This document shows positions 1 through 64,000 of a stretch of 64,000 nt of DNA, piece after piece. Where the stretch lies: assembly GCA_030583805.1 (NCBI GenBank), contig CP129476.1, forward strand, positions 309,453-373,452, in the 5' to 3' direction. Position 1 is the first letter of the stretch. Each line of letters starts with the position of its first letter. Below the pieces are notes generated by a model. It was not told the origin of the DNA. It searched no databases and saw only the letters and a program-made list of their open reading frames with translations. Origin of the DNA: Patescibacteria group bacterium (GTDB lineage Bacteria > Patescibacteriota > Patescibacteriia > SG8-24 > DYFX01). The position numbers and the translations under genes are program-made.

Positions 1-25
1 GCGCCGGTGCTGCTGAATCTTGCAT
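1..25 (-). CDS. 5' end (first ~8 codons, MQDSAAPA...) of a second acyltransferase-family paralog that runs off the window start
   Basis: Reverse-strand ATG at 23-25 followed by MQDSAAPA. N-terminus and the 16 nt upstream leader nearly match those of the acyltransferase gene starting at 2102. Confidence 0.35.
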
Positions 26-45
26 TTCGGACGAGTGTAGCAAAG
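1..45. repeat. Direct repeat copy A (~45 bp) covering the N-terminal codons and leader of the acyltransferase paralog
   Basis: gcgccGgtgctgCtgaatcTtgcatttcggacg-agtgtagca matches 2078-2122 with 4 mismatches and 1 indel. Confidence 0.7.
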
Positions 46-68
46 AACGTGGTGCTCCGCACCAGCGA

Positions 69-2102
69 TTACTGCAGGACTGCCCCCTTTCTTAGCGCTT
101 TTTCGAGGGCTGGATAGACCAGCATCGCACCATCCTCGCTTAAATGATCCGAATCGAAATAGAGAAACCTCCCGTTTTTAACCAACGGACATCTCCCCTC
201 CAGGCAGTAGACGTCCGTAAAATCAAGCACGGTCACATTCGAGCCGGCATAGCTGTGCAAGAGCGCGGCCATCCACCCCTGCGCCGTCTCATGCTCTTCC
301 GTCGTAAGCGATAAGGCGTTCATTGTGTCATCCGTACGCTCGCTTCTCCTCAGCACATCTACGGGCCGATATTTTTGAAGAGGATTATCGACGACAAGAT
401 ATACATGGACGCCGATCGCACGGTACGCCTCGATCGTCTGCTCCAAGCCTTCTTGCAGCGCGCGAAAGCTCGCCCTGCGCCCTTCGTACATCGTCTCTTC
501 GGCTGACGGCCTGGGTCGCGCGATACGAATCCGATCATCGTTATAGTTCGTCCAGCGCGCGACCAGAAACACATCGCGAATGCCGTGCTCTTTGACATAC
601 TCAAAAATCTGTCGATTGCGCTGGGCATAGGGGTCAGCGTACTGCCATCCCGAATCAGGACACGACAGGCCGAGTAATGGCGGCCTGCTGCTTCCGAAAA
701 CGAAGCTTTGGCCCTTGGCTCGAGCATATGCCGCAAACGCCGGCCGCATACTTTCCGCATGGGAATCTCCGGTGACAAAGGCTGTCAGTGGAGCGTCTTG
801 CGCGCCGAGACGGCAAAACATGGCCGGATCATCAATGGAAACGCAGCCACCCGCACCAAGCTTCACGGAGCGTAGATACGTTTCGAGTTTGCGCGACACG
901 GAACGGAACGCGAAACCGTCCGACCACATCACGGACACGCCAATCACACCGAGCGCCGCGAGCGCGACCAAGAGCGTCCTGGGCGAGATGAGTTTGTCGT
1001 AGCGCACCGGTTTCTCAACGAAGCGGTACGTCAGCCAGGCGAGAATAATCGAGACAGCGACCAATCCGGATTTAAGTACCCACGACGTCTCCACGCCGAC
1101 GACGATGCGCGAGTACGAGAGGAGCGGCCAATGCCAAAGATACAGCGGAAAGCTGATGAGACCGCACCAGACCAACGTTCTCTGCGAAAGAACGCGGCGA
1201 TTGATCCAGGCGTTTGCGCCGGCGGAGATGAGCAACGCCGCGCCGAGCGTGGGCAAAAGCGCCCACCAGCTCGGAAAAAGGTCTTCCTTAATGATCACGG
1301 CGAATCCGAAAGCAAGCAGGAACGCGCCCAGTATCGCGCAGAACTGCTCAAATACTCTGGCTTTCGGCCACCATGGAATATCGCGTCCGCCGCGAATCAG
1401 CCATTTGTCGATCGTTGCGGCGATGGAAGCAAGTATCGCGGACGGACGGTGCGTCGAGCTCGCGAGCACCGCGCCGAGCAAGAGCTCCCAAGCGCGGGTC
1501 TGCGGCGCGTAAAAATCCATCACGGGCTGCGCCTTGGCGACGGCGATATTCCACGCGAACGACGCGAGCACACCGGCGGACAGCACGACGAGAGGGCGCG
1601 CGCGCAACCGGTGCACTCCCCAAAGCAGAAGAGGAAAAACGAGATAGAACTGCTCCTCGATCGCCAGAGACCAGAGATGCAGCAAGACTTTGCGGTCCGA
1701 TTCCACATCGAAATAACCGCTCTCCTCCCAAAGGAGGAAATTCGAACTGAACGTCGCGCCGCCGAGAAGATGCTTGCCCGTATGCAATAACTCTTCCTTG
1801 CTCAAGAAGAGCCAGCCCGCGACGAACGTTGCGATCAGAACGATGATGAGCGACGGAAAAATTCTGCGGACACGACGCGCATAAAATTCAAGAAAGCTGA
1901 AACTCCCTTTTTCGAGGCCGCTCAAGATGATCGAAGCGATCAGGAAACCAGAAATGACGAAAAAAATATCGACGCCCATGAAACCGGCCGGAACCCACTC
2001 AGGAAAGGCGTGGAACGCAACCACGGCCAAGACGGCGAGCCCGCGAAGGCCGTCGATATCGGGGCGGTACGTTGGGCGCGCCAGTGCTGTTGAATCCTGC
2101 AT
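69..2102 (-). CDS. Membrane acyltransferase family 3 (OatA/OafA-like) with C-terminal SGNH hydrolase domain
   Basis: N-terminus MQDSTALARPTYRPDIDGLRGLAVLAVVAFH...GVDIFFVISGFLI is the classic acyl_transf_3 start, followed by multiple TM helices. C-terminal GDSHAES...SGNH-like region. ATG chosen at residue 69 of the track ORF. Confidence 0.85.
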   Translation of the reverse strand: MQDSTALARPTYRPDIDGLRGLAVLAVVAFHAFPEWVPAGFMGVDIFFVISGFLIASIILSGLEKGSFSFLEFYARRVRRIFPSLIIVLIATFVAGWLFLSKEELLHTGKHLLGGATFSSNFLLWEESGYFDVESDRKVLLHLWSLAIEEQFYLVFPLLLWGVHRLRARPLVVLSAGVLASFAWNIAVAKAQPVMDFYAPQTRAWELLLGAVLASSTHRPSAILASIAATIDKWLIRGGRDIPWWPKARVFEQFCAILGAFLLAFGFAVIIKEDLFPSWWALLPTLGAALLISAGANAWINRRVLSQRTLVWCGLISFPLYLWHWPLLSYSRIVVGVETSWVLKSGLVAVSIILAWLTYRFVEKPVRYDKLISPRTLLVALAALGVIGVSVMWSDGFAFRSVSRKLETYLRSVKLGAGGCVSIDDPAMFCRLGAQDAPLTAFVTGDSHAESMRPAFAAYARAKGQSFVFGSSRPPLLGLSCPDSGWQYADPYAQRNRQIFEYVKEHGIRDVFLVARWTNYNDDRIRIARPRPSAEETMYEGRRASFRALQEGLEQTIEAYRAIGVHVYLVVDNPLQKYRPVDVLRRSERTDDTMNALSLTTEEHETAQGWMAALLHSYAGSNVTVLDFTDVYCLEGRCPLVKNGRFLYFDSDHLSEDGAMLVYPALEKALRKGAVLQ

Positions 2103-2122
2103 TTCGGACGGAGTGTAGCAGG
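2078..2122. repeat. Direct repeat copy B (~45 bp), start region of the acyltransferase gene
   Basis: gcgccAgtgctgTtgaatcCtgcatttcggacgGagtgtagca, near-identical to 1-45. Confidence 0.7.
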
Positions 2123-2151
2123 ATCGCGAAGCCGGCAAAAGCGCGGGAAGT

Positions 2152-2490
2152 TCAATCCAACGCCCAAGGACTTTTCTTGGGCGCGTACAGCCAGAAGAGG
2201 TCGTCGCCTTCGACGGCAATCTCGATTTTTTCGAGTTCGGAACCTTCGGGCGCTCCCCCGGCGTCAGGTACGGCCACGCCCGTTTTGCAGTCGAACTGAC
2301 CGCCATGCCAATCGCACTCGAGGACGTCGCCGGTACAGCGAAGTTTGCCGCCCATGTGGGTGCAGAAGTTGACGTAGCCGCGCAGGCCGTCGCCGGTATT
2401 CACGACGATCAGGTCCTTTCCCATCGCGCGATAGCTTTTCGCGCGGCCGGCCGCGATCTCCGAAACTTTTCCGAGCGGAATCTTTTCCAT
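2152..2490 (-). CDS. Rieske [2Fe-2S] domain protein (small ferredoxin-like)
   Basis: CTHMGGKL...CDWHGGQFD gives the CXH...CXXH Rieske cluster ligands. 112 aa. Confidence 0.8.
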   Translation of the reverse strand: MEKIPLGKVSEIAAGRAKSYRAMGKDLIVVNTGDGLRGYVNFCTHMGGKLRCTGDVLECDWHGGQFDCKTGVAVPDAGGAPEGSELEKIEIAVEGDDLFWLYAPKKSPWALD

Positions 2491-2491
2491 C

Positions 2492-4174
2492 CTAGCGGAT
2501 CACGCCTCCCCATTCGACGACGGTGAAGCCGTCGCGCACTGGGGTTTGAATGTCGAAGCCTTGAACCGGGATCGGTTTTTCAAGCGGCAAGAAGTCCATG
2601 AGCACGCGGATGACCGTATCGGGCTTAGGCGAAATTTCAAGCGGTGCGAGCGCGTCCATCGTGCGGTTGCCCATGAAGGTCACGAAGTACCACGGCGAGC
2701 CCGACATGCGCGGCTCCCAGAATTCAATGAAGTCGGCGCGCTCTTGCGTATTCAATCCGAGCGCGGAAAGTTTTTCGACCAGGAAGGCATGCACGTCTTT
2801 CTGCGCCACGACGAAGCCTTGCTTCGGCGTCTCGTACAAGCCGCCGCGTCCCTCCCAGAAAAGATACGGGTACGCTTTGCCGTCCTTCAGGTTCGTGAGC
2901 TCCCCTTTCGGCGTCGCGCGCACGTTCCAACCGCCGTCGTAGGCCGGTTCGGTCACCGTGAACCCGCCTTGCGGGTACAGCTTCACGCTGACGTCGGTCG
3001 TCTCTTCGGGGTAGAGATAGATGACAGGCTTTCCGCATTCAACCGCCGGCAAGAAGGCGGCTTTCTGGAATTTCGCGAGACGGCCGAAGGGATCGCGCCA
3101 GAAAAACAGCGGCTGTGCCTTCACGAAGTCTTCGTAAGACATCTTGTCGTCGCCGCGGCCCATCGCATAGCTGTTCTCGTAGGTATCTTTCAGCAGCGCG
3201 TGATCGGCATTCTTGAGCGCATAGACGCTCTCCCCCTGCGAGGTCTTTCCCACGGCGACGAGATCGCCCTGCGCGACGCCCTGGACGACGGAGAGGAAGT
3301 TGGACGCGCCGCAGCCTCCGACGTCGGTTGCCCAATATTCTTCCGTATTTTTCAGGCCGTCCGCCCAGGTCACGTCGGGAACATGCACGTCTTCGTCATA
3401 GAACGGGACGTCGAGCGCGTAGGCGCGAACGGTTCCGTCCGGAGCAACCGCGTAAAAACCATGTTGCGGACGAGCGACCGCTTCCGTATCCGTGTACATC
3501 GTACCGAGCGTCTCGTGGACGAATGCGATCTTTCTATCTCTCGAGTCGAAAAGAGGCGCGTCTTTCTGCGGATCCTGCTGGCCGAAAAGCGACAGCCGCT
3601 GGATGCGCATGGTCGCTCCATTCTGTTCAATCGTCGTCGGGAAGATAAGTTCCGGAATGACGTTCGTGTCGTCAATCACGAATTTTTCGGCATCAAAACG
3701 GACCGGACCGTACTCGTTCGGCTCCGAATCGATAAACGGAGAATGGTTGGCGAGAAGCACGGGCTTGCCCGACTTCGGGAGCAGCGCGTGATACGTCGTA
3801 TAATCCCCCATGTTCATCGCCGTCACGGTCACGATCACGACCATCGCGCCGGCATACGGCTCCGACACGACCGTGCCCACGCGATGCAGCTTGTCCTGCG
3901 GTGGGAAGTCGGTCATGCGCTGGCGTTCGATCATTTCCTTGTACGCTTCGGAGAAGAGATCGGGGCTCGTCATTTCTTTCGGAGCCGACCACTTCACGGC
4001 CAGCACTGCCGTCGCGCTTTCCGTCGGCGCCGAAGGCTGCTCAACGGGCGTTTGCACCGGCGTTTCTGGCGTCACGACGGCACCATCGGGCTGCCGCACG
4101 AAGGCTGCGTATGCCACCACGATCAACGACGCCGCGCCGACGACGAGCAGGATCCGAAAATAGTGCTTATTCAT
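2492..4174 (-). CDS. Hypothetical membrane-anchored/secreted protein (560 aa)
   Basis: Start reassigned to ATG at 4172-4174 (MNKHYFRILLVVGAASLIVVAYAAF is a signal anchor). The track ORF starts upstream at TTG. Pro/Thr-rich linker, then a large domain with no motif I recognise. Confidence 0.6.
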   Translation of the reverse strand: MNKHYFRILLVVGAASLIVVAYAAFVRQPDGAVVTPETPVQTPVEQPSAPTESATAVLAVKWSAPKEMTSPDLFSEAYKEMIERQRMTDFPPQDKLHRVGTVVSEPYAGAMVVIVTVTAMNMGDYTTYHALLPKSGKPVLLANHSPFIDSEPNEYGPVRFDAEKFVIDDTNVIPELIFPTTIEQNGATMRIQRLSLFGQQDPQKDAPLFDSRDRKIAFVHETLGTMYTDTEAVARPQHGFYAVAPDGTVRAYALDVPFYDEDVHVPDVTWADGLKNTEEYWATDVGGCGASNFLSVVQGVAQGDLVAVGKTSQGESVYALKNADHALLKDTYENSYAMGRGDDKMSYEDFVKAQPLFFWRDPFGRLAKFQKAAFLPAVECGKPVIYLYPEETTDVSVKLYPQGGFTVTEPAYDGGWNVRATPKGELTNLKDGKAYPYLFWEGRGGLYETPKQGFVVAQKDVHAFLVEKLSALGLNTQERADFIEFWEPRMSGSPWYFVTFMGNRTMDALAPLEISPKPDTVIRVLMDFLPLEKPIPVQGFDIQTPVRDGFTVVEWGGVIR

Positions 4175-5984
4175 ACGTCTGTTTGAGTGTAAAAATTCCG
4201 GACGCGATCGCTGCTTTGACGTCTTCGGAGACGTAGGAATCCTCCGCGAGGGTTCGCAGCAACATACCGCGTTTTTCAAAGGACATCAAGGAGGGTTGGA
4301 CGGCCCGAATCTCAATCGGCATGAGGTGAAAGACCGTTTCTTTTTCATCGGCAGCGATGCCGACCGCGAGCCCCTGGCTGGTCTCCGCGCTGAACGATTG
4401 GTCAAAAATGAAATTGCCCAGCGAGTAAAAGATCGCCTTTCCTTTATAGACCTCGATCGGCTGGATGACGTGCGGGTGCGCGCCGAGCACGACGTCGGCG
4501 CCTGCGTCGATGAACGCGTGCGCGATATTTTTCTGCGCTTGCGTGGGAAAGCGCTCGTACTCCACGCCCCAGTGCGGATAGACGACGATGAACGCGCCTT
4601 GCCGCTTCGCATCGACGATCGCTTTCGCGATTTCTTCCATGTCCCGTCCGCCGAACTGGTGGTAGCCGATTTGAACGACCGCGCGGCCCCGCACGTCGGT
4701 CGTCGCCATCACCCCGTCGCGATTCGAAGGGTCGCCGAACGGCACCAGGCCGGCTTGGCGCGTGAGCTCGCGCGCGCCTTCGAGCGCGGAGGTGCCGAAA
4801 TTCAGCGCGTGGTTATTCGCGTAGCCGAGGTGCGTAAACCCCGCGCGTTTCAACGTCGAAAGCAGCCACGGTTCGAACGGAAAGCGCAAATCGTCCGGCG
4901 CGCGCGGTTTTTGCTCTTCCGGCACGTCAATGAACACGCCTTCGGCATTGGCCGTCACGAGATCGCTTCCTTTGAACAGCCTGGGCATGCCGGCAAACAG
5001 GTGATTCGGTTCTTTGCCCTGCAGCAACGCCTCGACACCGCGCGCAAGCATCATGTCGCCGAAGGCGAGCAGCGTGATCGTTGCGTCCTTTTCCTTCTTT
5101 CCGCCTTTGTAGGAACCGACGAGATAACTCGTGACGTCAGGTTGGCCGGGGTGTTCCGTCAGTTCCGCGGAGTTCGATTGCGCGAACAGCGAAAACCGCC
5201 GCGCGCCGACGCTGTCCATGAAACGCATGACGAGACGCAGCCCTTGCCTCGAATCGATATCGACCGCGCGGGCGCCCTCGTCATCCAGCGCCCGCAGAAC
5301 GGCCAAGCTTTTACGGTCGTGGAAGCGCGCGGCCGTATCGGTCAGCTCATGCGTGAAATCGAACGATCCGACGACAAGCACGCGCGACCCGAAAATCTCG
5401 CGCATCTCCCGCACGACGCGCTCGATCTCCGCATCCGTCGCCGTCTCTTTGACGATCAGCGGCACGATGCGCGCATTCGGCATCGATTTCTTGATGAACG
5501 GCACGATGCCGGAAATCCCGTGTTCGCGCGTGAAGGGTTCTTCCTCGATCGCGGCGGCGCCGACTCGCGCCAAACGTTCAACAGCGTCGCAATCGCTTTC
5601 CAGCTGACCGTACGGCGTGCGCCAGGAGGACGGCGTCGTGAGAATCGGCGCTTGACCCGCCATGAAATGATTCGGGCTCACGAGCACGACGGTCTTCGGA
5701 CGTTCCGTCTCGACGGCTTCGAACGCCTCGGCAATCAAGGAAGCCGCCAGGAGGTGATGCGGCACGATCAATCCCTTGATGTTGGCGTCAGATGCGCGCG
5801 GCTCGGCGCTTTGATACGCCTTGTCGAACGTATCCGGCGTGCTGAAGTAGGAATACTGCAGCGACTCGGGACAAACCTTGGCGATCTCGCGCTCTTCGAT
5901 CCTGCGCGTCCAAACGAAAAAAGCGCCAAACAGCGCTGCAACAAAGAGCGTCCCGACGACGATGTTATGAGCGATCCTTCGCAT
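4167..5984 (-). CDS. Fusion protein: N-terminal MEMO1/AmmeMemoRadiSam-B-like domain plus C-terminal CapA/PGA_cap metallophosphoesterase-like domain
   Basis: N-terminal TM anchor. GLIVPHHLLAAS and SFDFTHELT resemble the Memo-family PHAGY/DFSHYG motifs. C-terminal FGDMMLARGV, ANNHALNFG, YPHWGVEY and GAHPHVIQPIEVYKGKAIFYSLGNFIFDQ are the PGA_cap/CapA signatures. Confidence 0.75.
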   Translation of the reverse strand: MRRIAHNIVVGTLFVAALFGAFFVWTRRIEEREIAKVCPESLQYSYFSTPDTFDKAYQSAEPRASDANIKGLIVPHHLLAASLIAEAFEAVETERPKTVVLVSPNHFMAGQAPILTTPSSWRTPYGQLESDCDAVERLARVGAAAIEEEPFTREHGISGIVPFIKKSMPNARIVPLIVKETATDAEIERVVREMREIFGSRVLVVGSFDFTHELTDTAARFHDRKSLAVLRALDDEGARAVDIDSRQGLRLVMRFMDSVGARRFSLFAQSNSAELTEHPGQPDVTSYLVGSYKGGKKEKDATITLLAFGDMMLARGVEALLQGKEPNHLFAGMPRLFKGSDLVTANAEGVFIDVPEEQKPRAPDDLRFPFEPWLLSTLKRAGFTHLGYANNHALNFGTSALEGARELTRQAGLVPFGDPSNRDGVMATTDVRGRAVVQIGYHQFGGRDMEEIAKAIVDAKRQGAFIVVYPHWGVEYERFPTQAQKNIAHAFIDAGADVVLGAHPHVIQPIEVYKGKAIFYSLGNFIFDQSFSAETSQGLAVGIAADEKETVFHLMPIEIRAVQPSLMSFEKRGMLLRTLAEDSYVSEDVKAAIASGIFTLKQTYE

Positions 5985-6690
5985 GCACGTCTTTGGCGTG
6001 TCCGAAGGTGTAGGCGAAACGGTCGTCGCGGATCTGGCTGCGCATCAAAAGATGCAGCTCGGCCAAGAGATATTTGCCGAAAATGGAAAAACGGCCGTCG
6101 CGCTCGAAGCGGCGCACCGACACGCGGATGCGCGTGCCGTGCAGCACGCGGAACGTGCCGATCCTGCGCGCGCGTTCGACATAGTCGTGATCTTCCGCCA
6201 ACTTGATCGATTCGTCGAAACCCTTGATGCGTTCGTGCAGGCGCTTGCGCGCGAAAATGCAAAAGCCGGGAGCGTGCGCCAGCATGAATTGCGTCGCCAT
6301 CATGTGCGCGTTGAAGACGTTGTGGGAAACGTGGTCGATCAACTTTCCGTCCATCGGCTTCACGAGACACGTCGCCGCGTCGAGCTCGCGCCGCGTGAAC
6401 TGTTCCATTTTTCCGGCGAGCCAATCGACGTCGGGCAACACGACGTCGGCATCGAGGAACAAGAGCACGTCGCCCTTCGCCGCTTCGGCGCCGCGATTGC
6501 GTCCCGGTCCCGGCATACCGCCGTCGACGACCCGCGCGCCGAACTGCAGCGCGATCTCGCGCGTCCGGTCGCTTGAGTGCGCGTCCGCAACAACAATCTC
6601 ATACCCGTCAAAGTTCTGGCTTCGAATGGAAGCCAGGAGCCTCGGCAGATACCCTTCCTCGTTGTAGGTCGGAATGATGATGCTTAGCAT
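5965..6690 (-). CDS. Glycosyltransferase family 2
   Basis: MLSIIIPTYNEEGYLPRLLASI...VVADAHSSDRT...LFLDADV are GT2 motifs. ATG at 6688-6690. Overlaps the downstream gene start by 20 nt. Confidence 0.85.
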   Translation of the reverse strand: MLSIIIPTYNEEGYLPRLLASIRSQNFDGYEIVVADAHSSDRTREIALQFGARVVDGGMPGPGRNRGAEAAKGDVLLFLDADVVLPDVDWLAGKMEQFTRRELDAATCLVKPMDGKLIDHVSHNVFNAHMMATQFMLAHAPGFCIFARKRLHERIKGFDESIKLAEDHDYVERARRIGTFRVLHGTRIRVSVRRFERDGRFSIFGKYLLAELHLLMRSQIRDDRFAYTFGHAKDVHAKDRS

Positions 6691-6917
6691 ATGTGGTTTT
6701 TTAGCTCTTTTGAGCCAAAAAACCGTATCAATGGCTATGGTAGCATACTTTGGCACTTAAAGGAAGGGGCGCGGGAAGCACGCGATCTCGACCACTCTCG
6801 CTGACACCACGACATAACAAGGGCGCCGCGCCGCTGACGAAACATCGCTCCTGTGGAAAAGCCGCGTCGTACGAGCCTGCCGCGCGAAACGCCGGAGTCT
6901 GCTATCATAGAGGCACT

Positions 6918-8072
6918 ATGCGCCGCTTCGTTCTTGCTTTCACGCTCAGTCTCACCCTACTCTCCGCCGCTCCCGCCTTTGCCGCCGAAGGCTCCAAGCC
7001 TTTTTTCTCGGAGATCGGTAGGCACTTTCTCACGGGCGCGCGCTTTTACGGCAACACCATCAGCAACCTCTCATGGAAGCTCATGGTGCGTTTGGGGTTC
7101 GACCGGTTTTTTTCGACCACGGGCGAGGGCGGCCTCTGCGACCAGAGCACGCGCTGCGCGGAAGGGCTCGTATGCCTGAACACCTGCAAGGAAGCCTCGT
7201 GCGCCCGCTTTGAAAAGCACTGCGTGATCGGACCGGCGTCGGTGCCGGTCGTCGGTGCATCTTCCATTTGCGGCGCGGAAAACTTGTGCGTCGACGGCAC
7301 GGAATGCCTCCGCGTCTGTCCGGTCGGCGCGACGTGCAGCGCCTCGCATCGCTGCGTCGCGATCCGACGACCGGGGCTCGCCTGCTCGGATGATCTCGAC
7401 TGTAAAGCTTCGTGCGGCGCTCTCTCCGCCCCTGAAATCGGCCCGGGCGCCTACGCAGCGCGCTGCGATCAAGGAAGTTGCGCTTGCGACCCCGTCGAAA
7501 TTACGCCCAACGCTGAACGCATGGCCTGCGGAACATCGACCGTGCTGCTCGGCTGCCCGACAAGCACGTTCCAAGCCTGCGCAAGAGGCGAGAACGGCCA
7601 GCCGTACGCCACCTGCCTCACCTCCCCCGAGTACGGCGGCATGTGTTTTGAAGACGCGGAATGCTCCGCCGCTGCTTGTCCGGAAGGCGCGACGCCGTTC
7701 TGCGACGAAAGCCGCGCCTGCAAATGCCGCGCCACGGAAACGAACGTTATCGCCTGCTCCAACAACGACGAATGCAGCGCGTCGATCTGCGCGCAAAACG
7801 AAATCGCGGCTTGCGTTTCCGGCGCGTGCGCCTGCGCGCCCGCCGGAGTCACCTCGGCCTGCACCACGACCTCCGACTGCTCGACAGAGTGCCCGTCGGG
7901 ATTCGAAGCCGCTTGCGAACAATCGACCTGCGTCTGCCAGCGCACGCAAGAAAACGTCCCCGTCGCCTGCCAAACGGTAGCAGACTGCGGAGCGGTCACG
8001 TGCTTGGGTGACTTTCAAAAAACCTGCCTGGATAACGTCTGCGCCTGCACGCGAACGACTGCGCCCCGCTGA
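6918..8072 (+). CDS. Secreted cysteine-rich repeat protein (hypothetical)
   Basis: Signal peptide MRRFVLAFTLSLTLLSAAPAFAAEG. About 5 tandem ~30-aa modules of the form Cx4-5(D/E)Cx3-4Cx5-9Cx5CxC, each ending in CAC, CKC or CVC. Confidence 0.65.
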   Translation: MRRFVLAFTLSLTLLSAAPAFAAEGSKPFFSEIGRHFLTGARFYGNTISNLSWKLMVRLGFDRFFSTTGEGGLCDQSTRCAEGLVCLNTCKEASCARFEKHCVIGPASVPVVGASSICGAENLCVDGTECLRVCPVGATCSASHRCVAIRRPGLACSDDLDCKASCGALSAPEIGPGAYAARCDQGSCACDPVEITPNAERMACGTSTVLLGCPTSTFQACARGENGQPYATCLTSPEYGGMCFEDAECSAAACPEGATPFCDESRACKCRATETNVIACSNNDECSASICAQNEIAACVSGACACAPAGVTSACTTTSDCSTECPSGFEAACEQSTCVCQRTQENVPVACQTVADCGAVTCLGDFQKTCLDNVCACTRTTAPR

Positions 8073-8110
8073 TTGACGAACGATCCGAAACGCGGTAGCG
8101 TTGGGCGGAT

Positions 8111-9421
8111 ATGAAGTACGGCGAGAAGATCACCTTGCGCGTCGAAGCGTTCGACGAACGCGGCCGCGGCATCGGACCATCCGAAGCCAAAAAAACGGCC
8201 GCGTCTTTTGTCATTCCAGGCGAAACGGTTGAAGGCATCTTCGTCGGACGGAAACAGGGCGTCGCCAAGATGGGAGATATCAACGTCCTGCAGCCGTCCC
8301 CCGACCGCGTGGCGGTCGAGTGCCCGCATGCCGGCGTCTGCGGCGGCTGCGCCTGGCAGCACGTGCGGTACGAGCGGCAGGCCGAGGAGAAGCGCTCCAT
8401 GGTCGCCGAGGCGCTTGCTCCAGTCGGCGTCACCGTTTCGGACTACATCCAAGCCGAAGAGAAATTCCGTCATCGCAACCGGATGGACTTCGTGTTCGGG
8501 CCGCACGGCGAACTCGGACTGAAAGAACCCGGTCGATGGGACAAGCATCTGAACCTCACGACCTGTCTCATGCTTTCCCCCGAAGCAACCGACGTGCTGA
8601 ACACGGTCCGCGCCTGGGTCCTGACCACGTCGCACAAGCCGTGGGACAACCGCAGTCACAAGGGCTTCCTGCGTTACGTCGTGATTCGCGAAGGCAAGTT
8701 TACGAACGAGCGCCTGGTCACGCTCGTGACGGCGGAGGGCGAGCTTGAAAAAAAAGAAGAACTCGTCGCCGCCTTGTCGCCGCTCTGCACTTCGCTCGTG
8801 CACGGCATCAATCCCCTGCTGACCGACCTTTCGATCGCCACGGAACTGCGTCCTCTTAAAGGAGAGGCTTTACTTCGAGAAAAGATCGGCGACATCACGT
8901 ACCGCATCCACCCGAACGCGTTTTTCCAAACCAACAGCCGCATGGCCGGCCGCCTCCTGGAACGCGTACGCGCGCTTGTCCTGGCCGGACCGCATGACCG
9001 CTTGCTCGACCTGTACTGCGGCGGCGGCTTCTTCTCGCTCGCATTGGCCAAAGACGTCACCTCCGCGCTCGGCATCGAACTCGACGCGCAGGCCATCGCG
9101 CAGGCGGAGGCGACAGCCGAGGAAAACGGCGTGCGGAACGTCACGTATCGCGCCGAAGCGGCCGAGCAGCTTTCCTGGGAAACGGAAAAGCCCGACGTCA
9201 TCATCGTCGACCCGCCCAGGAGCGGCTTGCATCCGAAGGTGAAAAAGCTGCTGCTGGAGAAAAAGCCGCCGCGCATCGTCTACGTCTCCTGCAACTACCG
9301 CACGCTCGCCATGGACCTGAAAGACCTGCTCGCGGCCTACCGCGCGGAACCGGCAACCTGCGTCGACCTCTTCCCGCATACGCCGCACATCGAAACAGTG
9401 GTACACTTAACCTTGCTATGA
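8111..9421 (+). CDS. rlmD: 23S rRNA (uracil-C5)-methyltransferase RlmD/RumA family (TRAM + Fe-S + SAM MTase)
   Basis: TRAM-like N-terminus, the CPHAGVCGGCAWQH cluster, LLDLYCGGGFFSLALA (motif I) and DPPRSGL. Confidence 0.85.
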   Translation: MKYGEKITLRVEAFDERGRGIGPSEAKKTAASFVIPGETVEGIFVGRKQGVAKMGDINVLQPSPDRVAVECPHAGVCGGCAWQHVRYERQAEEKRSMVAEALAPVGVTVSDYIQAEEKFRHRNRMDFVFGPHGELGLKEPGRWDKHLNLTTCLMLSPEATDVLNTVRAWVLTTSHKPWDNRSHKGFLRYVVIREGKFTNERLVTLVTAEGELEKKEELVAALSPLCTSLVHGINPLLTDLSIATELRPLKGEALLREKIGDITYRIHPNAFFQTNSRMAGRLLERVRALVLAGPHDRLLDLYCGGGFFSLALAKDVTSALGIELDAQAIAQAEATAEENGVRNVTYRAEAAEQLSWETEKPDVIIVDPPRSGLHPKVKKLLLEKKPPRIVYVSCNYRTLAMDLKDLLAAYRAEPATCVDLFPHTPHIETVVHLTLL

Positions 9422-10278
9422 AAGTCGGATTCGTCGCCCTTGTTGGGCGCTCCAACACCGGAAAATCGACGCTCGTGAACGCGCTCGTCGGCACCAAAGT
9501 CGCCATCACGACGCCGAAACCGCAAACCACGCGCCAAGCCATCCAAGGCGTCCATCACGGCGAGGAGGGCCAGATTATTTTTGTCGATACGCCCGGCATC
9601 TTCAGGAAGAAGCGCGACAAGGTTACGGCCCGCATGAACCAGGCCGCCAAAGGCGCGCTTGAAGGCGTCGACCTCATCTTGAACGTCGTCGATCCGACAC
9701 GCGCGATCGGCGAAGAGGAAGAGGACATTTTGCGCCTTTTGAAAGACGTCGAAGCGCCGAAGGTGCTCGTCATCAACAAAATCGACGAGCCGCGGCCGCG
9801 CTATCTCGAAGACTACCGCGCGCTCTCTACCGACTTCGCGCAGACCGTCGAAATTTCGGCGCTCAAGGGAACGCACATCAAAGCGCTCCTTACGGCCGTC
9901 TACGCGCGCTTGCCGGAGGGCGAACCGATTTACCCCGAACACCAGATCACGAACATCGACAACAAGACGTGGTACGCCGAACTGATCCGCGAAAAGGTCT
10001 TCTTGTCGCTCTATCAGGAAATCCCGTACACCACGACCGTCGAAGTCGACGAGATCGAGCGCCGTCCGTCGAAAAACAACAAGGAGATGCTCTACGTGAA
10101 AGCGCGCATCCTGACCGACGACGACCGCCACAAGCGCATGATCATCGGCGCGGGCGGCATGATGATCCGCAAGATCGGCACCATGGTGCGCAAAGAGCTG
10201 GAACAGATCCACGGCAATCCGGTCTATTTGGAGCTCGAAGTCGAAACCGACCCGCATTGGCCCGAGCGTCTCCAGTAG
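9418..10278 (+). CDS. era: GTPase Era
   Basis: GRSNTGKSTLVNALVG (G1), DTPG (G3), NKID (G4) and a KH domain C-terminus. ATGA overlap with rlmD. Confidence 0.95.
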   Translation: MKVGFVALVGRSNTGKSTLVNALVGTKVAITTPKPQTTRQAIQGVHHGEEGQIIFVDTPGIFRKKRDKVTARMNQAAKGALEGVDLILNVVDPTRAIGEEEEDILRLLKDVEAPKVLVINKIDEPRPRYLEDYRALSTDFAQTVEISALKGTHIKALLTAVYARLPEGEPIYPEHQITNIDNKTWYAELIREKVFLSLYQEIPYTTTVEVDEIERRPSKNNKEMLYVKARILTDDDRHKRMIIGAGGMMIRKIGTMVRKELEQIHGNPVYLELEVETDPHWPERLQ

Positions 10279-10294
10279 GTTATACTGGGGATAT

Positions 10295-10999
10295 ATGGAG
10301 GAAAAAATCTCAGACGAATTCGGCTGGCGCATCTTCCGCATCATGGCGGAATTTGTCGACGGCTTTCAATTGATCCGCGGACTGAACAAGACCGTATCGT
10401 TTTTCGGCTCGGCACGCTTCGGCGAGGACGACCACCACTATGAAGAGGCGCGCGAACTGGCGCAGAAGCTCGGGAAATCCGGTTATACGATCGTGACCGG
10501 CGGCGGCCCCGGCATCATGGAGGCCGGCAACCGCGGCGCCATGGAAGTCAAAGCCAACTCCGTCGGTTTGAACATCGAGCTGCCGCAGGAGCAGAGCCTG
10601 AATCCGTACACCACGCGCTCGCAAGGCTTCCACTACTTTTTCACCAGAAAGGTGATGCTCTCGTATGCGGCGCAGGCCTACGTCTTCTTTCCGGGCGGAT
10701 TCGGCACGCTGAACGAGCTGACCGAGCTGCTCATGCTCGTGCAGACGAAAAAGATCGATCCGCTTCCGATCGTCCTCGTCGGCAAGGATTTCTGGCGTCC
10801 GTTCATGAAATGGATCGAAGAGCACGTCTACGAAAACCACAAGGCGATCGACAAGGCGGACATGAACATCTACCACCTCGCCCAAAACGTCGAGGAAGCG
10901 TATCAGGTCATCACGAGCGTCGATACATGCCCGCCGAACGCGGCAAAATGCTGGTACGGCTACCAGCCGCACCAAGTCAGGGGCGCGAAATCGAAGTAA
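10295..10999 (+). CDS. LOG family protein (TIGR00730; cytokinin riboside 5'-monophosphate phosphoribohydrolase-like)
   Basis: GGGPGIMEA and PGGFGTLNEL hallmark motifs. Confidence 0.9.
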   Translation: MEEKISDEFGWRIFRIMAEFVDGFQLIRGLNKTVSFFGSARFGEDDHHYEEARELAQKLGKSGYTIVTGGGPGIMEAGNRGAMEVKANSVGLNIELPQEQSLNPYTTRSQGFHYFFTRKVMLSYAAQAYVFFPGGFGTLNELTELLMLVQTKKIDPLPIVLVGKDFWRPFMKWIEEHVYENHKAIDKADMNIYHLAQNVEEAYQVITSVDTCPPNAAKCWYGYQPHQVRGAKSK

Positions 11000-11804
11000 T
11001 TTCGTACCCGAGCTCGTTCCAATGCACCGGCGTGGGTTCAAGCGCCTTGAGCGCCGGCTGCGCCGCCGTATGTACAACGACTTTCAGAATCAGCGGGTTT
11101 TCAGGATGGTCGAGAATGAAGAGATCGGCGAACCAGCTCGAAGCGCGCACGACGCGCACGAGCGTGAGGCGTCCGTCCACGAGAAGCGGGAACGTATCCG
11201 ACGTTCCCGTTTTTTTCAAATGAAACGGCGAAGCCGCTCCCGACGTAGTCGCCGATCCGGCGTACGTGATTGCCAAGGTATTGAACGTCTGAAAAGCGCG
11301 CGAGACGACGGAGAGCGTTTGTTCGGCAAGGCCGAGCCGCCATTCAACGCCGCCCTCGTTCTGCAGCGTCTCGAACGCGGCGCGCGTCATCCAGAGGCCG
11401 CCGTTCTGCCGCGCCTCTCCTTCGCCGACGGGCCAAAAGGCCGGCAGGAGCATCGCCTCGGCATCGCCGTAGAGCGCCAGCGCGAGCGTGCCGGTCGCCG
11501 AAGCGCTTTCCCACGTCGTCGCCAAAAACGTTTCCGGCGCCGCTTCGCGCACCGTCACGCGCAACGCCCGGCTTTCGTCGCCGATCACCCCATCAAACGC
11601 CCCGGTCACGCCGAGCGTCGAGGGACGCACGGTGAACGCCAAGCCGGACTCGAGGGCGATGGAGCGAGAGGCTTCGGAAGCGGCGTTCGAGGGCGCGCCG
11701 AACCACGGCACCTTGGCGAGCGCGTTCTCAAGGCGCTCCCGCGGCGCGCAGCCGGCGCCGGAAAGCAGCAACGCCGAAAGAAGGATGACGAAGCGTGTTC
11801 TCAT
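10977..11804 (-). CDS. Hypothetical lipoprotein
   Basis: Signal peptide with lipobox LLSGAGC. Convergent 23-nt overlap with the LOG gene. Confidence 0.6.
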   Translation of the reverse strand: MRTRFVILLSALLLSGAGCAPRERLENALAKVPWFGAPSNAASEASRSIALESGLAFTVRPSTLGVTGAFDGVIGDESRALRVTVREAAPETFLATTWESASATGTLALALYGDAEAMLLPAFWPVGEGEARQNGGLWMTRAAFETLQNEGGVEWRLGLAEQTLSVVSRAFQTFNTLAITYAGSATTSGAASPFHLKKTGTSDTFPLLVDGRLTLVRVVRASSWFADLFILDHPENPLILKVVVHTAAQPALKALEPTPVHWNELGYEITSISRP

Positions 11805-11821
11805 GCCGTCATCGTATCACA

Positions 11822-12667
11822 CTAGGCAAGGACCCAGCGTCCGTTTTTCCGCTTGATCAAGCCGTCTTTTTCCAATCCAGGTAAAACGTGGAGAAGGCCC
11901 GCCAGGTCTTTTTCGGCGGCCGGACCTTTCCTCAGTGTCTCGATGACGCGGCCGCGATAGATACGATTCGGTATTCCATCCGCGTCGACGCGCTCTTTTC
12001 GCGCGGGCTTTTGTTTTGGCAGCGTCTTTACTTTTAAAATCCGAGGATAGGAACGGCAGAGCGTTTTGAGCGGGCACTCCATACAGAACGGCCGGCCCGC
12101 CTTGCAAATAGTCGCGCCGATATCCATCAATCCCTGGTTTACCTCGTACGAGAGATGTTCGGGCAACGTTTGCTCCCACAAAAGCCAGGAGCGCTCATCG
12201 AATGTTTTCGGATCCGCCGCCGGTCCTTTGAAGAAGCGGTACAGCACGCGCCGCAGATTCGTATCCGGCGCGAGCGCGCGCTTGCGGAAGGCGAACGCCC
12301 GGATCGCGCGGGCGGTATAAGGACCGATACCCTTCAAAGCAAGCAACGCCTCGGCATTTTCAGGCAGCAGCCCGTCATGCCGCGCAACGATCTCCCCGGC
12401 CATGTTGCGCAGCCGCACGGCACGCATGTTGTATCCGAGACCCTTCCATGCCCGCACGACGTCGGCCTGCGGCGCTTCGGCCAATTTCTTCCAGGACGGA
12501 AATGCGGCGACGAACTTTTTGAATAGCGGCGCGACGCGATCGACCTGCGTTTGCTGCAGCATGAACTCCGACACGGCGATGCGGTACGGATCATCCGTGC
12601 GGCGCCATGGCAAATCGCGGCCATGGGCGCGATACCATGCTGCGATCGCCTTCCACGGCAGCTTCAT
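11822..12667 (-). CDS. mutY: A/G-specific adenine glycosylase (MutY family, HhH-GPD + 4Fe-4S), short form lacking the NUDIX-like C-terminal domain
   Basis: WRRTDDPYRIAVSEFMLQQTQ, HhH-GPD LKGIGPYTA and the CKAGRPFCMECPLKTLC Fe-S loop. ATG at residue 43 of the track ORF (MKLPWKAI...). ATGA overlap with the upstream gene. Confidence 0.8.
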   Translation of the reverse strand: MKLPWKAIAAWYRAHGRDLPWRRTDDPYRIAVSEFMLQQTQVDRVAPLFKKFVAAFPSWKKLAEAPQADVVRAWKGLGYNMRAVRLRNMAGEIVARHDGLLPENAEALLALKGIGPYTARAIRAFAFRKRALAPDTNLRRVLYRFFKGPAADPKTFDERSWLLWEQTLPEHLSYEVNQGLMDIGATICKAGRPFCMECPLKTLCRSYPRILKVKTLPKQKPARKERVDADGIPNRIYRGRVIETLRKGPAAEKDLAGLLHVLPGLEKDGLIKRKNGRWVLA

Positions 12668-13362
12668 GCGGCGAGCGATGCGCGTTCCGCTGCCGTCAGC
12701 GGGCGCCAATCCCCTTCCGCGAGCTCGCCGAGCTCGACGCCTGCGACGCGCACGCGTACGAGCTTCAAGACGCTGTACCCGAGCGCTTCGCACATCCGGC
12801 GGATCTGCCGATTCTTGCCTTCCGTGATCGTGATGCGGAAGCGCGCACCGTCGCTTTGTTCCACTTTAGCGGGGCGCGTCTTGAGGCCGAGGATGCGGAC
12901 GCCTTCGCGCATCTGCTTCAAAAAGTCCTCGGTCAACGGCTTGTTGACGCCGACGATATATTCCTTTTCCGTTCCGGAGTCCGGGCGCATCAAGCGGTCG
13001 GCCAGCGCCGTATCGTCCGTGAAAATCAAGAGGCCGCTCGACGCGACGTCGAGACGCCCGACCGGAAACAGCCTGACGTCCGGAAGCTTCTTCTTGGAAC
13101 GCCGAAGCGCTTCCATGACGTTGTCGGGCGAGGATGCGTCGGTCGTCACGATGACGCCGACCGGCTTATGGAACGCGATCACGGCATGCTCGGCTGGCGG
13201 AACGACGCGCTTGCCGCCGACAGCGACTTCATCGCCGTCCTGAATCTGGTCGCCAAGCTTTGCGACGCGCCCGTTGATCGTCACCTTGCCCGCCTCGATC
13301 AGGCGGTCGGCCTCGCGGCGCGAGGATACCCCGGCGCCGTTCAAGTATTTATTGATACGCAT
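12664..13362 (-). CDS. rsuA: rRNA pseudouridine synthase, RsuA/RluB family (S4 domain + catalytic domain)
   Basis: MRINKYLNGAGVSSRREADRLIEAGKVTINGR is an S4 domain. GRLDVASSGLLIFTDD contains the catalytic Asp motif. Confidence 0.85.
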   Translation of the reverse strand: MRINKYLNGAGVSSRREADRLIEAGKVTINGRVAKLGDQIQDGDEVAVGGKRVVPPAEHAVIAFHKPVGVIVTTDASSPDNVMEALRRSKKKLPDVRLFPVGRLDVASSGLLIFTDDTALADRLMRPDSGTEKEYIVGVNKPLTEDFLKQMREGVRILGLKTRPAKVEQSDGARFRITITEGKNRQIRRMCEALGYSVLKLVRVRVAGVELGELAEGDWRPLTAAERASLAA

Positions 13363-13381
13363 GGCCCCATGCTAGCACATT

Positions 13382-13411
13382 GACAAGGGTCGAAAAGGGC
13401 GTTACGATGTC
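13382..13411 (+). promoter_or_regulatory. Sigma70-like promoter for tRNA-Gln
   Basis: TTGACA-16 nt-TTACGAT, about 8 nt upstream of the tRNA 5' end. Confidence 0.5.
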
Positions 13412-13418
13412 GGCGCAT

Positions 13419-13489
13419 TCGGGGATCGTCTAATGGTAGGACAACAGACTCTGAATCTGTTTATCTTGGTTCGAATCCAGGTCCCCGAG
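13419..13489 (+). tRNA. tRNA-Gln (anticodon CTG)
   Basis: Hand-folded cloverleaf: acceptor tcgggga/tccccga, D-arm gtc-taatggtag-gac, anticodon stem acaga/tctgt with loop ctCTGaa, T-arm cttgg-ttcgaat-ccagg, discriminator G, encoded CCA at 13490-13492. Confidence 0.85.
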
Positions 13490-13664
13490 CCAAAGAAATT
13501 AAGTTCAGGTAGACCGGAACCTCCGCCCAAAACTGACGGGGTTCCAATAGACCGGAATGCCTGAAATCGAATGTGAAAGCACTGGAGAGATCCGGTGTTT
13601 TCGTTTTGACGAAGCCTTTCCTGAGGGGTACGGTGATGTCCGAATAATAACCCTAATAAAGTGA

Positions 13665-16600
13665 GTGGTGGCCAAGCCTATTAAGAGGAAAATATACGCG
13701 GCCAATCTGACCACCCTCATGGGGTTTGGCCTATTCGGCATCCTTTCGGCCGAAGCCTACTATGTTGGATCTTCCACGGCCTCCAAGCTTGTGGGTGATT
13801 TCCACAGAGGTGATTACGGATATTGGCTGGCGACCATCTGCACGGGCTACCTGCTGTATGTCGTCGCCTATTTCATCTTGAGAGGCGGTCCGGCTGCTGC
13901 TGCGAAACTGCTTAAGAGCAGGCGCGCGGATGTCGTTGGTGTCTTCGTGGCCGGAGCACTGATGAGTATCTCGTTCGGCGGATTCGGCAGTCCCCTCTAT
14001 CAGAAATTGGCATATACACTCACCGTCTATCAAATACTCACGCTCGCCCTGCTGCCATTTGCGCTGGGACTTTTGATCTTGCTCCGAGCATTGCAGCGTG
14101 GTCCGGATCGAGAGGGCTTGCCGCCGTTTTTCATCAGCGACGTTGAGCAGAAAAACAAGACTGGCGACCTACTTGACCTTGCGGATGAGGCAGATCGGTT
14201 TGCAGAGCGCGTCTGGAACAACGGCTCAATAGAAAGCATGGTGTTCGGCATTGACGCGCCATGGGGCATCGGAAAGTCATCATTCGTAAATTTTTGCAGG
14301 GAGTCATGGGAAGGAAAACACAGAGGACGGGTCATCCTCTATAATTTCAATCCCCTAAGGTATGAAGATCGGGCGAATCTCCTTGAGAAGTTCGTCGACG
14401 GCCTTGTTCGCGTCGTACAAAAACACGCTTTTGTCCCAGAGATTAGGCCACTGGTTTCAAAATATTCTCGCTTCATCAAAAGCGCCAAAGCGTCATTCAG
14501 TTTTTTGGGGGTTGATTTCGAATTGGCACCCGGCACATATACGGTCGATGATGCCTTCGCAGATCTTGAATCAGCCCTGACCGACATCGACAGAAAAATT
14601 GTCATCGTCATCGACGATCTCGACAGGTTGGATTTCTCGGCGATTAAGGACGTCCTCTCTGTGATTAAGAAGAGTTTTAACCTGCCCAATGTTTCCTACG
14701 TCCTCTGCTACGACACTGAGAATATCAATGTGCTGGAAAGGGAACGGCCTGATGTTGAGAAAGTGACGGAGTTCCTTGAGAAATTCGTCAACGTCAAGGT
14801 GGGCCTGTACCTCGACAGCGAGACGCTCGCTAAATACGTCTCCACCAATCTCGCCAGGGCCCTAGTGGGTAACTCTCAGGCCGATCCGAAGCTGGTTTCG
14901 GCGGCGGTTGGTGGTCTCATCGACATCTATAAGTCTCCCGAATTCCACCGCTACCTGCCCTTCATCGGCGATGTTAGAAAAATCAAGAGGTTCATCAATA
15001 CACTCCTGCTTCTTGAAATCGAAAAGGCTGATTTCAAGAATAGTGATTTCGACAAGCAGGACTTGGTTCATCTGCTGTTGATCTATATTAATTATCCGAG
15101 CATCTTCCGGAAGATTTATAACGCCGAGACGAATGGGCGCCGGGGGTTCTTTTCGGTCGCCATGCCCCTCGATGATAACTACCCGAAGGATCCGAGTGCG
15201 GCGCGATCAGGACTAGAAAACACCTACAAAAACTCTACGGATTACGAGGCCTATGTGAAAAAACTTACCGATAACCAGAAATTCCTGCTCGGCAAGATTT
15301 TTGACGTTCCTCTAAGGTTGAAGGACGCGAGAATTGACGGCGTCCCTCAAGAAGCCAAGCATGTGTACGCTTGTTTCAATGGGGGCGTGTTCGGCGGCGG
15401 CCAAAATCTTGAGGCCTACCTCAATTTGATCGTCAAACTTTCCAAGCCCCAAAAGAGTGGCCAGTACAAGTTTTACGCAAATCTCAAGGACGAGATCCGC
15501 GACGGAAAGAAGTCCATCGATGATGTACTGTCAACATCCGATTTTTCGTATGATTGCCCAGAGAGCAACCGCGAACAGCTGTGGAAAGTCATCATCAACA
15601 GCCTGTCGGAATTCAAGAGTGTGGTGGGTAGCAAGCTGATCGTTCACCTGCTAGGGAATATGCAGAACTATTCCCTCTTCACAAATCAGGTGATTGGCGT
15701 CGGTTTGCGAGACGACCTAGATATTTTCCTGACGAGGCTGCTCGATCAGGTGGGTTGGAAGGATCAGAAAGGCGAGCACACCGACAACACCCCAGAAAAC
15801 ATTTCTGAAATTGCCGAATGGGTCTTTGGCGAAGGGCGGCACGCTGGTCAATCGGTTCTTTTGACACTCGCCAAAGAAGACCGCGGCACCCTCGGCCTCT
15901 ATGATCTGCTTTGCTTCCGCCTCTTTTGCAGCGCCGATCGAGGGGGTGATATCTTCAATCTTTCTCGTGCACTCTCAAAGCATGGCGACCCCAACGCACC
16001 GACAGATGGTTCAATAAGGGAGATTGCTATCGGGGAAATGCGTGAAATATCGCAAGCTGTCTTCGGTATTTTCAAGTCTCAATACATCGATCCCGGAAAA
16101 AACATTTTTGATTTAATCGATGGGCTCTCTTTGGCTGATTTTGCCGGAAAATACCAAGCATACATCGAAGGAAAGGTTACATCTGGAGAGATCGAAAATG
16201 CTGAAACTACGGTTGCCGATCTTAAGTCACGCATGAAGTCATTCATCACCTACCAACTGACCAATACCTACATCAGTAGCGGCGTCGGCTGCGGTTACTA
16301 CGACCCGTCAGGCAAAGAGGACGCTGGAGGAATCAGCCACAGCGTCAATGACTACCTTTTCGGTACGTGTTTTAACCCCAGCGTCGCCGGGAAAAATTAT
16401 GAACACTTCTTGGACTACTTGCTCATAAATTTTGCCAGCACCTTTGAATCAAGGGGTGGTCGTGAATACACCCCACATATCAATGAATTCACAAAAATCC
16501 TCGACAAGTCAAAGCTCGCAGAGTACTGGCGCGAACACGCCACCACGATCAGGGGTCTGAACCTAACTGAGAAGGAAAAGACAGTGATCACCTCAAATTA

Positions 16601-16700
16601 TTCTGCTTCGTACAAAGACGATCTGGCGGGCGTGTTTCAGGTGCTGGACAAGCTCATCGAAGAACCTGTAGTCGAGGCACCTGTCGCGCCTAGCGCTTAG
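13665..16700 (+). CDS. KAP family P-loop NTPase with four N-terminal transmembrane helices
   Basis: GTG start. Four hydrophobic helices in the first ~140 aa. FGIDAPWGIGKSSFVNF (KAP Walker A GxWGxGKS) and VIVIDDLDRL (Walker B). Confidence 0.8.
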   Translation: MVAKPIKRKIYAANLTTLMGFGLFGILSAEAYYVGSSTASKLVGDFHRGDYGYWLATICTGYLLYVVAYFILRGGPAAAAKLLKSRRADVVGVFVAGALMSISFGGFGSPLYQKLAYTLTVYQILTLALLPFALGLLILLRALQRGPDREGLPPFFISDVEQKNKTGDLLDLADEADRFAERVWNNGSIESMVFGIDAPWGIGKSSFVNFCRESWEGKHRGRVILYNFNPLRYEDRANLLEKFVDGLVRVVQKHAFVPEIRPLVSKYSRFIKSAKASFSFLGVDFELAPGTYTVDDAFADLESALTDIDRKIVIVIDDLDRLDFSAIKDVLSVIKKSFNLPNVSYVLCYDTENINVLERERPDVEKVTEFLEKFVNVKVGLYLDSETLAKYVSTNLARALVGNSQADPKLVSAAVGGLIDIYKSPEFHRYLPFIGDVRKIKRFINTLLLLEIEKADFKNSDFDKQDLVHLLLIYINYPSIFRKIYNAETNGRRGFFSVAMPLDDNYPKDPSAARSGLENTYKNSTDYEAYVKKLTDNQKFLLGKIFDVPLRLKDARIDGVPQEAKHVYACFNGGVFGGGQNLEAYLNLIVKLSKPQKSGQYKFYANLKDEIRDGKKSIDDVLSTSDFSYDCPESNREQLWKVIINSLSEFKSVVGSKLIVHLLGNMQNYSLFTNQVIGVGLRDDLDIFLTRLLDQVGWKDQKGEHTDNTPENISEIAEWVFGEGRHAGQSVLLTLAKEDRGTLGLYDLLCFRLFCSADRGGDIFNLSRALSKHGDPNAPTDGSIREIAIGEMREISQAVFGIFKSQYIDPGKNIFDLIDGLSLADFAGKYQAYIEGKVTSGEIENAETTVADLKSRMKSFITYQLTNTYISSGVGCGYYDPSGKEDAGGISHSVNDYLFGTCFNPSVAGKNYEHFLDYLLINFASTFESRGGREYTPHINEFTKILDKSKLAEYWREHATTIRGLNLTEKEKTVITSNYSASYKDDLAGVFQVLDKLIEEPVVEAPVAPSA

Positions 16701-17985
16701 CCACACTTAGATGTTGGTCTGCTAGAACAATGCTAGTTTTTACACAGAGGAGAAGCTCACGCTTTTCCTCTTTTGTTCCGTTGATTAGGACGTGGCGGAG
16801 GTACTTCTTGTGATCCAGCCGAGGCATTTTTGTGCTCGCCTCTGCACCGAGCATGGATGCCATGAAACGCTGATTCCGCTCAAGCTCGTCCTGGAATTTC
16901 TTTTTTGAAACCGCGTGGTCGATCTCCAGCTCGTCGAGGATGCCGACGAGCTGTTCAATGAGCACCTCCTCGCGAACGTACGGTTCCTTGCAGTCTTTGT
17001 CGGTGGTCCGCCCACAGTGATAGTAGACGTAGCGCTGGCGCGTGCCGTCGCGTAAGCTCTTGAACTTCTCCTGCGCTGTGACGCCGGAGCCGCACGCGCC
17101 GCACTTCATGAGGCGGGTGAAGGCAAACTCTTTCGACCCCCACTTGGTCTTTTTCTTTTCCATCGCCAGCTGCCTCTGCACGTCGTTGAACAATTCCTCC
17201 GTGACGATGGACTCGTGGGCCACCGGGAACCAGTTTCCGCTTCCGCATGGATACTCGAACCTGCCGTAGTAATAGGGGTTCCGGAGCATGAGGTAAATCA
17301 TGCTTAGCGGCAGTTTCTTGCCCTTCCGCGTTTTGAACCCGACCTCGTCGAGCCATACCTTGATCTTCCTGCCGCTGTGACCGAGGTTCGAGACGCGCTC
17401 GAACATCTCCTTGATGATTGGCGCACGTTCGGGATCGAGGAGAACCTTCTGCTCGCCCTTCATCGTTGTCTTGGTGTTGAAGTACCCGAGCGGCGACTGG
17501 TTCGGCCTCCAGCCCTGCTGCACCTTGGCACGTTGCCCCCGTTTCACGTTGACACCACGGTTGTCATTCTCGAGTTTTGCCTGACTGCACAGGATCATCA
17601 GCAGGAACTTCTCGTTCGGCGAGTTGGTGAAGTGCTGGCTCGGTGTTCGGATCTCGACGAGCTTCCCTTGATCCATGAGGTCGACGAGTGCCCCCAGGTC
17701 GCCGCCGTTGCGGCTGAGTCGGTCCGGTGCCCACGTCAGGATGCCGTTGAATGTCCCGGCGCGCACATCCGTGATCAGGCGGTTGTATTCCGGACGCTGG
17801 TTCGAGTCCTTCGCGGAGTGGCTCTCGCGCCGCGTCGCCACGACCTCCAGCTTCTCACGCTCGGCGAGCTCGAGCATCTCCTTGATCTGCGCGTCGATCG
17901 ACAGCGCCTGCCGCTCGTCCTGCTCGCTCGACTTCCGGGCGTACAGGCAGTACCGAACAGGTACGGCTTCAGTTGGCTTGTTCAT
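16690..17985 (-). CDS. Large serine recombinase (resolvase/invertase N-domain + recombinase domain + zinc ribbon)
   Basis: YCLYARKSSEQDERQALSIDAQ is the catalytic Ser region. CGACGSG in the C-terminal zinc-ribbon region. 431 aa. Confidence 0.85.
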   Translation of the reverse strand: MNKPTEAVPVRYCLYARKSSEQDERQALSIDAQIKEMLELAEREKLEVVATRRESHSAKDSNQRPEYNRLITDVRAGTFNGILTWAPDRLSRNGGDLGALVDLMDQGKLVEIRTPSQHFTNSPNEKFLLMILCSQAKLENDNRGVNVKRGQRAKVQQGWRPNQSPLGYFNTKTTMKGEQKVLLDPERAPIIKEMFERVSNLGHSGRKIKVWLDEVGFKTRKGKKLPLSMIYLMLRNPYYYGRFEYPCGSGNWFPVAHESIVTEELFNDVQRQLAMEKKKTKWGSKEFAFTRLMKCGACGSGVTAQEKFKSLRDGTRQRYVYYHCGRTTDKDCKEPYVREEVLIEQLVGILDELEIDHAVSKKKFQDELERNQRFMASMLGAEASTKMPRLDHKKYLRHVLINGTKEEKRELLLCVKTSIVLADQHLSVAKR

Positions 17986-18064
17986 AGCCCTTATTTGCCC
18001 TTACAGCCCCTTAATAGAAGGCATGTAGGACATCAATGCCGCACCCCGACCGTGAAGGCTAGGC

Positions 18065-18175
18065 TGGCCTTAAAAGCTCTTTAAAGCCATATGACACCGA
18101 CGAATCTCCGAACATCCCTGGCAATCCTGATGACAAGCATGGGGAAGGCATCCGCGAGATAGCTCGGCTATGCGA
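18065..18175 (-). pseudogene. Truncated 3' fragment of a second terminase large-subunit (terL) copy
   Basis: Reverse translation gives ...LADAFPMLVIRIARDVRRFVGVIWL*, matching the C-terminus of the intact TerL (...LADAFSMLVIRVAKDVRRFVGIIWL*). About 80% nt identity to 19360-19470. Confidence 0.7.
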
Positions 18176-18304
18176 ACCATCGAGACGAGGTCGGGATGAC
18201 ATTTTTGTCCCATAACGCACCATCATCGGATATTTGACGAGGATTAATCCACATGTTAGTCTTGCACCGGCTCACAACAACCACCCGAGCCATTGGAGGC
18301 AGAA

Positions 18305-18775
18305 ATGAAGCGCATCGTTCTTTTGACGGCGGTTCTCGCATACGGCGTGTTGACCTCGGGCTGTGTCGTGGATGACGACGGCGAGGACCTAGGGGTCACG
18401 GAGCAGGAGGTTACGGTCAACGACACACTGCCCACATCTGGGAGTAAGACGGTCAGCGTAGCCGTCTATCCTGGTGCACCCTCAGACATTATCATGAGTT
18501 CTCCGTCTTCCGGCAACTGGAAGTTCGAGACGTACGGCAGCCCAATCAGTCTGGGTGGTTGCTCGGCCGGCGACTTCATCGTCTACACCTACTGGCGAGA
18601 CACAAGCGTCAGCTCGACGTGGAACTACTGGCCAGGAGGCGGGCCGGTCTGTTACCCGACATCCGGGTGGTCGACGAACCTGTACAGCGGGAGCAGCACC
18701 ATTCAGTACAAGTTCGAGTACTACGCGTACGGCGGTTATGGCGAAACCGTTTACGCGAAGTTCACGAAGCAATAG
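18305..18775 (+). CDS. Hypothetical lipoprotein (Trp/Tyr/Ser-rich)
   Basis: GGAGG SD 5 nt upstream of the ATG. Signal peptide with lipobox LTSGC. Confidence 0.6.
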   Translation: MKRIVLLTAVLAYGVLTSGCVVDDDGEDLGVTEQEVTVNDTLPTSGSKTVSVAVYPGAPSDIIMSSPSSGNWKFETYGSPISLGGCSAGDFIVYTYWRDTSVSSTWNYWPGGGPVCYPTSGWSTNLYSGSSTIQYKFEYYAYGGYGETVYAKFTKQ

Positions 18776-18816
18776 TCGAGGGCTCGTACGTCGTGCTAGT
18801 ATGTGAATACAGCACG

Positions 18817-19287
18817 ATGTTTTTAAACCCAAACCATATGTCCATGCCCAAGCGTGTCCGGGAACTACTTTCCACAGCGTCCTTGTTGTTTTTTGTGTGG
18901 CTTTCCGCATTTAGTGGCGATTTCATTGCCGCGCGCACATTCCAAATGAATGATGCCTCCATCCGCAATCCTTGGTGGTCAGTAATCGTAATAGGGTTGC
19001 TCCAACTGATGTTCATGTACGTCGGAGCGCAAGCCATACTGCATATTCTTAAACCCGGCCGCGTCAATAAAAAGCTAGGATTACTTACAGCCCTAATCGC
19101 GTGGCTTTCACTAGAAAAAGTTCTCGCGTTTCCTCGATTGCTTGCGACTCTGCTTCCCAACGGGATTATCGGTACAAACACCGCTCTTTCTACGGTTATC
19201 GTAATTGCAGCACAACTTTCGGTGACGTATCTGCTGGTGTTGATTATCTCGCGCTTGTTGCTTACGGGAGAGGGTGATAGCAAGTGA
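18817..19287 (+). CDS. Hypothetical integral membrane protein (~4 TM)
   Basis: MFLNPNHMSMPKRV... start inside the longer track ORF. Multiple hydrophobic helices. Confidence 0.5.
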   Translation: MFLNPNHMSMPKRVRELLSTASLLFFVWLSAFSGDFIAARTFQMNDASIRNPWWSVIVIGLLQLMFMYVGAQAILHILKPGRVNKKLGLLTALIAWLSLEKVLAFPRLLATLLPNGIIGTNTALSTVIVIAAQLSVTYLLVLIISRLLLTGEGDSK

Positions 19288-19369
19288 CGATTGGGAGCAT
19301 ATAGTTACCGGGAGTAGCTAATGCCTTTCTGCTTGTGACTGTCTGGCTTGTGCCGCCCTTAAAAACCCC

Positions 19370-20860
19370 TTAAAGCCAGATGATACCGACGAATCGCCGA
19401 ACGTCCTTGGCAACCCTGATGACGAGCATCGAAAAGGCGTCCGCAAGATCGTCGTGTCGCTCCGCGCCGAAGCCGACGAGCTGGCGGATCAGGTCATCGC
19501 ATCCGGTCTTCGGAAAGTAGATGTTGCCGAGTTCCATCTCTCGCGCCGCCAGCGTTAGTCGCGCCCGCTTGTCCATGCCCTCTGGACTCACGCCGTAGGT
19601 CGTGAGGTTCGCGTGCTTCATAGTCTCGATCGCCGCGCGTTGAAAGGCGACGTCCTCGACGTAGAAGCGGTGGTACTTCCGATCCGTCATCGTCTTGGTG
19701 AGCTTGGCGGCCTGGATGATCCCTTCGAACGTGAGGTGCTTGTTCGTTACGAACGGCAGGATGTAAACGCGATAGTCCTCACAGAAACCCTGTCGGTCGG
19801 ATTTCTTGTACACGGCAGCGGTGACCATCGCGGTGTAGTCAGCCGACTCGCGCTGTGAAATCGCGAGATCTATACCAGTCGCCACAAACTCGAAGTGCCA
19901 CCCCGGTTCAAGAATGTTCGGCGGCTCGTCCGGAAGGCCCGCGTATCGCTTAATCCATTCCGGCTGCACGACCTGATCTCGGTCGGGCACGATCTCCTGC
20001 ATATACTCCCTGCGAAAGGCCCACTGGTCACCGATCTTTCGCTTGAGATCCTCGATGTGCTCCATCGTCGGGAACTTGGCCGGCCACGCGGGACACCCGT
20101 CTATGACGATCGGGTACTGGCGATAAATGCCGGTCAGTTCCTTTTTCTCAATCTCGTCCTTGAGACGGGCGACAAGCGATTCCTCGTGGAGGAGGTTGCC
20201 GACGATGAAGATGTTGCAGGAGTCGCCGCCCGCCGGGATGACTTCCGATTTCAGCCATCGATATCGCTTCTCACGGATCTCGCTCGAACGAACTGAATCG
20301 AGGTCCTCGACGTCGTCGATAATGATCAGGTCGGGGCGGTTGGAGTGGTTCTTGAGTCCTCGGAGTGAGCTGTCCGCCGAAAGCGCGACAATCCTCGCCT
20401 TGTATCGCGGTAGGACAAGCGAGTTCTCGTTCCAAATATCACCCACGTTGAACGGGCCGTAGTCATTGATGAGGCGGGCGTTCGTTTCCAGCTCAGACTT
20501 TATGTTGTAGAGGATCTGTTTGGCCTGCGGCTCGGTCTTGCTGATGATCAGGATGAACTTCTTGCGTCCCGTCACCGCCGCCCAGATGGGATACGAAAGC
20601 GAGGCGATCGTGGACTTGCCCGAGTTCCTGAAGGCGACCACGACACGGAGCGGGTCTGCACATGACTCCGTCAGCCGGAAGATCTCTTTATGAAAGAGGG
20701 CGAACGGCACCGTCATGTGCTCGCCGAGATACGTCATGAAGAACCACAGATGACTTTCCGTGGTGAGACCGATCCGAAAGGCGCGCTCCTTCTCGATACG
20801 CGAGAAGGTTTCCTCAAGAGATCCGTTTTGAGGTTGAATTCTTTCCTGCATCGCCGTCAT
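19370..20860 (-). CDS. terL: Phage terminase large subunit (TerL; ATPase + RNaseH-like nuclease)
   Basis: AFRNSGKST (Walker A), LIIIDDVED (Walker B), ATGIDLAISQRESADYTAMV in the nuclease domain. Start taken at MTAMQERIQ, overlapping the terS 3' end. Confidence 0.85.
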   Translation of the reverse strand: MTAMQERIQPQNGSLEETFSRIEKERAFRIGLTTESHLWFFMTYLGEHMTVPFALFHKEIFRLTESCADPLRVVVAFRNSGKSTIASLSYPIWAAVTGRKKFILIISKTEPQAKQILYNIKSELETNARLINDYGPFNVGDIWNENSLVLPRYKARIVALSADSSLRGLKNHSNRPDLIIIDDVEDLDSVRSSEIREKRYRWLKSEVIPAGGDSCNIFIVGNLLHEESLVARLKDEIEKKELTGIYRQYPIVIDGCPAWPAKFPTMEHIEDLKRKIGDQWAFRREYMQEIVPDRDQVVQPEWIKRYAGLPDEPPNILEPGWHFEFVATGIDLAISQRESADYTAMVTAAVYKKSDRQGFCEDYRVYILPFVTNKHLTFEGIIQAAKLTKTMTDRKYHRFYVEDVAFQRAAIETMKHANLTTYGVSPEGMDKRARLTLAAREMELGNIYFPKTGCDDLIRQLVGFGAERHDDLADAFSMLVIRVAKDVRRFVGIIWL

Positions 20861-21317
20861 TTTTCGGTTTCGAGTTGGCCTCTGTCTCTGCCAGCCCAGT
20901 TTCGCCGCCGGCCGCCTCCGCGAGAAGCGCAACGGATTGTCGGATGATCTCTTTCTGTGTATCCGAGATCTCGACGGGCTCCTGCTGTTGCGGCGCGAGG
21001 AGTTCGACTTTTGTCGCGTATGCGCGGTGGTGGTGCTTGAGCCAGAAGATCACGGCCGTGAGGTTTCCTTCCCTAATGGCAGTCATGAGCTGTGACTCAG
21101 CCATGTCGTTCACAAGACCCGCGCCGGTCTCAACGGCCTCGTCGACGGCGGCGGCGAACGCCGCGTCATCCTTCCGCCAGCGGTAAAATGTTGCGCGGCC
21201 GATCCCGACCTTTTGGCAGGCTCCTTGAACGATCGGCCGCTTGCGTAGCTCTTCGACCAGAACCTCTTTCTGCTTTTCCTGCCGTATGGTGACGGCGTCC
21301 TTCTTCTCAGTCCCCAT
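20814..21317 (-). CDS. terS: Phage terminase small subunit (TerS, HTH + FWLK motif)
   Basis: HTH CQKVGIGRATFYRWRK and NLTAVIFWLKHHHRAY, resembling Terminase_2-family small subunits. Sits immediately upstream of terL. Confidence 0.65.
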   Translation of the reverse strand: MGTEKKDAVTIRQEKQKEVLVEELRKRPIVQGACQKVGIGRATFYRWRKDDAAFAAAVDEAVETGAGLVNDMAESQLMTAIREGNLTAVIFWLKHHHRAYATKVELLAPQQQEPVEISDTQKEIIRQSVALLAEAAGGETGLAETEANSKPKNDGDAGKNSTSKRIS

Positions 21318-22638
21318 ATGAGATGCGTGTGGCCTTGAGGCCTGTCAGGTTCTCCCAGCGCTTCCGGATGACCTCGGCGTACACGGGGCTTTTCTCCATC
21401 AGGAAACATCGGCGCTTGAGCTTCGTCGAAGCGATCAGCGTGCTGCCACTCCCGCCAAACGGCTCGATGACGAGGTCGCCGCGCTTCGTGAGCATCTTGA
21501 TGTATGGAATCAGGATTTCGGTCGGCTTCGTGCCGAAGATGACGCCCTGACCCGAGTGCTTTTCGTCGGACGAGCGGAACTCGATGAAGTCCGTGGGGCA
21601 GTTCTTTTTGCCCTTCTCGTAGGACTCCCATTGCGGCTTGCCGCTGATGGCGTAGAGGGCGGTCTCGTACTCCTCTTGGAGCGGGGCGTCTTCCGGCTCA
21701 TTGTTGTATGGGACGTCGCCTGACGCGCCGACCATGGCGATGTCATGCTTATTGAAGAACCGGTATTTCGACGAGAAGCCCTGATGCCGGTTTTCGAGAT
21801 GCCACACGATCATGTTCTTCACCTTCCAACGCTTCTCCATCTCGTCCCAGATCGTCCGGATGTTCTTCCAGTTTTCAAACACGATGATGGCGAAGTTTGG
21901 CTTGGCCGACGCCGCCACGCTGTTCATCCATAGCTCGGTGAAGTTGTCTGGCAGGGACTCGGTCTCGAGGTAGCGTCGGTCCCGCTTATAGCCGAAGCCG
22001 GTCACCGGATCGCCGTGCTTCTTCTTGCCCTTCAGGTAATCGAGAATGTAAGGTGGGTCCGTCATGCACATGTCGGCCTTCTCGCTGCCCATGAGCTTCT
22101 GGAATTCCGCTTCGACGGTCGAGTCCCCACACATGAGGCGACTGTCGCCGAGCGCCCAGACATCGCCCTTCTTGATCTCGATCTCGTTGATGTCCAATTT
22201 TTCGAGCTCCTTCTGTAGGTCGAACGTCTCTGGCGTATCCTCGACGTCGAAGATGCGGTCGAGTTCTTGACTCGAGAACCCGACGTCGGACAGGAATGAC
22301 TCGTCAAACTTGGCCAGCATTTCCCAATCGAACTCTCCGGTCGTGAGGTTGCTTCGGACGTTATACTCCTCGAACTCTTCCATTGTGAGCTTCCGATTCG
22401 GGACGCGCACGTCGATTTCTTCCTCCCCGCGCCCAAGCGCCAGCAGAATCTTGATCCTCTGATGCCCGGCGATGAGACGATTATCCGTATCGATCGCGGG
22501 GATCTCTACGAGATTGAATCTTTCAAGCGACCGCTTGAGCTGTTCCACTTGCTCGTCGGAAATCTTGCGAGGATTTCCCTCCCACGGCAGGATCTCCGCG
22601 ACCTTTCTTTTCTCCGTAAGCCAGTGAAGGCTGTCCAT
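21307..22638 (-). CDS. ParB-like nuclease N-terminal domain fused to N6-adenine/N4-cytosine DNA methyltransferase
   Basis: LIAGHQRIKILLALG (ParB/Srx fold), MTDPPY (motif IV DPPY) and EPFGGSGST (motif I). 11-nt overlap with the terS start. Confidence 0.85.
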   Translation of the reverse strand: MDSLHWLTEKRKVAEILPWEGNPRKISDEQVEQLKRSLERFNLVEIPAIDTDNRLIAGHQRIKILLALGRGEEEIDVRVPNRKLTMEEFEEYNVRSNLTTGEFDWEMLAKFDESFLSDVGFSSQELDRIFDVEDTPETFDLQKELEKLDINEIEIKKGDVWALGDSRLMCGDSTVEAEFQKLMGSEKADMCMTDPPYILDYLKGKKKHGDPVTGFGYKRDRRYLETESLPDNFTELWMNSVAASAKPNFAIIVFENWKNIRTIWDEMEKRWKVKNMIVWHLENRHQGFSSKYRFFNKHDIAMVGASGDVPYNNEPEDAPLQEEYETALYAISGKPQWESYEKGKKNCPTDFIEFRSSDEKHSGQGVIFGTKPTEILIPYIKMLTKRGDLVIEPFGGSGSTLIASTKLKRRCFLMEKSPVYAEVIRKRWENLTGLKATRISYGD

Positions 22639-22710
22639 AAAAAATGGTCATGATGAGTTATCACCATGACCATATCAATCGACAGGTTCGGGTCGTGGGA
22701 AGTCTGACCC

Positions 22711-23520
22711 CTATGATTTCCCACGCTTCCGGAATCGTTTTTTCCTTGTTTTCTCAAGATCCTTCACGATGTAGCGAACCGCATCAGATTTCTTGTCGGT
22801 GCCCAAAAGTTCCGATGCAATTTCGGCCGTCGTGGTCTTGTAGGGCTTCTGTTCGACCGGATCAAACTGTTCCCCCCGTCGGTACCACTCTTCGATGCTG
22901 AGATCGCGGTCGATGTGCTTCATCGGCTTGTAACGCGGCATACCCCTATGCTTTGCGAACCATTCGACCTGCTGCATCGCGAGGCGGATATCTTCTTGGG
23001 TCGGTATCGTATAGAACGTGACTGGGATGTGTCGCACCGTGCTGAGCCTTTCGTTTGATCTCAGCTCTGTCCAAGGTCCGATGACAAAATTATGATACGG
23101 GGCAGTTATCCTGCCTTGGACGATGTACGTGTCAACGTGGTTCTGATAGTTCTCCGGGAGGTTAAACTTTTCGACAATGAAACGCGCCCTGCCCGATCGG
23201 TAGTTGATGGGCACCTCCTCGCGGTAAAGGTTGATCCGCCTGTAGTACTCGTCTGAATTTATTTTCTTGGCCTTCCATTCATCGGTGATAGCTCGACCGC
23301 GGGCATAATAATCAGGCTTTCCAAGAACTGCGTCGCTGGCGGCAATCCACGAATCCGACCAGCGCTTCATGTCATCGTCAGTCTTTAACCCGCCGCCCGC
23401 GATTCCAAGCGTCTGTCGCACCTCCGCGACGATATTCTGAAACTCCTTGTCAGAAACAAGGAGTTTCATATTCGCCAAATTGGCTTCGTAGCATTTCGGG
23501 TGCTTGTGCGGCTTCGCCAT
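22711..23520 (-). CDS. Hypothetical protein (269 aa, basic C-terminus)
   Basis: Clean ORF in the low-GC island, divergent from the Type III mod gene. No motif I recognise. Confidence 0.5.
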   Translation of the reverse strand: MAKPHKHPKCYEANLANMKLLVSDKEFQNIVAEVRQTLGIAGGGLKTDDDMKRWSDSWIAASDAVLGKPDYYARGRAITDEWKAKKINSDEYYRRINLYREEVPINYRSGRARFIVEKFNLPENYQNHVDTYIVQGRITAPYHNFVIGPWTELRSNERLSTVRHIPVTFYTIPTQEDIRLAMQQVEWFAKHRGMPRYKPMKHIDRDLSIEEWYRRGEQFDPVEQKPYKTTTAEIASELLGTDKKSDAVRYIVKDLEKTRKKRFRKRGKS

Positions 23521-23765
23521 ATAAAAATACTGAGATAGTCAGCGTCTGAGAGACTTATTCAATCAGACGGATCAGTTTGGGTGTCGCTATGAACTTATTG
23601 AAGTGCTGGGTCTCCATAAGGCTATTATATGCCGCAGAAAACCTGATCCGCCAGTTTTGGAAGACCTAAATAACCTTAACGAGACAGGCGGAATGCCTAA
23701 AATCCCCTTAAAAAGCAAGTCCTCTAAAGAACTTCACTTTTTCCAGTTTCTAAGCTACTCTTTGT

Positions 23766-23881
23766 CTGTCTAGACCCAACCCGAACAGGGCAAGTTTTGC
23801 CTATTTCCGGATCGCGCGCATAGAGCGGCATCCGGATAAAACAATCCTCGCACGATCCGTGCTTGGGTTGGGTCTAGACAC
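23766..23881. promoter_or_regulatory. Inverted-repeat-rich control region between divergent genes
   Basis: gtctagacccaacccgaaca (23766-23786) and its complement cttgggttgggtctagac (23860-23879), about 75 bp apart. Internal palindromic tccgga sites. GGGTGTCGCT direct repeat at 23578 and 23886. Confidence 0.5.
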
Positions 23882-23940
23882 CTCCGGGTGTCGCTTTGTT
23901 TTTATAGGCATCCGGCGGGCTTACACGTCATCTGTAGCCC

Positions 23941-25662
23941 ATGCCTCAAAATCCTGCCCAACTAAAAGAAGGAGAGCTGCTGCTTCGTGTTGCGGAGCTT
24001 GAATCCGAGATAAAAAAGTTAAAGGAGAGAAAAAAGTACGGTCTCGTCTGGGAGGATCGGTCGGAAGACGTGGTTTTGCAATGCCGCGAAAATGTTCCGA
24101 TTCTTCAAGAATACAAGGCGCAAAAAATCGTCACTGATGAAGCAACGTCCGCAAACATCCTAATCGAGGGCGATAACTATCACGCCCTCTCCGTGTTGAA
24201 CTATACCCATCGAGAGGCTTTCGACGTAATCTATGCCGACCCACCTTATAACACTGGCAATAAAAGCTGGCGGTATAACAACGACTACGTTGAGAAGGAC
24301 GACGATTTCAAGCACAGCAAGTGGCTATCCTATATTCACAAGCGCCTCCTTTTGGCGAAAAACCTACTGACGGATTCGGGCATCCTGATATTTGCTATTG
24401 ACGATTATGAAGCCCACACCCTGCGTCTGCTCCTTGATGAGGTCATGGGTGAGGATAATCGCCTCGGCACGATAGCTGTAGTACACAATCCTCGCGGAAG
24501 AAACGACGATCAATTTTTTGCGACCCAGCACGAATACATGCTCGTTTACGCAAAAGATCATAGCAGGGCTGAAATAGGAAACTTCGAACTCACGGAAGAA
24601 GACCGCAACCAATATAAAAAACATGATGAGATTTCTCCGTACGCAGAAACGTCGTTTATGCGCACTGGAAACAACTCAAACCATCACGAAAGACCCAAAC
24701 TTTTTTACCCCATATTTTTTAATCCGAGAACCCGGAAGCTCTCTCTAAAATTAGAGAAAGGGGGCATCGAAATACTGCCAATCAACGAAGCGGGTGAAGA
24801 GAAAACGTGGCGCTGGGGTAAAGAGACTTTTGAAAGGCTGTGCGACACCGATCTTTTTGTAAAGACTGTTAAGGGCAGGGATCGGATTTTTAAGAAAAGA
24901 AGACTAACGGTCGATACGGGAAAGAAACCAAAGAGCGTCTGGTATAACTCCAGGTATGATGCCTCGACACAAGGCATCATGGTTTTGCAGGACATTTTTG
25001 GCCGCGGCAATCATTTCAATTACCCAAAATCATTGCTCTTGATGGAGGATATTTTGGAGATCACTTCAAAGCCAGACTCGCTAGTCCTCGATTTTTTTGC
25101 TGGAAGTGGCACCACTGGTCACGCCGTTCTCAAGCTCAATAAGAAAGATGGCGGCAACCGTCGCTTCGTACTGTCTACGAACAATGAAAATAAGATTTGC
25201 GAGGAGGTAACCTATGAACGCCTGAAACGCGTTATAAAGGGTTATACGAATAGCAAAGACAAAAATACTGTGGGCCTCGGCGGAAATCTGACTTACTACA
25301 AAACCGCCCTCGTGAGCATCGACCAGCTTCAGAAGGTATCTGACGAAGCAAAAATCAAGATTGCATATCAGGCAGGCGAGATGATTGCCGTCCGGGAGAG
25401 CACGCCGGATGAGTTAGAAAAAAATGACTGGTGGCAGCTGTTCGGGGGAAGCGGAAAAATCATGGCCGTCTACTTCAAGGAGGACAAGGCCAGGCTATCC
25501 GACCTCGTAAAGAAACTCGAAAAAACAGGCCGCCCGGTCGTGCTGTATGTCTTCGGTTGGGGCAAGAACGAATACAAGAACGAGTACGGGTCGGGAAAGA
25601 TCCGCGTCGAGGACATCCCCGAACCTATCCTTGAGGTCTACAAGGAACTGAACCGTCTCTAG
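23941..25662 (+). CDS. mod: Type III restriction-modification system methyltransferase (Mod)
   Basis: DVIYADPPYNTG (motif IV) and DFFAGSGTTGHA (motif I). N6-adenine MTase beta-class layout, followed by res. Confidence 0.9.
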   Translation: MPQNPAQLKEGELLLRVAELESEIKKLKERKKYGLVWEDRSEDVVLQCRENVPILQEYKAQKIVTDEATSANILIEGDNYHALSVLNYTHREAFDVIYADPPYNTGNKSWRYNNDYVEKDDDFKHSKWLSYIHKRLLLAKNLLTDSGILIFAIDDYEAHTLRLLLDEVMGEDNRLGTIAVVHNPRGRNDDQFFATQHEYMLVYAKDHSRAEIGNFELTEEDRNQYKKHDEISPYAETSFMRTGNNSNHHERPKLFYPIFFNPRTRKLSLKLEKGGIEILPINEAGEEKTWRWGKETFERLCDTDLFVKTVKGRDRIFKKRRLTVDTGKKPKSVWYNSRYDASTQGIMVLQDIFGRGNHFNYPKSLLLMEDILEITSKPDSLVLDFFAGSGTTGHAVLKLNKKDGGNRRFVLSTNNENKICEEVTYERLKRVIKGYTNSKDKNTVGLGGNLTYYKTALVSIDQLQKVSDEAKIKIAYQAGEMIAVRESTPDELEKNDWWQLFGGSGKIMAVYFKEDKARLSDLVKKLEKTGRPVVLYVFGWGKNEYKNEYGSGKIRVEDIPEPILEVYKELNRL

Positions 25663-25666
25663 TGAT

Positions 25667-27994
25667 ATGTTTCCACTCAAGCCATTCCAAGAGCAGGCGG
25701 TCGCAAAGCTGAAGAACGAGTTTCTTTCTCTTTGGAAGTCGCCTCACCATAATGTACCGCTCGTCTTCAAGTCGCCAACGGGTTCCGGCAAGACGATCAT
25801 GCTCGCGCAGTTCCTGCGCGACATCGTGAGCGATCCGCGCTTTCAAGGCAACGATGTGGCGTTTCTGTGGTTCTCGTTCAGCGAGGACTCCTACGTCCAA
25901 AGCAAGGAGAAGCTGTTCGCGTACTACGGCGGCGCTTCAGAGCTGGACCTGCTCGATCTGAACGACCTCACCCGAGGCAGGCTTCAGAAAAATAACGTCT
26001 TCTTCATCAACTGGCAGAAGATCAAGGGTAAGTCGAAGGACAGCCGAAAACTACGGCGCGAGAACGAATGGGGCCTGACATTTGATAACGTCATCAATAA
26101 GACCCACGAGGACGGACGCAAGCTCGTGGTCATTATCGACGAGGAACACGTCGGGGCGGATACGGACCTTGCGCTTGAGGTCATCGACGGCCTCATCCGT
26201 CCGAAGGTCACCATACGTGTCTCGGCGACGCCCAAGTACATTCCAAATGCGGAAGAGATCGCCGATGGGAAGGGCGGCTTCGTCAACGTAAAACGGGACG
26301 AGGTGGTTCTGGCCGGACTCATCAAGGAAAAAATTATCTTCCAGACGGAAGAAGACCTCAACAAGAAGGAGTTCAAGAGCGCCGACCAGGACGAGATTCT
26401 TCTTGAGCTTGCTTATCGCAAGCGACTCGATCTGATCCGCTGGTACAAGGAGATTGGCATCGATATCAACCCACTCGTCCTCGTCCAGCTCCCGAACGAT
26501 GATCAAGAATCGAAGACGAATGTCGCAACGAAACGCGGCATCGTTTCCGACTACCTCAAGCGGAAAGGTGTTTCGGAAAGCGAGATAGGCGTTTGGCTTT
26601 CGAATGAAAAGGTGAACCTTGAGAACATCGAGGCGAACGAGTCGCCTGTCTCTTTCCTTTTATTCAAGCAGGCGGCCGCGACCGGCTGGGACTGCCCGAG
26701 AGCGGGAGTGCTCGTCATGTTCCGCGAGATCAAGAACCCGACGTTCGCCATCCAAACGGTCGGCCGCATTTTGCGCATGCCGTTGGGTTCCCATTTTCCG
26801 CGTCCCGAACTCAACGTCGGCTATCTGTACACCAACTATAAAAGGAACGAGGTACTGGCCGAATATGCGAAATCGAAGTCCGACAACCGGCCGGCGATCA
26901 ACGGGAGCTATCGTAAAGCAGACGTGAAGTCGATCACGCTCGATTCGGTCTTCATGAGCCGTACGGACTACAACGACCTAGGCGACACCTTCCAGGCGAT
27001 ATTTGGGACGGCAGCCGATGGTCATTTCGGTATCAGCGACAAAGACGGCAAGCAGACTGCTCTCGATAAGCTCGCCAAGAAAGGCTTCGATACGTCGCCG
27101 AAGGTCACGAACGGCCTCATCGTCGGCGTCGAGATCGACGACTATGACAACTTCATCCAGGAGCTTGTCGCCGAGGGTGCGAGCCACGATCAGGAGATGT
27201 CGGAATACGACCTTGAACGCCTCTACAACCTCCTCTGCTTCAAGCTGATCGCCAAACAGACCGATGAACAAAAGAAGTTCGCGCCCGAGCGCTCTTGGGG
27301 AAAGCTCAAGACGGCGCTCAACGTCTGGATGATCGGACGTACGAGGGAATTCCGCCGGGCTGCCTACAGAATGATCGTCAATGACCTCCTGAACCCCGCA
27401 AGCGTCCTCGCACCGCTCATCGGCTCCTCGTTGGCGCTATATCGCCCTCTTCGAGAGCAAGAAGTGAACAGGCGTTCCGAGCGGTCGAAACGCACAGAGA
27501 CGATTGATCTCCCCCGCGAGGCACTGTTCTTCACTGATCAGTACACGGAGATGAAGGTGAAGAAATGCGCGATGTCGCCCTTCTACATCGAGAAGGACTA
27601 TCAAGGGGAGGATAATGAAAAGGGGTTCATTGCCTTCCTTGAGAGCCATAAGAATGTCCTCTGGTGGCACAAGAACGGTGATATCGGGAGCGAGCATTTT
27701 TCGATCTCGTACTACAACCCGGACGAAAACAAGGAGAGGCTCTTTTATCCCGACTGGATCGTGAAGACGCCTGCCGCCGTCTGGATCATTGACACCAAGC
27801 AGGGAGCGACGGCCGAGCTCGCCGACACCAAGCATAAGGCAGAGGCGCTACAGGCCTGGTTAAAGAGCAGGAAAGGCTTTGCTGGAGGCATAGCCGTTCA
27901 AGACGGCCCGAACGGGTGGAAACTGAACAGGAACTCTAAATACTCCTATGCGCCCTCGTTCACAGGATGGGAAGCCTTTAATGATTTGCTGTGA
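25667..27994 (+). CDS. res: Type III restriction enzyme Res subunit (SF2 helicase + endonuclease)
   Basis: FKSPTGSGKT (Walker A) and VVIIDEEHV (DEEH box). Immediately downstream of mod. Confidence 0.9.
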   Translation: MFPLKPFQEQAVAKLKNEFLSLWKSPHHNVPLVFKSPTGSGKTIMLAQFLRDIVSDPRFQGNDVAFLWFSFSEDSYVQSKEKLFAYYGGASELDLLDLNDLTRGRLQKNNVFFINWQKIKGKSKDSRKLRRENEWGLTFDNVINKTHEDGRKLVVIIDEEHVGADTDLALEVIDGLIRPKVTIRVSATPKYIPNAEEIADGKGGFVNVKRDEVVLAGLIKEKIIFQTEEDLNKKEFKSADQDEILLELAYRKRLDLIRWYKEIGIDINPLVLVQLPNDDQESKTNVATKRGIVSDYLKRKGVSESEIGVWLSNEKVNLENIEANESPVSFLLFKQAAATGWDCPRAGVLVMFREIKNPTFAIQTVGRILRMPLGSHFPRPELNVGYLYTNYKRNEVLAEYAKSKSDNRPAINGSYRKADVKSITLDSVFMSRTDYNDLGDTFQAIFGTAADGHFGISDKDGKQTALDKLAKKGFDTSPKVTNGLIVGVEIDDYDNFIQELVAEGASHDQEMSEYDLERLYNLLCFKLIAKQTDEQKKFAPERSWGKLKTALNVWMIGRTREFRRAAYRMIVNDLLNPASVLAPLIGSSLALYRPLREQEVNRRSERSKRTETIDLPREALFFTDQYTEMKVKKCAMSPFYIEKDYQGEDNEKGFIAFLESHKNVLWWHKNGDIGSEHFSISYYNPDENKERLFYPDWIVKTPAAVWIIDTKQGATAELADTKHKAEALQAWLKSRKGFAGGIAVQDGPNGWKLNRNSKYSYAPSFTGWEAFNDLL

Positions 27995-28461
27995 ACAAGA
28001 GTCGTCACCTTGAGGTACTAATAGAATCCGTGAGAGATAAGTGTGACTTCCTAGCTGAGGCGAACAACACGTTAGATGGGAAAGCTGCGACATTAATGGG
28101 CTTTGAGATCACCCTCGGCATAGGCTACGCGTCATTGGTACTTGGAAATGTGGGTGGTACTAATCATGACGAGGGTGTCGCTGGGTTATTCATGTTGGGC
28201 ATGTCTGTAGCTTCTCTGCTGTACGTGAACTGGCCCCGAGATTACACGACGACCTGCGTCGATCTTTTCGAACACACAGAATACCTGGAGAAGGGGACGG
28301 GAGATTTGTTGCTCCAATTAACGAGTGATGCACAGAACGCCTTCTCTCAAAACAACCAAAAATTGAAAACCAAGGCCAGGTTCTATAAAGCTGCGATCGT
28401 CCTGCTTCTCGTCGCTACATTCTTGTTCCTGATGTCAAAATCACCAAACTTCTATGTCTGA
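27991..28461 (+). CDS. Hypothetical small membrane protein (3 TM), translationally coupled to res
   Basis: ATGA-type overlap with the res stop. Hydrophobic segments ITLGIGYASLVLGNVGG, VAGLFMLGMSVASLLYV and AAIVLLLVATFLFLM. Confidence 0.55.
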   Translation: MNKSRHLEVLIESVRDKCDFLAEANNTLDGKAATLMGFEITLGIGYASLVLGNVGGTNHDEGVAGLFMLGMSVASLLYVNWPRDYTTTCVDLFEHTEYLEKGTGDLLLQLTSDAQNAFSQNNQKLKTKARFYKAAIVLLLVATFLFLMSKSPNFYV

Positions 28462-28644
28462 TACTCGACAACCCCAACCTCAACCCAAGCCGATCGAGCT
28501 TCCGAAACCGAATCAGGGAGAGACTGTGACAAAGGGTGGCTAGAGCCCACAACACGAATCTCAACCCCATTTCCAGACCATGTGTAAATATGCGTGAGTT
28601 TCTGGTGTGGTCGAACCAGCGAAGAATTATAGCATCGGCCGTCC

Positions 28645-30009
28645 TCATACGTGTGCACATTGTAGTACCGCCACAAACAGACTCTCTACCTCATTCTCGA
28701 TTTCATTAGGCCCAACTCTATAAGACGACGATAAGGGATCCGAAATCACAATATAACCCGTCGGGGCGAAGGCACTAGTTGGCAACATAAAAAACTTCTC
28801 GACCTGCTCAGCGCCGGTGGTATCCACCGCCACTGCCAGTACTCTGTCGAACCAGCGCTGATGCTCCTTGATCAAAAAACACCATCGCCCGATATTGTCT
28901 GGCCCTACGGTACGAGCGGCATAAAGTACGGGAATCATCCGGGCAAAACGGATTGCCTCGGCGGAATCCAAGCCCTTCCGCACTAAGTATGAACGCAGTT
29001 CCTTGAGAACAGATTTGCGCGCCTTCCGAATAGCTCTCTCGCCAGCTTTGCATCTGGATGGGAGAATCCAATAAAGCCTTTCTTGGGCGAGCTCGAAGGT
29101 CTGCTTGTCGATAATTGCTGGAATGGCGTTTTCTGTTTTGATCCATTCGCTACGCGGATTCTTCCGATGTCCCTTCTTCAGCTTATTCCAAGTTTTGTTA
29201 TATACGAGTGTGCCGGTATAGACCTCGTTCATCAGTATTCGAATGATCTTAGTTTTGTTCCATGTCCCGCCATTGGGCGAACGGACTTCCGATGCATTGA
29301 GCATCCCAACGATGCGATCCAAGCCCAGCCGTCTCGTCACGAAATACTGAAAAATATCCTGTACGGTCTGGGTTGTTCCATCATCAGCAGGAACGAATAC
29401 GACACGTTCATTCGCTATGCACTTGTGCTCGCCTTTTCTCAAAACCCGCACCGGCTTCTTATCGATGTCTAGAAGAAATCTGGCCAATCCGAAGCAGGCA
29501 ATGCCACCGTTTGAATAACCCTGCTGTGATGTTCTTATACATCCCTTGGAGACCTTGTCACTAAGCTCGGCGCTGTACTGGCCCGCCATGATTCGATGGA
29601 AAGGATTTTCCATCTGCGCCATCGGTGACTCGTCCGGCTTCGGAAGACCACGAGAGAGGTAGACGACAGGCCTCCCGTGTTTTTTGCAGAGAAACTGATA
29701 ATGAGCTGACTCATCCTGATCTTGAAAGCGCCCCCACCGGGACACGTCGAGGACCAATACAAAGTCGAAGACGGGTGCCTCTGGATTCAAAACCCACTCG
29801 TCAAACAACCTTTGGAATCCAGGTCGCCCGGCTGTGAGGCCACTTTTACCCTCATCGACTTCCTCATGAATGATGTCGATGCTGTGCCGATCGGCGAATC
29901 GCTGTACCTGTTCTCGTTGAATTGGGACCGAATTCTCCTGTTTATCCTCCGCTGAATGACGATAATACGCAACGGCCTTTTTCCTAGTGACGCCTCCAAA
30001 CAAGCTCAT
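28645..30009 (-). CDS. Large serine recombinase (second copy, distinct sequence)
   Basis: AVAYYRHSAEDKQENSVPIQ is the catalytic Ser region. Recombinase domain with a Cys-containing C-terminus. 454 aa. Confidence 0.85.
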   Translation of the reverse strand: MSLFGGVTRKKAVAYYRHSAEDKQENSVPIQREQVQRFADRHSIDIIHEEVDEGKSGLTAGRPGFQRLFDEWVLNPEAPVFDFVLVLDVSRWGRFQDQDESAHYQFLCKKHGRPVVYLSRGLPKPDESPMAQMENPFHRIMAGQYSAELSDKVSKGCIRTSQQGYSNGGIACFGLARFLLDIDKKPVRVLRKGEHKCIANERVVFVPADDGTTQTVQDIFQYFVTRRLGLDRIVGMLNASEVRSPNGGTWNKTKIIRILMNEVYTGTLVYNKTWNKLKKGHRKNPRSEWIKTENAIPAIIDKQTFELAQERLYWILPSRCKAGERAIRKARKSVLKELRSYLVRKGLDSAEAIRFARMIPVLYAARTVGPDNIGRWCFLIKEHQRWFDRVLAVAVDTTGAEQVEKFFMLPTSAFAPTGYIVISDPLSSSYRVGPNEIENEVESLFVAVLQCAHV

Positions 30010-30022
30010 AAGACCGCCTCGC

Positions 30023-30889
30023 TTAAATCAACTCGATCAGTAACTTTTTCAGCTGTTGAAGCATCGGCTTCTCGTCAGTCGAGAACTCAACTGCATTTTT
30101 CTTTTTACCCGCAATTGCTTGGATCAATTCATCGATCAAGAGTGAAAAACCTGATTGCTGAGATCGTTCTTCTAGTTCCTGAATGGTCATGTCCGGGTCG
30201 GTTAGGAACGCGTAGAGTGCGTCTTCGTTCACGGCCGCACGGATGAAGATGCGTTTTAGTGTTCTGATGTCTTGGGCATTGGTAATCACGTCGTAACTGA
30301 TTTTCTCGAAAATGGTGCGGATAATGGCATCGACTTCCAGGTTTTTAATCTTCCGAATCTTGGGTTTCATTTTCAAGAATTCCACCCGATAACTTTCTTT
30401 CAGCTGATAGCGTTCCATCATGGCGATGTGCTCGACATTTTGATCCCGCATTTTTAGAACATAGGTTACTGTGGAGTGTGACAGGTGCAGTGCATCAGCC
30501 AGTTCGACCGTCGATTTATAGCCCATCGCTGATTTGATTTTAACGAAGGCGTTGGAGCGTTCGGCAGGCGTCCACTGGCGCTTGTTGTTTTGAATCTCAA
30601 ATCGTCTCAGCTCGAACTCCCCCGGATCCATTTTCGGATATACTCGGCAAGGAACGGCCGTGAGGCCGATTTCCTTGGCACACTCAAAACGACGGTGGCC
30701 GTCGAGAATCAGGTAACGGTCCTTGTCGATCTCGCTCACGGCCAGGGGCATCTCAATACCCATATCCTTAATTGAGACGAGTAGGCGGTTGTGTTCGCCC
30801 TTTACTCCGAATTCTTTACGAGGTTGGTCGGGATCCATCGCTATCTGGGCAACAGCTATCTCACGAAACACGGGTTTGTATTTTTCCAT
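30023..30889 (-). CDS. ParB-like protein (ParB N-terminal nuclease-like domain + HTH)
   Basis: LILDGHRRFECAKEIG is the ParB box. HTH LADALHLSHSTVTYVL. ATG at 30887-30889; the track ORF begins at an upstream TTG. Confidence 0.75.
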   Translation of the reverse strand: MEKYKPVFREIAVAQIAMDPDQPRKEFGVKGEHNRLLVSIKDMGIEMPLAVSEIDKDRYLILDGHRRFECAKEIGLTAVPCRVYPKMDPGEFELRRFEIQNNKRQWTPAERSNAFVKIKSAMGYKSTVELADALHLSHSTVTYVLKMRDQNVEHIAMMERYQLKESYRVEFLKMKPKIRKIKNLEVDAIIRTIFEKISYDVITNAQDIRTLKRIFIRAAVNEDALYAFLTDPDMTIQELEERSQQSGFSLLIDELIQAIAGKKKNAVEFSTDEKPMLQQLKKLLIELI

Positions 30890-31099
30890 ACAGGACAAAG
30901 AGCAAACGAGTTGTACCCGTTTTTACCCTTTTTTATGTTTTACGCTCGGAGTGATTATTTTCACTCCCGAATGGGAGGAAGTTAACGAAGTGGGTGTTTT
31001 TTGTCAAGAAAATATAGGAGTGTTCGTGACATTGACGCATGGGGCCTGTCAGCGTACAGTTGAGTTATATTTGTACGCATTATAAGCTTACGTAAGACT

Positions 31100-31450
31100 A
31101 TGAGTAATAATCAGACCCTTGGGCAGCGCATCAGGGAGCTGAGAGACGAGAAAGACCTCTCCCTAAGAGACTTTGCGGTGAAGCTCAAGCTTTCTCCCGC
31201 CTTCGTCTCTGACGTAGAATTAGGTAGGCGCTACCCCAGCGAGGACGTCATTGCAAAGATGGCATCGGTGCTGGGTGTAAAATTGAAAGACCTCGAGGCA
31301 TACGACCCCAAGCCAGTCGTTGAAGAAATAAAAAGACGCACCCTTCAGATTGATCCTGAGCTCGGTATTTTAATGCGCGGCAATCTAAAGAGCGATGCGG
31401 ATTACGAGGAGTTGAAGAAATTTTTGAGAACGAAAGACAGCAAGAAGTAA
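31100..31450 (+). CDS. XRE-family HTH transcriptional regulator
   Basis: LGQRIRELRDEKDLSLRDFAVKLKLSPAFVSDVELGRR is an HTH_3 motif. Confidence 0.85.
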   Translation: MSNNQTLGQRIRELRDEKDLSLRDFAVKLKLSPAFVSDVELGRRYPSEDVIAKMASVLGVKLKDLEAYDPKPVVEEIKRRTLQIDPELGILMRGNLKSDADYEELKKFLRTKDSKK

Positions 31451-31454
31451 CACG

Positions 31455-32177
31455 ATGCTGCTATTCCCCACCGAAAGCTCGCCGTTCACGGAACGGACCG
31501 TCTATAAGCCGGCCGAGTTGGAATTGATGGCCATGGATGAGCTTCGGAAAGCTGGACTGCTCCCGCGCACCCCTGAACCGATCCGCATCGAGGCCTACGT
31601 TACCAAGAGGTATAATCTGACACCGGACTACAGCGCACCCCTACCCGATGGGGTTCTTGGCCTTACACGCTTTGGTGCCAAAGGACCGACTGACATTCTC
31701 GTCTCGAAAACACTGGGAGACGATCTCTCGGACGTTGGAAGGCGGAGAACCAATGCGACACTGGCTCACGAAGCTGGTCACTGCCTCCTTCACGGTCCTC
31801 TTTTCGCAGTGAGCGGTCGGGTCGGTGGTGGGATCTTGGAAAGAGGCGGTGACAGTCACGGAGCCGATGCAGGTATTGATACTTCTGATCCCAGCATCCT
31901 TTGTCGTGAGATCGGCACTGACGTGCCCACCTACAACTGGGTGGAGTCGCAGGCCAATGCCATGATCGGTCCACTCCTGATGCCGCAACCTCTCGTCGCG
32001 TCGTTGCTCAAAATCGAGTTCGGCATGAGCTTGCCTACCCCGAAGACCGGCGTCATCTCCCTAAGCAAGGACGATGCGGCCACCATCGTCAGGAAGCTGT
32101 CGGAAATTTTCGATGTGAATCCGGCCGTGGCGCGCCTTCGCATCGAAAAGATGGGGTTCAACATCCCCCGGACTTGA
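31455..32177 (+). CDS. ImmA/IrrE family metallo-endopeptidase
   Basis: HEAGHCLLH (HEXXH). Directly downstream of the XRE regulator, in the ImmR/ImmA arrangement. Confidence 0.8.
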   Translation: MLLFPTESSPFTERTVYKPAELELMAMDELRKAGLLPRTPEPIRIEAYVTKRYNLTPDYSAPLPDGVLGLTRFGAKGPTDILVSKTLGDDLSDVGRRRTNATLAHEAGHCLLHGPLFAVSGRVGGGILERGGDSHGADAGIDTSDPSILCREIGTDVPTYNWVESQANAMIGPLLMPQPLVASLLKIEFGMSLPTPKTGVISLSKDDAATIVRKLSEIFDVNPAVARLRIEKMGFNIPRT

Positions 32178-32592
32178 CACGGATATTTTTTTACTTGCGC
32201 TGTCTTCAAAATAAGCGTACATTGTACGAGATGGTTCCCGTCGGAAACGGAAACGACGGCCTTGAAGGGCCGCCGTTCCCGGCGCCGATGCGGGGTCGGT
32301 ACAGGGCATCTCGGGAGAGAAGCTGGTCGAACTGTACCACGGAAGCGGCCGCCGCCTCCACCCCGCCAAGCCCGGGATCTATTCACCGAAGACTGCGTAT
32401 GGCCCAAAAACCTGCGTCCAAGACGGTGCATCGGAGCTCGGAGTCTGGAAAGTTCGTGACGGAACGGTACGCCGACCGCCACCCCCGGACCACTGAGACC
32501 GAGCGCATCAAGAGGACGGGTCGCAAGTGACCGAACCTGCGCGGGACGGCCGGTGTAAGGGCCGCCGTCCCGCCAAGGTGCGGCACGCGAAA

Positions 32593-32901
32593 ATGGGCCA
32601 CAGCAGGACTCAAAATATGGATCTACTCGGCTATACATTCCAAGGTCCGTACTCCATCGACGGCAAGTTCAATGACGTCCCCGGGATCTACCTCATCCTC
32701 ACGACGGCGCGGAATAAGGTCGTGGACGTCGGACAGACCGACAAGCTCGGTCAGCGCATTCCGAACCACGACCGTAAGCCAGACTGGCGTCAGTGCGGCA
32801 GCTGCGAGTTGTGGTTCCATCATGAAGCCAACGAACAGACTCGGCTGACGAAGGAATCCCGGCTCCGCGCGACCTACGATCCGCTTTGCGGAGAAAGGTA
32901 G
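32593..32901 (+). CDS. GIY-YIG nuclease domain protein (small)
   Basis: PGIYLILTTARNKVVDVGQTDKLGQRIPNH matches the GIY-(~10)-YVGQT-L-R-H pattern. Start ambiguous between MGHS at 32593 and MDLL at 32617. Confidence 0.55.
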   Translation: MGHSRTQNMDLLGYTFQGPYSIDGKFNDVPGIYLILTTARNKVVDVGQTDKLGQRIPNHDRKPDWRQCGSCELWFHHEANEQTRLTKESRLRATYDPLCGER

Positions 32902-33018
32902 ATCGACGCGGTTCGGCGACTAGGAAATACCGGGAGGGCGCATTCGGGCGCCCTCCCGGTCAAGTCCGACTCGCCGTATTTCATCCGTCTTTAAGAAAAT
33001 CTTCTATGTAATAATCCT

Positions 33019-33417
33019 ATGGACCCCAATACCCCTACACTCATGTTCCCGCCGGACTTCTGGCAAAAGGCTATAACAGACGGAACCGCTCAGGCGGCTA
33101 CCATCCTGCGCCCCATTTTCACACAGGCCGCGCTAGCGATCTGGCATCATGCACCGGCCATCATCGCCGTCGTATCCCTACTACTCGTCATCGCTCTATT
33201 CAAAGCCGCTTTCGGCTATTGGGGCATGCTGGGTAGCCTGTTGTACCACATCTTCTACTTCAGTATCTTCGGAGTAATCCTCTGGGTGCGAGGCCCCGAA
33301 CTGCTGTTCAGTGATTATTACGAGCTCATCGGCCTTATTCTGAACCCGATCTGTTACTGGCTGACCGGGCTTATACTCCAGAGGTTCCGACTTAGACGGA
33401 CGCATGCGTTCATCTAA
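33019..33417 (+). CDS. Hypothetical membrane protein (3 TM)
   Basis: Hydrophobic helices. Last ORF before the island-boundary terminator. Confidence 0.5.
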   Translation: MDPNTPTLMFPPDFWQKAITDGTAQAATILRPIFTQAALAIWHHAPAIIAVVSLLLVIALFKAAFGYWGMLGSLLYHIFYFSIFGVILWVRGPELLFSDYYELIGLILNPICYWLTGLILQRFRLRRTHAFI

Positions 33418-33579
33418 GACCGGGTGTTTGGCGACTCTTGAGACACTTCGCAGCTAGCCCATTTCAGTCCCAAGGTGTCTCAATTAGCCTTGACCGGAAC
33501 GTCTCCTGAGAATCGCTGAAGGACTGTCTCAAAAAGTCCTAACACATACGGGTCCTGACAGGTACGTCGAGCCATGAAA

Positions 33580-33607
33580 AAACGCCCGTCGTCCGGGCGT
33601 TTTTTCT
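33580..33607. terminator. Bidirectional rho-independent terminator
   Basis: aaaaaacgcccgtcgtccgggcgttttttc is a GC hairpin flanked by an A-run and a T-run. Confidence 0.7.
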
Positions 33608-33645
33608 TACGTGGATATTTTTTCCAGCAGTGTTACACTGCATAC

Positions 33646-34425
33646 ATGATCATCGACGCGCACACTCATATCGGTTTCGGGAAAGCGATCACCAAGTCGG
33701 CGAAGCAGCTGCTTGCCGAGCTCGATCGCGGCCACGTCGACAAGGCGATGGTTTTTGCCGGTGCTATCAACGCGTGCACCAACGAAGCCTTGCTGAAGGA
33801 AATCGCGCCGCATAAGAAGCGCTTGTTCGGCGTCGGTTCGGTATCGCCGAACGGCCCGAAGTCGTATCGCCCGTCCCTGGCCTCGATGGAACGCTGGCTG
33901 AAAAGCGGCGAACTGCGCGCGATCAAGTTCTATCTCGGCTACGAGCCGTTCTATCCGAACGACAACCGTCTCCGCCCGTATCTCCGCCTGCTGCAGAAAT
34001 ACGACCGTCCGGCGATCTTCCACAGCGGCGACGTCTACAACGTCGTCAAAGGCGCGAAGCTGAAGTACGCGCACGCGCTCCACGTCGACGATCTCGCCTC
34101 GGAAATGCCAGATCTCAAAATCATCATCGCCCACCTCGGCAGTCCGTGGATTATCGACGCCGCGCAGGTCTGCTACAAGAACGAGAACGTCTACGCGGAT
34201 TGCTCCGGCTTCGTCTACGGCGATTTTACGCCCGTGAAGCGCAAGGAGTTTGCCTGGGTCTGGAAGGAGTTCGAGCGCGTCACCGAATCGAACGGCCGCA
34301 TCCTCTTCGGCAGCGATTGGCCGATCAGCGACGTCCGGCCTTATATCGAGGTCGTTCGCAAGCTAGCCGGCCGTCATTCGGCAGCGGTTTTCCACAAAAA
34401 TGCCGAGAAACTGTTCGGCATTTAA
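33646..34425 (+). CDS. Amidohydrolase-family metal-dependent TIM-barrel hydrolase
   Basis: MIIDAHTHIGF N-terminal metal-binding HxH, HSGD, and HLGSPW. Start moved downstream of the terminator that sits inside the track ORF. Confidence 0.8.
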   Translation: MIIDAHTHIGFGKAITKSAKQLLAELDRGHVDKAMVFAGAINACTNEALLKEIAPHKKRLFGVGSVSPNGPKSYRPSLASMERWLKSGELRAIKFYLGYEPFYPNDNRLRPYLRLLQKYDRPAIFHSGDVYNVVKGAKLKYAHALHVDDLASEMPDLKIIIAHLGSPWIIDAAQVCYKNENVYADCSGFVYGDFTPVKRKEFAWVWKEFERVTESNGRILFGSDWPISDVRPYIEVVRKLAGRHSAAVFHKNAEKLFGI

Positions 34426-34564
34426 GCTCAGGCATTGACGTTTCCCGCAGCGCGTGCTATTCTACAACCTTAATCAGGAGCCCCATTTCATGGGGCTGGA
34501 CTCGATCCCGTAGCGGCAGTTGTCGTGACCTAGGGGCCTCGGGTCACTGACACTATCTCTCCAC

Positions 34565-36037
34565 ATGTCGCAACCGCTCCCGTCCGGCGACGGCCAGGCC
34601 TTTCATGGTCTCGGCATCGCTCCTAAATTGCTGGAAATCCTGGGCAAGCACAATTACCAGGTGCCGACCCCGATCCAGCACAAGTCCATCCCCGTCTCCA
34701 TCGAGGGGAAGGACATGATCGGTATCGCCCAAACCGGTACCGGCAAAACGCTGGCCTTCGGCGTTCCTATGCTCCAGCGCCTCGCGATCCACAAGGGCCG
34801 CGGCTTGGCGCTTTTGCCGACCCGCGAGCTCGCGCTCCAGGTCGACGAAACGCTCCACAAGATCGGCAAGGACATGGGCATCCGTACGGCCGTCTTGATC
34901 GGCGGCGCGTCCATGCGCCAGCAGATCGACAACCTCCGCCGCAACCCCCACGTCATCGTGGCGACCCCGGGCCGCCTGATCGACCACTTGCAACAGAAGA
35001 CCGTCGATCTCTCCGACGTGAAGATTCTCGTCCTCGACGAAGCCGACCGCATGCTCGACATGGGTTTCTTGCCGCAGATCAACCGCATCCTCCGCACCGT
35101 GCCGAAGGAGCGCCAGACGATGCTTTTCTCCGCCACCATGCCGGAAGACATCGTCTCGATCGCCGCGAACCACATGAAGACGCCGGTACGCGTCGAAATC
35201 GCGCGCCAGGGCTCCTTGGCCGACACGGTCGCCCAAGAAATGTACGTCGTGCGCAAGGATCAGAAGATCCGCTTGCTCGACAAAGTGCTCGAGGAGCACA
35301 AAGGTTCCGTCCTTGTCTTCACCCGCACGAAATTTTCCGCCAAGAAAATCGCCCGCGCCGTCCGCGGCATGGGCCATGGCGCCGACGAAATCCATTCCAA
35401 CCGCAGCCTGAACCAGCGCAAAGCGGCTCTTGAAGGATTCAAGACCGGCAAGCACCGCGTCCTCGTCGCCACCGACATCGCCGCGCGCGGCATCGACGTG
35501 ACGGGTATCGAGCTCGTCATCAACTTCGACGTGCCGGAGAATCCGGACGACTACGTCCACCGCATCGGCCGCACCGGCCGCGCGGGACGCCTCGGCAAGG
35601 CCATCACCTTCGCCCAGCCCGACCAGGGCAGCGAGGTGCGCGACATCGAGCGCCTGACGCGCAAGATGCTCCCGATCACCCCGATGCCGAAAGATCTTCC
35701 GCCCGATCGCCCGATGCACCACGAAGCCGAACGTCCCGACCTGGGCGTCTGGCAGCCGCGCAGCGGAAGCCGCGGTGGCTACCAAGGCCGCTCCGGCGGA
35801 CACGGCGGAAGCCGCGGCGGCTACCAAGGCCGCTCCGGCGGACAGGGAGGCTACGCGCCGCGCCAGGGAGGCTCCGGGAGCCACTCCGGCGGCCACAGCC
35901 AGGCCTCAAGCTCGTCCCACCAGGGACAGAGCCAGGGCGCCTCGCAAAGCGGCTCCCACGGCCGTTCCAGCGGCTTCGGCGGCAAGAAGGGCGGCAAGCG
36001 CCGCATGCCCCCGAAAAAGTTCTACTACGCGATTTAA
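34565..36037 (+). CDS. DEAD-box ATP-dependent RNA helicase with C-terminal RGG/Gly-rich tail
   Basis: Q-motif, AQTGTGKT, LVLDEADRML, SAT, HRIGRTGRAG. C-terminus RGGYQGRSGGHGGSRGGYQGRSGG. Confidence 0.95.
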   Translation: MSQPLPSGDGQAFHGLGIAPKLLEILGKHNYQVPTPIQHKSIPVSIEGKDMIGIAQTGTGKTLAFGVPMLQRLAIHKGRGLALLPTRELALQVDETLHKIGKDMGIRTAVLIGGASMRQQIDNLRRNPHVIVATPGRLIDHLQQKTVDLSDVKILVLDEADRMLDMGFLPQINRILRTVPKERQTMLFSATMPEDIVSIAANHMKTPVRVEIARQGSLADTVAQEMYVVRKDQKIRLLDKVLEEHKGSVLVFTRTKFSAKKIARAVRGMGHGADEIHSNRSLNQRKAALEGFKTGKHRVLVATDIAARGIDVTGIELVINFDVPENPDDYVHRIGRTGRAGRLGKAITFAQPDQGSEVRDIERLTRKMLPITPMPKDLPPDRPMHHEAERPDLGVWQPRSGSRGGYQGRSGGHGGSRGGYQGRSGGQGGYAPRQGGSGSHSGGHSQASSSSHQGQSQGASQSGSHGRSSGFGGKKGGKRRMPPKKFYYAI

Positions 36038-36068
36038 TAAAACACCCCCGGCCTGTCCGGGGGTGTTT

Positions 36069-36377
36069 TTATTCGCTTTCTTCCAGTACGAGGCGCTTTT
36101 CGAAACCGCCGCGCTCCAGCTCTTTCTTTTGCCGTATCGCCTCGACCTCGCGAGGATCGAAGCCGAGCCGCAGGCAGATCGCCTTGATCACTTCGAGAAT
36201 GTCGGCCAGCTCTTCGGCGTTGCGGTCGCGATCGAATTCGTCGACCTCTTCTCGCAGCTTGGCGACCAAACGCGCCAAATATTCTTCGTCGTCCGCGCAG
36301 GCATGAAACGTGGCGCGCTTGCCTTTCGAGGCGATGATCTCCGGAATCAAGTCGCGAACAAGCTTGTCGTAGCGCAT
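36069..36377 (-). CDS. MazG-like nucleotide pyrophosphohydrolase (small all-alpha NTP-PPase)
   Basis: KLVRDLIPEII...LREEVDEF...ELADILEV is the MazG-type EExxE pattern. 102 aa. Confidence 0.75.
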   Translation of the reverse strand: MRYDKLVRDLIPEIIASKGKRATFHACADDEEYLARLVAKLREEVDEFDRDRNAEELADILEVIKAICLRLGFDPREVEAIRQKKELERGGFEKRLVLEESE

Positions 36378-36383
36378 AGAGAG

Positions 36384-37931
36384 TCAGCCCGCCGCGACCG
36401 TGCCGCCGAATTCCTTCACGAGATCGGCAAAGCCGTCCGGGAGATTCGCCGACGCCTCGACTTGGATATGCGGGGAAGGCTCGACAAGCCCGTCGGTGCG
36501 CTGCGCGACCAGAACCGCCTTCACGCGCATAGCGCTTCCAAGAACTTCACCAAGCGCGGCTTCAAACGATTCGCGATGCCGCTTGTCGTTCAAGCGGTCG
36601 CGGTACATGGCGTACTGGAAGCCGACCGTCAGAAGGCCGCCATCGCAATTCAAAAGCTCGGCGGCGCCGAGCATATACGGCAGTCCGTGATTCCGCTTCT
36701 GCGCGGCCATCAGGATTTCCGTCCACTTTTCCTTCACCTGCGCGAACGCTTCGGAGTTCTCCGGAGACACCGCCTCAACGCGTTCGGCCTGCATCGGCGC
36801 GGGCGCCGCCTCGGGCGAAGCGGCTGCCGTCGGCTCCGGTTTGGATGCGGGCGCCGTCGGCGGCGCGGGCGGCTCATGTCTCGGCGGCTCCTCCTTGGCA
36901 CGCGCGGGCTCGGCGCACCATTCAGCCAGGAGCAGCTCGAAACCGAGCTCCGGCGGATCCAGGCGCTTCATCTCGCCGTGCGCGCGCACAAGGCGCTCAA
37001 GCAGCGAAGATCTTGCCGCAAGGCCGTTCCCGGCGTCTTTCATCGAAGCAAGCGCCGCTTCGCGTCCGCGTTCGACGAGCTCTGAAACGATCCGGATCGG
37101 ATCGGCTCCGGCGGCAAGAAGCGCTTCCCAGCTCGCCAGGGTTTTCGAAGCGTCGCGGGCCACGAGCGCGGACATGAGATCATTCACCGCTTCCGAAGAA
37201 ACGATCGGCAGTACGAGCGCCGCCGTTTCGGCCGTAATCTTCTTCTCGCCGAGCGAAAAAATCTGGCTGAGCAGGCTCTCGGCGTCACGCAGGCAACCTT
37301 CGCTGAGGCGCGCTACGGCTGAAAGCACGTCTTCCTCAACCGTTACTCCTTCTTTTGCGGCGAGTCCGTTCAATCTCTCGACCAGTTCCGCAGACGGAAT
37401 TTTGCGAAAATCGAAACGCTGGCAGCGCGAAACCACCGTGGCTGGCAGCTTGTGCAGCTCCGTCGTCGCCAAGATGAAAACGACGCGCGCGGGCGGCTCT
37501 TCGAGCGTTTTCAAAAGCGCGTTAAACGCCGACGTCGAGAGCATGTGCACTTCGTCGATGATGAACACCTTGTAGGCCAGCTTGGACGGGGCGAAGCGCG
37601 CGTTCTCGATTACCTGCTCGCGCACGTTATCGACGCCCGTATGGGACGCCGCGTCGATTTCAACGACGTCGAGCGCGCGACCTTCGGCGATTTCGACGCA
37701 CGCATCGCAGCTGCCGCACGGCTCCCCGGCCTTCGAGCGTTCCCGGCAATTGAGCGCCTTCGCGAAAATACGCGCCAAGCTCGTCTTGCCGACGCCACGC
37801 GGACCGGAAAACACATAACTGTGCGCGATGCGCTCCGTGGCAACCTCATTCGCGAGCGCCGTTTTCACGTGCTCCTGTCCGGCGACTTCCGCGAACGTCT
37901 TGGGCCTGTATTTTCGATACAGTACGGTCAT
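36384..37931 (-). CDS. dnaX: DNA polymerase III subunit gamma/tau
   Basis: YRKYRPKTFAEVAGQEHV, GPRGVGKTS (Walker A), zinc module CGSCDAC, IIDEVHML. Confidence 0.95.
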   Translation of the reverse strand: MTVLYRKYRPKTFAEVAGQEHVKTALANEVATERIAHSYVFSGPRGVGKTSLARIFAKALNCRERSKAGEPCGSCDACVEIAEGRALDVVEIDAASHTGVDNVREQVIENARFAPSKLAYKVFIIDEVHMLSTSAFNALLKTLEEPPARVVFILATTELHKLPATVVSRCQRFDFRKIPSAELVERLNGLAAKEGVTVEEDVLSAVARLSEGCLRDAESLLSQIFSLGEKKITAETAALVLPIVSSEAVNDLMSALVARDASKTLASWEALLAAGADPIRIVSELVERGREAALASMKDAGNGLAARSSLLERLVRAHGEMKRLDPPELGFELLLAEWCAEPARAKEEPPRHEPPAPPTAPASKPEPTAAASPEAAPAPMQAERVEAVSPENSEAFAQVKEKWTEILMAAQKRNHGLPYMLGAAELLNCDGGLLTVGFQYAMYRDRLNDKRHRESFEAALGEVLGSAMRVKAVLVAQRTDGLVEPSPHIQVEASANLPDGFADLVKEFGGTVAAG

Positions 37932-37949
37932 GACAGGCCTATGCGTTTC

Positions 37950-38690
37950 TTAGATCTGCGGCTTCTTCCTGATGATGTTTTCGACGGCCGCCCACTTCGA
38001 CGGCGCGTTCTTCGGCACGAGGATGACGGCTTCGTCGCCGGCTTCGGCCTTGTAATAGGTGACGGAGGCTTTGATGACTTTCCACGAGCGTCCGCCGGCC
38101 ACGACGAGGAACTGGCTCGTCTCTTGATCGAAGGCGAGCGAACCGATCAGTCGCTGGCGTTCGATGGGGCCTATCTGCTTGTAAATGAAGTTTCCGCGTC
38201 CGCCGATCGTGAGTTTCAGCATGTCGCCCTCAACGAGCTTGGACTTTGAAGCGTAATTGGGCGGCACGGCGTAGCTTTTGCCGTCGTCGCCGACCATTTC
38301 CTGGCCGTCGAAGACGCCTTCGACGACGCGATCGCCCGACGCAAACGCGTCCGCCGCGTTTTGGGACGGCGGAACGAGCGGGATAGCCGTGACGTTCCAA
38401 GTCTGAGCCTCTTGCACGAGACCGGCGGGAGCGCTTTTCGCTTCCGGCGCCGTGTCGTCAAGGAGTTTCAAAGCGTTATCAATCGAATCGCGGACGTTTT
38501 TAAGGATTGCGCGCAACGTCGCGGCCTTTGACGGCGCGACATCGGTGCGGACGACCGCTTCCACTAATGCATCAAGACGGTCCGTTTTTTCTTTCGTCGC
38601 AACGCCGTCGGCAGATACCGGGCGTCCTTCCTGATCGATCTCTTCCGTGAGCCATTCCATAGTGAACTTTTGTTTGATTCTTCCTGTCAT
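37950..38690 (-). CDS. Hypothetical protein (246 aa)
   Basis: Clean ORF upstream of dnaX. No motif I recognise. An alternative start MEWL lies at 38660. Confidence 0.5.
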   Translation of the reverse strand: MTGRIKQKFTMEWLTEEIDQEGRPVSADGVATKEKTDRLDALVEAVVRTDVAPSKAATLRAILKNVRDSIDNALKLLDDTAPEAKSAPAGLVQEAQTWNVTAIPLVPPSQNAADAFASGDRVVEGVFDGQEMVGDDGKSYAVPPNYASKSKLVEGDMLKLTIGGRGNFIYKQIGPIERQRLIGSLAFDQETSQFLVVAGGRSWKVIKASVTYYKAEAGDEAVILVPKNAPSKWAAVENIIRKKPQI

Positions 38691-38738
38691 CTATAGCATA
38701 CGGATTGCCGCCGCGCCATCTGGACATTCTGTGGATAG

Positions 38739-41192
38739 TTACAGAAGTCGCAGCCGTTCGCGGATTTCCGCCTCGACGATCTCGCGATCGCGACCGTACT
38801 TGAGACGCGAGAGCTGCTTGATAGCCGCCGTCAGCCGCGTGTCCGGTTTTCGCAGCGGGCCCATCGCCATGTTGAAGGGGCGCGAGGCGGTATTGTCGAT
38901 CAAGAGCTTCGTGTTTGCCGTATACGCTTCGACGTTTACGAGATCGAACGGCGTGAAGACGGGCGCGAATTCCTTTCCAAGGAAGTCGGCATCCTCCGGA
39001 CCGACGCGGAAAGCGACCATCGTACCGACGTTGCCGAAGACCGCGTCGCGAATCGCCGTATCCCCCTTCTGCGAGATCTGGCCGATATATTGGTGCGCGA
39101 TCGTCAGGTCGAGACCGTATTTACGCGCTTCGGAAAGGATCGTCGAAATCGAATCGGTGATGAAGTTCTGGAACTCGTCGATATAGAGGTAGAAGTCCTT
39201 TCGCTCTTCGGCCGACAGGTCGGTGCGCGAGAGCGCGGCCATCAGAATCTTACCGACCAAGACCATGCCGATGAGATACGCGTTCAAGTCGCCGAGCTTG
39301 CCCTTTGAGAGGTCGAGTAGCAGGATCTTCTGCTGATCCATCGCTTCGCGCACGTTGATCGCGCTCTTCTGCTGGCCGATGATCGGCCGGACGATGTCGT
39401 TCGTGATGAACGGCGTGAGTTTCGACGTGATGTACGGAACCATGTTGGCGAGCGAGGCTTCGCCGCCGGCTTTCGACGCTTCCTTCAGCCAGAAATCCTT
39501 CACGACCTGCGTCTTGCACTTCGAAAGCTTGTAGGCGCGGAAACGCTCGTCGGAGAGCACGCGCGGAATTTCCATGAGCGTCGAGCCCGAGGCCGGGTCG
39601 TCCATAACGAGAATCATGGCGTTCCGCATGTATTGCTCGAACATCGGGCCGCCCGTCGACTTGAGGTCGTAGAGCTTGTCGAAGATCTTGAGCATCTCGT
39701 TCACGACGAACGTCTTCTGTTCCGGATAGCGCTCGTCGTATTCAAGGAGGTTCAGCCCCATCGGGCGCTCGGAATCCGCCGGCGAGAAATAGATCACGTC
39801 GTCGGCACGCTCCTTCGGCACGAAGGCCAAGCAATCCTGCGCCAAGTCACCGTGCGGGTCGATGACGCACACGCCGCGCCCAGCCTCGATATCCTGCCGC
39901 ACCATCGACTTGATGAGCTCCGATTTACCGGAACCGGATTTACCGATGATGTACATGTGGCGGCGGCGGTCGGCCTGCTTGATACGGACGGCGTGCTCTT
40001 GGCCGCGATATTTCACAACACCGAGCAAAAGCCCTTCCTTCGGAAGATTCGACGGCGGCGGCGCTTTGCGGGCGGTCAGCCATCGGATGTTGGGCGTTTC
40101 GGTCGAGCTGAGCGGAAGATGCCAAAGGCTTGCGAGCTCGTCCGGCGTCAGCACCATGCGCCGCTTATCGTGGAAAATGCGCAAAATAAAGTCGCTCACG
40201 ATTCGGCTTTTGCCTTCGCTAATCCGCTTGAACGCATTGCCGTATTGCGGGCTCGAAAACTGATTGAAAGCACCGATCAAATTCCCAAGCACGAGCTCCG
40301 CCCGACCCGGCGTCGGCGATGAAGCGACCAGGTTCACGTTGGCGTCGAGTCCGAGCTGACCGACCTTCTCTTCGATCGATTTGACCATTTGCTCCTCGAG
40401 CGGCGACAGGCGGTAGTCCTTGGCCTTCTCGCCTGTCTTTTCCTCTTGCGACGCGCGCTTGATGACGCCCGAACCCTTGCGCGCCTGGGCGTACGAACGC
40501 CCCTGCTGCATGAGCGAGGCGATCTTCACGCCTTTTTCGCGCCAGGATTTCTTCGCGGAGCGCACCAAAATCTGGATTGCAGCGCCGTCGCCCGCCTCGA
40601 CTTTTGCCAGAGCGTTCGTGAGCGCGTTCAAAGGATCCGTCTCCAGTTTCTTGTAGGTATGGATCGGGAAAAAGTTTTCGCGTCCGAAAACGAGATGCGC
40701 GCTCGCGATCGTGCCGTTCGGCTGGAAAACGTTGTAATCGGAAACCTCCTCGATTTGCGCGAGCGGGTACTGGGCGTGCACTTGCTGCTCCATGAACTCG
40801 CGGAAGCGCTTCGGAACGGCGATGTAAAACGAAACGAGGCCGGCCGTCGCCACGATTTCAAAGGCGATGACGTCCCCGCGCCCGGCCAGCCAAGCGCGGA
40901 AGCCCCGTTCGGCCTTGAGGCCGCCGACGCTTTTGAACACGCCTTCCGCCACGGCGATCGCGGCTTGGATCTCCTGCAAAGATTTATCCCGCTGGCCCCC
41001 ATCTTTTTCTCCGGATTCCTTCGGCACCGTGACGAGCAGCACGACGTTATCGAACCCGCGCGCGACCTCCGCTCGGGCAGTCAGGATGCGGCGGATGATC
41101 CGCACGGCGGCCAAAAACGCGAAAAGCCCGAGCACGTACGGCACGGTCGACAGTGCGATCGCCAAAAAATCGGGGACCTGAAACGGATTCAT
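38739..41192 (-). CDS. VirD4/TraG/TraD-like type IV coupling-protein-family ATPase
   Basis: N-terminal TM helices. IIGKSGSGKSELIKSM (Walker A), VIDPHGDL, YIDEFQNF (Walker B-like), and the 817-aa size are consistent with T4 coupling proteins. Confidence 0.7.
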   Translation of the reverse strand: MNPFQVPDFLAIALSTVPYVLGLFAFLAAVRIIRRILTARAEVARGFDNVVLLVTVPKESGEKDGGQRDKSLQEIQAAIAVAEGVFKSVGGLKAERGFRAWLAGRGDVIAFEIVATAGLVSFYIAVPKRFREFMEQQVHAQYPLAQIEEVSDYNVFQPNGTIASAHLVFGRENFFPIHTYKKLETDPLNALTNALAKVEAGDGAAIQILVRSAKKSWREKGVKIASLMQQGRSYAQARKGSGVIKRASQEEKTGEKAKDYRLSPLEEQMVKSIEEKVGQLGLDANVNLVASSPTPGRAELVLGNLIGAFNQFSSPQYGNAFKRISEGKSRIVSDFILRIFHDKRRMVLTPDELASLWHLPLSSTETPNIRWLTARKAPPPSNLPKEGLLLGVVKYRGQEHAVRIKQADRRRHMYIIGKSGSGKSELIKSMVRQDIEAGRGVCVIDPHGDLAQDCLAFVPKERADDVIYFSPADSERPMGLNLLEYDERYPEQKTFVVNEMLKIFDKLYDLKSTGGPMFEQYMRNAMILVMDDPASGSTLMEIPRVLSDERFRAYKLSKCKTQVVKDFWLKEASKAGGEASLANMVPYITSKLTPFITNDIVRPIIGQQKSAINVREAMDQQKILLLDLSKGKLGDLNAYLIGMVLVGKILMAALSRTDLSAEERKDFYLYIDEFQNFITDSISTILSEARKYGLDLTIAHQYIGQISQKGDTAIRDAVFGNVGTMVAFRVGPEDADFLGKEFAPVFTPFDLVNVEAYTANTKLLIDNTASRPFNMAMGPLRKPDTRLTAAIKQLSRLKYGRDREIVEAEIRERLRLL

Positions 41193-41638
41193 AGCTTCAG
41201 GATCTTATCGGTTTTGATCTTCGCCTCCTGCGTCAGGAAAAACCGGTTGACGCCGGGTATCATCTTGAGCCAGCGGGCGAGCATGTTCAGCACGAGACGC
41301 GCGTTGACCTTCGCGTTCCGCACCATCTCGACAATCACCGCGGTAATACGTTCCCCCTCTTTCCGAAACTTCGCCTGCATCTCAGGTGTCATTTTCCGGA
41401 AGGCATCGCCGAGATCCTCCTCGAGAATAGCTTCGACCGCACGCACGGACGGATCCTTCGGCGCCGCAATAGGCGCCGGTGCAGGAGAAGCGACAGGCGC
41501 GGCTGGAACGGGCTCGGACGGCTGTTCAACCGCAGGCGTTGGAGACTCGAACGAAGCCCCTGTTTCAGGGACTTCGTTGCGTTGCTCCGGAATCGCCGGA
41601 ACCTCTTCAAAACCGGGCTTCGATCCTCCTGGAGGCAT
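41189..41638 (-). CDS. Hypothetical Pro/Ala-rich protein (150 aa), translationally coupled to the VirD4-like gene
   Basis: ATGA overlap with the VirD4-like start. ATG at residue 103 of the track ORF. Confidence 0.5.
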   Translation of the reverse strand: MPPGGSKPGFEEVPAIPEQRNEVPETGASFESPTPAVEQPSEPVPAAPVASPAPAPIAAPKDPSVRAVEAILEEDLGDAFRKMTPEMQAKFRKEGERITAVIVEMVRNAKVNARLVLNMLARWLKMIPGVNRFFLTQEAKIKTDKILKL

Positions 41639-41711
41639 AGGCGTTGACGTCTTCAGTATACCATACCTATACTGGCTCTGGTGCGTCACAAACCCCAAAG
41701 GGACGGAGCGC

Positions 41712-42347
41712 ATGCCAGTGCCAAAAAAGGATCGAAACGGTTTCTCGCTTCTTGACCGCGGACAGCGGCGGAAGCAGCGGATTCCGCAAGGGCTCGAAGA
41801 TCCGAAACCGCAGCCGCAACCAACGGAGGTGCCCGCCGTCACGGTTCGCAGAAAGCTCACCGCGCGCGAAATGGCCGCAAGAAGCCTTCCGCTCGACGGT
41901 ACTTCCCTCAGCGAACCTGTCGCGCTGCTCAACATTCCCCGCACGGAACTTGGCGCCGATCTCGTTCTCTACCTGATCGCCGCGTATCCCGATACGAGCC
42001 TGCTCACGAGCCAATTGGAGTATGTTCGTCTCGGCGACATCGCGCTGATCGAAAAACCCGAGACCATCGCGATCCCAGCCCAGCTTCCGCCCCTCGCGGA
42101 AGCGCCGCCGATCGCCTGGATCCCGGTCCGCCACGCCTCTCGGATGGAGAAGCGGGACAACGGCGTGCTCGCTGACACTCCGATCCGGATTCCGAACATT
42201 CCGGACTCGGAAGGCGGCCGCGCAGTGTTGGACCAGATCTTCAACGACTACGCCTCCCGCGAGGCGTACGAGTACCTTCTCTACACGTCCGAGAATGGTT
42301 TTTCCCCGGTCTACGTGCTGGCTGCCGCCAACCGGCCGCCGCGCTAA
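41712..42347 (+). CDS. Hypothetical protein (211 aa)
   Basis: ATG (MPVPKKDRNG...) within a long shadow ORF. Divergent from the gene at 41638. Confidence 0.45.
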   Translation: MPVPKKDRNGFSLLDRGQRRKQRIPQGLEDPKPQPQPTEVPAVTVRRKLTAREMAARSLPLDGTSLSEPVALLNIPRTELGADLVLYLIAAYPDTSLLTSQLEYVRLGDIALIEKPETIAIPAQLPPLAEAPPIAWIPVRHASRMEKRDNGVLADTPIRIPNIPDSEGGRAVLDQIFNDYASREAYEYLLYTSENGFSPVYVLAAANRPPR

Positions 42348-42384
42348 AACCGCAACTCCGCGATCGCCCGCGGAGTTTTCATTT

Positions 42385-43758
42385 CTAGGCTTTCTTCAAT
42401 TTTTGACCTTGCGGCGTATCTTCCGCGACCCAGCCCTTGGCCGCAATCTCGTCACGCAAACGATCGGAGGCCGCCCAGTCCTTATTGGCACGGGCTTCAG
42501 CTCGCATCTGTGCGAGCGCCTGCACCTCATCCGGGATCTGCTGCGATTTTGTCTCAAAGAGTCTCAGGCCGAAAATGCCGTCGAAAGCGCGCATAAACGA
42601 AGCGCCTTCATTTTTATCGATATTCCCCTTGTTCGCTTCGGTCATGAAGCCGTGCACGATCGCCAGGACGGCGGACACGTTCATATCGTCGTCCATTGCC
42701 TCCACGAGACGCGTTTCATAGGCGCCTTTCACCGGATCCGCGCCGGCAAACTGCTCCGTCACTGAGCGCATCTGCGCCAACGTGCGTTCCGCCGCTTTCA
42801 AGCCTTCGAACGTGAAATTAAACTGCGTGCGGTACTGCGAAGACAGCAACAGGAAACGCACGGCCTCGGGCGAATACCCTTTTGCGACGAGATCAGGCAG
42901 CGTGTACGTATTCCCCTTTGATTTAGACATTTTTTCGCCCTCGACCAAGAGGAACGAAACGTGCAGCCAATGCTTGGAGAACGGCGCATGATTGGCGCTT
43001 TCGGACTGGGCGATTTCGCATTCGTGGTGCGGGAACTTCAAGTCTTCGCCGCCGATATGGAGGCTCAGCGTGTCGCCGAGGTACTCCTTGGCCATCGCCG
43101 AGCATTCCAAATGCCAGCCGGGGTAGCCCTGGATGCCGCGCGGCCCCTTCCATTGCATGACATGGTTCGGATTGTGGATCCAAAGCGCGAAGTCGGCCGG
43201 ATGTTTTTTGTCGTCCTTTACCTCGACGCGCGCGCCGGCGACAAGATCATCGACGGAGTTGCCGGAGAGCTTGCCGTAGTCCTTGAAAGAAGCGACGTCG
43301 AAATAGACGTCGTTTTTCTCCGTGACGTAGGCGTGCCCCTCTTCCAAAAGCTTTTCGACGAGCGCGACCATCTGCGGGATGTGCTCGGTGGCGCGCGGAT
43401 GCTTCCAGGCACGTTTGAAATTCACGGCATCGAGATCGCGAAAGAACGCTTCTTCGTAGAAGCGAGCGATTTCTTCCGGCGTTTTACCCTCCTTCGCGGC
43501 TGAGGCCGTCATTTTATCCTCGCCCGTGTCGGCATCGTTCAGCATATGCCCGACGTCGGTGATGTTCATGACGAGTTTCACTTCCAAACCGCGGTACTCC
43601 AAATACCGGCGCAAGAGATCGGTCGTTAAAAACGTCCTCAGGTTTCCGATCGAAGCGTATTGATACACCGTGGGCCCGCAGGCGTATATCGTGACGGGCG
43701 CGGAACCCCCCTCCGGGAATTCCTTCAATTTCCCACGCAAAGAATCGTACAACAGCAT
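42385..43758 (-). CDS. cysS: Cysteine--tRNA ligase
   Basis: [17 protein letters not shown] (HIGH region), the Zn-binding Cys residues, and KMSKSKGN. Confidence 0.95.
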
Positions 43759-43802
43759 AGTTGTGCTATACTATCATCAACTTAGTCCTATCACAATTCC
43801 GT

Positions 43803-44363
43803 ATGGACATGAAGAAAGCGGCCCTTGCCGCCCTTGGCTTGGCCGTTGGTTTCGTGGCCGGGTACGGGACGGGTCGCGTCTCGACCGGCACGCCGATCAA
43901 TCCCCTTTCCGGAGGGAAGGGCGGCTACGAAGAGGGATATGCAGCGGCGGCAAAACTCATTGCCGACTCTGGAGTGTTTCCGCCAGCACCGACAGAACTT
44001 TCCTCTTTAAGCGGCGTGGTCGTTGCTGTTGAGGGGCCATCCGTCGCTTTTGACGCCAACCTAACCACACTGAACCCGCTCGTGCAGCTTGAAGGCCCGA
44101 AACGCCGTGTTGTACTCCTCACCGCTGATACGAAGATCGTTCGTATGGAGGAACAGAGCCCGGAGGATTTTGCCCTGTCTCTTGAGAACTTCAACGCAAC
44201 TGTCGCTGCTGGGGAGCCCAGCCCTCCGCCGCAGCTTGCGAAAGAGGTTCCGTACACCTCGCCGCTCAAGGCGGGAGACATGATCACCGTTGCGGCTGCT
44301 ACGAACATCTTGTCATCCGAAATGTTCGAAGCAACCACAATCATCGTCTCCCCCGCTCCGTAA
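43803..44363 (+). CDS. Hypothetical membrane-anchored/secreted protein
   Basis: MDMKKAALAALGLAVGFVAGYG is a signal anchor. No motif I recognise. Confidence 0.5.
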   Translation: MDMKKAALAALGLAVGFVAGYGTGRVSTGTPINPLSGGKGGYEEGYAAAAKLIADSGVFPPAPTELSSLSGVVVAVEGPSVAFDANLTTLNPLVQLEGPKRRVVLLTADTKIVRMEEQSPEDFALSLENFNATVAAGEPSPPPQLAKEVPYTSPLKAGDMITVAAATNILSSEMFEATTIIVSPAP

Positions 44364-44450
44364 CGCACAAAGCCCCGGAACGCTTCCGGGGTTTTTGTTG
44401 TATGTAAAAAGCAAGGCAATGAGCCTTGCGATGCCTGTCGATGCAGCCGA

Positions 44451-44969
44451 TTACGGCTGGCCGAATTCGCGAACGTCGGAACAGATGTGCCCGGCTACCG
44501 GGTACTCGAGCGCATTCTTCACCAAGCGGCCGGTGAGGCGCGTCGCGCCGTCGTCGCTGATCTCGAATCGGCCGATCATTTCCACGTAGAGACGGCCGTG
44601 ATCGCCGGGAACGTCCTTCCAGACGTGGAAGTGACCGTCCGAGCGGACGCCCGACTTCTCGAACACGTAGGAACGGGATCCGTCCGTGTTCACGAAGGTC
44701 ACCGTGAAGGTGTACAGGCGCAGCGGCGCAGCGTTCTCACGAACCACGTCGACGTGAACCTCCGAACCGCCGACCGTCACGATCTGCTCGGAGCCGTCCT
44801 GGCAAACCTGGGTGAAACGTTCGATCTCGGCAGCATAGCTGCCTTCCGGGTAGGCGTCGCCCGACCAGGTCGCAGGCTCCGGCGACGCTTCGTCGACGGG
44901 TTCCTGGTTGGAGCCGAAGCACGCCGAAACGATCATGCAGAACGAAAGACAAAGAACGGACTTGAACAT
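44451..44969 (-). CDS. Hypothetical lipoprotein
   Basis: MFKSVLCLSFCMIVSACFGSN contains a lipobox. Start at residue 19 of the track ORF. Confidence 0.55.
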   Translation of the reverse strand: MFKSVLCLSFCMIVSACFGSNQEPVDEASPEPATWSGDAYPEGSYAAEIERFTQVCQDGSEQIVTVGGSEVHVDVVRENAAPLRLYTFTVTFVNTDGSRSYVFEKSGVRSDGHFHVWKDVPGDHGRLYVEMIGRFEISDDGATRLTGRLVKNALEYPVAGHICSDVREFGQP

Positions 44970-45068
44970 GGCATCCTCCTCTTGTGGTACGCGGAATCTA
45001 TCATGGAAACGCCCACTTGTCAAGACGCTCCAAATGCCAAAAACCCCGGTTACCCGGGGCTTTCTTGC

Positions 45069-48000
45069 TCAGTTTTTGATCAAGGCCTTCAGCTCATTAA
45101 GCTCCGCGCGAAGCGCATCGATCTCTTTCGCCTGCGCCTGCACTTCCTGATCCAGCTCCTTGATGGCGTTGATACTGATGTAGGTGAAGTCGCTTGGATC
45201 GACCATGTAAACCTCGGTCCTGGTCGTGTCCTCTGGTTTCAACTTTCGATAATCGGTTCGGACCATGGACGGAGCGACTTTTTGAAGTTCCTGCGCGATC
45301 ACGCCGACGCTCTTATACCCCTCTGGCATTCCGCCCAAACCGTTGTACGTGTAGTTGACCGGATTGATCTCACGAATCACCGAGAGGCCATTTGTATAAG
45401 GGGTCACGTCTTTCTTCAACCGCTCGTCGGACGTCGCCGACCAGCTTCCGCCACCTGGCTTCGCCGCGCCGCCGGAGGCCACATAAATTCCCCAGGCCGT
45501 GGCACCGCTGGCTGAAGCGTGGATCGCCGTGTTCTGCGTGGAGCTATTGGCAGCCGTGAAGACTCCCGCATAGTTGATTCCGGATCCCACCGCGGTCGCC
45601 ACTGAATAAACACCATATCCACCCGAGGTCGTCGCTACAGCATGAAGGCCACGAGAAGAACCGCTGGCATACACGCCAGTGGAACCGGATGTCGCATAGA
45701 GTCCGTAGATGCTTCCTGTCGTTTGAATACCCCAACCACCGACTGCTGCCGCGCCATTCACACCGAGAGTATCCGTAATCCTTACGCGACCCTGCGCATA
45801 AAGCGCTGTGTCGTAGGATTGGAATGCCTGAGCATACAAGGCTGTTCCGCCCGACTGCGATGAGCCGAAGTAACCGCCGTAAGACGTTCCCGCACCGTTC
45901 ACACCTATCGATCCGCCGGCACCATACAGCGCCGTGCCTCCGGCCTGCACCACGGCACTGACGCCGCCGACCGTACCGCGAACGGAGAGCGCCGTGTCAA
46001 ACGATGAGAAACCAACGCCCGTGTTGCTAATACCGATGTAATTGTTGATCTGGCGTCCACGTGCGGCGACCGTATCGAGCGTATCCTCTTCCGCGCCGCA
46101 GTTGTTCCAAGTTCCACCTTCGTAGCAGCGAAGCTTGTTGTTGATGGAGTTGTAATACAGCATGCCGTTCACGCCGGCCGGGTTCACGCCCATGCTGCCG
46201 AGCACGAGCTCGCCGCCGATCGTCGTGCGATCCGTCGTCGCATTGCCGAGCGTCGCGTTATCCGCAACCCAGAATGTGCCGTTCACCGTCAGCGTGGAGC
46301 CGGGACCAGCCAAACCGATACCGACGCGGTTGTTGGCGGCATCGATGTAGAGCGTGTTCGAATCGATGTTGAGGCTGTTCGGAATAGCAACGCTTGATCC
46401 TGTAATCGTCAGGGTGTCGAGCGCCGCGTTACCAATCGTCGTATTGCCGTTGACCGCGAAGTTTTGCGCCGCCGTGACCGTTGCGCCATCGTCCGTCAAC
46501 GTCGAGTTGCCAAGCGTCGTGGCAGCCGTGAATTTCGGAATCGTGTTGACCGAACCGCTTCCCGCCATACCGCCATCACGGCAGTCTTGCCATGCGCCGT
46601 TTTCAAAGCAGCGAAATTTGTTCGTCGTGGTGTTGTAGTACATGCGGCCGTTCGTACCGCCGATATCGTTCGCTGATAGACCGAGAATCAGCGATGCGCC
46701 GTTGCCAATCTGAGCTCCGCTCGAGAAAAGGGCGAGGCCGGAAGAAACGCGAAGTGATGTGAAATCGCCACCCCAGCCGGAACTAGAGCCGCCGTACACG
46801 CCCGCGCCAGATGTCGTCGAATAACCGTAGACACCATAGACGGGCGAGATGCCGTACACGCCGGTGGACTGACCGCTACCCATAATACCGGTGGAGGCGG
46901 CTCCTGAAGCCACGACCTGAACCGGTGTCGCCCCCGCACCCGCATTGTTGACGCTGATAACAGGCACGGAGATCGAGTTCGCATTAAAGACTCCGTAGAC
47001 GCGCATCGCGTACGAGGCATCCGGGGCACCGCCGACGCCAATCGTGGCGCCGTTGTCCCAGATATTCGAGTTGCCCACGACACTTCCGTTTACCGTGAAC
47101 TTCGCGAGACGGTATTGTTCGCCCGTACCTTCGATGCCCGCCTGGCAGTTCACGCCGTTCGCGAGACAAACCGCTTGGCCTCCAGAGTAGATCGTGCCGG
47201 CCGCGCTCACGTTGCCGTCGACATCGACGCTGAAGCGGTCCGTGTTCTCGGCTTGAAGAAGCATGATATAACCACCCGCAAACTGATCGACGTTTCCGTA
47301 AATCAAGTTTTCACCAGGGTTCAGCAACCGCACGTCCGGGCCGCCGAACATCACCATGCCCTCGATATCAACCGTACCGTTTTCGTTCAAAGACATGACC
47401 TGCGAGTTGTCTCCGGCCAGCCAGTAATAGGCGTTCGAGGAGTCGTTATCGGCGTCGATGCGGTAATACATCGAGCCGTCAGCGTACTGATTGAAGGCGT
47501 TTTCACCGGTGCCGTACACTTCAATGCCGCCGACCTGGTTCGTGATCGACATGACCGTACCTCCGGAAACGTTGTTAAACGTCGTGTTCGTGTTGAACGT
47601 CTTCGCGCCGGTAAACGTTTGCGTGTTGTTCAACAAGGCAACGTTGGAGGAAAGACGAGCATCATTCAACGTGCCGGACGTAATGTTGTTGGCATTGATG
47701 TTCGTGATACCGCTACCATCGCCGCCAAGCGCGGCATCAAGGCCGCCTTGCACATGAAGCCTGCCGGGTACGACAACGCTGTTGGTCGAGGAGTACGTCA
47801 TTGAACGCACTCCGTTCGTCACGACCGTCATCGTATCGGCTGACGGGTGATAGATACCGGTGTTCGAATCGCCAGCAAACGTGTAACCAGGCGCGCCTAC
47901 CGAACCGACCGGCACGTACAACGCGCCCGTCGTCACGGCTACGCCGCCGTTGTTCACCGTAAGCCGTTGTACGCCGCCCGTCGTAACGCTGACGTTGTCA

Positions 48001-48461
48001 GTGCTCGCCCAATAAAGGCCCGTGTTCGGGTCACCGCTGAATGTGTATGCGGGGAGACTGACGGAACCTGTTGAAGCGGTGATGGGGCCGGACGTCGTCA
48101 CTGCGCCGTCGATACCCACGCGGAAGCGATCGGCAGCACCTACTTGAAGAAGCATCAAACTGCCAGCCGTAGAAGTACCGCTGACATTTCCGTAGTAAAG
48201 ATTTTGTCCCGAAGCGTTCAAAACGGGGGTGCTAGCGCCGGCCTGGAACGTTGCGCCGAGCTTGCCGTCGCCTGTGACGTTAATGCTCGCATTCTGTGCC
48301 GCGCTCGTAATCGGAATATTTTGAATGACGGCCGGGCTGCAGTTCGGAGGCGTGCAGGTAGGCGCGGCAAATTGCGCGTGTACGCCTCGTGCGCCAAAAA
48401 CCAATGCGATCAAAGCGACGAGCGAAACGAAAATCTTGCGGCCGGTCGTATCGATGCGCAT
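45069..48461 (-). CDS. Large secreted Gly/Thr/Ser-rich fibre-like protein with C-terminal intramolecular-chaperone (Peptidase S74 / tail-fibre chaperone) domain
   Basis: Signal peptide MRIDTTGRKIFVSLVALIALVFGARGVHA. Long degenerate G/T/S/A-rich repeats. C-terminal SDERLKKDV...VNYTY...coiled-coil resembles the endosialidase/tail-fibre auto-chaperone domain. Confidence 0.65.
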   Translation of the reverse strand: MRIDTTGRKIFVSLVALIALVFGARGVHAQFAAPTCTPPNCSPAVIQNIPITSAAQNASINVTGDGKLGATFQAGASTPVLNASGQNLYYGNVSGTSTAGSLMLLQVGAADRFRVGIDGAVTTSGPITASTGSVSLPAYTFSGDPNTGLYWASTDNVSVTTGGVQRLTVNNGGVAVTTGALYVPVGSVGAPGYTFAGDSNTGIYHPSADTMTVVTNGVRSMTYSSTNSVVVPGRLHVQGGLDAALGGDGSGITNINANNITSGTLNDARLSSNVALLNNTQTFTGAKTFNTNTTFNNVSGGTVMSITNQVGGIEVYGTGENAFNQYADGSMYYRIDADNDSSNAYYWLAGDNSQVMSLNENGTVDIEGMVMFGGPDVRLLNPGENLIYGNVDQFAGGYIMLLQAENTDRFSVDVDGNVSAAGTIYSGGQAVCLANGVNCQAGIEGTGEQYRLAKFTVNGSVVGNSNIWDNGATIGVGGAPDASYAMRVYGVFNANSISVPVISVNNAGAGATPVQVVASGAASTGIMGSGQSTGVYGISPVYGVYGYSTTSGAGVYGGSSSGWGGDFTSLRVSSGLALFSSGAQIGNGASLILGLSANDIGGTNGRMYYNTTTNKFRCFENGAWQDCRDGGMAGSGSVNTIPKFTAATTLGNSTLTDDGATVTAAQNFAVNGNTTIGNAALDTLTITGSSVAIPNSLNIDSNTLYIDAANNRVGIGLAGPGSTLTVNGTFWVADNATLGNATTDRTTIGGELVLGSMGVNPAGVNGMLYYNSINNKLRCYEGGTWNNCGAEEDTLDTVAARGRQINNYIGISNTGVGFSSFDTALSVRGTVGGVSAVVQAGGTALYGAGGSIGVNGAGTSYGGYFGSSQSGGTALYAQAFQSYDTALYAQGRVRITDTLGVNGAAAVGGWGIQTTGSIYGLYATSGSTGVYASGSSRGLHAVATTSGGYGVYSVATAVGSGINYAGVFTAANSSTQNTAIHASASGATAWGIYVASGGAAKPGGGSWSATSDERLKKDVTPYTNGLSVIREINPVNYTYNGLGGMPEGYKSVGVIAQELQKVAPSMVRTDYRKLKPEDTTRTEVYMVDPSDFTYISINAIKELDQEVQAQAKEIDALRAELNELKALIKN

Positions 48462-48523
48462 AAGGCGTAATGGTTGATGTGCCCAGTATACCTTATTTCG
48501 CTTAGATCCGACCTTGGGGATAA

Positions 48524-49579
48524 CTACACCCCTTCGTCACGCAATTCCTCAAGCAGCTGTTTGGATTTCCTGGAGAGGTGGCGTGGGGTGCGGATCCGCA
48601 CGCGCACGTAGTGGTCGCCGCGGCCGGAAGCTTGCAAACGCGTGATGCCGCGATGCTTAAGGCGGATTTCCTCGCCCGCTTGGACGCCCGCCGGGATTTT
48701 GACCGTCAGGGAGCCGTCGAGCGTTTCGATTTCCTTTTCGGTGCCGAGCGCGGCGTCGGCGAAACCGATTTCGAGATTGGAGTAAACGTCAAAGCCGTCG
48801 CGTTCGAAACGCGTGTCAGGCTGGATGCGGATGTGCAAGTACAAATTACCGCTCGGCGCGCCGTGCGGCCCAGCTTCGCCGCCGCCTTGCACGCGGATCG
48901 TTTCACCATGATCGATGCCGGCCGGGATCTTGACCGTCATCGACGTTTTCTCGCGCTTCACGCCCGCGCCGCCGCAATCCTTGCATTCCTTTTCCGGAAT
49001 ATTGCCGGCACCGCGGCAAGCGCCGCACGTCGCGACCGCCTCGAAGCTGCCGAGGATCGTGCGCTGCATCTGGCGCACGCGGCCTTGGCCGCTGCACGTC
49101 TTGCAGGTGATCATTTTCGATCCGGGCGGAATGCCGGTGCCGGAACAGGCGCTGCAAGCGACGGGCTTGTACAGCTCCAGCGTCTTTTCCGCGCCGAACG
49201 CTGCTTCGCTGAACGAAATGGTCACGTTGACCTCGATGTCGCCGCCGCGCGCTTGCCTCCGGCCGCCGCGTCCGCCGCCGAAGCCGAACATGTCGCCGAA
49301 CATCTCTCCCAAATCCCCCATGTCGAAATTGGCGCCTTGGAAGCCGCCTTGCCCGAACCCGCCGAACCCCGGTCCGGCCGAGCCGAACTGATCGTACTGC
49401 GCCCGTTTTTTGGCGTCGCCGAGCACTTGGTAGGCCTCGTTGATTTCCTTGAACTTGGCTTCGTCGCCGCCTTCTTTGTCGGGGTGGTATTTGTGCGCCA
49501 AAACGCGGAAGGCTTTTTTGATCTCGTCTTCCGAAGCGCCCTTGCTAATTCCGAGGATTTGGTAATAGTCTTTAGACAT
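48524..49579 (-). CDS. dnaJ: Molecular chaperone DnaJ
   Basis: J-domain with HPD (YHPDK), a G/F-rich region, and four CxxCxGxG zinc repeats. Confidence 0.95.
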
Positions 49580-49597
49580 CGGTGGTCATTATACAGG

Positions 49598-50269
49598 AGG
49601 CCCGCCATGCACCTCTGCGAAACGTGTCGCGCGGAGCGCGAATGGGATACGGACGAAAGCGTGCGGTGGCAGATCGCTGCCAATCTCGCCCGCTCCGAGC
49701 GTGACCCGGCCAAGGCCCGCTGCGCGGAGTGTACACAGATCGGGTCTGGCGCGCCGACCTTCATCAGGAACCCGCTCTTCCAGATCTGTCGGAAGTGCGC
49801 GGAGCGCCTCGACCAATGCCAGCACTGCCGGAAGCCGATGTCTTCTTCGTCGGTTGCGGGATGCGGCGAGGTCTTCGAGACGCTCTTCGATGCCTACGTG
49901 ACGCTCGTGAAGACGTACGGCCGATCGACGGCGCGCACGCTGCTCGCCGCGGCGGACCTTTCGTCGGCGGAAGCCCTGCACGTTCCGACGCTCGTCGAGC
50001 TGGACGTCGGCCTGGTCGATTCCATGCAGCCGCACCAGCGGTACCACTACCGGCTGAAGCGCGATATCTGGACGAAGGTCTGGGGACAGCTCGGCTTCAG
50101 CGTGGTGCCGCCGCGCTGCGAGGCATGCCCGCCGCCGGCGCGCGCCGCGCCCGCGATGGTCCGAGCCGCGCATTGCGAGCATTGGACCGCGGGGAGCAGC
50201 GCCGTCTGGTGCCTGCCCTGCGCGGTCCTGAACCGCCAGTGCGCGATCTGCGAGACCTCTACCGAGTAG
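49598..50269 (+). CDS. Cysteine-rich zinc-ribbon protein (7 CxxC motifs), hypothetical
   Basis: AGGAGG SD 7 nt upstream of the ATG. CETC, CAEC, CRKC, CQHC, CEAC, CLPC and CAIC pairs. Lies between dnaK and dnaJ on the opposite strand. Confidence 0.6.
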
Positions 50270-50276
50270 AGGTCTT

Positions 50277-52160
<1,884 letters not shown>

Positions 52161-52161
52161 A

Positions 52162-52566
52162 TTATTTCCCCTTGACTTCAATCTTAATTTCTTTCTTCTT
52201 GCCTTCTTCGGCTTTCGGGATGGTGATGCGGAGGAGTCCGTGCTCGGACGTCGCTTCCGCTTTCTCGCCGATGACTGGCGCGGGCAGGGCGATCTTGCGC
52301 TGGAAGGCGCCGTAGCGGACTTCTTTATAGAGATAATCCTTCTCGTCGACTTCCTTACGGTGTTCCGTCTTGCCGCGGAGCGTCAGCACGCCGCCTTCGA
52401 CCGTGACTTCGACGTCTTTCGGATCAACGCCCGCAAGCGCCGTCTCGACGACCACGTCGCCCGCGTTCTCATACACGTCGACCGCCGGGATGAAGCCTTT
52501 GGAGAGATCCATCAAACCACGATCGAGATCCTCAAGAGGGTTCTGGTTTTTTGGAAGCAAGGACAT
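52162..52566 (-). CDS. Hsp20/alpha-crystallin family small heat-shock protein
   Basis: Alpha-crystallin domain [39 protein letters not shown]...GLLRITIPK. Confidence 0.85.
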
Positions 52567-52573
52567 ACACAAT

Positions 52574-52867
52574 TTACTTCGCCAACGCCTTGAAGCTTGC
52601 GCCGACGGTGTCAAACTTTACCAGCTTGTTCTGGGTTTGGACGCTCAGCTTGATGCTGTTGAGTCCCGCTTTGTGTTTCGGGAGGTCGGCCAGGCGGATT
52701 TTTTGGTCGCGCATTTCGGTGCCCTTATCGCCAACGACGCGGGTCGGGACGGTGACCAGCATGTCGCCGCTCAAGCGGAAGAACATCAAGAACTTCGGCC
52801 ACTCTTTAAAAGAGAAGCTGTGCTTTTCGTATTCTTCGTCCCATTCAAGATCGCTTTTGAGCAACAT
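52574..52867 (-). CDS. Hypothetical protein (97 aa) inside the heat-shock operon
   Basis: Clean ORF between grpE and the hsp20 gene. No motif I recognise. Confidence 0.45.
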   Translation of the reverse strand: MLLKSDLEWDEEYEKHSFSFKEWPKFLMFFRLSGDMLVTVPTRVVGDKGTEMRDQKIRLADLPKHKAGLNSIKLSVQTQNKLVKFDTVGASFKALAK

Positions 52868-52870
52868 AGT

Positions 52871-53356
52871 CTATTTGTTTACGATGACTTTTGCGGGCCG
52901 TACCGTCTTGCCGCCGATCTCGTAGCCGGCTTGGACTTCTTTCAAGATCGTGCCGTGCGGCTTGCCTTCGTCTTCTTCGCCGACCGCTTCGTGCTTCGTC
53001 GCGTCGAAGGTTTCGCCGGCGGTTTTGATGATCGTGAGGCCGAGGTTTCGGAGCGCCTCTTCAAGCTGCTTTTGGATGAAGCCGACGCCGACCGCCCAGT
53101 TCACGACCGTCTTGTCGTCGGACTTCGGCATGTGCGCCAACGCGGTGTTGAAGTTGTCGAAGATGGGCAGGAAGCGCTCGACGACGCGCAGTGTCGCGTA
53201 CTGCCCCATCTCGGCGCGTTCGCGGGCGACGTCTTTTTGGAGATTCTGGTAGTCGGCCAGCGCGCGTTTCCAGTTGAGCTCCATTTCCGCGCAGAGCTGC
53301 TCGGGCGTTTTTTCCGGCGTCTCCGCGAGTTCTTCGTTTTTCTTTTCTTCTTCCAT
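52871..53356 (-). CDS. grpE: Nucleotide exchange factor GrpE
   Basis: GrpE coiled-coil plus beta-domain, ...NYQNLQKDVARE...KHEAVGEE. ATG placed immediately after the hrcA stop. Confidence 0.9.
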   Translation of the reverse strand: MEEEKKNEELAETPEKTPEQLCAEMELNWKRALADYQNLQKDVARERAEMGQYATLRVVERFLPIFDNFNTALAHMPKSDDKTVVNWAVGVGFIQKQLEEALRNLGLTIIKTAGETFDATKHEAVGEEDEGKPHGTILKEVQAGYEIGGKTVRPAKVIVNK

Positions 53357-53357
53357 A

Positions 53358-54047
53358 TCAGGTTTTGAGCGTTTCAACGGCCGTTTCAAGAAGAGCGAGG
53401 TCGGTGTCGTAGTCCATGCGCATCGGACCGAGGAGGCCGAGGAGGCCGATCGGCGAACGCACGACGAGGAGGCCGCATTCGGCGCCGAACGGATTTTCCG
53501 AACCGATCAGGATGCGCGTTTCGGAACCGACTTCGGGGAACATTTTTTCCATCGTCTCGTCGAGATGGTCGAGCACGCGCGACATCGAGGCGACGAGCGA
53601 GAGCTGTTTGAACTCCGGCTTGGCGAACAGATTGGCGAGGCCGGTGTAATAGACGTCGCGCGGAGCGAAGGCAGCGAGCGCCGACTCGTTCGCGAGTTCG
53701 GCGAGCGCTTTGGCGACGCGGCGCAACTTGTCGCTTTCTTCTTGCGCGGCCTCAGCGGCTTCGGCGAGCGCGGTCGCAGCGGCGGCTCCCGGTTTTTTCT
53801 TTTCGAGGAAACGATCGACGTAGTAGCGATAGCCTTTTTCGCTGGGCGCGCGTCCGGCGGAGGTGTGCGGCTGGAGCAGGAAGCCTTGTTCTTCGAGCGT
53901 CGCGAGTTCGTTCCGGATCGTCGCCGAGGAGACGTCCAGGCCGGATTCATCGGCCAGCCACGCCGAACCGACCGGCTCGGCGCTCTGGATGAAGCGCCGG
54001 ACGGTCAGTTTCAGCAGGATTTCTTGGCGAGAATCAAGCTGTTCCAT
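53358..54047 (-). CDS. hrcA: Heat-inducible transcription repressor HrcA (short form)
   Basis: Winged-HTH N-terminus PVGSAWLADESGLDVSSATIRNELATLEEQGFL. First gene of the operon, with CIRCE immediately upstream. Confidence 0.85.
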   Translation of the reverse strand: MEQLDSRQEILLKLTVRRFIQSAEPVGSAWLADESGLDVSSATIRNELATLEEQGFLLQPHTSAGRAPSEKGYRYYVDRFLEKKKPGAAAATALAEAAEAAQEESDKLRRVAKALAELANESALAAFAPRDVYYTGLANLFAKPEFKQLSLVASMSRVLDHLDETMEKMFPEVGSETRILIGSENPFGAECGLLVVRSPIGLLGLLGPMRMDYDTDLALLETAVETLKT

Positions 54048-54052
54048 AGTTT

Positions 54053-54079
54053 CTAGCACTCAGATTATACGAGTGCTAA
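54053..54079. promoter_or_regulatory. CIRCE operator (HrcA binding site)
   Basis: cTAGCACTC-agattatac-GAGTGCTAA matches TTAGCACTC-N9-GAGTGCTAA. On the reverse strand the N9 spacer contains TATAAT, with TTGACG about 15 nt upstream. Confidence 0.9.
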
Positions 54080-54103
54080 CGAACCGTCAAGCGCGCCGCC
54101 AAG

Positions 54104-54565
54104 CTTGACAAATCGATCATTTTATGGTAGGTTTTCATGGCCATGATCGCCCATGGATCATGGAGAAGAGCTCGTCTCCGAGCCCTTGGACAACATCCGC
54201 CACTTTGGAGTTATTAGCGTCAAAATCTTCCGATTTCGCCCACGAAAGGCTTGCCTTTCCGGGGGCTGGATTCCTTAGGGAGTCCAGTGTGGTCGGTGTG
54301 AGTATGACGTGAGGAGCGAAACTTTTCCCACAAGGATATAAGGTGGGAAGACCAAGCCGACGCCTGTCGGTTTCCCATTCACCTTCGGGTGGATGCATGG
54401 GTCTGGCGAACTTTTTTCCCCAACGGTAACCGACTGGTCGGCAACAGGATCGCCGACCCCCGACCATACCCGGACTTCGGTCCAAACACGGTCAGCGCAT
54501 CCTACGCCGCCAGTCGGTTACCGATCTCTCTCATCCACGGACCCTCTTGGGTCCGTTTACGTTTG
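54104..54565 (+). ncRNA. Candidate structured ncRNA unit 1 (promoter-like TTGACA-17-TAGGTT to terminator-like hairpin), identity unknown
   Basis: No credible ORF. Long inverted repeat ggtaaccgactgg...ccagtcggttacc (54421-54433 and 54509-54521). Hairpin ggaccctcttgggtcc plus a U-rich tail at 54539-54565. Confidence 0.3.
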
Positions 54566-54593
54566 TCTTGACTTTTGGCAAAAAATCCGGGAT

Positions 54594-54990
54594 GCTTGAC
54601 ATGGCGGGTCCGATCTGCTAGAACGTAGCCATCGCGGAGTACGGAACAGGTGTGCGGCATCCGCTGAAGCGCACGGCCGAAAAGGGACGAGGTGGTCCCG
54701 CTATGACCCACTGAGGCTGTCCATACCCCGCTTCGTTTCAAAGAAAGGTTGCTCTGTTTAGAGCAAGCCTAGGCACCTGTTCGGTCGATGGCTCGTCAGG
54801 CAGAGAAGCTCGAGGCTTGAGAGGCCTCAACCCCCAGAGCAATCTCACCTGGCTATCATCGATGGCGTACGCGCGAGCCCTCCCAGCAATGGTTGAGAAC
54901 CGCGTGTCCAGGCCGATGCGGCTATGTCGCAGGGCATTCGACGCCAAGAACAGACCGGACTTCCCTTGTGAAGTCCGTTTTATTTTTTCG
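54594..54990 (+). ncRNA. Candidate ncRNA unit 2 (~370 nt) between a TTGACA-17-TAGAAC promoter-like element and a strong terminator, identity unknown
   Basis: No credible ORF. Multiple local hairpins (gtgcg...cgcac, gaggcttgagaggcctc). Terminator ggacttcccttgtgaagtcc plus gttttatttttt at 54955-54987. Confidence 0.35.
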
Positions 54991-55094
54991 CACGCCCCCC
55001 CCCTTGCGGCTTGCACAGAAATAAAGAGGGGGGCCAGCGGCGCTTCCGGTCTCGTCGACAGACGGGAACCTCGGTGCAGGATCGGCATTTCTCA

Positions 55095-55157
55095 GCGGAC
55101 TCTTCAAGGGTCCGCTTTTCATTTTATAAAAAGAAAAAGTCCTGAGCATCAGGACTT
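55095..55157. terminator. Bidirectional rho-independent terminators
   Basis: Plus strand: gcggactcttcaagggtccgc followed by ttttcatttt. Minus strand: agtcctgatgctcaggact followed by tttttcttttt. Confidence 0.65.
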
Positions 55158-55385
55158 GCGACCGGGACGGCGACGAGGTCTGAGCGGCGGGGGCTTCGGC
55201 TTGGTTGCCTTGGCCGGCGCGGCTTTGCGTGCCTTCTTCGTCGCCGGAGAAGGACGCGTCGGCGCGGGCGAACGACGGACAGACAGCGTTATTGGGGCGA
55301 CGAAGTCCTTTTGCAGGATGTCCGTCTCAAGATCAGCGCCATCCGTCTTCACGACCCGAAATGCCTCGGGGTGGTCGAGATCCAT
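55149..55385 (-). CDS. Hypothetical small protein with Lys/Ala/Pro-rich basic tail (histone H1/HupB-tail-like)
   Basis: MDLDHPEAFRVVKTDG...KKARKAAPAKATKPKPPPLRPRRRPGRKS. Its stop abuts the minus-strand terminator. The start is uncertain; the track ORF extends to 55553. Confidence 0.35.
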   Translation of the reverse strand: MDLDHPEAFRVVKTDGADLETDILQKDFVAPITLSVRRSPAPTRPSPATKKARKAAPAKATKPKPPPLRPRRRPGRKS

Positions 55386-56163
55386 GACGACGATCTTCGA
55401 TCCGTTCTCCTCAGCCGCCGCCTGCTCGACGGCGGCACTGATCGAGAGGGCAATGAGCGAGAAGTTCAGGCCGCGCGTTCTTGATCCGATCACTTCTTCC
55501 TCCAAAGCCCGCCCAGCAGGAAGCCGAGCCAGGACGCGTCGAGGCGCTTGCACGCCTTGTCCACGAGAGCCAGGAGATCGACCACGCGAATCAGCGCGTT
55601 CTTTCCTTCGGGACCGCCGGAACCCATAGTGTTTCCTCCTGGGGCAAGCGTTGCACGAAAAAGGCTGTGCGTCAACATAAAAGCTCGGCGCATGCGCCGA
55701 GCAGGATCAAGAACGCTTCGTCCGTCGTTGACGGCGCGGCCTACGAGTGACCCGTTTCCGCTCCGAAGCATGGCGCACGACAGGTTCGCCGTCGCGCATG
55801 GTCACGGTAGCCAGCAGTACGGGTCGGGCGGTCCACACGATGCTTCGCCGTCGTTGCCCAACGGCCGGACCAAGGACGATGGCTTGCTCTCCTCGCTCGA
55901 AGAGATACGACCCCCGCCCCAAAGACAGCACGCGTACGGGCAAGACGTTTCTTGGGTCAGCCGCGGCCGCATAGGATGCGGCCCGAACGGCCATTTGCAC
56001 CGGATCGAAAGCGCCACGGAACGGGTCGGGACGAAACGGAACGTCTTCCGGCAACGCAACATTGTCCTGGATGCGTTCGAAGCCGCCATTCAATGGCCGC
56101 ACACGCTTGCTTGACATGTCTACCTCCGAAAAAGGTATAGAAGAAAATGGCCTACGTGTCAAT

Positions 56164-58896
56164 CTAGAGCCAACGTTTCGGAATCATGCCGCGGCGGATC
56201 AAGAGCTTCCACCCCTCGACGCACCAAAGCACCGACGAGCTCACGAGGATCGCCATGCCCCACTCCCTCCAGCCGACGGCGGAAAGGCCGAAGACGCGCT
56301 GGAGCGCGGGCACGTAGATAATGAGCGCGGCGAGCGCGATCGAAACCGCGACGCCGGCCGGCACCCAGCGGTTGGAGCGGAAGCCGAGCGTGAAGACCGA
56401 TTCCGTGGCCGAACGAAGACTGAAGACATTCCAAAGCTGGAAGAAGGTCATGGCCAGGAAGGCGACGGTGCGGGCATAGGTTTCGCCGTCGCGTCCGTCG
56501 GCCCAGCGGAACATGAGGAGCGTGCCGGCGGCCATGAGCGCGGCGGCGAGCGCAGTCAGAATGAACACGCTGCGTGAAAGCATCCGTTCATTCTTGCGGC
56601 GCGGCGGATTGGCGAGCTCGTCGCCATGGCGTCGTTCGGCGGCGAGGGCGACGCCGGTGAAGCCGTCCGTCACGAGGTTCAGCCACAAAATTTGCGCGGG
56701 CAAAAGCGGGATCGGCAGCGCGAGCACGAGCGCCGCGAGAATCGTCACGACTTCGCCGACGTTCGTCATGACAAGATACGAAACCGTCTGCTTGACGTTG
56801 CGGTAGACGATACGGCCTTCTTCGACGGCTGCGACGATGGAAACGAAATTATCGTCGGCCAGCACCATTTCAGCGACTTCCTTCGTGACGTCGGTGCCGG
56901 TGATGCCCATCGCCACGCCGATGTCGGCGCGCTTGAGCGACGGCGCGTCATTGATGCCGTCGCCCGTCATTGCCACGGTGTGGCCGAGATCCTGGAGTGC
57001 TTTCACGACGCGGAGCTTCGTCTGCGGGGAAACGCGCGCGAAGACCGCGGCGCGCGCAAGAATGCCGCGCAGCGCTTCGTCGGAAACCGGCGCGACCTCG
57101 GCATCGATGAACACCTTGCCGGCGAGATCTTCGTCGCGATCCAAAATGCCGACTTCGCGCGCGATCGCGACGGCCGTATCGCGATGATCGCCGGTATTCA
57201 TGATGACGCGGATGCCGGCGCGGCGGCATTCGAGAATCGCTTCGCGCACGTCTTTGCGCGGCGGATCGATCATGCCGACGAGACCGAGCATCGTCAGGCC
57301 GTGGAGATCTTTTTCGTGCAGCTCGACATGGGATACGTCGACGCGTTTGTAGGCGATCGCCAGCACGCGCAGCGCCCCATCAGCCATCTTCCCGGTTTCC
57401 GCCTCCAAGCGGGCGCGCATCTCCGGCGTCATTGCATGCGCCGCGCCTTGCTCGGCGACGAAGTCCGTCATCGCCAAAATCGGCTCGAAGGCGCCCACGA
57501 TCATGATTTCGCGCGTCGGTTTGTCGCCGGGAGCCACGTATTCGTGCAAAATCGCCCGATACTTGCGTTCGGACGTGAACGGGATCTCGTCTACGGTTTT
57601 TTCGGTGCGCAAAAGGTCGTTTTTCTCATACCCGCCCTTGCCGGCCATCACGACGAGCGCGGCTTCCGTCGGATCGCCTGAAGCGATCCAGCGCTCGTCA
57701 CGCCGCTCGACCGCCGCGCGGTTGCAAAGCGCGGCCGCGCGCAGCAAGTGGAGGAACGAGGGGTGCTCGGCCGGCGAGGCCTTCTTTCCCTGGATCAGGA
57801 ATTCGCCTTCCGGCGCCCAGCCTTCTCCCGTCACTTCGATCTCATGCGTCAACGTGAAAGCCTTGCGCACCGTCATCTGGTTTTCGGTCAGCGTTCCGGT
57901 CTTGTCGGTGCAGATGACGTCGACCGTGCCGAGGGTTTCGACGGCGGGCAGGCGGCGCGTAATGGCGTTGCGACGTGCCATACGCTGCACGCCGATCGCG
58001 AGCACGACGGCGAGCACGGCCGGCAAGCCTTCAGGAATGCTGGAGACCGCCATCGCGACGGCGACGAGGAACATTTCAAGCGGTTCAAGCCCTTGGCGCA
58101 CGCCGATGAAGAAAATCAATCCCGCGCAGGCGATCGCCGCGACCGCCAAGCCGCCGCCGAGCCGGTCGACCCGACGTTCAAGCGGCGTTTTTTCGCGCTT
58201 GATCACGGAGAGCGATTGGGCGATTTGGCCGAATGCCGTGGCGCGGCCGGTGGCCGTGACGACGCCGACGCCCTCGCCGGAGACGGCCAGGGTTCCCATG
58301 AACGCCATCGAAGATCGATCGCCGATCGCGGCGCGCTCGGAAACCGCTTCAAGCTTTTTCGACGCCGGCAAAGATTCTCCCGTGAGCGCCGCTTCGTCGA
58401 TCGTGAGATCGCGCGCGTTGATCAAACGGAGATCGGCCGAGATGCGGTCGCCCTGGGCGATCAAGACGATGTCGCCCGGAACGAGCGACGACGATTCGAT
58501 CCGTACCGCGTGATCGCCGCGTTTGACGGTAACGCTCGGCACGACCATCGCCTTGAGCTTGGAGAGCGCGGCTTCGGCCTTGCGCTCTTGGGCATAGCCG
58601 ATGAGCGCGTTGGCGAGCACGATGATGCCGATCGCCGCCGCGTCGAGCGGATGTCCGGCCAGAAGCGAAATGACGGCGGCCACGAACAGCACCCACACGA
58701 GGGCGCTCTTGAACTGTTTCAGAAACAAAAGGAACTTCGACGCCGGCGGCTCGGCGGGAAGTTCGTTCGGTCCGTAGGTCTCAAGGCGCGCTGCGGCCTC
58801 GTCGTCGGACAGTCCGGCTGCCGACGACGTGAGCGCGAGCAGGACTTCATCCACGCTGAGCGCGTGCCATGCGCGATTATTGGTTGTCTTCAGCAT
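56164..58896 (-). CDS. Cation-transporting P-type ATPase (P2-type, Ca2+/Mg2+-ATPase-like)
   Basis: ICTDKTGTLT (phosphorylation site), TGDHRDTAVAIA, TGDGINDAPSLKRADIGVAMG, 10 TM segments. ATG at 58894-58896 (MLKTTNNRAWHALSVDEVL). Confidence 0.9.
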   Translation of the reverse strand: MLKTTNNRAWHALSVDEVLLALTSSAAGLSDDEAAARLETYGPNELPAEPPASKFLLFLKQFKSALVWVLFVAAVISLLAGHPLDAAAIGIIVLANALIGYAQERKAEAALSKLKAMVVPSVTVKRGDHAVRIESSSLVPGDIVLIAQGDRISADLRLINARDLTIDEAALTGESLPASKKLEAVSERAAIGDRSSMAFMGTLAVSGEGVGVVTATGRATAFGQIAQSLSVIKREKTPLERRVDRLGGGLAVAAIACAGLIFFIGVRQGLEPLEMFLVAVAMAVSSIPEGLPAVLAVVLAIGVQRMARRNAITRRLPAVETLGTVDVICTDKTGTLTENQMTVRKAFTLTHEIEVTGEGWAPEGEFLIQGKKASPAEHPSFLHLLRAAALCNRAAVERRDERWIASGDPTEAALVVMAGKGGYEKNDLLRTEKTVDEIPFTSERKYRAILHEYVAPGDKPTREIMIVGAFEPILAMTDFVAEQGAAHAMTPEMRARLEAETGKMADGALRVLAIAYKRVDVSHVELHEKDLHGLTMLGLVGMIDPPRKDVREAILECRRAGIRVIMNTGDHRDTAVAIAREVGILDRDEDLAGKVFIDAEVAPVSDEALRGILARAAVFARVSPQTKLRVVKALQDLGHTVAMTGDGINDAPSLKRADIGVAMGITGTDVTKEVAEMVLADDNFVSIVAAVEEGRIVYRNVKQTVSYLVMTNVGEVVTILAALVLALPIPLLPAQILWLNLVTDGFTGVALAAERRHGDELANPPRRKNERMLSRSVFILTALAAALMAAGTLLMFRWADGRDGETYARTVAFLAMTFFQLWNVFSLRSATESVFTLGFRSNRWVPAGVAVSIALAALIIYVPALQRVFGLSAVGWREWGMAILVSSSVLWCVEGWKLLIRRGMIPKRWL

Positions 58897-59458
58897 GGGT
58901 CTCGCGGATTTCGGAGAGCAGCACGTTCTCGACGCGGATGCCGCGCGGGAAGAAGATGCGTTCCAGCTCCTGCTTGGTTTCAATCTCGATTTGGTCGCGC
59001 TTGCCCGAGAGCGCGTCCGCGAACGAGAAGCGCGCGCTGATCATGCGCATGCGGCTTCGGATCGTCGGCCGGACGATTTTCTGGACGAAGTCGTCGCCGA
59101 TCGTCTGCCAAATCGTGGGAACTTGTTCGATATCGAGGCGGAGCAGCACCGTACCTTCGACTGAAACGCGCTTGCCGTCGGCCGTCTGGGCTACGACCGG
59201 CACGTCGCCGAGCGCGCGGGCGTGCGACGGGTCAAAATCCCTCGAGATCGAGTATTCAAGCGTCTGCGTATTAAAAAGCTTGGCTTTCTGCCAGAACGGG
59301 ATCTTGAGATGCAGGCCGGGCATCATCACCTTTTTCAAAACGCCGCGCCCCAAATCATAGACGCAGGCTACATAGCCCGGCGGCACGTGAATGAAGAGTC
59401 CTTTCAGGACGTCTTCAACCACGAACGAATACATCATTTGGTCGAGTCGGTCGGCCAT
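58877..59458 (-). CDS. SPFH/Band 7 domain protein
   Basis: LFIHVPPGYVACVYDLGRGV...NTQTLEYSISRDFD resembles prohibitin/HflC-like domains. ATG at residue 120 of the track ORF. Confidence 0.6.
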   Translation of the reverse strand: MADRLDQMMYSFVVEDVLKGLFIHVPPGYVACVYDLGRGVLKKVMMPGLHLKIPFWQKAKLFNTQTLEYSISRDFDPSHARALGDVPVVAQTADGKRVSVEGTVLLRLDIEQVPTIWQTIGDDFVQKIVRPTIRSRMRMISARFSFADALSGKRDQIEIETKQELERIFFPRGIRVENVLLSEIRETHAEDNQ

Positions 59459-60096
59459 AGCGCGCGGCGGATAGTTGACACGGTCAAGGAAAATACCATC
59501 GATGTCAGGACGAACAGGCTCTTGGCCATCGGCAAGATCGACAATACCACGACCGCAAAGGCCGGGAAAGCGTAGCGATAGATGGCATCCTTCTTCTGCA
59601 AGAGATGCGCGACCTTCCTTTGTTGCAGGGAAATTTCGACGAAAAAGAGGACGCCGACGGCGAGCGCCCAATACACGTTGCGCTTGCCGAGCTCCGTACC
59701 GAAGAACGTGGTGTTGATCGGCTGGGAAAAGCTGCCGTAGATGCCGCGCTGGAACACCTGGTACAGCACGATCATGACGACGAACTGGACGAGCAGGATC
59801 GTCGCCTTCGCCCAATGGCTCACCCTATGTTCCTTGAGAAACGCGCGGATATGCTCCCCCGCCAGCACCTCGTCGTGCTTGAAACGCTCCTGGATCTCGG
59901 CGACCTGCGACTCAAGATGCTCGTACCGCGCCGCGTCGCGCTCCGCCTTGATGGTGAGCGGGATAAGGGCGAGGCGCAACAAAAACGTCATCTCGATGAC
60001 CGCCACGCCGAGGTTGCCGAAGGCGACGGTTTCGTAGAAAAAAATGAGGAGATCGAGAAGCGGCGCGACCAGGAAATTTCGCCAGAGTTCGATCAT
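59434..60096 (-). CDS. yidC: Membrane protein insertase YidC/Oxa1 family (short form)
   Basis: MIELWRNFLVAPLLDLLIFFY...GNLGVAVIEMTFLLRLALIPLTIK and 5 TM segments. 220 aa. Confidence 0.8.
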   Translation of the reverse strand: MIELWRNFLVAPLLDLLIFFYETVAFGNLGVAVIEMTFLLRLALIPLTIKAERDAARYEHLESQVAEIQERFKHDEVLAGEHIRAFLKEHRVSHWAKATILLVQFVVMIVLYQVFQRGIYGSFSQPINTTFFGTELGKRNVYWALAVGVLFFVEISLQQRKVAHLLQKKDAIYRYAFPAFAVVVLSILPMAKSLFVLTSMVFSLTVSTIRRALWPTDSTK

Positions 60097-60103
60097 AGGG
60101 GTC

Positions 60104-61060
<957 letters not shown>

Positions 61061-61114
61061 AAAACTACGAGGGCAAGTGCCCATCGTAGTCTTTTTTTTC
61101 GACCCTCGTCAATC

Positions 61115-61591
61115 CTAGGCCTTGGGCGCCATCGGCATCGAGGCGTCGTGTTCGCCCGAACCTTTTTTCATCATCCAAGCGTCGATCGCATAGGCGCCGG
61201 CTCCCGAAAGAAGCAAATTGACGGAAGCAGCCAACAGAACGACTTCCAGTTCGATCTTCGCCCAGCTGGAGAGGCCTTTGGCGGCCAGGATCGCGACAAC
61301 CATCGTTGCGGCGTGAAGGAAGGCGATCGGGCGGACGGCGAAGCCCAGAATCAGGAGCAAGCCGCCGAAGAACTCGACGCCGCCGATAAACGGCGCCATG
61401 ATGCCCGGCATCGGCACGCCGATCTTGTCGAAGAAACCCGTCGTCATTGCCAAGCCGCCGAAGAGCTTCATCTTTCCGTGGTAGACGAAGACGGCGCCGA
61501 CAGCGACGCGGAGAATGAGCTTCGCCCAGTCGGTGTTGCACGGCTTACGCAAGTGCATCATAAACGGACTGTGCATGAGCTTGTGAAACAT
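61115..61591 (-). CDS. DoxX family membrane protein
   Basis: WAKLILRVAVGAVFVYHGKMKLFG is a DoxX signature. 4 TM segments. Confidence 0.75.
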   Translation of the reverse strand: MFHKLMHSPFMMHLRKPCNTDWAKLILRVAVGAVFVYHGKMKLFGGLAMTTGFFDKIGVPMPGIMAPFIGGVEFFGGLLLILGFAVRPIAFLHAATMVVAILAAKGLSSWAKIELEVVLLAASVNLLLSGAGAYAIDAWMMKKGSGEHDASMPMAPKA

Positions 61592-61632
61592 AAAAAATAT
61601 GAGGTTAATGCGCTTTAAACATAGCATACGAC

Positions 61633-61661
61633 TAGACAAACTTCCAATCGCGTGCTATCTT
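61633..61661 (+). promoter_or_regulatory. Sigma70-like promoter for tRNA-Glu
   Basis: TAGACA-17 nt-TATCTT ending about 11 nt before the tRNA 5' end. Confidence 0.5.
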
Positions 61662-61672
61662 CCTTAGCGCCC

Positions 61673-61748
61673 GCCGCGTTCGTCTAGCCCGGTCCAGGAC
61701 GTCGCCTTCTCACGGCGAAAATCAGGGGTTCAAATCCCCTACGCGGTA
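61673..61748 (+). tRNA. tRNA-Glu (anticodon CTC)
   Basis: Hand fold: acceptor gccgcgt/acgcggt (G1-U72), D-arm gtc-tagcccggtccag-gac, anticodon stem tcgcc/ggcga with loop ttCTCac, T-arm agggg-ttcaaat-cccct, encoded CCA at 61749-61751. Confidence 0.75.
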
Positions 61749-61755
61749 CCAAAAA

Positions 61756-61787
61756 AGACCTCACCCTTGCGGTGGGGTCTTTTTTTC
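61756..61787 (+). terminator. Rho-independent terminator after tRNA-Glu
   Basis: agacctcacccttgcggtggggtct followed by ttttttt. Confidence 0.8.
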
Positions 61788-61812
61788 TGATAAGCAGCAA
61801 GCGGGAGGAACC

Positions 61813-62628
61813 ATGCTCGCACTGACCGACGCCCTTTTCGCCCGCCACGGCCACTCCGAAGCGAATCTTGCGACGCAGTTGCTGAGGCAAGGCGACCAGG
61901 AGAAGGCCGCGCAGCTCTTGTCCGGCCGCCATCCCGACAACGTCCGTCTCACGAGCTTGGGCCGCGCGCAAGCCGAGCGGCTTGGCGACTGGCTGCGGAC
62001 CGCAGCCCGGCTGCGCATCGATCATTACCGCACATCGTCCCTTCCGCGCGCGATCGAAACGTCCGGACGCCTCCGGCTTCCGAACGCCGCCTGGCTGATC
62101 GAACCACTTCTCGTCGAACGCAGCCTTGGCACGATCACGCTGCCGGAGACCGGCGCGCACGTACCCGCGTGGGAAGCCCACGCGCGGGCGCAGATCGAGA
62201 AGCCTCTCACCTGGGAGCCGCCCGGGGGCGAAAGCATCCTGCACGTCGCCAAGCGCGTCCGATTCATGTTGGCGAGCCTGCAGCACGAAACGGGCGCCAT
62301 GCTCTGCGTCACGCACCGCGAGACGCTCTGGGCGATCCGCACGCTTTTCGAACACCTGTCGAAAGACGCGTTTGAAGCCGCCTATCGCTCCCGCGCCCCC
62401 GAACACCGGATCTGGAATTGCGAGCTGTTTCACTACAGTCGACGCGACCCGGCGACCGGAGCGCTCTCGCCGACGTTCGACTGGATGCGCCGCGTGCGTA
62501 TCCATGAAAGCGCGCCCGCGCAGGAAACGGTCTGGAAGCACATCGCGCGACCGCGTCATTCCAACGACGACCTCCTCGCGATCGCCGCGAGCCACCCCTC
62601 AATCCTCGAACCGGATGAAACGCCTTAA
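61813..62628 (+). CDS. Histidine phosphatase family protein (phosphoglycerate mutase-like)
   Basis: ARHGHSEAN (RHGxSxxN catalytic motif). GGGAGG SD upstream. Confidence 0.8.
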   Translation: MLALTDALFARHGHSEANLATQLLRQGDQEKAAQLLSGRHPDNVRLTSLGRAQAERLGDWLRTAARLRIDHYRTSSLPRAIETSGRLRLPNAAWLIEPLLVERSLGTITLPETGAHVPAWEAHARAQIEKPLTWEPPGGESILHVAKRVRFMLASLQHETGAMLCVTHRETLWAIRTLFEHLSKDAFEAAYRSRAPEHRIWNCELFHYSRRDPATGALSPTFDWMRRVRIHESAPAQETVWKHIARPRHSNDDLLAIAASHPSILEPDETP

Positions 62629-62683
62629 ACCGACGCTGTCGGTTCTTTTTTTGCAAATGAAAAACCATCCGAACAGGATGGTG

Positions 62684-63340
62684 TCAGCGCGAGGCGATGA
62701 CGTCGTCGACGTTGGATTCGACGATCGGCGGTTCGTTGCCCGCGAGAAGCTCCACGCGGCGCGCGCGGTACCAAGGACCGAGCACGTCCGTCGTGAGCAA
62801 GAGCAGCACGGCCCAAAGGAAGCACGAGGCCACCAAGTTGATGCCGTTCAAGATATCCGCATCCGGCCGAAACGCTCCCAGCATGAACGCCAGCGAGATG
62901 AGTCCGGCGACGGCGTAATCGACCGGGAAGAGGCCGAAGACCCACCAGCGGCCGTCGTGCCATTCGATTTCTTCCTTCTTGAAACGCTTCAGGCCGTAAG
63001 CCGGATTCAAGACGAACCAGAGGAAATCCCAGGTCGGGCACACGAGGAAGAACAGCGCCAAGGTCATGCTTTCGTTCTGCCAGGTGAACGGCGTGCCCTG
63101 GAAGTAGCAGAGATGGAACGCCGCGAGCTGGAGCGTGAACATGCAGCCGTGATAGCCGGTGACGGGGCGGCCGCCGAAGAAGATCACCTGCACGAGACGG
63201 AACAGTCGTCCGCCCTGCGTGCGGCGCCAGGTCGGAAGCGATGCGGCCCAGCCGCGCGATCCTTCGATGTGCACTTCGAGCGCGGCGGAAAGCAGAGCCC
63301 AGACGAAGAACACGATGATCTGCAGGAACGAAAAGGGCAT
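62684..63340 (-). CDS. Hypothetical integral membrane protein (~6 TM)
   Basis: MPFSFLQIIVFFVWALLSAAL... Multiple hydrophobic helices, Trp-rich. Confidence 0.5.
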   Translation of the reverse strand: MPFSFLQIIVFFVWALLSAALEVHIEGSRGWAASLPTWRRTQGGRLFRLVQVIFFGGRPVTGYHGCMFTLQLAAFHLCYFQGTPFTWQNESMTLALFFLVCPTWDFLWFVLNPAYGLKRFKKEEIEWHDGRWWVFGLFPVDYAVAGLISLAFMLGAFRPDADILNGINLVASCFLWAVLLLLTTDVLGPWYRARRVELLAGNEPPIVESNVDDVIASR

Positions 63341-63436
63341 CGGTCTCTCCTTACGTGGCAGCCGGACGTTCCCACAAAATTTCGTATTCGTCAATACAAA
63401 AAAGGTACGCGGATGCGTACCTTGCTGAGAACGGCC

Positions 63437-63946
63437 CTAACGGACTTTGGACTTACCGTTGACCCAGAAGTCAACGAGTTCGGCTTGATCCTTGTCGCGC
63501 TTGGGATGATCGAGAAAGAGCTGGCAGTCCTTCTGCTTGTCGGCGTGTCCGAGAAAATGCTCGGCCGCGCAGAGGCAGTAGAGGTACCGAGCGTCGAGCG
63601 AACCGGCCTTGAGGGGTTTCAGGATCTCGATGGCGAGACTGTTCTGATTCTCCTCGTAGGCCCGACAGCCGTCGTCCGCCGTACGCGGAGCAGCGGGTGC
63701 CAGAACGGCATCGCGCGGCGCCGGAGCGACGATCTCTTGGAACGCGCCCGCATCTTGCGCGGACGACGCGTCCGAACCTCCGAGCGTTCGGCTGTTGAAG
63801 ACCGTCCATGCAAGCATGGCGAGTCCGACGAACACGGCGGCGGCTGCGAACCCCTTCAGGAACGAGACGTACCGCGGTCGCCTCTTTGCCGGCGCGAGCG
63901 ACTCCACCGAAACCGGTGGAGGCGCGCTCGTGCGGCGCGGACGCAT
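63437..63946 (-). CDS. Hypothetical membrane-anchored protein
   Basis: Basic N-terminus, then TM FAAAAVFVGLAMLAWTV, then a periplasmic domain with 5 Cys. Confidence 0.45.
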   Translation of the reverse strand: MRPRRTSAPPPVSVESLAPAKRRPRYVSFLKGFAAAAVFVGLAMLAWTVFNSRTLGGSDASSAQDAGAFQEIVAPAPRDAVLAPAAPRTADDGCRAYEENQNSLAIEILKPLKAGSLDARYLYCLCAAEHFLGHADKQKDCQLFLDHPKRDKDQAELVDFWVNGKSKVR

Positions 63947-64000
63947 GGCGGCCGGAGGAGGAGGCGGGGGCGTACTCGGCCTGTGCGGACGAGGAGCGGG

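What the first reader, a model, noticed from the sequence alone, without database searches (positions are those of the whole stretch)
69..6690. Unusual envelope operon: GT2, Memo-like/CapA fusion, secreted protein, Rieske ferredoxin, acyltransferase
Five co-directional, overlapping or tightly spaced genes. The Memo (AmmeMemoRadiSam-B-like) domain is normally partnered with AmmeMemoRadiSam A and a radical-SAM enzyme. Here it is instead fused to a CapA/PGA_cap metallophosphoesterase-like domain and membrane-anchored. A standalone Rieske [2Fe-2S] protein embedded in a polysaccharide/polymer modification operon is unexpected. This may be a novel surface-polymer (for example poly-gamma-glutamate-like or glycan) modification pathway involving a redox step.
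Basis: partly seen in the sequence, partly recalled or inferred. Interest (0 to 1): 0.6.

Follow-up and report, generated by a model that had tools for sequence, protein, structure and literature searches.

The report
Conserved Memo-plus-unknown-protein envelope gene pair
The five genes are real, but they are not one pathway: only the membrane-anchored Memo/CapA-like enzyme and its uncharacterised 560-residue neighbour form a gene pair, and that pair is conserved across the ultra-small Patescibacteria and has no known function.

Summary
All five minus-strand genes and their domains are confirmed by profile searches. About 170 related loci show three separable units, not one pathway.

1. **Core pair.** The Memo+PGA_cap gene (4167-5984) and the next gene, here called P3 (2492-4174), recur together across Patescibacteria. 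Of 67 informative P3 loci from metagenomes, 62 have a Memo gene directly adjacent on the same strand. It lies on either side of P3, usually with touching or overlapping stop and start codons.
   - P3 is a very large family: 7,362 clusters at 50% identity. It has no Pfam domain and no sequence or fold neighbour in the PDB.
   - The Memo metal pocket is invariant. The PGA_cap half is optional: fused, split, degenerate or absent.
   - Both proteins carry a single N-terminal membrane anchor.
2. **GT2 and Rieske.** These are a clade-specific pair without membrane segments. In two relatives that lack Memo and P3 they overlap each other directly.
3. **AT3-SGNH acyltransferase.** It occurs only in the closest relative.

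No radical-SAM or AMMECR1 partner was found. No third gene, CapB/CapC included, recurs beside the pair. The idea of a redox polymer-modification operon is not supported. What emerges instead is a wider, uncharacterised envelope module. Its chemistry is inferred, not shown.

The parts
4167..5984 (-). Memo+PGA_cap fusion protein, 605 aa. It is one half of the conserved two-gene module.
   Evidence: PF01875 and PF09587; TIGR04336. It is 100% identical to an NCBI protein named 'AmmeMemoRadiSam system protein B' from a Patescibacteria MAG, on a contig of 1,167,441 bp. More than 80 fusion clusters were found. A profile of the family matches MslH at 5.1e-25 and MEMO1 at 7.3e-9 in the PDB.
5907..5963 (-). 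N-terminal membrane anchor of the fusion protein (about residues 8-26).
   Evidence: Kyte-Doolittle 19-residue maximum of 2.23 at residue 8. A segment of this kind is present in 34 of 36 family members, and almost none have a second one.
5157..5783 (-). Memo domain (residues 68-276) with a conserved metal pocket.
   Evidence: H76, H106, H155, D209 and H212 align with MEMO1 His49, His81, His131, Asp189 and His192. They are conserved in 35-36 of 36 fusions and in 17 of 17 variants with a degenerate PGA_cap.
4398..5075 (-). PGA_cap (CapA/MslH-type calcineurin-like) domain, residues 304-529.
   Evidence: PF09587, E 2.4e-54. D310, E348, N391, H392, H471, H503 and H505 are invariant in 36 of 36. N391/H392 and H505 align with MslH Asn87/His88 and His295 in the printed alignment; the other correspondences are inferred. 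MslH Asp91 aligns with N395 here; across the family this position is N in 19 and D in 17.
2492..4174 (-). P3, a 560-aa membrane-anchored protein of unknown fold and the constant partner of Memo. Anchor at residues 3-26, disordered linker at 27-53, beta-rich domain, then a C-terminal domain.
   Evidence: No Pfam or NCBIfam hit. More than 1,143 homologous clusters. AF2 model with pLDDT 84.5. No PDB fold hit at E<=0.001 and no PDB sequence-profile hit at E<=10. Adjacent to Memo in 62 of 67 informative loci.
2495..3061 (-). Highly conserved C-terminal domain of P3 (residues 372-560; motifs ECGKPVIYLYP, YPYLFWEG, GFTVVEWGGV).
   Evidence: 74% mean column identity. AF2 pLDDT 91.1, pTM 0.86. No PDB neighbour. 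7,362 representative clusters at E<=1e-3. One giant-virus match, Terrestrivirus A0A3G4ZNZ8, over 206 aligned columns (about the length of this domain) of the full-length P3 model, at E 9.9e-12.
5965..6690 (-). GT2 glycosyltransferase, 241 aa, no hydrophobic segment. A clade-specific neighbour, not part of the conserved module.
   Evidence: PF00535. TIGR04283 scores 109 bits, below its cut-off of 182. Present next to the module only in close relatives: L005/6, L089, L092, L093. It overlaps Rieske directly in L174 and L175. Absent from the 80 distant P3 loci.
2152..2490 (-). Small soluble Rieske [2Fe-2S] protein, 112 aa. Clade-specific and paired with the GT2.
   Evidence: PF00355. Only 39 homologous clusters, at 52-86% identity. 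No hydrophobic segment. Kept next to GT2 where Memo and P3 are absent.
69..2099 (-). AT3+SGNH O-acyltransferase of the OafA/OatA architecture. Strain-level neighbour.
   Evidence: PF01757 and PF19040. Six hydrophobic segments. A homologue is found only in L092, where a reversed SDR gene lies between it and Rieske. In L089 and L005 PFOR genes take its place.
6691..6914 (.). Divergent intergenic region upstream of GT2. Probable start of the minus-strand transcription unit.
   Evidence: Sequence read. The plus-strand Cys-rich gene starts near 6915. No sigma-70 consensus site was found.

Best explanation
The 6.6-kb stretch is a mosaic of three independent units, not one pathway.

**Unit 1: the conserved feature.** This is a two-gene envelope module found across Patescibacteria. 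It consists of a Memo-family metalloprotein, here carrying an extra PGA_cap domain, and P3, a 560-residue protein with no known fold.

Proposed mechanism:
- The two genes are translationally coupled, so the proteins are made in similar amounts (inferred from gene spacing).
- Each protein is held in the cytoplasmic membrane by one N-terminal helix, with its bulk on the outer face. The anchor is shown; the orientation is inferred from P3 charge distribution and, from general knowledge, the topology of Bacillus CapA.
- There they work as a complex on an envelope substrate (inferred).
- The Memo pocket (three His, one Asp, and probably Asp244) binds a divalent metal and is the indispensable catalytic or ligand-binding centre. 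Its conservation is shown; its chemistry is unknown.
- Where the PGA_cap domain is intact, it adds MslH-like metal-dependent acid/base chemistry on a peptide-type substrate. Examples would be epimerisation or cleavage of a peptide terminus or a wall peptide (inferred from conserved residues).
- P3 supplies the substrate-binding scaffold, or is itself the protein being processed.

**Unit 2.** GT2 and Rieske are a separate, clade-specific pair with no membrane segments. The module sits between them in this genome.

**Unit 3.** The AT3-SGNH gene is an ordinary O-acyltransferase picked up at strain level.
For: **From the P3 side**
- Of 80 P3 loci from metagenomes (30-57% identity), 61 have a Memo gene adjacent on the same strand, and one more has a truncated copy. 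Only 5 loci with at least 1.5 kb on both sides lack it. Memo lies upstream in 40 and downstream in 21.

**From the Memo side**
- 12 of about 29 Memo+PGA_cap loci have P3 adjacent. None of about 55 stand-alone PGA_cap loci has P3 within 10 kb.

**Gene spacing**
- Stop and start codons overlap, or lie within 2 nt, in the window and in L003, L005, L007, L089, L090, L092 and L093.

**No third partner**
- No other gene recurs next to the pair. Flanking genes are housekeeping genes.

**Memo is the core; PGA_cap is optional**
- Memo occurs fused to PGA_cap (40 loci), with PGA_cap as a separate gene (2), or alone at about 300 aa (13).
- The ~500-aa variants keep all ten Memo pocket residues in 17 of 17 sequences, but have lost every PGA_cap metal or catalytic residue.
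- The pocket residues match MEMO1 His49, His81, His131, Asp189 and His192.
- In intact fusions the putative PGA_cap metal and catalytic residues are invariant.

**Membrane anchoring**
- One N-terminal hydrophobic segment in 34 of 36 fusions and in 42 of 42 P3 proteins.

**Envelope flavour of alternative partners and neighbours**
- DUF3160, alpha-2-macroglobulin-like giant proteins, SLH proteins with Wzy_C, Peptidase_S11, MurJ and Germane-domain proteins.

**GT2, Rieske and AT3 are separable**
- See, and the differing downstream genes.
Against: - No experiment, and no structure prediction of the complex, links the two proteins physically.
- The outward orientation of the Memo/PGA_cap protein is not clear from charges in the window protein: 2 K/R before the helix, and 4 K/R plus 4 D/E after it.
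- P3 has no recognisable fold or motif, so its role as scaffold or as substrate is a guess.
- Five P3 loci lack a Memo neighbour. About half of the Memo+PGA_cap loci from genomes lack P3, although several of those contigs are cut short.
- In the window clade the MslH Asp91 equivalent is Asn, so MslH-like chemistry may not apply here.
- GT2-Memo-P3-Rieske stays as a block in at least five genomes at 61-82% Memo identity. A clade-specific functional link therefore cannot be fully excluded.
Confidence: 0.6

Rival explanations
1. All five genes form one surface-polymer modification pathway: GT2 builds or primes a glycan or polymer, Memo/CapA modifies it using electrons from the Rieske protein, and the AT3 enzyme acylates it.
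For: The genes are co-directional and tightly spaced or overlapping, with one upstream intergenic region. The four-gene block GT2-Memo/PGA_cap-P3-Rieske is kept in L005/6, L089, L092 and L093, even though the gene after Rieske differs.
Against: - GT2 and Rieske are absent from all 80 distant P3 loci and from the other genome loci, even with HMMs.
- GT2 and Rieske overlap each other directly in L174 and L175, which have no Memo, PGA_cap or P3.
- Rieske and GT2 have no membrane segment, whereas Memo and P3 are anchored.
- AT3 is present only in the window and in L092, where a reversed gene separates it from Rieske.
- Patescibacteria genomes pack unrelated genes tightly: in relatives the same run continues into PFOR, PTA, ACK and MurJ.
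Confidence: 0.07
2. Enzyme and substrate. Memo/PGA_cap is a maturation enzyme, and the adjacent large exported protein is its substrate. That substrate is P3 in Patescibacteria, and DUF3160, alpha-2-macroglobulin-like or SLH proteins elsewhere. This would resemble MslH, which epimerises the C-terminal residue of a peptide encoded in its own gene cluster.
For: - The partner changes while tight coupling is kept: DUF3160 in L015, L018 and L021; A2M-like in L025, L031 and L048; SLH in L026.
- The nearest characterised PGA_cap enzyme acts on a peptide C-terminus.
- P3 ends in a nearly invariant ...GFTVVEWGGV[LI]R, usually as the very last residues.
Against: - Many pairs have Memo without a working PGA_cap domain, so MslH-type chemistry cannot be the common denominator.
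- Some P3 homologues carry 1-5 extra C-terminal residues.
- The alternative partners share no motif with P3: hhalign of P3 against DUF3160 gives probability 0.4%.
- Memo has no known protein-modifying activity.
Confidence: 0.2
3. A poly-gamma-glutamate (CapA/PgsA-type) capsule system, with the fusion protein acting as the CapA component.
For: A strong PF09587 match. JGI names several homologues 'poly-gamma-glutamate synthesis protein'.
Against: - No CapB/PgsB (Mur-ligase-like) or CapC family appears in the Pfam-annotated neighbour tables, and no third gene recurs across the other loci.
- The PGA_cap domain is degenerate or absent in a large share of pairs.
- P3 is absent from all stand-alone PGA_cap loci.
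Confidence: 0.03
4. A true AmmeMemoRadiSam system, with component B encoded away from its A and C partners.
For: TIGR04336 scores 109.6 bits against a cut-off of 26, and NCBI uses that name for the protein.
Against: - No CxxxCxxC ORF anywhere in the 64-kb window.
- No AMMECR1 or AmmeMemoRadiSam-type radical-SAM gene appears in the annotated neighbourhoods of the homologues. The only radical-SAM neighbour is a MiaB-like tRNA enzyme in L019.
- The protein has a membrane anchor and a constant, different partner, P3.
Confidence: 0.02

Closest known systems
MEMO1 / AmmeMemoRadiSam system protein B (PF01875, TIGR04336)
   Same: Same domain family. The pocket residues His49, His81, His131, Asp189 and His192 of human MEMO1 are all conserved.
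   Different: - It is membrane-anchored and probably faces outwards.
- It has no AMMECR1 or radical-SAM partner.
- It is fused to PGA_cap, or stands alone, and is always paired with P3.
- MEMO1 Cys244 is probably replaced by the invariant Asp244 (unresolved).
MslH, lasso-peptide C-terminal Trp epimerase (PDB 8GQ9; PGA_cap family)
   Same: It is the best PDB match to the C-terminal half (profile E 5.1e-25). N391/H392 and H505 align with MslH Asn87/His88 and His295. D310, E348 and H471 are invariant and are inferred to correspond to Asp11, Glu44 and His259/261.
   Different: - NF038314 scores 78 bits against a cut-off of 700.
- There is no lasso-peptide gene cluster.
- It is membrane-anchored.
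- Asp91 is Asn in the window clade.
- The domain is dispensable in many pairs.
CapA/PgsA of the Bacillus poly-gamma-glutamate synthetase complex
   Same: PGA_cap domain behind a single N-terminal membrane anchor. The anchor topology of CapA is from general knowledge.
   Different: No CapB or CapC partner. It is fused to Memo and paired with P3.
LigB-type class III extradiol dioxygenases (PF02900)
   Same: Weak profile similarity (E 0.0022, below the cut-off). Memo is a structural homologue of this fold. An acidic residue may restore a 2-His-1-carboxylate site.
   Different: No aromatic-degradation context. The match is below the family cut-off. An oxygen-dependent reaction is untested.
OafA/OatA-type AT3-SGNH O-acetyltransferases
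   Same: The gene at 69-2099 has exactly this two-domain architecture.
   Different: It is not linked to the conserved module, and its substrate is unknown.
Rieske ferredoxins of ring-hydroxylating oxygenase systems
   Same: A small soluble Rieske protein with CxH...CxxH ligands. Weak NCBIfam similarity to dioxygenase ferredoxin subunits.
   Different: No oxygenase or reductase partner is present. It is paired with a GT2. The family is narrow, with 39 clusters. Scores are far below the equivalog cut-offs.

Membership tests
Memo family (PF01875) | Profile match above the Pfam gathering score. | tested here: met
   83.6 bits against 27, on residues 68-276.
Memo family (PF01875) | MEMO1 pocket residues His49, His81, Asp189, His192 and Cys244. 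| tested here: inconclusive
   Four of the five align with H76, H106, D209 and H212 and are conserved. The Cys244 position could not be aligned with confidence: hhalign stops at MEMO1 residue 206, and MAFFT needs a 20-residue gap.
AmmeMemoRadiSam system (TIGR04335/6/7 triad) | Component B model TIGR04336 above its cut-off. | tested here: met
   109.6 bits against 26. This is a permissive hypothetical-equivalog cut-off.
AmmeMemoRadiSam system (TIGR04335/6/7 triad) | AMMECR1 (A) and radical-SAM (C) partner genes present. | tested here: not met
   No CxxxCxxC ORF in the 64-kb window. Neither family appears in the neighbour tables. The rest of the 1.17-Mb genome could not be read.
PGA_cap (PF09587) | Profile match above the gathering score. 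| tested here: met
   185 bits against 27, on residues 304-529.
Poly-gamma-glutamate synthetase complex (CapBCA/PgsBCA) | CapB/PgsB ligase and CapC/PgsC genes next to CapA. | tested here: not met
   No such family appears in the Pfam-annotated neighbour tables, and no third gene recurs across the other loci. No targeted CapB/CapC profile search was run.
MslH-type peptide epimerase (NF038314) | Equivalog score. | tested here: not met
   78.4 bits against 700.
MslH-type peptide epimerase (NF038314) | Catalytic and metal residues Asp11, Glu44, Asn87, His88, Asp91, His259/261 and His295. | tested here: inconclusive
   N391/H392 and H505 align with Asn87/His88 and His295. D310, E348 and H471 are invariant but their correspondence is inferred, because the alignment to MslH covers only parts of the domain. 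Asp91 aligns with N395 here; across the family that position is D in 17 and N in 19 of 36.
Rieske [2Fe-2S] (PF00355) | Profile match and the CxH...CxxH ligands. | tested here: met
   45.7 bits against 20.3. C43, H45, C59 and H62 are read directly from the translation.
Rieske oxygenase electron-transfer chain | Oxygenase alpha subunit and reductase encoded alongside. | tested here: not met
   Neither is present in the window neighbourhood or in L005, L089, L092, L174 or L175.
GT2 (PF00535) / TIGR04283 | Family match, and the TIGR04283 equivalog cut-off. | tested here: inconclusive
   PF00535 is met (85.6 bits against 23.3). TIGR04283 scores 109 bits against 182 and is not met. It is a generic small GT2.
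AT3-SGNH O-acyltransferase (OafA/OatA architecture) | PF01757 membrane domain followed by the PF19040 SGNH domain. | tested here: met
   107.5 and 139.4 bits. Six hydrophobic segments.

The most novel reading that the evidence does not exclude
Memo plus P3 is a previously unrecognised extracytoplasmic metalloenzyme system specific to Patescibacteria. A non-haem-metal Memo enzyme would work with a new-fold partner to mature or remodel the cell envelope. Peptide epimerisation, cross-linking or processing of wall or surface proteins are examples. This would give the enigmatic Memo family its first defined bacterial role, and would name one of the largest uncharacterised protein families of the candidate phyla radiation.
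Probability: 0.3. Interest if true: 0.75.

Novelty: new variant of a known kind. Interest (0 to 1): 0.5.

Why it matters
- **Annotation.** Hundreds of Patescibacteria proteins are named 'AmmeMemoRadiSam system protein B' or 'poly-gamma-glutamate synthesis protein'. In these genomes neither system is supported, so the names mislead.
- **Scale.** The gene pair is one of the more widespread uncharacterised features of Patescibacteria. The P3 C-terminal domain alone has 7,362 clusters at 50% identity. These organisms have a poorly understood cell surface that is central to their life attached to other cells.
- **Memo function.** The biochemical role of the Memo family is disputed even for human MEMO1. 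A form with an invariant pocket, one fixed partner and an optional second enzyme domain gives a simple system in which Memo chemistry could be tested.
- **Operon logic.** The case shows that tight operon-like spacing in these compact genomes does not imply a shared pathway.

Tried and rejected

**Searches that found nothing for P3**
- Full-length model: no PDB hit at E<=0.001. The top hits were beta-propeller proteins at probability below 0.1.
- C-terminal domain model: none either.
- Pfam on P3 at E<=10, and on all 42 aligned members: no consistent family.
- P3 profile against PDB sequences: zero hits at E<=10.
- hhalign of P3 against DUF3160: no relationship.

**Literature (held library only)**
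- Searches for AmmeMemoRadiSam, PGA_cap with Memo, DUF3160, and Memo-like with Patescibacteria terms found nothing on this fusion or pair.

**Unresolved alignment**
- Aligning MEMO1 Cys244 failed with hhalign and was ambiguous with MAFFT. The MEMO1 sequence used there was typed partly from memory.

**Leads considered and dropped**
- Rieske as electron donor for the downstream PFOR genes. The PFOR genes are not adjacent in the window or in L092, and small ORFs separate them from Rieske in L174 and L175.
- The Rhizobium plasmid fusion (P0120). It sits in a TIR/STAND/CHAT context that resembles a defence island, without P3. It was not taken as informative for the Patescibacteria module.
- No sigma-70 promoter consensus was found in the region, and terminator-like sites are no more frequent than in shuffled sequence. 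Transcript boundaries stay open.


Full report
**Observation.** The window carries five co-directional minus-strand genes between 69 and 6690.

- The 605-aa fusion protein has Memo on residues 68-276 (PF01875, 1.8e-23) and PGA_cap on residues 304-529 (PF09587, 2.4e-54). TIGR04336 scores 109.6 bits against a cut-off of 26.
- The 'secreted protein', called P3 here, has no Pfam or NCBIfam hit.
- Spacing is as described: a 20-nt GT2/Memo overlap, 2-nt and 1-nt gaps around P3, and about 52 nt before AT3.
- A 224-nt divergent intergenic region lies upstream of GT2.
- The fusion protein is identical to an NCBI protein from a Patescibacteria MAG, on a 1.17-Mb contig, named 'AmmeMemoRadiSam system protein B'.

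**What is conserved.** I compared about 170 related loci.

*From the fusion side:*
- More than 80 Memo+PGA_cap clusters exist, almost all from Patescibacteria.
- In annotated contigs the gene next to the fusion is repeatedly a protein of about 560 aa with no Pfam hit. It is 48-54% identical to P3.
- An HMM scan of 88 loci found P3 beside about 12 of 29 Memo-containing loci, upstream or downstream. It found P3 beside none of about 55 stand-alone PGA_cap loci.

*From the P3 side:*
- 80 metagenome loci with P3 at 30-57% identity gave 61 with a Memo gene directly adjacent on the same strand, plus one truncated copy.
- Five loci lack it despite at least 1.5 kb on both flanks. Thirteen contigs were too short to judge.
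- That is 62 of 67 informative loci. Memo lies upstream in 40 and downstream in 21.
- Called genes overlap by 1-4 nt, or lie within 2 nt, in eight loci.
- Clustering of all neighbours found no third recurrent gene. Flanks are housekeeping genes such as TatD, CvpA, ATP synthase and EF-Tu.

Adjacency that survives changes of gene order and of surroundings, at 30% identity, is good evidence for a functional pair.

**Which half of the fusion matters.**
- Next to P3, Memo is fused to PGA_cap in 40 loci, has PGA_cap as a separate upstream gene in 2, and stands alone at about 300 aa in 13 (example L091).
- A further class of about 500 aa (for example P0106 in L007) keeps all ten conserved Memo positions in 17 of 17 sequences. 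Every PGA_cap metal or catalytic residue is lost, and the segment around H471 is deleted.
- In intact fusions D310, E348, N391, H392, H471, H503 and H505 are invariant. N391/H392 and H505 align with MslH Asn87/His88 and His295. The other correspondences to the residues shown by mutagenesis to be needed in MslH are inferred.
- MslH Asp91 aligns with Asn395 in the window. Across the family this position is Asp in 17 and Asn in 19 of 36.
- The Memo positions H76, H106, H155, D209 and H212 align with MEMO1 His49, His81, His131, Asp189 and His192. These form the putative metal pocket of MEMO1 (PMC9477392).
- Whether the invariant Asp244 replaces MEMO1 Cys244 could not be settled.

Memo is therefore the indispensable partner of P3. 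PGA_cap is an accessory enzyme domain that has decayed or been lost repeatedly.

**P3.**
- It has an N-terminal hydrophobic helix in 42 of 42 members, followed by a disordered linker, a beta-rich domain and a very conserved C-terminal domain. That domain has 74% mean column identity, and P3 contains two invariant cysteines, C288 and C380.
- AlphaFold models are confident: pLDDT 84.5 for the full length, and 91.1 with pTM 0.86 for the C-terminal domain.
- Foldseek finds no PDB neighbour at E<=0.001 for either model. A sequence profile finds nothing in the PDB at E<=10.
- The C-terminal domain profile finds 7,362 representative clusters at 50% identity, of which 4,071 score below 1e-30.
- The domain also occurs in other architectures:
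  - as three copies in a signal-peptide plus ankyrin-repeat protein, where the motif cysteine is missing;
  - fused to a domain resembling Peptidase_MA (weak, sub-threshold match) that carries an HExxH motif;
  - in a Terrestrivirus protein (Foldseek E 9.9e-12).
- It is therefore an autonomous module of unknown function.

**The other three genes.**
- GT2 and Rieske accompany the pair only in close relatives: L092 at 82% Memo identity, L093 at 70%, L005/6 at 61%, and L089.
- The gene after Rieske differs among them: AT3 here, a reversed SDR followed by AT3 in L092, and PFOR-PTA-ACK-MurJ in L089 and L005.
- The Rieske family is narrow, with 39 clusters.
- In two more distant members, L174 and L175, orthologous GT2 and Rieske genes overlap each other by 41 nt in the same syntenic backbone (Trypsin_2-GSDH-GT2-Rieske...PFOR). 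Those loci contain no Memo, PGA_cap or P3.
- HMMs for this GT2 and this Rieske find nothing in the 80 distant P3 loci.
- GT2 and Rieske have no hydrophobic segment.

GT2-Rieske is thus a separate clade-specific pair, and the Memo-P3 pair lies between its two genes in this genome. AT3-SGNH is a strain-level neighbour.

**Known systems excluded.**
- No ORF in the 64-kb window has a CxxxCxxC motif.
- No AMMECR1 or AmmeMemoRadiSam-type radical-SAM gene appears in any annotated neighbourhood. The AmmeMemoRadiSam triad is therefore not met locally.
- No CapB or CapC is seen near any annotated locus, and no third gene recurs, so a poly-gamma-glutamate system is not supported.
- The MslH equivalog score is far below its cut-off, and there is no lasso-peptide cluster.

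**Most likely mechanism.**

| Status | Point |
|---|---|
| Shown | The pair is conserved. |
| Shown | The genes are spaced for translational coupling. |
| Shown | Each protein has one N-terminal anchor. |
| Shown | The Memo pocket is invariant. |
| Shown | The PGA_cap domain is optional, and its conserved metal-site residues are intact where it is kept. |
| Inferred | Both proteins face the outside of the membrane. |
| Inferred | They form a complex. |
| Inferred | They act on an envelope substrate of peptide type. |
| Inferred | Memo is the core metal site, and PGA_cap adds MslH-like acid/base chemistry. |
| Inferred | P3 is either a scaffold or the processed protein. |

An envelope setting fits the alternative tightly coupled partners of Memo+PGA_cap elsewhere. 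These are DUF3160 in Caldisericum, in an Atribacteria MAG and in one Parcubacterium, alpha-2-macroglobulin-like giant proteins, and SLH proteins with Wzy_C. It also fits occasional neighbours such as Peptidase_S11, MurJ and Germane-domain proteins. The chemistry and the substrate remain unknown.

**Verdict.** The proposed five-gene redox pathway is not supported. The better-supported finding is a widespread, uncharacterised two-gene envelope module of Patescibacteria, whose database names point to systems that are not there. No paper in the held library mentions it. I rate it as a new variant built from known domain families plus one unknown family. It is of moderate interest as a lead, with more to gain if the Memo-P3 chemistry turns out to be new.

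Noticed in passing
window 13419-32000: A low-GC island (48-55%, against about 60% elsewhere) begins right after a tRNA gene at 13419-13489. It carries two large serine recombinases (16693-17985 and 28648-30009, both minus strand), a KAP-family NTPase, two N6/N4 DNA methylases, a ResIII helicase and a terminase-like gene (19373-20932). It looks like an integrated mobile element or prophage remnant.
   Followed up: partly
L174:4513-5554 and L175:4712-5780: Orthologues of the window's GT2 and Rieske genes overlap each other by 41 nt in relatives that lack Memo and P3. A small GT2 coupled to a small Rieske protein is an unexplained clade-specific pair in its own right.
   Followed up: partly
P0241, P0244; BFVD entry A0A3G4ZNZ8: The P3 C-terminal domain also occurs outside the usual architecture. 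It appears as three copies in a signal-peptide plus ankyrin-repeat protein, where the ECGKP cysteine is missing. It is fused to a domain resembling Peptidase_MA (sub-threshold Pfam match) that carries an HExxH motif. It also occurs in a giant-virus (Terrestrivirus) protein, at Foldseek E 9.9e-12.
   Followed up: partly
L015, L018, L021; L025, L031, L048; L026: Memo+PGA_cap fusions without P3 are translationally coupled to other large exported proteins. These are DUF3160 (Caldisericum, an Atribacteria MAG and a Parcubacterium) and proteins of about 1,850 aa resembling alpha-2-macroglobulin. In a Peribacteria chromosome the fusion is flanked by SLH-domain proteins and a Wzy_C protein.
   Followed up: partly
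L008 (Rhizobium leguminosarum plasmid CP050083.1): A distant Memo+PGA_cap fusion (29% identity) lies among TIR-STAND-WD40, CHAT and AAA_15 genes. This context resembles a defence island and is unrelated to the Patescibacteria module.
   Followed up: no
window 6915-8072 (+): A cysteine-rich exported protein of about 385 aa, with a signal peptide and no Pfam hit, is transcribed divergently from GT2. An unannotated gene of similar size holds the same position in L089 and L175.
   Followed up: no
window 4296-6206 (+) and 2546-4186 (+): Antisense ORFs of 636 and 546 aa lie opposite the Memo/PGA_cap and P3 genes. They are artefacts of the high GC content and can mislead gene calling that picks the longest ORF, as happened in my own.
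   Followed up: yes
L128:3496-9460; L118:2388-3050: Where P3 lacks a Memo neighbour, it sits between MurJ and a DKNYY-family protein in L128. In L118 it lies directly after a Germane-domain protein, a family also seen near P3 in four other loci.
   Followed up: no

Follow-up and report, generated by a model that had tools for sequence, protein, structure and literature searches.

An exported patescibacterial protein of eight tandem cysteine modules, six of them NCR- and defensin-like

What kind of protein does a patescibacterial gene encode when its product is exported and densely packed with Cys residues, and what might such a protein do? The gene considered here lies among bacterial neighbours on a 1.17-Mb Patescibacteria contig, and the window, the whole stretch of that contig which we analyzed, is 64 kb long. 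The original prediction was of a secreted protein built from about five tandem cysteine-knot-like modules, for which the roles of an adhesin, a protease inhibitor or a host-interaction factor are possible.

Gene, export signal and module anatomy

The reading frame occupies 6918..8072 on the + strand, from the ATG at 6918 to the end of the stop codon at 8072, and its translation is a 384-aa Cys-rich secreted protein with 100% full-length identity to the NCBI entry [quoted passage not shown]. Direct reading of the sequence gave a possible RBS, AGAGG (6909..6913, + strand), 4 nt upstream of the ATG, and a search of positions 6600-8200 found no sigma-70-like promoter. When the gene was compared with its orthologues, pN was well below pS even though dS was saturated; because of that saturation (dS of ~1.3) the dN/dS ratio itself is unreliable. 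The amino-acid divergence of the protein was equal to or above that of its cytoplasmic neighbours. Judged by these comparisons, the gene is under purifying selection. A spurious ORF, as a genome of ~60% GC might yield, was ruled out by the orthologues, the low pN and the NCBI annotation.

By inspection of the n-, h- and c-regions and of hydrophobicity, we identified a Sec-type signal peptide at aa 1-22 (6918..6983, + strand; MRRFVLAFTLSLTLLSAAPAFA, with AEG after the cut). The order from the N-terminus is MRR, FVLAFTLSLTLLSAAP, AFA, the cut and AEG. Here the n-region is basic, the core hydrophobic (Eisenberg mean 0.6-0.67) and the cleavage motif A-x-A, which bears out the prediction that the protein is secreted. 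P19 and A22 were near-invariant among homologues, while the second Arg of the RR varied, which ruled out Tat export. The mature protein opens with a Cys-free region (aa 23-69, 6984..7124, + strand) that contains a strongly amphipathic predicted helix at ~aa 25-52, with a hydrophobic moment of 0.52-0.57 and a mean hydrophobicity of ~0.1; AF2 placed a helix at aa 30-58 with low confidence. F37, G40 and A41 are conserved in this region. We also looked for an anchor in the protein and found neither an LPXTG motif nor a C-terminal TM segment.

We counted 46 Cys residues (12% of the protein), fewer than the ~68 predicted, and they fall into eight modules of two classes. The class A modules, M1 and M2, have six Cys with a spacing of 5,5,3,4-5,5-6 and are all-beta in prediction. 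M1 (aa 74-102, 7137..7223, + strand) reads C-x5-C-x5-C-x3-C-x4-C-x6-C, while M2 (aa 118-146, 7269..7355, + strand), assigned by spacing, AF2 and hhalign, reads C-x5-C-x5-C-x3-C-x5-C-x5-C; the two aligned with each other by hhalign at a Prob of 95.5% (E 1.5e-8). Class B comprises M3-M8, and its canonical members (M3 and M5-M8) follow C-x5-C-x3-4-C-x7-C-x4-5-C-x-C, with 16 residues in place of seven in M3. M3 (aa 156-190, 7383..7487, + strand) carries its CxxxC in a predicted helix, has a loop of 16 residues and ends in CAC, and AF2 modelled it as a helix at 159-167 and strands at 177-184 and 187-194 (pLDDT ~90). M5 (aa 243-270, 7644..7727, + strand; from spacing and hhalign) ends in CKC, and M6 (aa 280-306, 7755..7835, + strand), with the 5,4,7,4,1 spacing of NCR13, ends in CAC. 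M7 (aa 315-340, 7860..7937, + strand; from spacing and hhalign) has a CxxxC and a CVC end, and M8 (aa 351-377, 7968..8048, + strand), the most conserved module, ends in CAC. M4 (aa 204-233, 7527..7616, + strand) is a degenerate class B module that has four Cys and lacks the second one; it was recognized by hhalign (81% vs M8, 75% vs M6).

Profile-profile comparison over orthologous columns indicated that M3, M5, M6, M7 and M8 are interrelated, mostly with Prob 87-98% and E 1e-6 to 1e-13 (M3 vs M7, Prob 96%, E 2.9e-9), the M3-M5 and M3-M8 pairs being weaker. The predicted repeat therefore kept its periodicity on self-alignment, and the about five modules of the original prediction are these CxC-class copies; M1, M2 and M4 had been missed. 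Their predicted endings (CAC, CKC, CAC, CVC and CAC in order) and the D/E before the second Cys were found in all five, but the exact spacing given for them, with five residues between the fourth and fifth Cys, fitted one module only. Between class A and the CxC class, Prob stayed at <= 10% in every pairing but M2-M5, which overlapped partially and gave 56%. When the Cys-rich part was shuffled 20,000 times with its composition preserved, five matches to the five-module pattern never arose, and six-frame translation of the 64-kb window revealed no CxC-ending module pattern elsewhere. At the DNA level, Tandem Repeats Finder detected only a 13-bp micro-repeat, so a recent DNA tandem duplication was ruled out and the duplication of the modules is taken to be old.

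In the whole-protein AF2 model, pLDDT was 80-92 across aa 70-270 and strands extended through the linkers between modules, which are short and conserved. Behind the last Cys there is an Arg in M5 (CKCR), M7 (CVCQR) and M8 (CACTR), and Q341 and R379 are near-invariant. The protein is acidic, with a net charge of -14 (family range -2 to -30), and we detected no other Pfam or NCBIfam domain in its 384 aa. We infer that 23 disulfides hold the eight modules together, their formation as well as their connectivity being predicted.

Family, cysteine conservation and structural resemblance

The family comprised ~40 full-length orthologues of 37-82% identity, and all 46 Cys were kept in every full-length homologue except one (P0019), in which C90 and C95, the fourth and fifth Cys of M1, are missing together. 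An extra Cys pair in the M4 region occurred in 20 of 39 homologues, with both residues present or both absent every time. Such paired gain and loss is the behaviour expected of disulfide partners. We do not interpret M4 as having cleanly lost its C2-C5 pair, as the alignment indicated a more complex rewiring: the extra pair that half of the members carry is partly aligned with C5. M4 is therefore not strong evidence of connectivity. Variability was spread evenly over the modules, M8 was highly conserved and no hypervariable reactive-site loop was visible.

Members were confined to Patescibacteria/Paceibacteria-type MAGs and had a single architecture; clustering at 90% identity gave 26 groups, and at 50% identity no more than 21 of 1.84 billion representatives belonged to the family. 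The wider distribution of class B modules was taken from one exhaustive phmmer run. These results support the earlier view that modules of this type are rare in bacteria and have a eukaryote-like small-domain character. Our literature searches found no published description of the family, and an architecture of eight tandem Cys modules, six of them NCR/defensin-like, has not been described in bacteria before.

When the class B profile was compared with the PDB, the top match was the chickpea peptide NCR13 (7th8/8ulm; E 8e-4), with all six Cys aligned, followed by the scorpion peptides 1pvz (E 0.1) and 2lix. The M3 profile gave 31 weak matches, mostly to scorpion alpha-KTx toxins. Among the 94 class B modules of the family, Nodulin_late (PF07127), the family of legume NCR peptides, matched 63 below threshold (best E 1.3e-4) and the scorpion family Toxin_2 matched 14, also below threshold (best E 0.006), while the best E for Gamma-thionin, again below the cut-off, was 0.35. 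M6 matched Nodulin_late at E=0.0033 and 18.2 bits, and M7 at E=0.007 and 17.1 bits (cut-off 30.4 for both); M7 also matched Toxin_2 at E=0.24. The whole protein had no Nodulin_late match at E<=10. An AF2 model of M8 alone (pLDDT 89.8) had a helix at 6-11 and strands at 19-23 and 26-30. The NMR structure of NCR13 has a helix at Q5-C10, strands at V20-I24 and F27-V31, and Cys at 4, 10, 15, 23, 28 and 30 (PMC11637438), so that the secondary structure of the model equals that of NCR13 with a one-residue offset. The top Foldseek match of the M8 model in the PDB was the scorpion toxin BmP02 (TM 0.51/0.53), which at E 2.4 was not significant.

Both CxxxC and CxC occur in M3 (C162-KAS-C166, C188-A-C190) and M7 (C321-STE-C325, C338-V-C340), whereas the other three canonical modules (M5, M6 and M8) show Cx4C in place of the CxxxC. 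The two Cys of the M3 CxxxC lie within helix 159-167; in the M8 model only the second Cys is in the helix and the third is outside. From these models, the class B module resembles a short helix packed on a beta-hairpin, in the manner of cis-defensin/CS-alpha-beta folds. The CS-alpha-beta pairing, in which C2-C5 and C3-C6 tie the helix to a strand and C1-C4 is the third disulfide, is putative here, with the paired Cys changes and the analogy with NCR13_PFV1 as indirect indications. Since the matches to NCRs and toxins are largely driven by the Cys framework, the likeness may be due to convergence.

Class A had no consistent Pfam match. M1 (5,5,3,4,6) fits the knottin spacing C-x3-7-C-x3-6-C-x0-5-C-x1-4-C-x4-13-C, and M2 (5,5,3,5,5) falls one residue outside it, in loop 4. 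AF2 predicted three short strands for the class. The joint loss of Cys4 and Cys5 from M1 of P0019 does not fit the classical knottin pairing (C1-C4, C2-C5, C3-C6). Ferredoxin matches suggested that the C...C...CP of class A might bind a 4Fe-4S cluster; we rejected this because its spacing departs from CxxCxxCxxxCP and because Sec exports the protein. In a Foldseek search of the PDB with the full model, the double-knot toxin DkTx came out best (E 0.05, not significant), and a second double-knot toxin, Hi1a, scored E 1.0. The remaining matches of that search were Fab or cadherin noise.

Genomic neighbourhood and possible roles

The gene occupied the same genomic position in all orthologue loci, upstream of trmA-like/era/LOG and adjoining envelope-biogenesis genes. 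In 13 of 14 distinct related loci its divergent neighbour, ~90-170 bp away, was a gene for a Trypsin_2 lipoprotein protease, and this gene adjoined it even in the relative that had diverged furthest, with an Era identity of only 63%. The protease gene has been lost from the studied genome and from one relative, and in both the Cys-rich gene is intact with all Cys kept. This neighbour is the sole contextual clue to the role of the Cys-rich protein, and the synteny is largely explained by the close kinship of the genomes. The relatives have genes for PFOR and acetate kinase close by and seem to be fermenting anaerobes. No Dsb, VKOR or thioredoxin-fold gene was found among the screened candidate membrane/secreted ORFs of the 64-kb window; MdbA-like oxidoreductase and VKOR families are reported to be enriched in CPR bacteria (PMC6744442), the group to which this Paceibacteria-type Patescibacterium belongs.

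We propose that the protein is an exported, oxidatively folded, protease-resistant extracellular scaffold for multivalent binding, a bacterial secreted cysteine-rich repeat protein (SCREP), and we give this proposal about an even chance of being correct. Sec would export the unfolded chain and the signal peptide would be cleaved, after which oxidation would take place outside the membrane through an MdbA-like oxidoreductase/VKOR system of the kind common in CPR bacteria. The folded product would be a protease-resistant, rod-like "beads-on-a-string" with short conserved linkers, and the amphipathic N-terminal helix, in a segment of ~45 residues, may keep or orient it at the cell surface. We infer that the protein is retained at the surface and functions in binding; its ligand would most probably be on the cell envelope or a host surface, and its function may be linked to that of the extracellular lipoprotein protease, trypsin-like, whose gene is its neighbour in most relatives.

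The same neighbour would suit a multi-headed protease inhibitor or regulator, modelled on tandem Kazal, pacifastin, antistasin and potato-II inhibitors, whose disulfide-locked modules would present canonical binding loops to extracellular serine proteases and so inhibit or modulate them, be it the membrane-anchored lipoprotein protease of the cell itself or proteases of a host. Besides the conserved Trypsin_2 gene, this idea draws on the architecture, as tandem arrays made up of small disulfide-rich modules and no other domain are typically seen in protease inhibitors (PMC9885460). It also draws on weak matches to TopI1, a trypsin inhibitor of the scorpion CS-alpha-beta type (E 0.27), and to two families, Squash and Antistasin. 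However, the Cys-rich gene is intact in the two genomes without the protease, its even variability and the highly conserved M8 do not suggest a reactive-site loop, no inhibitor family reached threshold and the synteny stems largely from kinship, so we regard an inhibitor as rather doubtful. An improbable alternative is that the protein is a polyprotein precursor whose linkers are cut, for example after the conserved Arg behind most CxC ends and possibly by the neighbouring protease, to free NCR/defensin-like modules that might act on a host bacterium or on competitors, as legume NCRs act on rhizobia. The NCR13-like framework and predicted topology of class B, the Arg behind the last Cys of M5, M7 and M8 with the near-invariant Q341 and R379, the adjoining protease gene of most relatives and the life on hosts attributed to CPR bacteria are consistent with such a precursor. 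On the other hand, membrane-active defensins are cationic, whereas the modules of this family range from neutral to acidic; processing motifs, dibasic or repeated, are lacking, and the studied genome has no gene for the protease. The linkers, short and conserved, are predicted to prolong the beta-strands from one module to the next, a hint that the protein stays whole as a rigid rod. We judge a further idea decidedly improbable, namely that an episymbiotic CPR bacterium makes a "polydefensin" in which an NCR/CS-alpha-beta scaffold, independently invented or ancestral, is used in tandem to manipulate or attach to a host bacterium; its array may stay intact as a multivalent binder of the host surface or may be cut by the adjacent protease into NCR-like peptides.

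The original likening to eukaryotic EB, antistasin and Dickkopf folds found no support, and that the modules are such folds, taken over from eukaryotes or common to both, is in our view very improbable. The whole protein, searched against Pfam, NCBIfam and PDB sequences, matched only EB (E=1.3; 9.6 bits, cut-off 24.3) and, spuriously, fructose dehydrogenase; Pfam gave no match to antistasin or Dickkopf. At the level of single modules EB matched 15 of 94 (best E 0.032) and Antistasin 3 of 94 (best E 0.02), all far under the gathering scores, and Dickkopf_N appeared once only, in a class A module (E 0.27); Nodulin_late matches were much more frequent, the best PDB matches were NCR13 and scorpion toxins, and the predicted helix plus hairpin differs from EB or antistasin topology. 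A metallothionein-like extracellular protein that binds metal or buffers thiols with its Cys kept reduced might be suggested by the 12% Cys, the CxC motifs and the apparently anaerobic, fermenting relatives. It is hardly credible, given that Cys are gained and lost pairwise, that every module has defined secondary structure in a high-confidence prediction, that a Sec signal peptide is present, that neither His nor CxxC is enriched and that CPR bacteria encode extracytoplasmic disulfide-forming enzymes.

If the structural reading is true, the family would be the first described in Patescibacteria whose proteins consist of several defensin/NCR-like disulfide-rich modules, and its hyperstable tandem mini-domains would be of interest as engineering scaffolds. 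CPR cells, ultra-small and mostly anaerobic, would then be spending resources on an extracellular protein of 23 disulfides, which implies efficient extracytoplasmic oxidative folding. As a compact protein, conserved, lineage-specific and either secreted or at the surface, it would also be a candidate for a part in the contact between CPR bacteria and their hosts, which is poorly understood, and would provide a data point on prokaryotic origin versus convergence of CS-alpha-beta/NCR scaffolds. Were the polydefensin idea true, cis-defensin-like domains would extend to CPR bacteria and to multi-domain proteins, with a bearing on the prokaryotic roots of eukaryotic defensins, and a tool that legumes use on rhizobia would here be wielded by a bacterium against a bacterium. 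If the likeness is merely a convergent Cys framework, the protein would be an uncharacterised lineage-specific secreted repeat protein.

Comparison with known systems

Pacifastin domains have the six-Cys spacing C-x9-12-C-x2-C-x-C-...-C-x4-C, which was absent from both module classes; Pacifastin_I gave no match at E<=10 or in module scans. Pacifastin-like domains have been reported in CPR genomes with a GC content of 35-49.5% (PMC13388995), as against ~60% in the genome studied here.

Among NCR peptides, NCR13 has a C-x5-C-x4-C-x7-C-x4-C-x-C spacing identical to that of M6 and M8, and NCR13 and (by prediction) class B both have a short helix after Cys1 and a beta-hairpin with Cys4 to Cys6. NCR peptides are secreted, as is the Cys-rich protein by virtue of its signal peptide. 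They are single, nodule-expressed peptides of 30-50 residues from IRLC legumes, many of them strongly cationic (NCR13, +8), whereas here six NCR-like modules are fused with two others in one acidic 36-kDa bacterial protein. The likeness may be convergent, with Nodulin_late scores of 17-18 bits for modules of the window against a gathering score of 30.4. With the CS-alpha-beta peptides (BmKX 1PVZ, BmP02 1DU9, alpha-KTx), M3 and M7 have C...CxxxC...C...CxC in common. The hairpin turn motif C-x-[NDS]-G-x-C-x-C is common to scorpion toxins, bacterial defensins and class B, for which the helix and two-stranded sheet of the cis-defensin fold are also predicted. The differences are the Cx4C of M5, M6 and M8 and the statistical weakness of the matches. 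Bacterial defensins (actifensins, myxobacterial) are single-domain proteins from Proteobacteria (including the delta class/myxobacteria), Actinobacteria and Acidobacteria (PMC11561630); those known are not multi-module, and none has been reported from Patescibacteria.

Among the 1.84 billion representatives, the only match outside the family that spanned several tandem class B-type modules was a fungal AA11 LPMO (P0042, GCA_030052785.1), which carries a C-terminal array of Cys modules like the tandem class B (E 4e-7, aa 161-379 vs P0042 216-440). P0042 differs in that it is eukaryotic and its modules are attached to a catalytic AA11 domain (PDB 9exj/4mah, E 1e-25); the bacterial protein has no catalytic domain. 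In its overall layout the protein is the same as SCREPs such as DkTx and Hi1a, in which nothing comes after the signal peptide but disulfide-rich domains in tandem, each folding independently, with short linkers in between. The SCREP architecture is an established one, and its prokaryotic representatives mostly have unrecognised domains (ScrepYard, PMC9885460). We found here the signal peptide, eight modules in two homologous classes and 12% Cys, together with putative disulfides. The protein differs from the usual SCREP of two identical modules in having eight modules of two classes, and its 12% Cys is a high density for a prokaryotic SCREP.

Gene and module anatomy

The cysteine-rich gene lies on the plus strand of the window, from an ATG at 6918 to a stop codon ending at 8072, and encodes 384 aa. 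A longer reading from a TTG at 6750 is possible; we took ATG 6918 as the start because AGAGG occurs 4 nt upstream, most homologues begin with MR(R) at the same place, and the protein is 100% identical over its full length to the NCBI entry 'hypothetical protein QY323_01695, Patescibacteria group bacterium' from a 1.17-Mb contig. The N-terminus, MRR-FVLAFTLSLTLLSAAP-AFA|AEG, showed the tripartite build of a Sec signal peptide, while a Tat signal was rejected since the second Arg is not conserved. The predicted N-terminal helix is amphipathic (hydrophobic moment 0.52-0.57), and the protein has neither an LPXTG motif nor a C-terminal anchor.

We counted 46 Cys (12%) rather than the ~68 originally reported, and these sorted into eight groups, M1 to M8. 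M1 (aa 74-102) and M2 (aa 118-146) form class A, with a joint spacing of 5,5,3,4-5,5-6. M3 (aa 156-190), M5 (aa 243-270), M6 (aa 280-306), M7 (aa 315-340) and M8 (aa 351-377) form class B, with a spacing of 5,3-4,7,4-5,1 in which the third gap is 16 in M3; M6 and M8 both read 5,4,7,4,1. These modules end in CAC (M3, M6 and M8), CKC (M5) or CVC (M7). The original prediction of five modules with these endings was thus borne out, but its exact pattern fitted only M5 and three modules had been overlooked. Neither class pattern occurred elsewhere in a six-frame translation of the window, and shuffling the Cys-rich part 20,000 times never produced five class B matches.

For a comparison of the modules by hhalign, we took the columns orthologous to each from an alignment of 39 family members. 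M1 matched M2 with a Prob of 95.5% (E 1.5e-8). Most pairs among the five class B modules gave a Prob of 87-98% (E 1e-6 to 1e-13), M3-M5 and M3-M8 being weaker, so that the predicted repeat periodicity survived self-alignment. M4 (aa 204-233; four Cys) matched M6 and M8 at 75-81% and retained the CP-x6-C core without the second Cys; it is a degenerate class B copy. Relatedness between the classes was not detectable, since all pairs had a Prob of at most 10% except M2-M5 (56% over 26 columns). Tandem Repeats Finder found no DNA repeat in the gene, and the module duplication is therefore ancient.

Family conservation and genomic context

In a word-indexed search, 5.8 billion proteins yielded 26 clusters, all of 340-423 aa with full-length coverage and 39-100% identity. 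When 1.84 billion representatives at 50% identity were searched exhaustively by phmmer, no more than 21 matched, ~15 of them with the same full-length architecture. Family loci in the genome collection were titled Patescibacteria group, Minisyncoccota or Candidatus Paceibacter; several TPA MAGs were titled 'uncultured Gammaproteobacteria', yet showed the same CPR-type synteny. All 46 Cys were kept in every full-length member except one. An additional Cys pair in M4 was present in 20 of the 39 members and absent from 19, never as a single Cys, and C90 and C95 were jointly missing in one homologue. Such paired gain and loss is the behavior expected of disulfide partners. Relative to orthologues, pN was far below pS, with dS saturated. 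The protein was 41-67% identical among relatives as compared to 56-93% for the cytoplasmic TrmA-like, Era and LOG proteins, a divergence comparable to that of further envelope proteins encoded at the locus. Mature family members are all acidic (net charge -2 to -30; -14 in the window protein).

On one side of the gene is a minus-strand block for envelope biogenesis, on the other a plus-strand run of housekeeping genes. The former comprises GT2 (5965-6756), a Memo+PGA_cap fusion (4167-5984), a 595-aa protein of no assigned function and an AT3-SGNH acyltransferase (69-2306); the latter comprises trmA-like (8111-9421, starting 39 bp 3' of the cysteine-rich gene), era (9418-10278) and LOG-like (10295-10999). 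This order was kept in all related loci; much of the synteny reflects no more than genome relatedness. We compared the intergenic region at window positions 6757-6917 with loci L002, L004, L006-L011 and L013-L019 from other genomes. Thirteen of 14 distinct relatives had the gene of a small Trypsin_2 protease, oriented divergently, ~90-170 bp upstream of the cysteine-rich gene, usually followed by a GSDH-type dehydrogenase gene (12/14 distinct loci), the two being flanked by GT2 and the cysteine-rich gene. L012 lacked the protease alone, and no dehydrogenase was found in L019 or the truncated L010; gene calling seems to have put the L019 protease on the wrong strand. The protease carried a lipoprotein-type signal peptide in all three cases inspected and was the fastest-evolving gene of the neighborhood (33-45% identity). 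Both genes were missing from the window genome (tblastn negative), where GT2 directly abuts the cysteine-rich gene. A link between protease and cysteine-rich protein that is not obligatory is suggested. Near the locus, relatives have a minus-strand gene (L002 4228-4866) for a protein of 212 aa, in which an N-terminal signal is accompanied by a Pro-rich stretch, a TM segment and zinc-finger-like repeats of the DnaJ type (CxxCxGxG); its neighbor is a Rieske protein 86% identical to window 2155-2487.

Elsewhere in the window, a lower-GC island (13665-33000; 0.48-0.54 versus ~0.60) encodes a KAP P-loop NTPase (13665-16700, +), two large serine recombinases (16690-17985 and 28645-30009, both -), a terminase-like gene (19370-20932, -), two N6/N4 DNA methylases (21307-22638, -; 23941-25662, +), a ResIII helicase/restriction subunit (25667-27994, +), ParB_N (30023-30898, -) and an XRE HTH regulator (31100-31450, +). 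The island resembles an integrated mobile element, or what is left of a prophage, carrying a restriction-modification system. A VirD4/TraG-like type IV secretion coupling ATPase of 817 aa (38739-41192, -) has TrwB_AAD_bind and TraG-D_C domains. Next to a dnaJ-dnaK-hsp20-grpE-hrcA cluster, 45069-48461 (-) encodes a secreted Gly/Ser/Thr-rich protein of 1130 aa whose end is formed by an intramolecular chaperone domain of the Peptidase_S74 type (E 5e-14) and a coiled coil. Since trimeric fibres of the phage tail-fibre or endosialidase type characteristically end like this, the product may serve the CPR cell as a surface fibre.

Fold likeness of the modules

The whole protein gave nothing usable against Pfam, NCBIfam or PDB sequences. 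A profile of 94 class B modules matched chickpea NCR13, a legume nodule peptide (7th8/8ulm), best in PDB (E 8e-4, all six Cys aligned), followed by the scorpion peptides 1pvz and 2lix; the M3 profile gave 31 weak matches, mostly scorpion alpha-KTx CS-alpha-beta toxins. Scanned singly against Pfam, the 94 modules matched Nodulin_late in 63 cases (best E 1.3e-4; M6 E 0.0033, M7 E 0.007), EB in 15, Toxin_2 in 14 and Antistasin in 3, all below gathering scores; class B reached no curated membership threshold. NMR structures of NCR13 place Cys at 4, 10, 15, 23, 28 and 30, a short helix at Q5-C10 and strands at V20-I24 and F27-V31, with disulfides C4-C23, C10-C28 and C15-C30 in the compact isomer (PMC11637438). 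Its spacing is exactly that of M6 and M8, and its helix and strands coincide, after a one-residue offset, with those predicted by AF2 for M8 with the module alignment (helix 6-11, strands 19-23 and 26-30; pLDDT 89.8). The top Foldseek match of this model, scorpion toxin BmP02 (TM 0.51/0.53, rmsd 2.5 Å), was not significant, as expected for only 31 residues. As judged from alignments and models, class B resembles NCR peptides and cis-defensins in its framework and predicted topology.

Class A was predicted by AF2 to be all-beta with three short strands, and its spacing lies within the inhibitor-cystine-knot consensus or just outside it; databases gave no consistent echo of the class. In the full model (pLDDT 80-92 at aa 70-270, 55-72 for M6-M8) strands continued through short conserved linkers, and Foldseek placed the double-knot toxins DkTx and Hi1a on top at only E 0.05-1.

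Proposed role and comparison with known systems

The anatomy is clean and unusual, the fold assignment sub-threshold, and the function one that we infer. The best supported explanation is a multivalent binding scaffold: the protein would be exported by Sec, fold oxidatively into eight mini-domains strung together and resistant to proteases, and act extracellularly, where its amphipathic N-terminal helix could keep it attached to the membrane or wall. Screening of candidate ORFs for membrane or secreted proteins in the window gave no match to DsbA, thioredoxin or VKOR families. Two adjacent predicted membrane-type ORFs at 62684-63946 (-; 236 aa with 5 Cys and 169 aa with 4 Cys) had no Pfam match and were not recognizable as VKOR or Dsb. 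CPR bacteria are reported to be enriched in an MdbA-like thiol-disulfide oxidoreductase family that often lies beside VKOR (Méheust et al., PMC6744442), and extracytoplasmic disulfide formation in this genome is therefore plausible.

A multi-headed protease inhibitor would agree with the protease neighbor in relatives and with an architecture typical of inhibitors, but the cysteine-rich gene is retained where the protease was lost, and we found neither a hypervariable loop nor a match to any inhibitor family. Were the protein instead a polyprotein precursor of NCR-like peptides, the Arg after most CxC ends and the trypsin-like enzyme encoded adjacently would be accounted for, but not the acidic modules or the conserved, structured linkers. 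The EB/antistasin/Dickkopf likeness originally proposed left only minor, sub-threshold echoes next to those of Nodulin_late, and metal binding is contradicted by the pairwise behavior of the Cys and the confidently predicted secondary structure.

The proposed binding scaffold is a bacterial member of the SCREP (secreted cysteine-rich repeat protein) architectural class (PMC9885460). Pacifastin-like domains reported from CPR MAGs in a 2026 study (PMC13388995) differ in Cys spacing and come from lower-GC genomes; our protein had no Pacifastin match. Known bacterial cis-defensins are single-domain peptides of Proteobacteria (including the delta class/myxobacteria), Actinobacteria and Acidobacteria (PMC11561630). 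We found no description of the family in the literature searched, and an SCREP architecture built from putative defensin/NCR-like modules appears to be new, both in this phylum and in multi-module form. The only non-family protein matching across several tandem class B modules was a fungal protein encoded by an intron-containing eukaryotic gene (L001 5001-7031, GCA_030052785.1). In it, a Ser/Thr/Pro linker joins the AA11 lytic polysaccharide monooxygenase domain (PDB 9exj/4mah, E 1e-25) to four class B-like Cys modules, behind which comes a C-terminal domain of no assigned type; class B-type modules thus also serve elsewhere as extracellular add-ons.

Follow-up and report, generated by a model that had tools for sequence, protein, structure and literature searches.

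A putative satellite-like island with a serine integrase and a phage packaging module at a tRNA-Gln gene of a Patescibacteria genome

We analyzed a 64,000-nt stretch of the genome of an ultra-small bacterium of the Patescibacteria (CPR) (the window) and confirmed within it a genuine, horizontally acquired, mosaic island of 20,082 bp (~20.1 kb; 13493-33574) that carries defence genes at the 3' end of tRNA-Gln(CTG). On balance, we favor the explanation that this is one helper-dependent, satellite-like integrative island, the structure of which is well supported and the transfer of which we infer. The family to which it belongs is large and apparently undescribed, and combines a serine integrase with a phage packaging motor and anti-phage defence cargo, without virion genes. 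We found no published description of this element family.

Island borders and integration at tRNA-Gln

GC content was 0.527 within 13493-33574 versus 0.604 in each flank. The lower-GC mobile island described in the earlier note was further borne out by the k-mer check proposed there, with tetranucleotide distance from the flank average elevated across 13-33 kb, and by the lack of the island at the same site in relatives. The left border was the last base of tRNA-Gln(CTG) (13419-13492, + strand, ARAGORN; Rfam tRNA match at 13419-13489, 62.9 bits), the integration target and attB side of attL, which remained an intact gene. The right border lay just short of a strong bidirectional intrinsic terminator, which had been placed at ~33.6 kb and was located at 33576-33605 (13-bp stem, -20.4 kcal/mol, z -4.5). 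This is probably the original tRNA-Gln terminator, pushed away by the insertion; terminators also stood 3' of the far ends in two relatives (L152 and L189). The left junction reads ...CGAGCCA followed by AAG, and the right junction ...CGAGCCA followed by TG and the terminator. Island-free relatives read CGAGCCATG and then the terminator, directly after the tRNA, and the comparison with relatives found the same tRNA-Gln, then TG(C/T) and a terminator, in L004, L005, L006, and L010. Between tRNA-Gln and the DEAD-box helicase gene of the right flank, L010 and L005 contained other DNA (2.5 and 7 kb, respectively). No empty site of the same strain was found; all three contigs from an exact-protein look-up of two flank genes matched the window at 100%. 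The large serine recombinase LSR#1 of the island and the probable large serine recombinase LSR#2 were each 100% identical to Patescibacteria MAG proteins, both on one 1.17-Mb contig. No excised circle or virus-particle enrichment was seen, and the predicted attP junction had no exact match in a sequence search.

LSR#1 (16690-17985, - strand) had the resolvase domain with its serine motif (PF00239, E 7e-22; YARKSSEQ visible), the recombinase domain (PF07508, E 1.7e-14), and the zinc ribbon (Zn_ribbon_recom, PF13408, E 1.6e-8) of a large serine recombinase, and presumably acts as the island integrase. Matches to it at E <= 1e-30 came from at least 8000 database clusters. Its closest relatives (L105/L273 at 86% and L274 at 72%) were all found at tRNA-Gln(CTG), in differing host contexts. 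A tRNA on the opposite strand lay <=300 nt from the LSR stop codon in 21/83 loci, and a same-strand tRNA in none; among the 33 loci with 5 kb of downstream sequence, 20 had an opposite-strand tRNA within that distance. In many relatives the LSR stop and the tRNA were only 110-230 nt apart. These loci show the anatomy of a family that would integrate at tRNA 3' ends, the chemistry of which we infer.

The terminal segment next to the tRNA (the P' arm, 13493-13664, + strand) contained two GTTC-N5-GACC direct repeats around a small hairpin, at 13503-13515 and 13541-13553, 38 nt apart. A GTT[CG]-N5-6-[GA]ACC motif began 4-20 nt past the tRNA end in 24/43 loci of the LSR#1 family compared to 0/43 on the control side. 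The two-repeat-plus-hairpin layout was shared with L005 and L274, and positions 13418-13527 matched L105 at 85%. At the far end, the P arm (33550-33574, + strand; GGGTCCTGACAGGTACGTCGAGCCA) consisted of a pseudo-T-arm and a second copy of CGAGCCA, the last 7 nt of tRNA-Gln (13486-13492), followed by TG. The same layout occurred at far ends or tandem junctions of six loci (L005, L190, L148, L152, L189, and L089), and a pattern search of 29 loci returned five matches on the tRNA-sense strand and none on the control strand. CGAGCCA alone was at chance frequency (13 copies in the window versus 13.4 expected), and the 10-nt arm motif was not enriched overall in family loci (3 exact matches versus ~8 expected). 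A search over 10 kb did not reveal a far end in some relatives (L274). The right end of the window fits the far-end P-arm pattern of the family, an att assignment that depends on a 25-nt resemblance. Because the arms at 13486-13553 and 33550-33574 enclose both recombinases, LSR#1-type sites would bound the whole island, with the LSR#2 module inside.

Attachment sites of serine integrases are normally short imperfect inverted repeats, and an architecture of pseudo-tRNA arm and direct repeats is unusual for these enzymes. The earlier note had suggested looking for short imperfect inverted repeats at both island ends and next to the two recombinase genes. The att search instead located arms at the two island ends and confirmed no sites at 17.99-18.30 or 28.46-28.64 kb, and the LSR#1 family appears to use the tRNA 3' end and the arms in place of such repeats. 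In the proposed mechanism, LSR#1 would insert the island at the 3' end of tRNA-Gln(CTG), leaving the tRNA intact. The GTTC-N5-GACC arm of the element would come to lie beside the tRNA, and the pseudo-tRNA arm, which joins a mimic of the T-arm to the final 6-7 nt of the tRNA, would end up on the far side, by the displaced tRNA terminator.

A packaging module of tailed-phage origin

Upstream of LSR#1, four genes on the - strand made up a packaging module. The first, orf269 (22711-23520), was fast-evolving and had no recognizable fold. It was followed by an orphan methyltransferase, a fusion of a ParB-like N-terminal domain (residues 8-141, phrog_620) with an N6/N4 methyltransferase (21307-22638; Pfam N6_N4_Mtase E 1e-22, phrog_498 E 2e-70), which was conserved in 44 loci, with identities reaching 84%. 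The terminase small subunit, TerS (20814-21317), matched several PHROG terS families (phrog_309 E 2.5e-10) and Pfam HTH_Tnp_1_2 and was kept in 38 loci. The large subunit, TerL (ORF 19370-20932, delimited as 19370-20851 for the gene itself; phrog_38 E 1e-72, Terminase_6C), is a packaging ATPase and nuclease, and the Walker A (FRxSGKST), Walker B (DLIIxDDVED), and C-terminal DDLAD motifs were kept across 32 family members at 31-68% identity. Relatives of TerL at 37-40% identity belonged to true phages, where portal, protease, and major head genes come next, and the module derives from a tailed-phage packaging module. These relatives are also the sole lead to a helper. Where true phages have portal and capsid genes after terL, the element has its integrase and attachment site.

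The earlier note had listed terS, terL, and the ParB-methyltransferase within a mix of at least two elements. These genes are not isolated phage debris unlinked to the recombinases; with orf269 and LSR#1 they form one co-oriented module found in dozens of loci. The order orf269, ParB-methyltransferase, TerS, TerL, LSR#1 was present in 33/43 related loci for which 6 kb or more of sequence preceding the LSR was available, and from the ParB-methyltransferase through LSR#1 both order and strand were the same across viral, metagenomic, and MAG loci. Loci with the module came mostly from Patescibacteria, with capsid, portal, or tail genes never alongside. The terminase module was absent from about a quarter of LSR#1 loci, so the integrase does not need it to complete its own life cycle. 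When 1031 ORFs from ~100 loci were clustered, only the ParB-methyltransferase, terS, terL, and LSR#1 families were widely common; HsdM, RVT_1, Type III Mod, and HsdR were the next commonest, and no cluster was structural. Four small elements were complete with both ends present (L152, 5.8 kb; L148, 6.9 kb; L189, 9.4 kb; L089, 12.1 kb) and contained no structural genes. L152 carried redox enzymes; L089, like the window, carried defence genes.

Within the island, ORFs of ~116 aa and longer had no match to capsid, portal, tail, or tyrosine-integrase families in Pfam and PHROGs, in agreement with the earlier observation of terS and terL without capsid, portal, or tail genes. We rejected an intact temperate prophage, as the scanned ORFs of 13493-33574 had no portal, major capsid, tail, or lysis match, and the description as a mosaic with defence cargo in place of a single intact prophage was upheld. 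Neither the island nor the conserved core matched a replication family, although a replication gene may be concealed among the ORFs without family matches.

We also found the 3'-end remnant of a second, related terL (18063-18160, - strand), 83% identical to 19352-19449 in a repeat search. It retained reading frame and stop codon (...LADAFPMLVIRIARDVRRFVGVIWL and stop in the remnant, ...LADAFSMLVIRVAKDVRRFVGIIWL and stop in the intact gene). In L090, L095, L097, L103, and L105, terL stops ~100 nt before the LSR. The leftover terL end suggests that two related elements merged, either through tandem integration with deletion or through illegitimate recombination.

Once excised, the element would load its own DNA through TerS/TerL into helper-phage capsids, as phage satellites do, and the orphan ParB-methyltransferase may pre-methylate that DNA against restriction in the next host. 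No helper phage or capsid-remodelling gene was identified.

Cargo, the second recombinase, and alternative explanations

Defence. Variable cargo occupied three slots. One separates LSR#1 from the tRNA, a second separates terL from LSR#1, and a third lies upstream of orf269. The first, bounded by the stop codon of LSR#1 and by the terminal segment, contained a KAP-family P-loop NTPase (13665-16700, + strand; Pfam KAP_NTPase PF07693, E 9e-41). It was PifA-like in PADLOC (E 4e-29, a match that spans only part of the profile), which makes it a candidate abortive-infection gene by sequence, and its GC3 was 0.60 versus ~0.80 in the host. In the second slot (18305-19287, GC3 0.51-0.52), two ORFs for small envelope proteins, one that looks secreted or lipoprotein-like (18305-18775, +) and one that looks membrane-bound (18817-19287, +), were read from sequence and had no family matches; the gap between terL and the LSR ranged from 0.1 to 6 kb among relatives. 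The third contained a Type III R-M system with Mod (23941-25662, +; PADLOC MTase_III E 9e-89, Pfam N6_N4_Mtase) and Res (25667-27994, +; PADLOC REase_III E 6e-15, Pfam ResIII) co-oriented and 4 nt apart, and a small ORF lay 3' of the pair (27991-28461, +). Homologous mod/res pairs were again cargo in L136, L139, L147, and L168, and other relatives carried Type I, IIG, and III R-M, OLD/Gabija-like, SMODS-SLATT, and DruA genes.

LSR#2 module. LSR#2 (28645-30009, - strand), a probable large serine recombinase, contained Pfam Resolvase (PF00239, E 8.6e-15) and Recombinase (PF07508, E 5.5e-24) domains. Neither the protein itself nor the precomputed domain annotation of its homologues showed a zinc-ribbon match. 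LSR#2 was, as proposed earlier, unrelated to LSR#1 (22% identity over 187 aa, E 0.17). A ParB_N protein (30023-30898, -; Pfam) preceded it, and the pair was kept in L107, L108, L109, L191, and L194. L108 matched 28665-31010 at 79% of nucleotides and diverged on both sides, and an insert of ~6.5 kb that separates mnmE from secA in L191 has the pair at its head. To the right, all on the + strand, were an XRE repressor-like gene (31100-31450; HTH_3 E 7.5e-13), an ImmA-like metallopeptidase (31455-32177; HEAGH motif, weak capP match), and three small ORFs (32174-32530, 32527-32901, and 33019-33417). In the favored explanation the LSR#2 module (ParB-like/LSR#2 with XRE/ImmA) is cargo of different origin, though it may instead be a nested element with mobility of its own. 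Matches in Pfam, PADLOC, and PHROGs supported the earlier calls of a ParB-N/methyltransferase fusion, Type III R-M, a KAP NTPase, and a ParB-like gene; of the proposed XRE/ImmA/GIY-YIG module, the first two parts stood, and GIY-YIG fell below threshold in 32527-32901 (E 0.067, 13.9 bits).

A possibility that we consider real but clearly the lesser one, and that comes close to the interpretation in the earlier note, is that the interval is an accreted array. An LSR#2-type element comprising ParB-like/LSR#2, XRE/ImmA, and perhaps the Type III R-M genes would have arrived independently at or near tRNA-Gln, as would one or two elements of the LSR#1 type, each still moving or having once moved alone, with the far-right arm left by the oldest arrival. 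GC3 was 0.55-0.60 in LSR#2, the ParB-like gene, and XRE versus 0.69-0.80 in the LSR#1 module, LSR#2-type pairs stand alone elsewhere (at mnmE/secA in L191 and in Chryseobacterium in L194), and the 93 loci located via LSR#1 had no LSR#2 within 10 kb. Tandem LSR#1-type arrays are also known (L148, L173, L175, and L100/L101 on one contig), and the terL remnant would mark a second related element once there. However, there was no att-like junction between the modules, as the spacers at 28462-28644 and 23521-23940 had no copy of the tRNA end, and the sole LSR#1-type far arm lay beyond the LSR#2 module. Both module types were adjacent in three independent loci (the window, L107, and L109) in differing arrangements, which suggests an association over chance, with the proviso that L107 was picked because both proteins pointed there.

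Two further explanations concern the terminase genes, and we give neither much weight. It is very unlikely that the island is the leftover of one or two temperate phages in which terS and terL are relics without a current role. The module is phage-derived by its PHROG matches and by the position of the ParB-methyltransferase upstream of terS/terL as in phages (L085), the terL remnant could be a mark of decay, and IMG/VR stores many of these loci as viral contigs. Yet at least 33 loci share this set of four to five genes, with proteins 31-84% identical and TerL catalytic motifs intact, a pattern that points to purifying selection, and independent decay would not halt at one gene set every time. 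No structural gene cluster was common to the ~100 loci, and the complete 9.4- and 12.1-kb elements lack structural genes. Nearly as improbable is a terminase that works in place, either in headful packaging of the lateral-transduction type from the integrated element, which would fill particles encoded elsewhere with neighboring cargo and host DNA, or as a nuclease defence paired with its own methyltransferase. The orientation of terS, terL, LSR, and tRNA does aim packaging at tRNA-side cargo and host DNA, most loci have R-M and further defence genes around the module, and lateral transduction by prophages and PICIs mobilizes defence genes beside attB (PMC12829572), which we counted in its favor. 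Against this, no particle genes are known in the genome (64-kb window), and pairing of methyltransferase and terminase is typical of ordinary phages.

Comparison with known systems

We know of no conjugation machinery in Patescibacteria. Only tentatively do we extend our reading to the suggestion that these bacteria may swap defence and accessory genes mainly via a phylum-wide satellite-like family with a tRNA-reading serine recombinase and self-packaging into helper capsids. If true, the family would be the serine-recombinase counterpart of tycheposons and PICIs, and LSR#1 would represent a new class of tRNA-specific serine integrases, reading the T-arm and acceptor end via a pseudo-tRNA attP arm.

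PICIs. Like PICIs and cf-PICIs, the island is a site-specifically integrated element in the 10-20 kb range with an incomplete virion gene set, phage-derived packaging genes, accessory or defence cargo, and an XRE-type regulator region. It has an integrase and, by sequence anatomy, att sites, and TerS and TerL with kept TerL motifs predict a packaging role; family matches gave no replication module of its own (primase/replicase, origin). In classical PICIs, terS or redirecting factors are present, and cf-PICIs have capsid genes as well. Unlike these, the island has both TerS and TerL without capsid, portal, or connector genes, its integrase is a large serine and not a tyrosine recombinase, neither a primase/replicase module nor a helper phage was identified, and its host is a member of the Patescibacteria.

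Tycheposons. The island shares with the tycheposons of Prochlorococcus (bioRxiv 10.1101/2020.12.28.424599) integration at a tRNA 3' end, partial tRNA copies at the borders, and a streamlined host genome, as well as tandem stacking, the existence of satellite-like and cargo-carrying forms, and the seeding of variable islands beside tRNA genes. Tyrosine recombinases are found in 474/501 tycheposons (bioRxiv 10.1101/2020.12.28.424599), whereas the island has none and both of its recombinases are of the serine type. Satellite-like tycheposons contain MCP and terS with a primase or helicase (bioRxiv 10.1101/2020.12.28.424599), in contrast to the TerS, TerL, and ParB-methyltransferase set of this family, which has no replication gene.

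Serine integrase systems. LSR#1 has the three-domain architecture of integrases from phages of the phiC31, Bxb1, A118, and SPbeta types, and its gene likewise adjoins the attachment site. The sites of those phages are ~40-50 bp imperfect inverted repeats in protein-coding or intergenic sequence with a 2-bp common core. The LSR#1 family differs in its apparent targeting of tRNA 3' ends, its pseudo-tRNA arm and direct-repeat motifs, and its lack of virion genes. In SCCmec of staphylococci, Ccr large serine recombinases move a cargo island to the 3' end of rlmH, preserving the gene, and the islands are prone to tandem and composite forms. The present island resembles SCCmec in that large serine recombination enzymes would move cargo to the 3' end of a conserved housekeeping gene, which stays intact; it differs in that the target is a tRNA and not rlmH, phage packaging genes are present, and the sequence relation is at the superfamily level only.

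Composition and context of the tRNA-Gln island

The island directly follows tRNA-Gln(CTG), placed at 13419–13492 by ARAGORN in agreement with Rfam, and spans 13493–33574 (20,082 bp). GC content was 0.527 across this interval vs 0.604 for each flank, and tetranucleotide distance to the flank average was approximately doubled over 13–33 kb, dropping back past ~33.5 kb. These results and the tRNA calls bear out the earlier note, which described a lower-GC island at the 3' end of this tRNA. Its bidirectional terminator at ~33.6 kb was recovered as a strong symmetric hairpin at 33576–33605 (−20.4 kcal/mol, z −4.5). The tRNA was the sole match in an Rfam scan of the island. Beyond the island, a gene at 45069–48461 (minus strand) lies in a stretch of raised tetranucleotide distance (46–48 kb). 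Its 1130-aa product carries a Peptidase_S74 (endosialidase/tail-fibre chaperone) domain at the C terminus and may be either a fibre of phage origin or an adhesin on the cell surface.

Gene content. Reading the minus strand from attR, the island begins with three small ORFs, an ORF with a HEAGH motif and a weak capP match that would fit an ImmA-like peptidase, and an XRE regulator (opposite strand to LSR#2). A ParB-like (ParB_N) gene and a large serine recombinase, LSR#2 (28645–30009, minus strand), follow. Next come Type III Mod and Res on the opposite strand to a five-gene module consisting of orf269 (22711–23520, minus strand), a ParB-N/methyltransferase fusion (ParB-MTase), TerS, TerL, and a three-domain large serine recombinase, LSR#1 (16690–17985, minus strand). 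Two small envelope ORFs (opposite strand) and a 98-nt remnant of the terL 3' end lie between TerL and LSR#1. A KAP NTPase, also PifA-like in PADLOC and on the opposite strand to LSR#1, and a terminal segment lead up to the tRNA. Family searches confirmed nearly all of the previously proposed gene calls; the exception was GIY-YIG, a sub-threshold hint (E 0.067). They found no match to capsid, portal, tail, lysis, or tyrosine-integrase families among the island ORFs scanned. The recombinases had no relation beyond the superfamily (22% identity across 187 aa, E 0.17), as had been suggested. Third-position GC split the genes into the host-like LSR#1 module (0.69–0.80) and the lower cargo and LSR#2 module (0.51–0.60).

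Relatives. LSR#1 and LSR#2 were each 100% identical to NCBI proteins on one 1,167,441-bp contig of a "Patescibacteria group bacterium" MAG. Exact-protein look-up of two flank genes recovered three contigs, all matching the window at 100%, so no sister strain with an empty site was found. More distant relatives (70–80% protein identity) turned up when genomes were scanned for the pseudouridine synthase of the left flank. Locus L010 had the same tRNA-Gln, then 2.5 kb of other genes (7400–9870: a zeta-toxin-like kinase, a ParB/HTH_ParB protein, and a cupredoxin), then a homologue of the window DEAD-box helicase gene (34565–36037). In L005, ~7 kb separated the tRNA-Gln from the helicase homologue. 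This differing content argues that the locus is a variable integration hotspot and that the 20 kb were inserted; the shared gene order that would have made the island ancestral core was not what these relatives displayed. The tRNA end in L004, L005, L006, and L010 read ...CCCCGAGCCATG(C/T), leading into a terminator. The closest flank-gene relatives (L004–L007 and L010) were deposited as "uncultured Gammaproteobacteria" MAGs, labels that look wrong; Patescibacteria or Minisyncoccota is the name given to other relatives and to the proteins of the window itself.

A conserved integrase-plus-packaging module

The integrase-plus-packaging module is conserved and under selection. Scanning viral contigs with LSR#1 returned 13 loci (46–56% identity), nearly all with ParB-MTase, terS, terL, a 0.1–6 kb gap, and LSR#1 on a single strand. 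Closer loci shared more of the island. L103 (76%) had a Type III R-M system (opposite strand), a 224-aa ORF, ParB-MTase, terS, terL, and the recombinase, with SLATT/SMODS, tRNA-Asn, and host rpoD/dnaG downstream. L105/L273 (86%) carried DruA, an AAA_13 protein, an MmeI-like enzyme, and a PLD-SNF2 protein ahead of a 269-aa orf269 homologue and the four module genes, terminating at tRNA-Gln(CTG). L274 (72%) also used tRNA-Gln(CTG), but adjoining dnaX. Once 80 further metagenome loci had been added, at least one of the three packaging genes was present in 33/43 loci with at least 6 kb upstream of the recombinase. The terS and terL genes are not debris apart from the recombinases, as they and ParB-MTase recur with LSR#1 on one strand.

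We clustered 1031 ORFs from ~100 loci. Only LSR#1 (93 loci), ParB-MTase (44), terS (38), and terL (37) were widely shared; the next clusters were HsdM (16 loci), RVT_1, Type III Mod, and HsdR, and none of the clusters was a structural protein. The fifth module member, orf269, is fast-evolving: weakly similar proteins occupied its slot directly upstream of ParB-MTase in eight other loci. Its predicted fold was uninformative. Defence, metabolic, and resistance cargo varies among the elements, and virion genes are absent. Part of the family carries non-defence cargo, such as the redox set of L152. Copper ATPase, HMA, and RND efflux genes adjoin L274 (1–9400) and may belong to the element. A second LSR#1-family gene from the same metagenome (59% identity; L104, SRR24881069_68191, 5917–11240) had no terminase module and sat beside a Gabija-like pair (UvrD helicase and OLD-type AAA_15/TOPRIM protein).

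tRNA targeting and element ends

The tRNA end. An opposite-strand tRNA with its 3' end toward the recombinase lay within 300 nt of the LSR#1 stop in 21/83 loci, and a same-strand tRNA in 0 of 83. Within 5 kb, opposite-strand tRNAs occurred in 20/33 loci with that much downstream DNA. Targets included Ser, Glu, Lys, Gln, Asn, Leu, Asp, and Trp tRNAs, with fixed spacing classes of 161–162 nt and 178–180 nt. At the element end beside the tRNA (the P' arm), the motif GTT[CG]-N5-6-[GA]ACC started 4–20 nt past the tRNA end in 24/43 loci, vs 0/43 on the other side of the tRNA. The window has it twice (13503–13515 and 13541–13553), 38 nt apart with a hairpin between, a layout common to L005 and L274. 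Searching viral contigs for this window-type motif gave five matches, all unrelated (no LSR, no tRNA).

The far end. Several loci ended in a T-arm look-alike, (G/A)GTTCC(A/T)GACC, followed 8–10 nt on by the last 6–7 nt of the target tRNA. In L152 and L189 a terminator came next; in L005, L148, and L190 it was another element arm, marking a tandem junction. At the tRNA-Gln site of L005, a 1-kb insert precedes a pseudo-tRNA arm that runs straight into the arm of an LSR#1-type element (7037–7140), and no recombinase is close by. Across 29 loci, the far-end pattern matched five times on the tRNA-sense strand and never on the other. Because the window's right end has this layout (GGGTCCTGACAGGTACGTCGAGCCA followed directly by TG, plus terminator; 33550–33605), we placed a putative attR at the pseudo-tRNA arm (33550–33574) and attL at the tRNA end, which would enclose 20,082 bp and both recombinases. 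An empty attB would then read tRNA-Gln ...CGAGCCA joined directly to TGAAAAAACGCCCG. The exact core shared between tRNA end and far end is 7 nt, a 7-mer that alone occurs at chance frequency, and the 10-nt arm motif had no overall enrichment in LSR#1-family loci. The exact predicted attP junction had no match in viral contigs.

Other candidate sites. The window held no long direct repeat of the tRNA 3' end, even with up to 7 mismatches per 25 nt allowed. Neither 17.99–18.30 kb nor 28.46–28.64 kb, where att sites had been suspected, held a tRNA-end copy or arm motif. A 9–10-nt stretch at 18284–18292 (CCCGAGCCA followed by T) matches the end of tRNA-Gln together with the base that opens the empty-site flank. 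It lacks arm motifs on either side and overlaps the ribosome-binding site of the next, lipoprotein-like ORF; we regard it as probably fortuitous, though it may be what is left of an old junction.

Element sizes. Both ends were defined for four other elements: L152 (3928–9711, 5.8 kb; cargo DsbB, pyridine-nucleotide disulfide oxidoreductase, and FAD-linked oxidase), L148 (6.9 kb), L189 (9.4 kb; full packaging module), and L089 (12.1 kb; ParB-MTase, terS, an 880-aa methylase, and HepT-like). None of the four contained virion genes. L189 has two LSR#1-family paralogues, one per end (1125–2450 and 7602–8969). The far ends of L274 and L273 were not found in the DNA examined.

Alternative origins and proposed transfer

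The island is tRNA-associated and att-bounded, and one alternative to a single mobile unit is that independent elements accreted into an array. The pairing of ParB_N with LSR#2 is a conserved unit in its own right, as its other contexts show: 79% nucleotide identity between L108 and window 28665–31010 with divergence on either side, the head of a ~6.5-kb insert between mnmE and secA in L191, and a pairing with an XRE-M78 fusion in Chryseobacterium (L194). It was absent from the 93 loci found via LSR#1, and a single-protein LSR#2 scan of viral contigs returned nothing. The window, L107, and L109 each have the pair beside an LSR#1 module, in differing arrangements. No junction was found between the two modules of the island, so the LSR#2 part may be either a nested mobile element or captured cargo. 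In L109, another Patescibacteria element, a diversity-generating-retroelement-like set (two RVT_1 fragments and bAvd; 5885–7307) lies between the modules; RVT_1 is a recurrent cargo cluster (8 loci). The terL remnant directly upstream of LSR#1 (18063–18160) is 83% identical to the real terL end (19352–19449); its frame and stop codon are intact and its substitutions conservative, so it derives from a related but distinct element. Tandem integration then deletion, or illegitimate recombination, would explain it; tandem arrays occur in L148, L173, L175, and the contig common to L100 and L101. The 420-nt orf269/mod spacer holds a 24-nt inverted repeat (23767–23790/23857–23880, 88% complementary) and a 16-nt near-match (23689–23704) to the terminal segment (13553–13568; BLAST E 0.53); the spacer could be a regulatory or recombination site.

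A decayed prophage is another alternative. TerL relatives at 37–40% identity occur in genuine phage contigs, where the next genes are those for a portal carrying a head-morphogenesis domain, a protease, and the major head protein. The elements have their recombinase and attachment site where these phages have structural genes. TerL is under selection: 32 members (31–68% identity) all conserve the Walker A and Walker B motifs as well as the acidic nuclease motif at the C terminus. The best TerL identity to GenBank phages was 24–32%, and a single-protein TerL scan of viral contigs gave only 25% relatives. A single-protein scan with ParB-MTase gave only three loci.

In the transfer mechanism we propose, LSR#1 would integrate the unit and, with the help of a directionality factor, excise it; TerS/TerL would package the excised unit into helper-phage capsids, and ParB-MTase would shield the DNA on entering the next host. 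We found no replication module in the island, no helper phage for it, and no direct sign of its excision or packaging, which points against a satellite mechanism. The terminase could alternatively be used in place, either for defence or for lateral transduction of the kind described in PMC12829572. Support is good for the structural claims and moderate to low for the proposed transfer mechanism.

Patescibacteria make up a large part of bacterial diversity, and gene movement among them is poorly known. The LSR#1-element family offers a concrete, testable vehicle by which genes could flow, and restriction and abortive-infection systems turn over, in their streamlined genomes. Public catalogues may list many such elements as "viral contigs" although they are not viruses. 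Serine integrases are widely used genome-engineering tools; a clade targeting conserved tRNA ends via a pseudo-tRNA arm would be mechanistically unusual and could offer new predictable landing sites (Gln, Asn, Ser, Glu, Lys, Leu, Asp, and Trp tRNAs).

Searches of full-text literature found no serine-recombinase-plus-terminase element described in Patescibacteria and no tRNA-targeting large serine integrases with a pseudo-tRNA arm, returning otherwise only general satellite, tycheposon, and CPR-phage papers. Satellite-like integrative cargo islands at tRNAs are already known. What appears new is the use of a serine rather than a tyrosine integrase, the TerS and TerL pair unaccompanied by capsid genes, the unusual att architecture, and the wide spread across the phylum. 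A terminase-only, capsid-less layout would broaden the known designs of phage satellites, whose way of working is the same as that proposed for the island; it has a further parallel in tycheposons, whose two classes belong to a different streamlined lineage.
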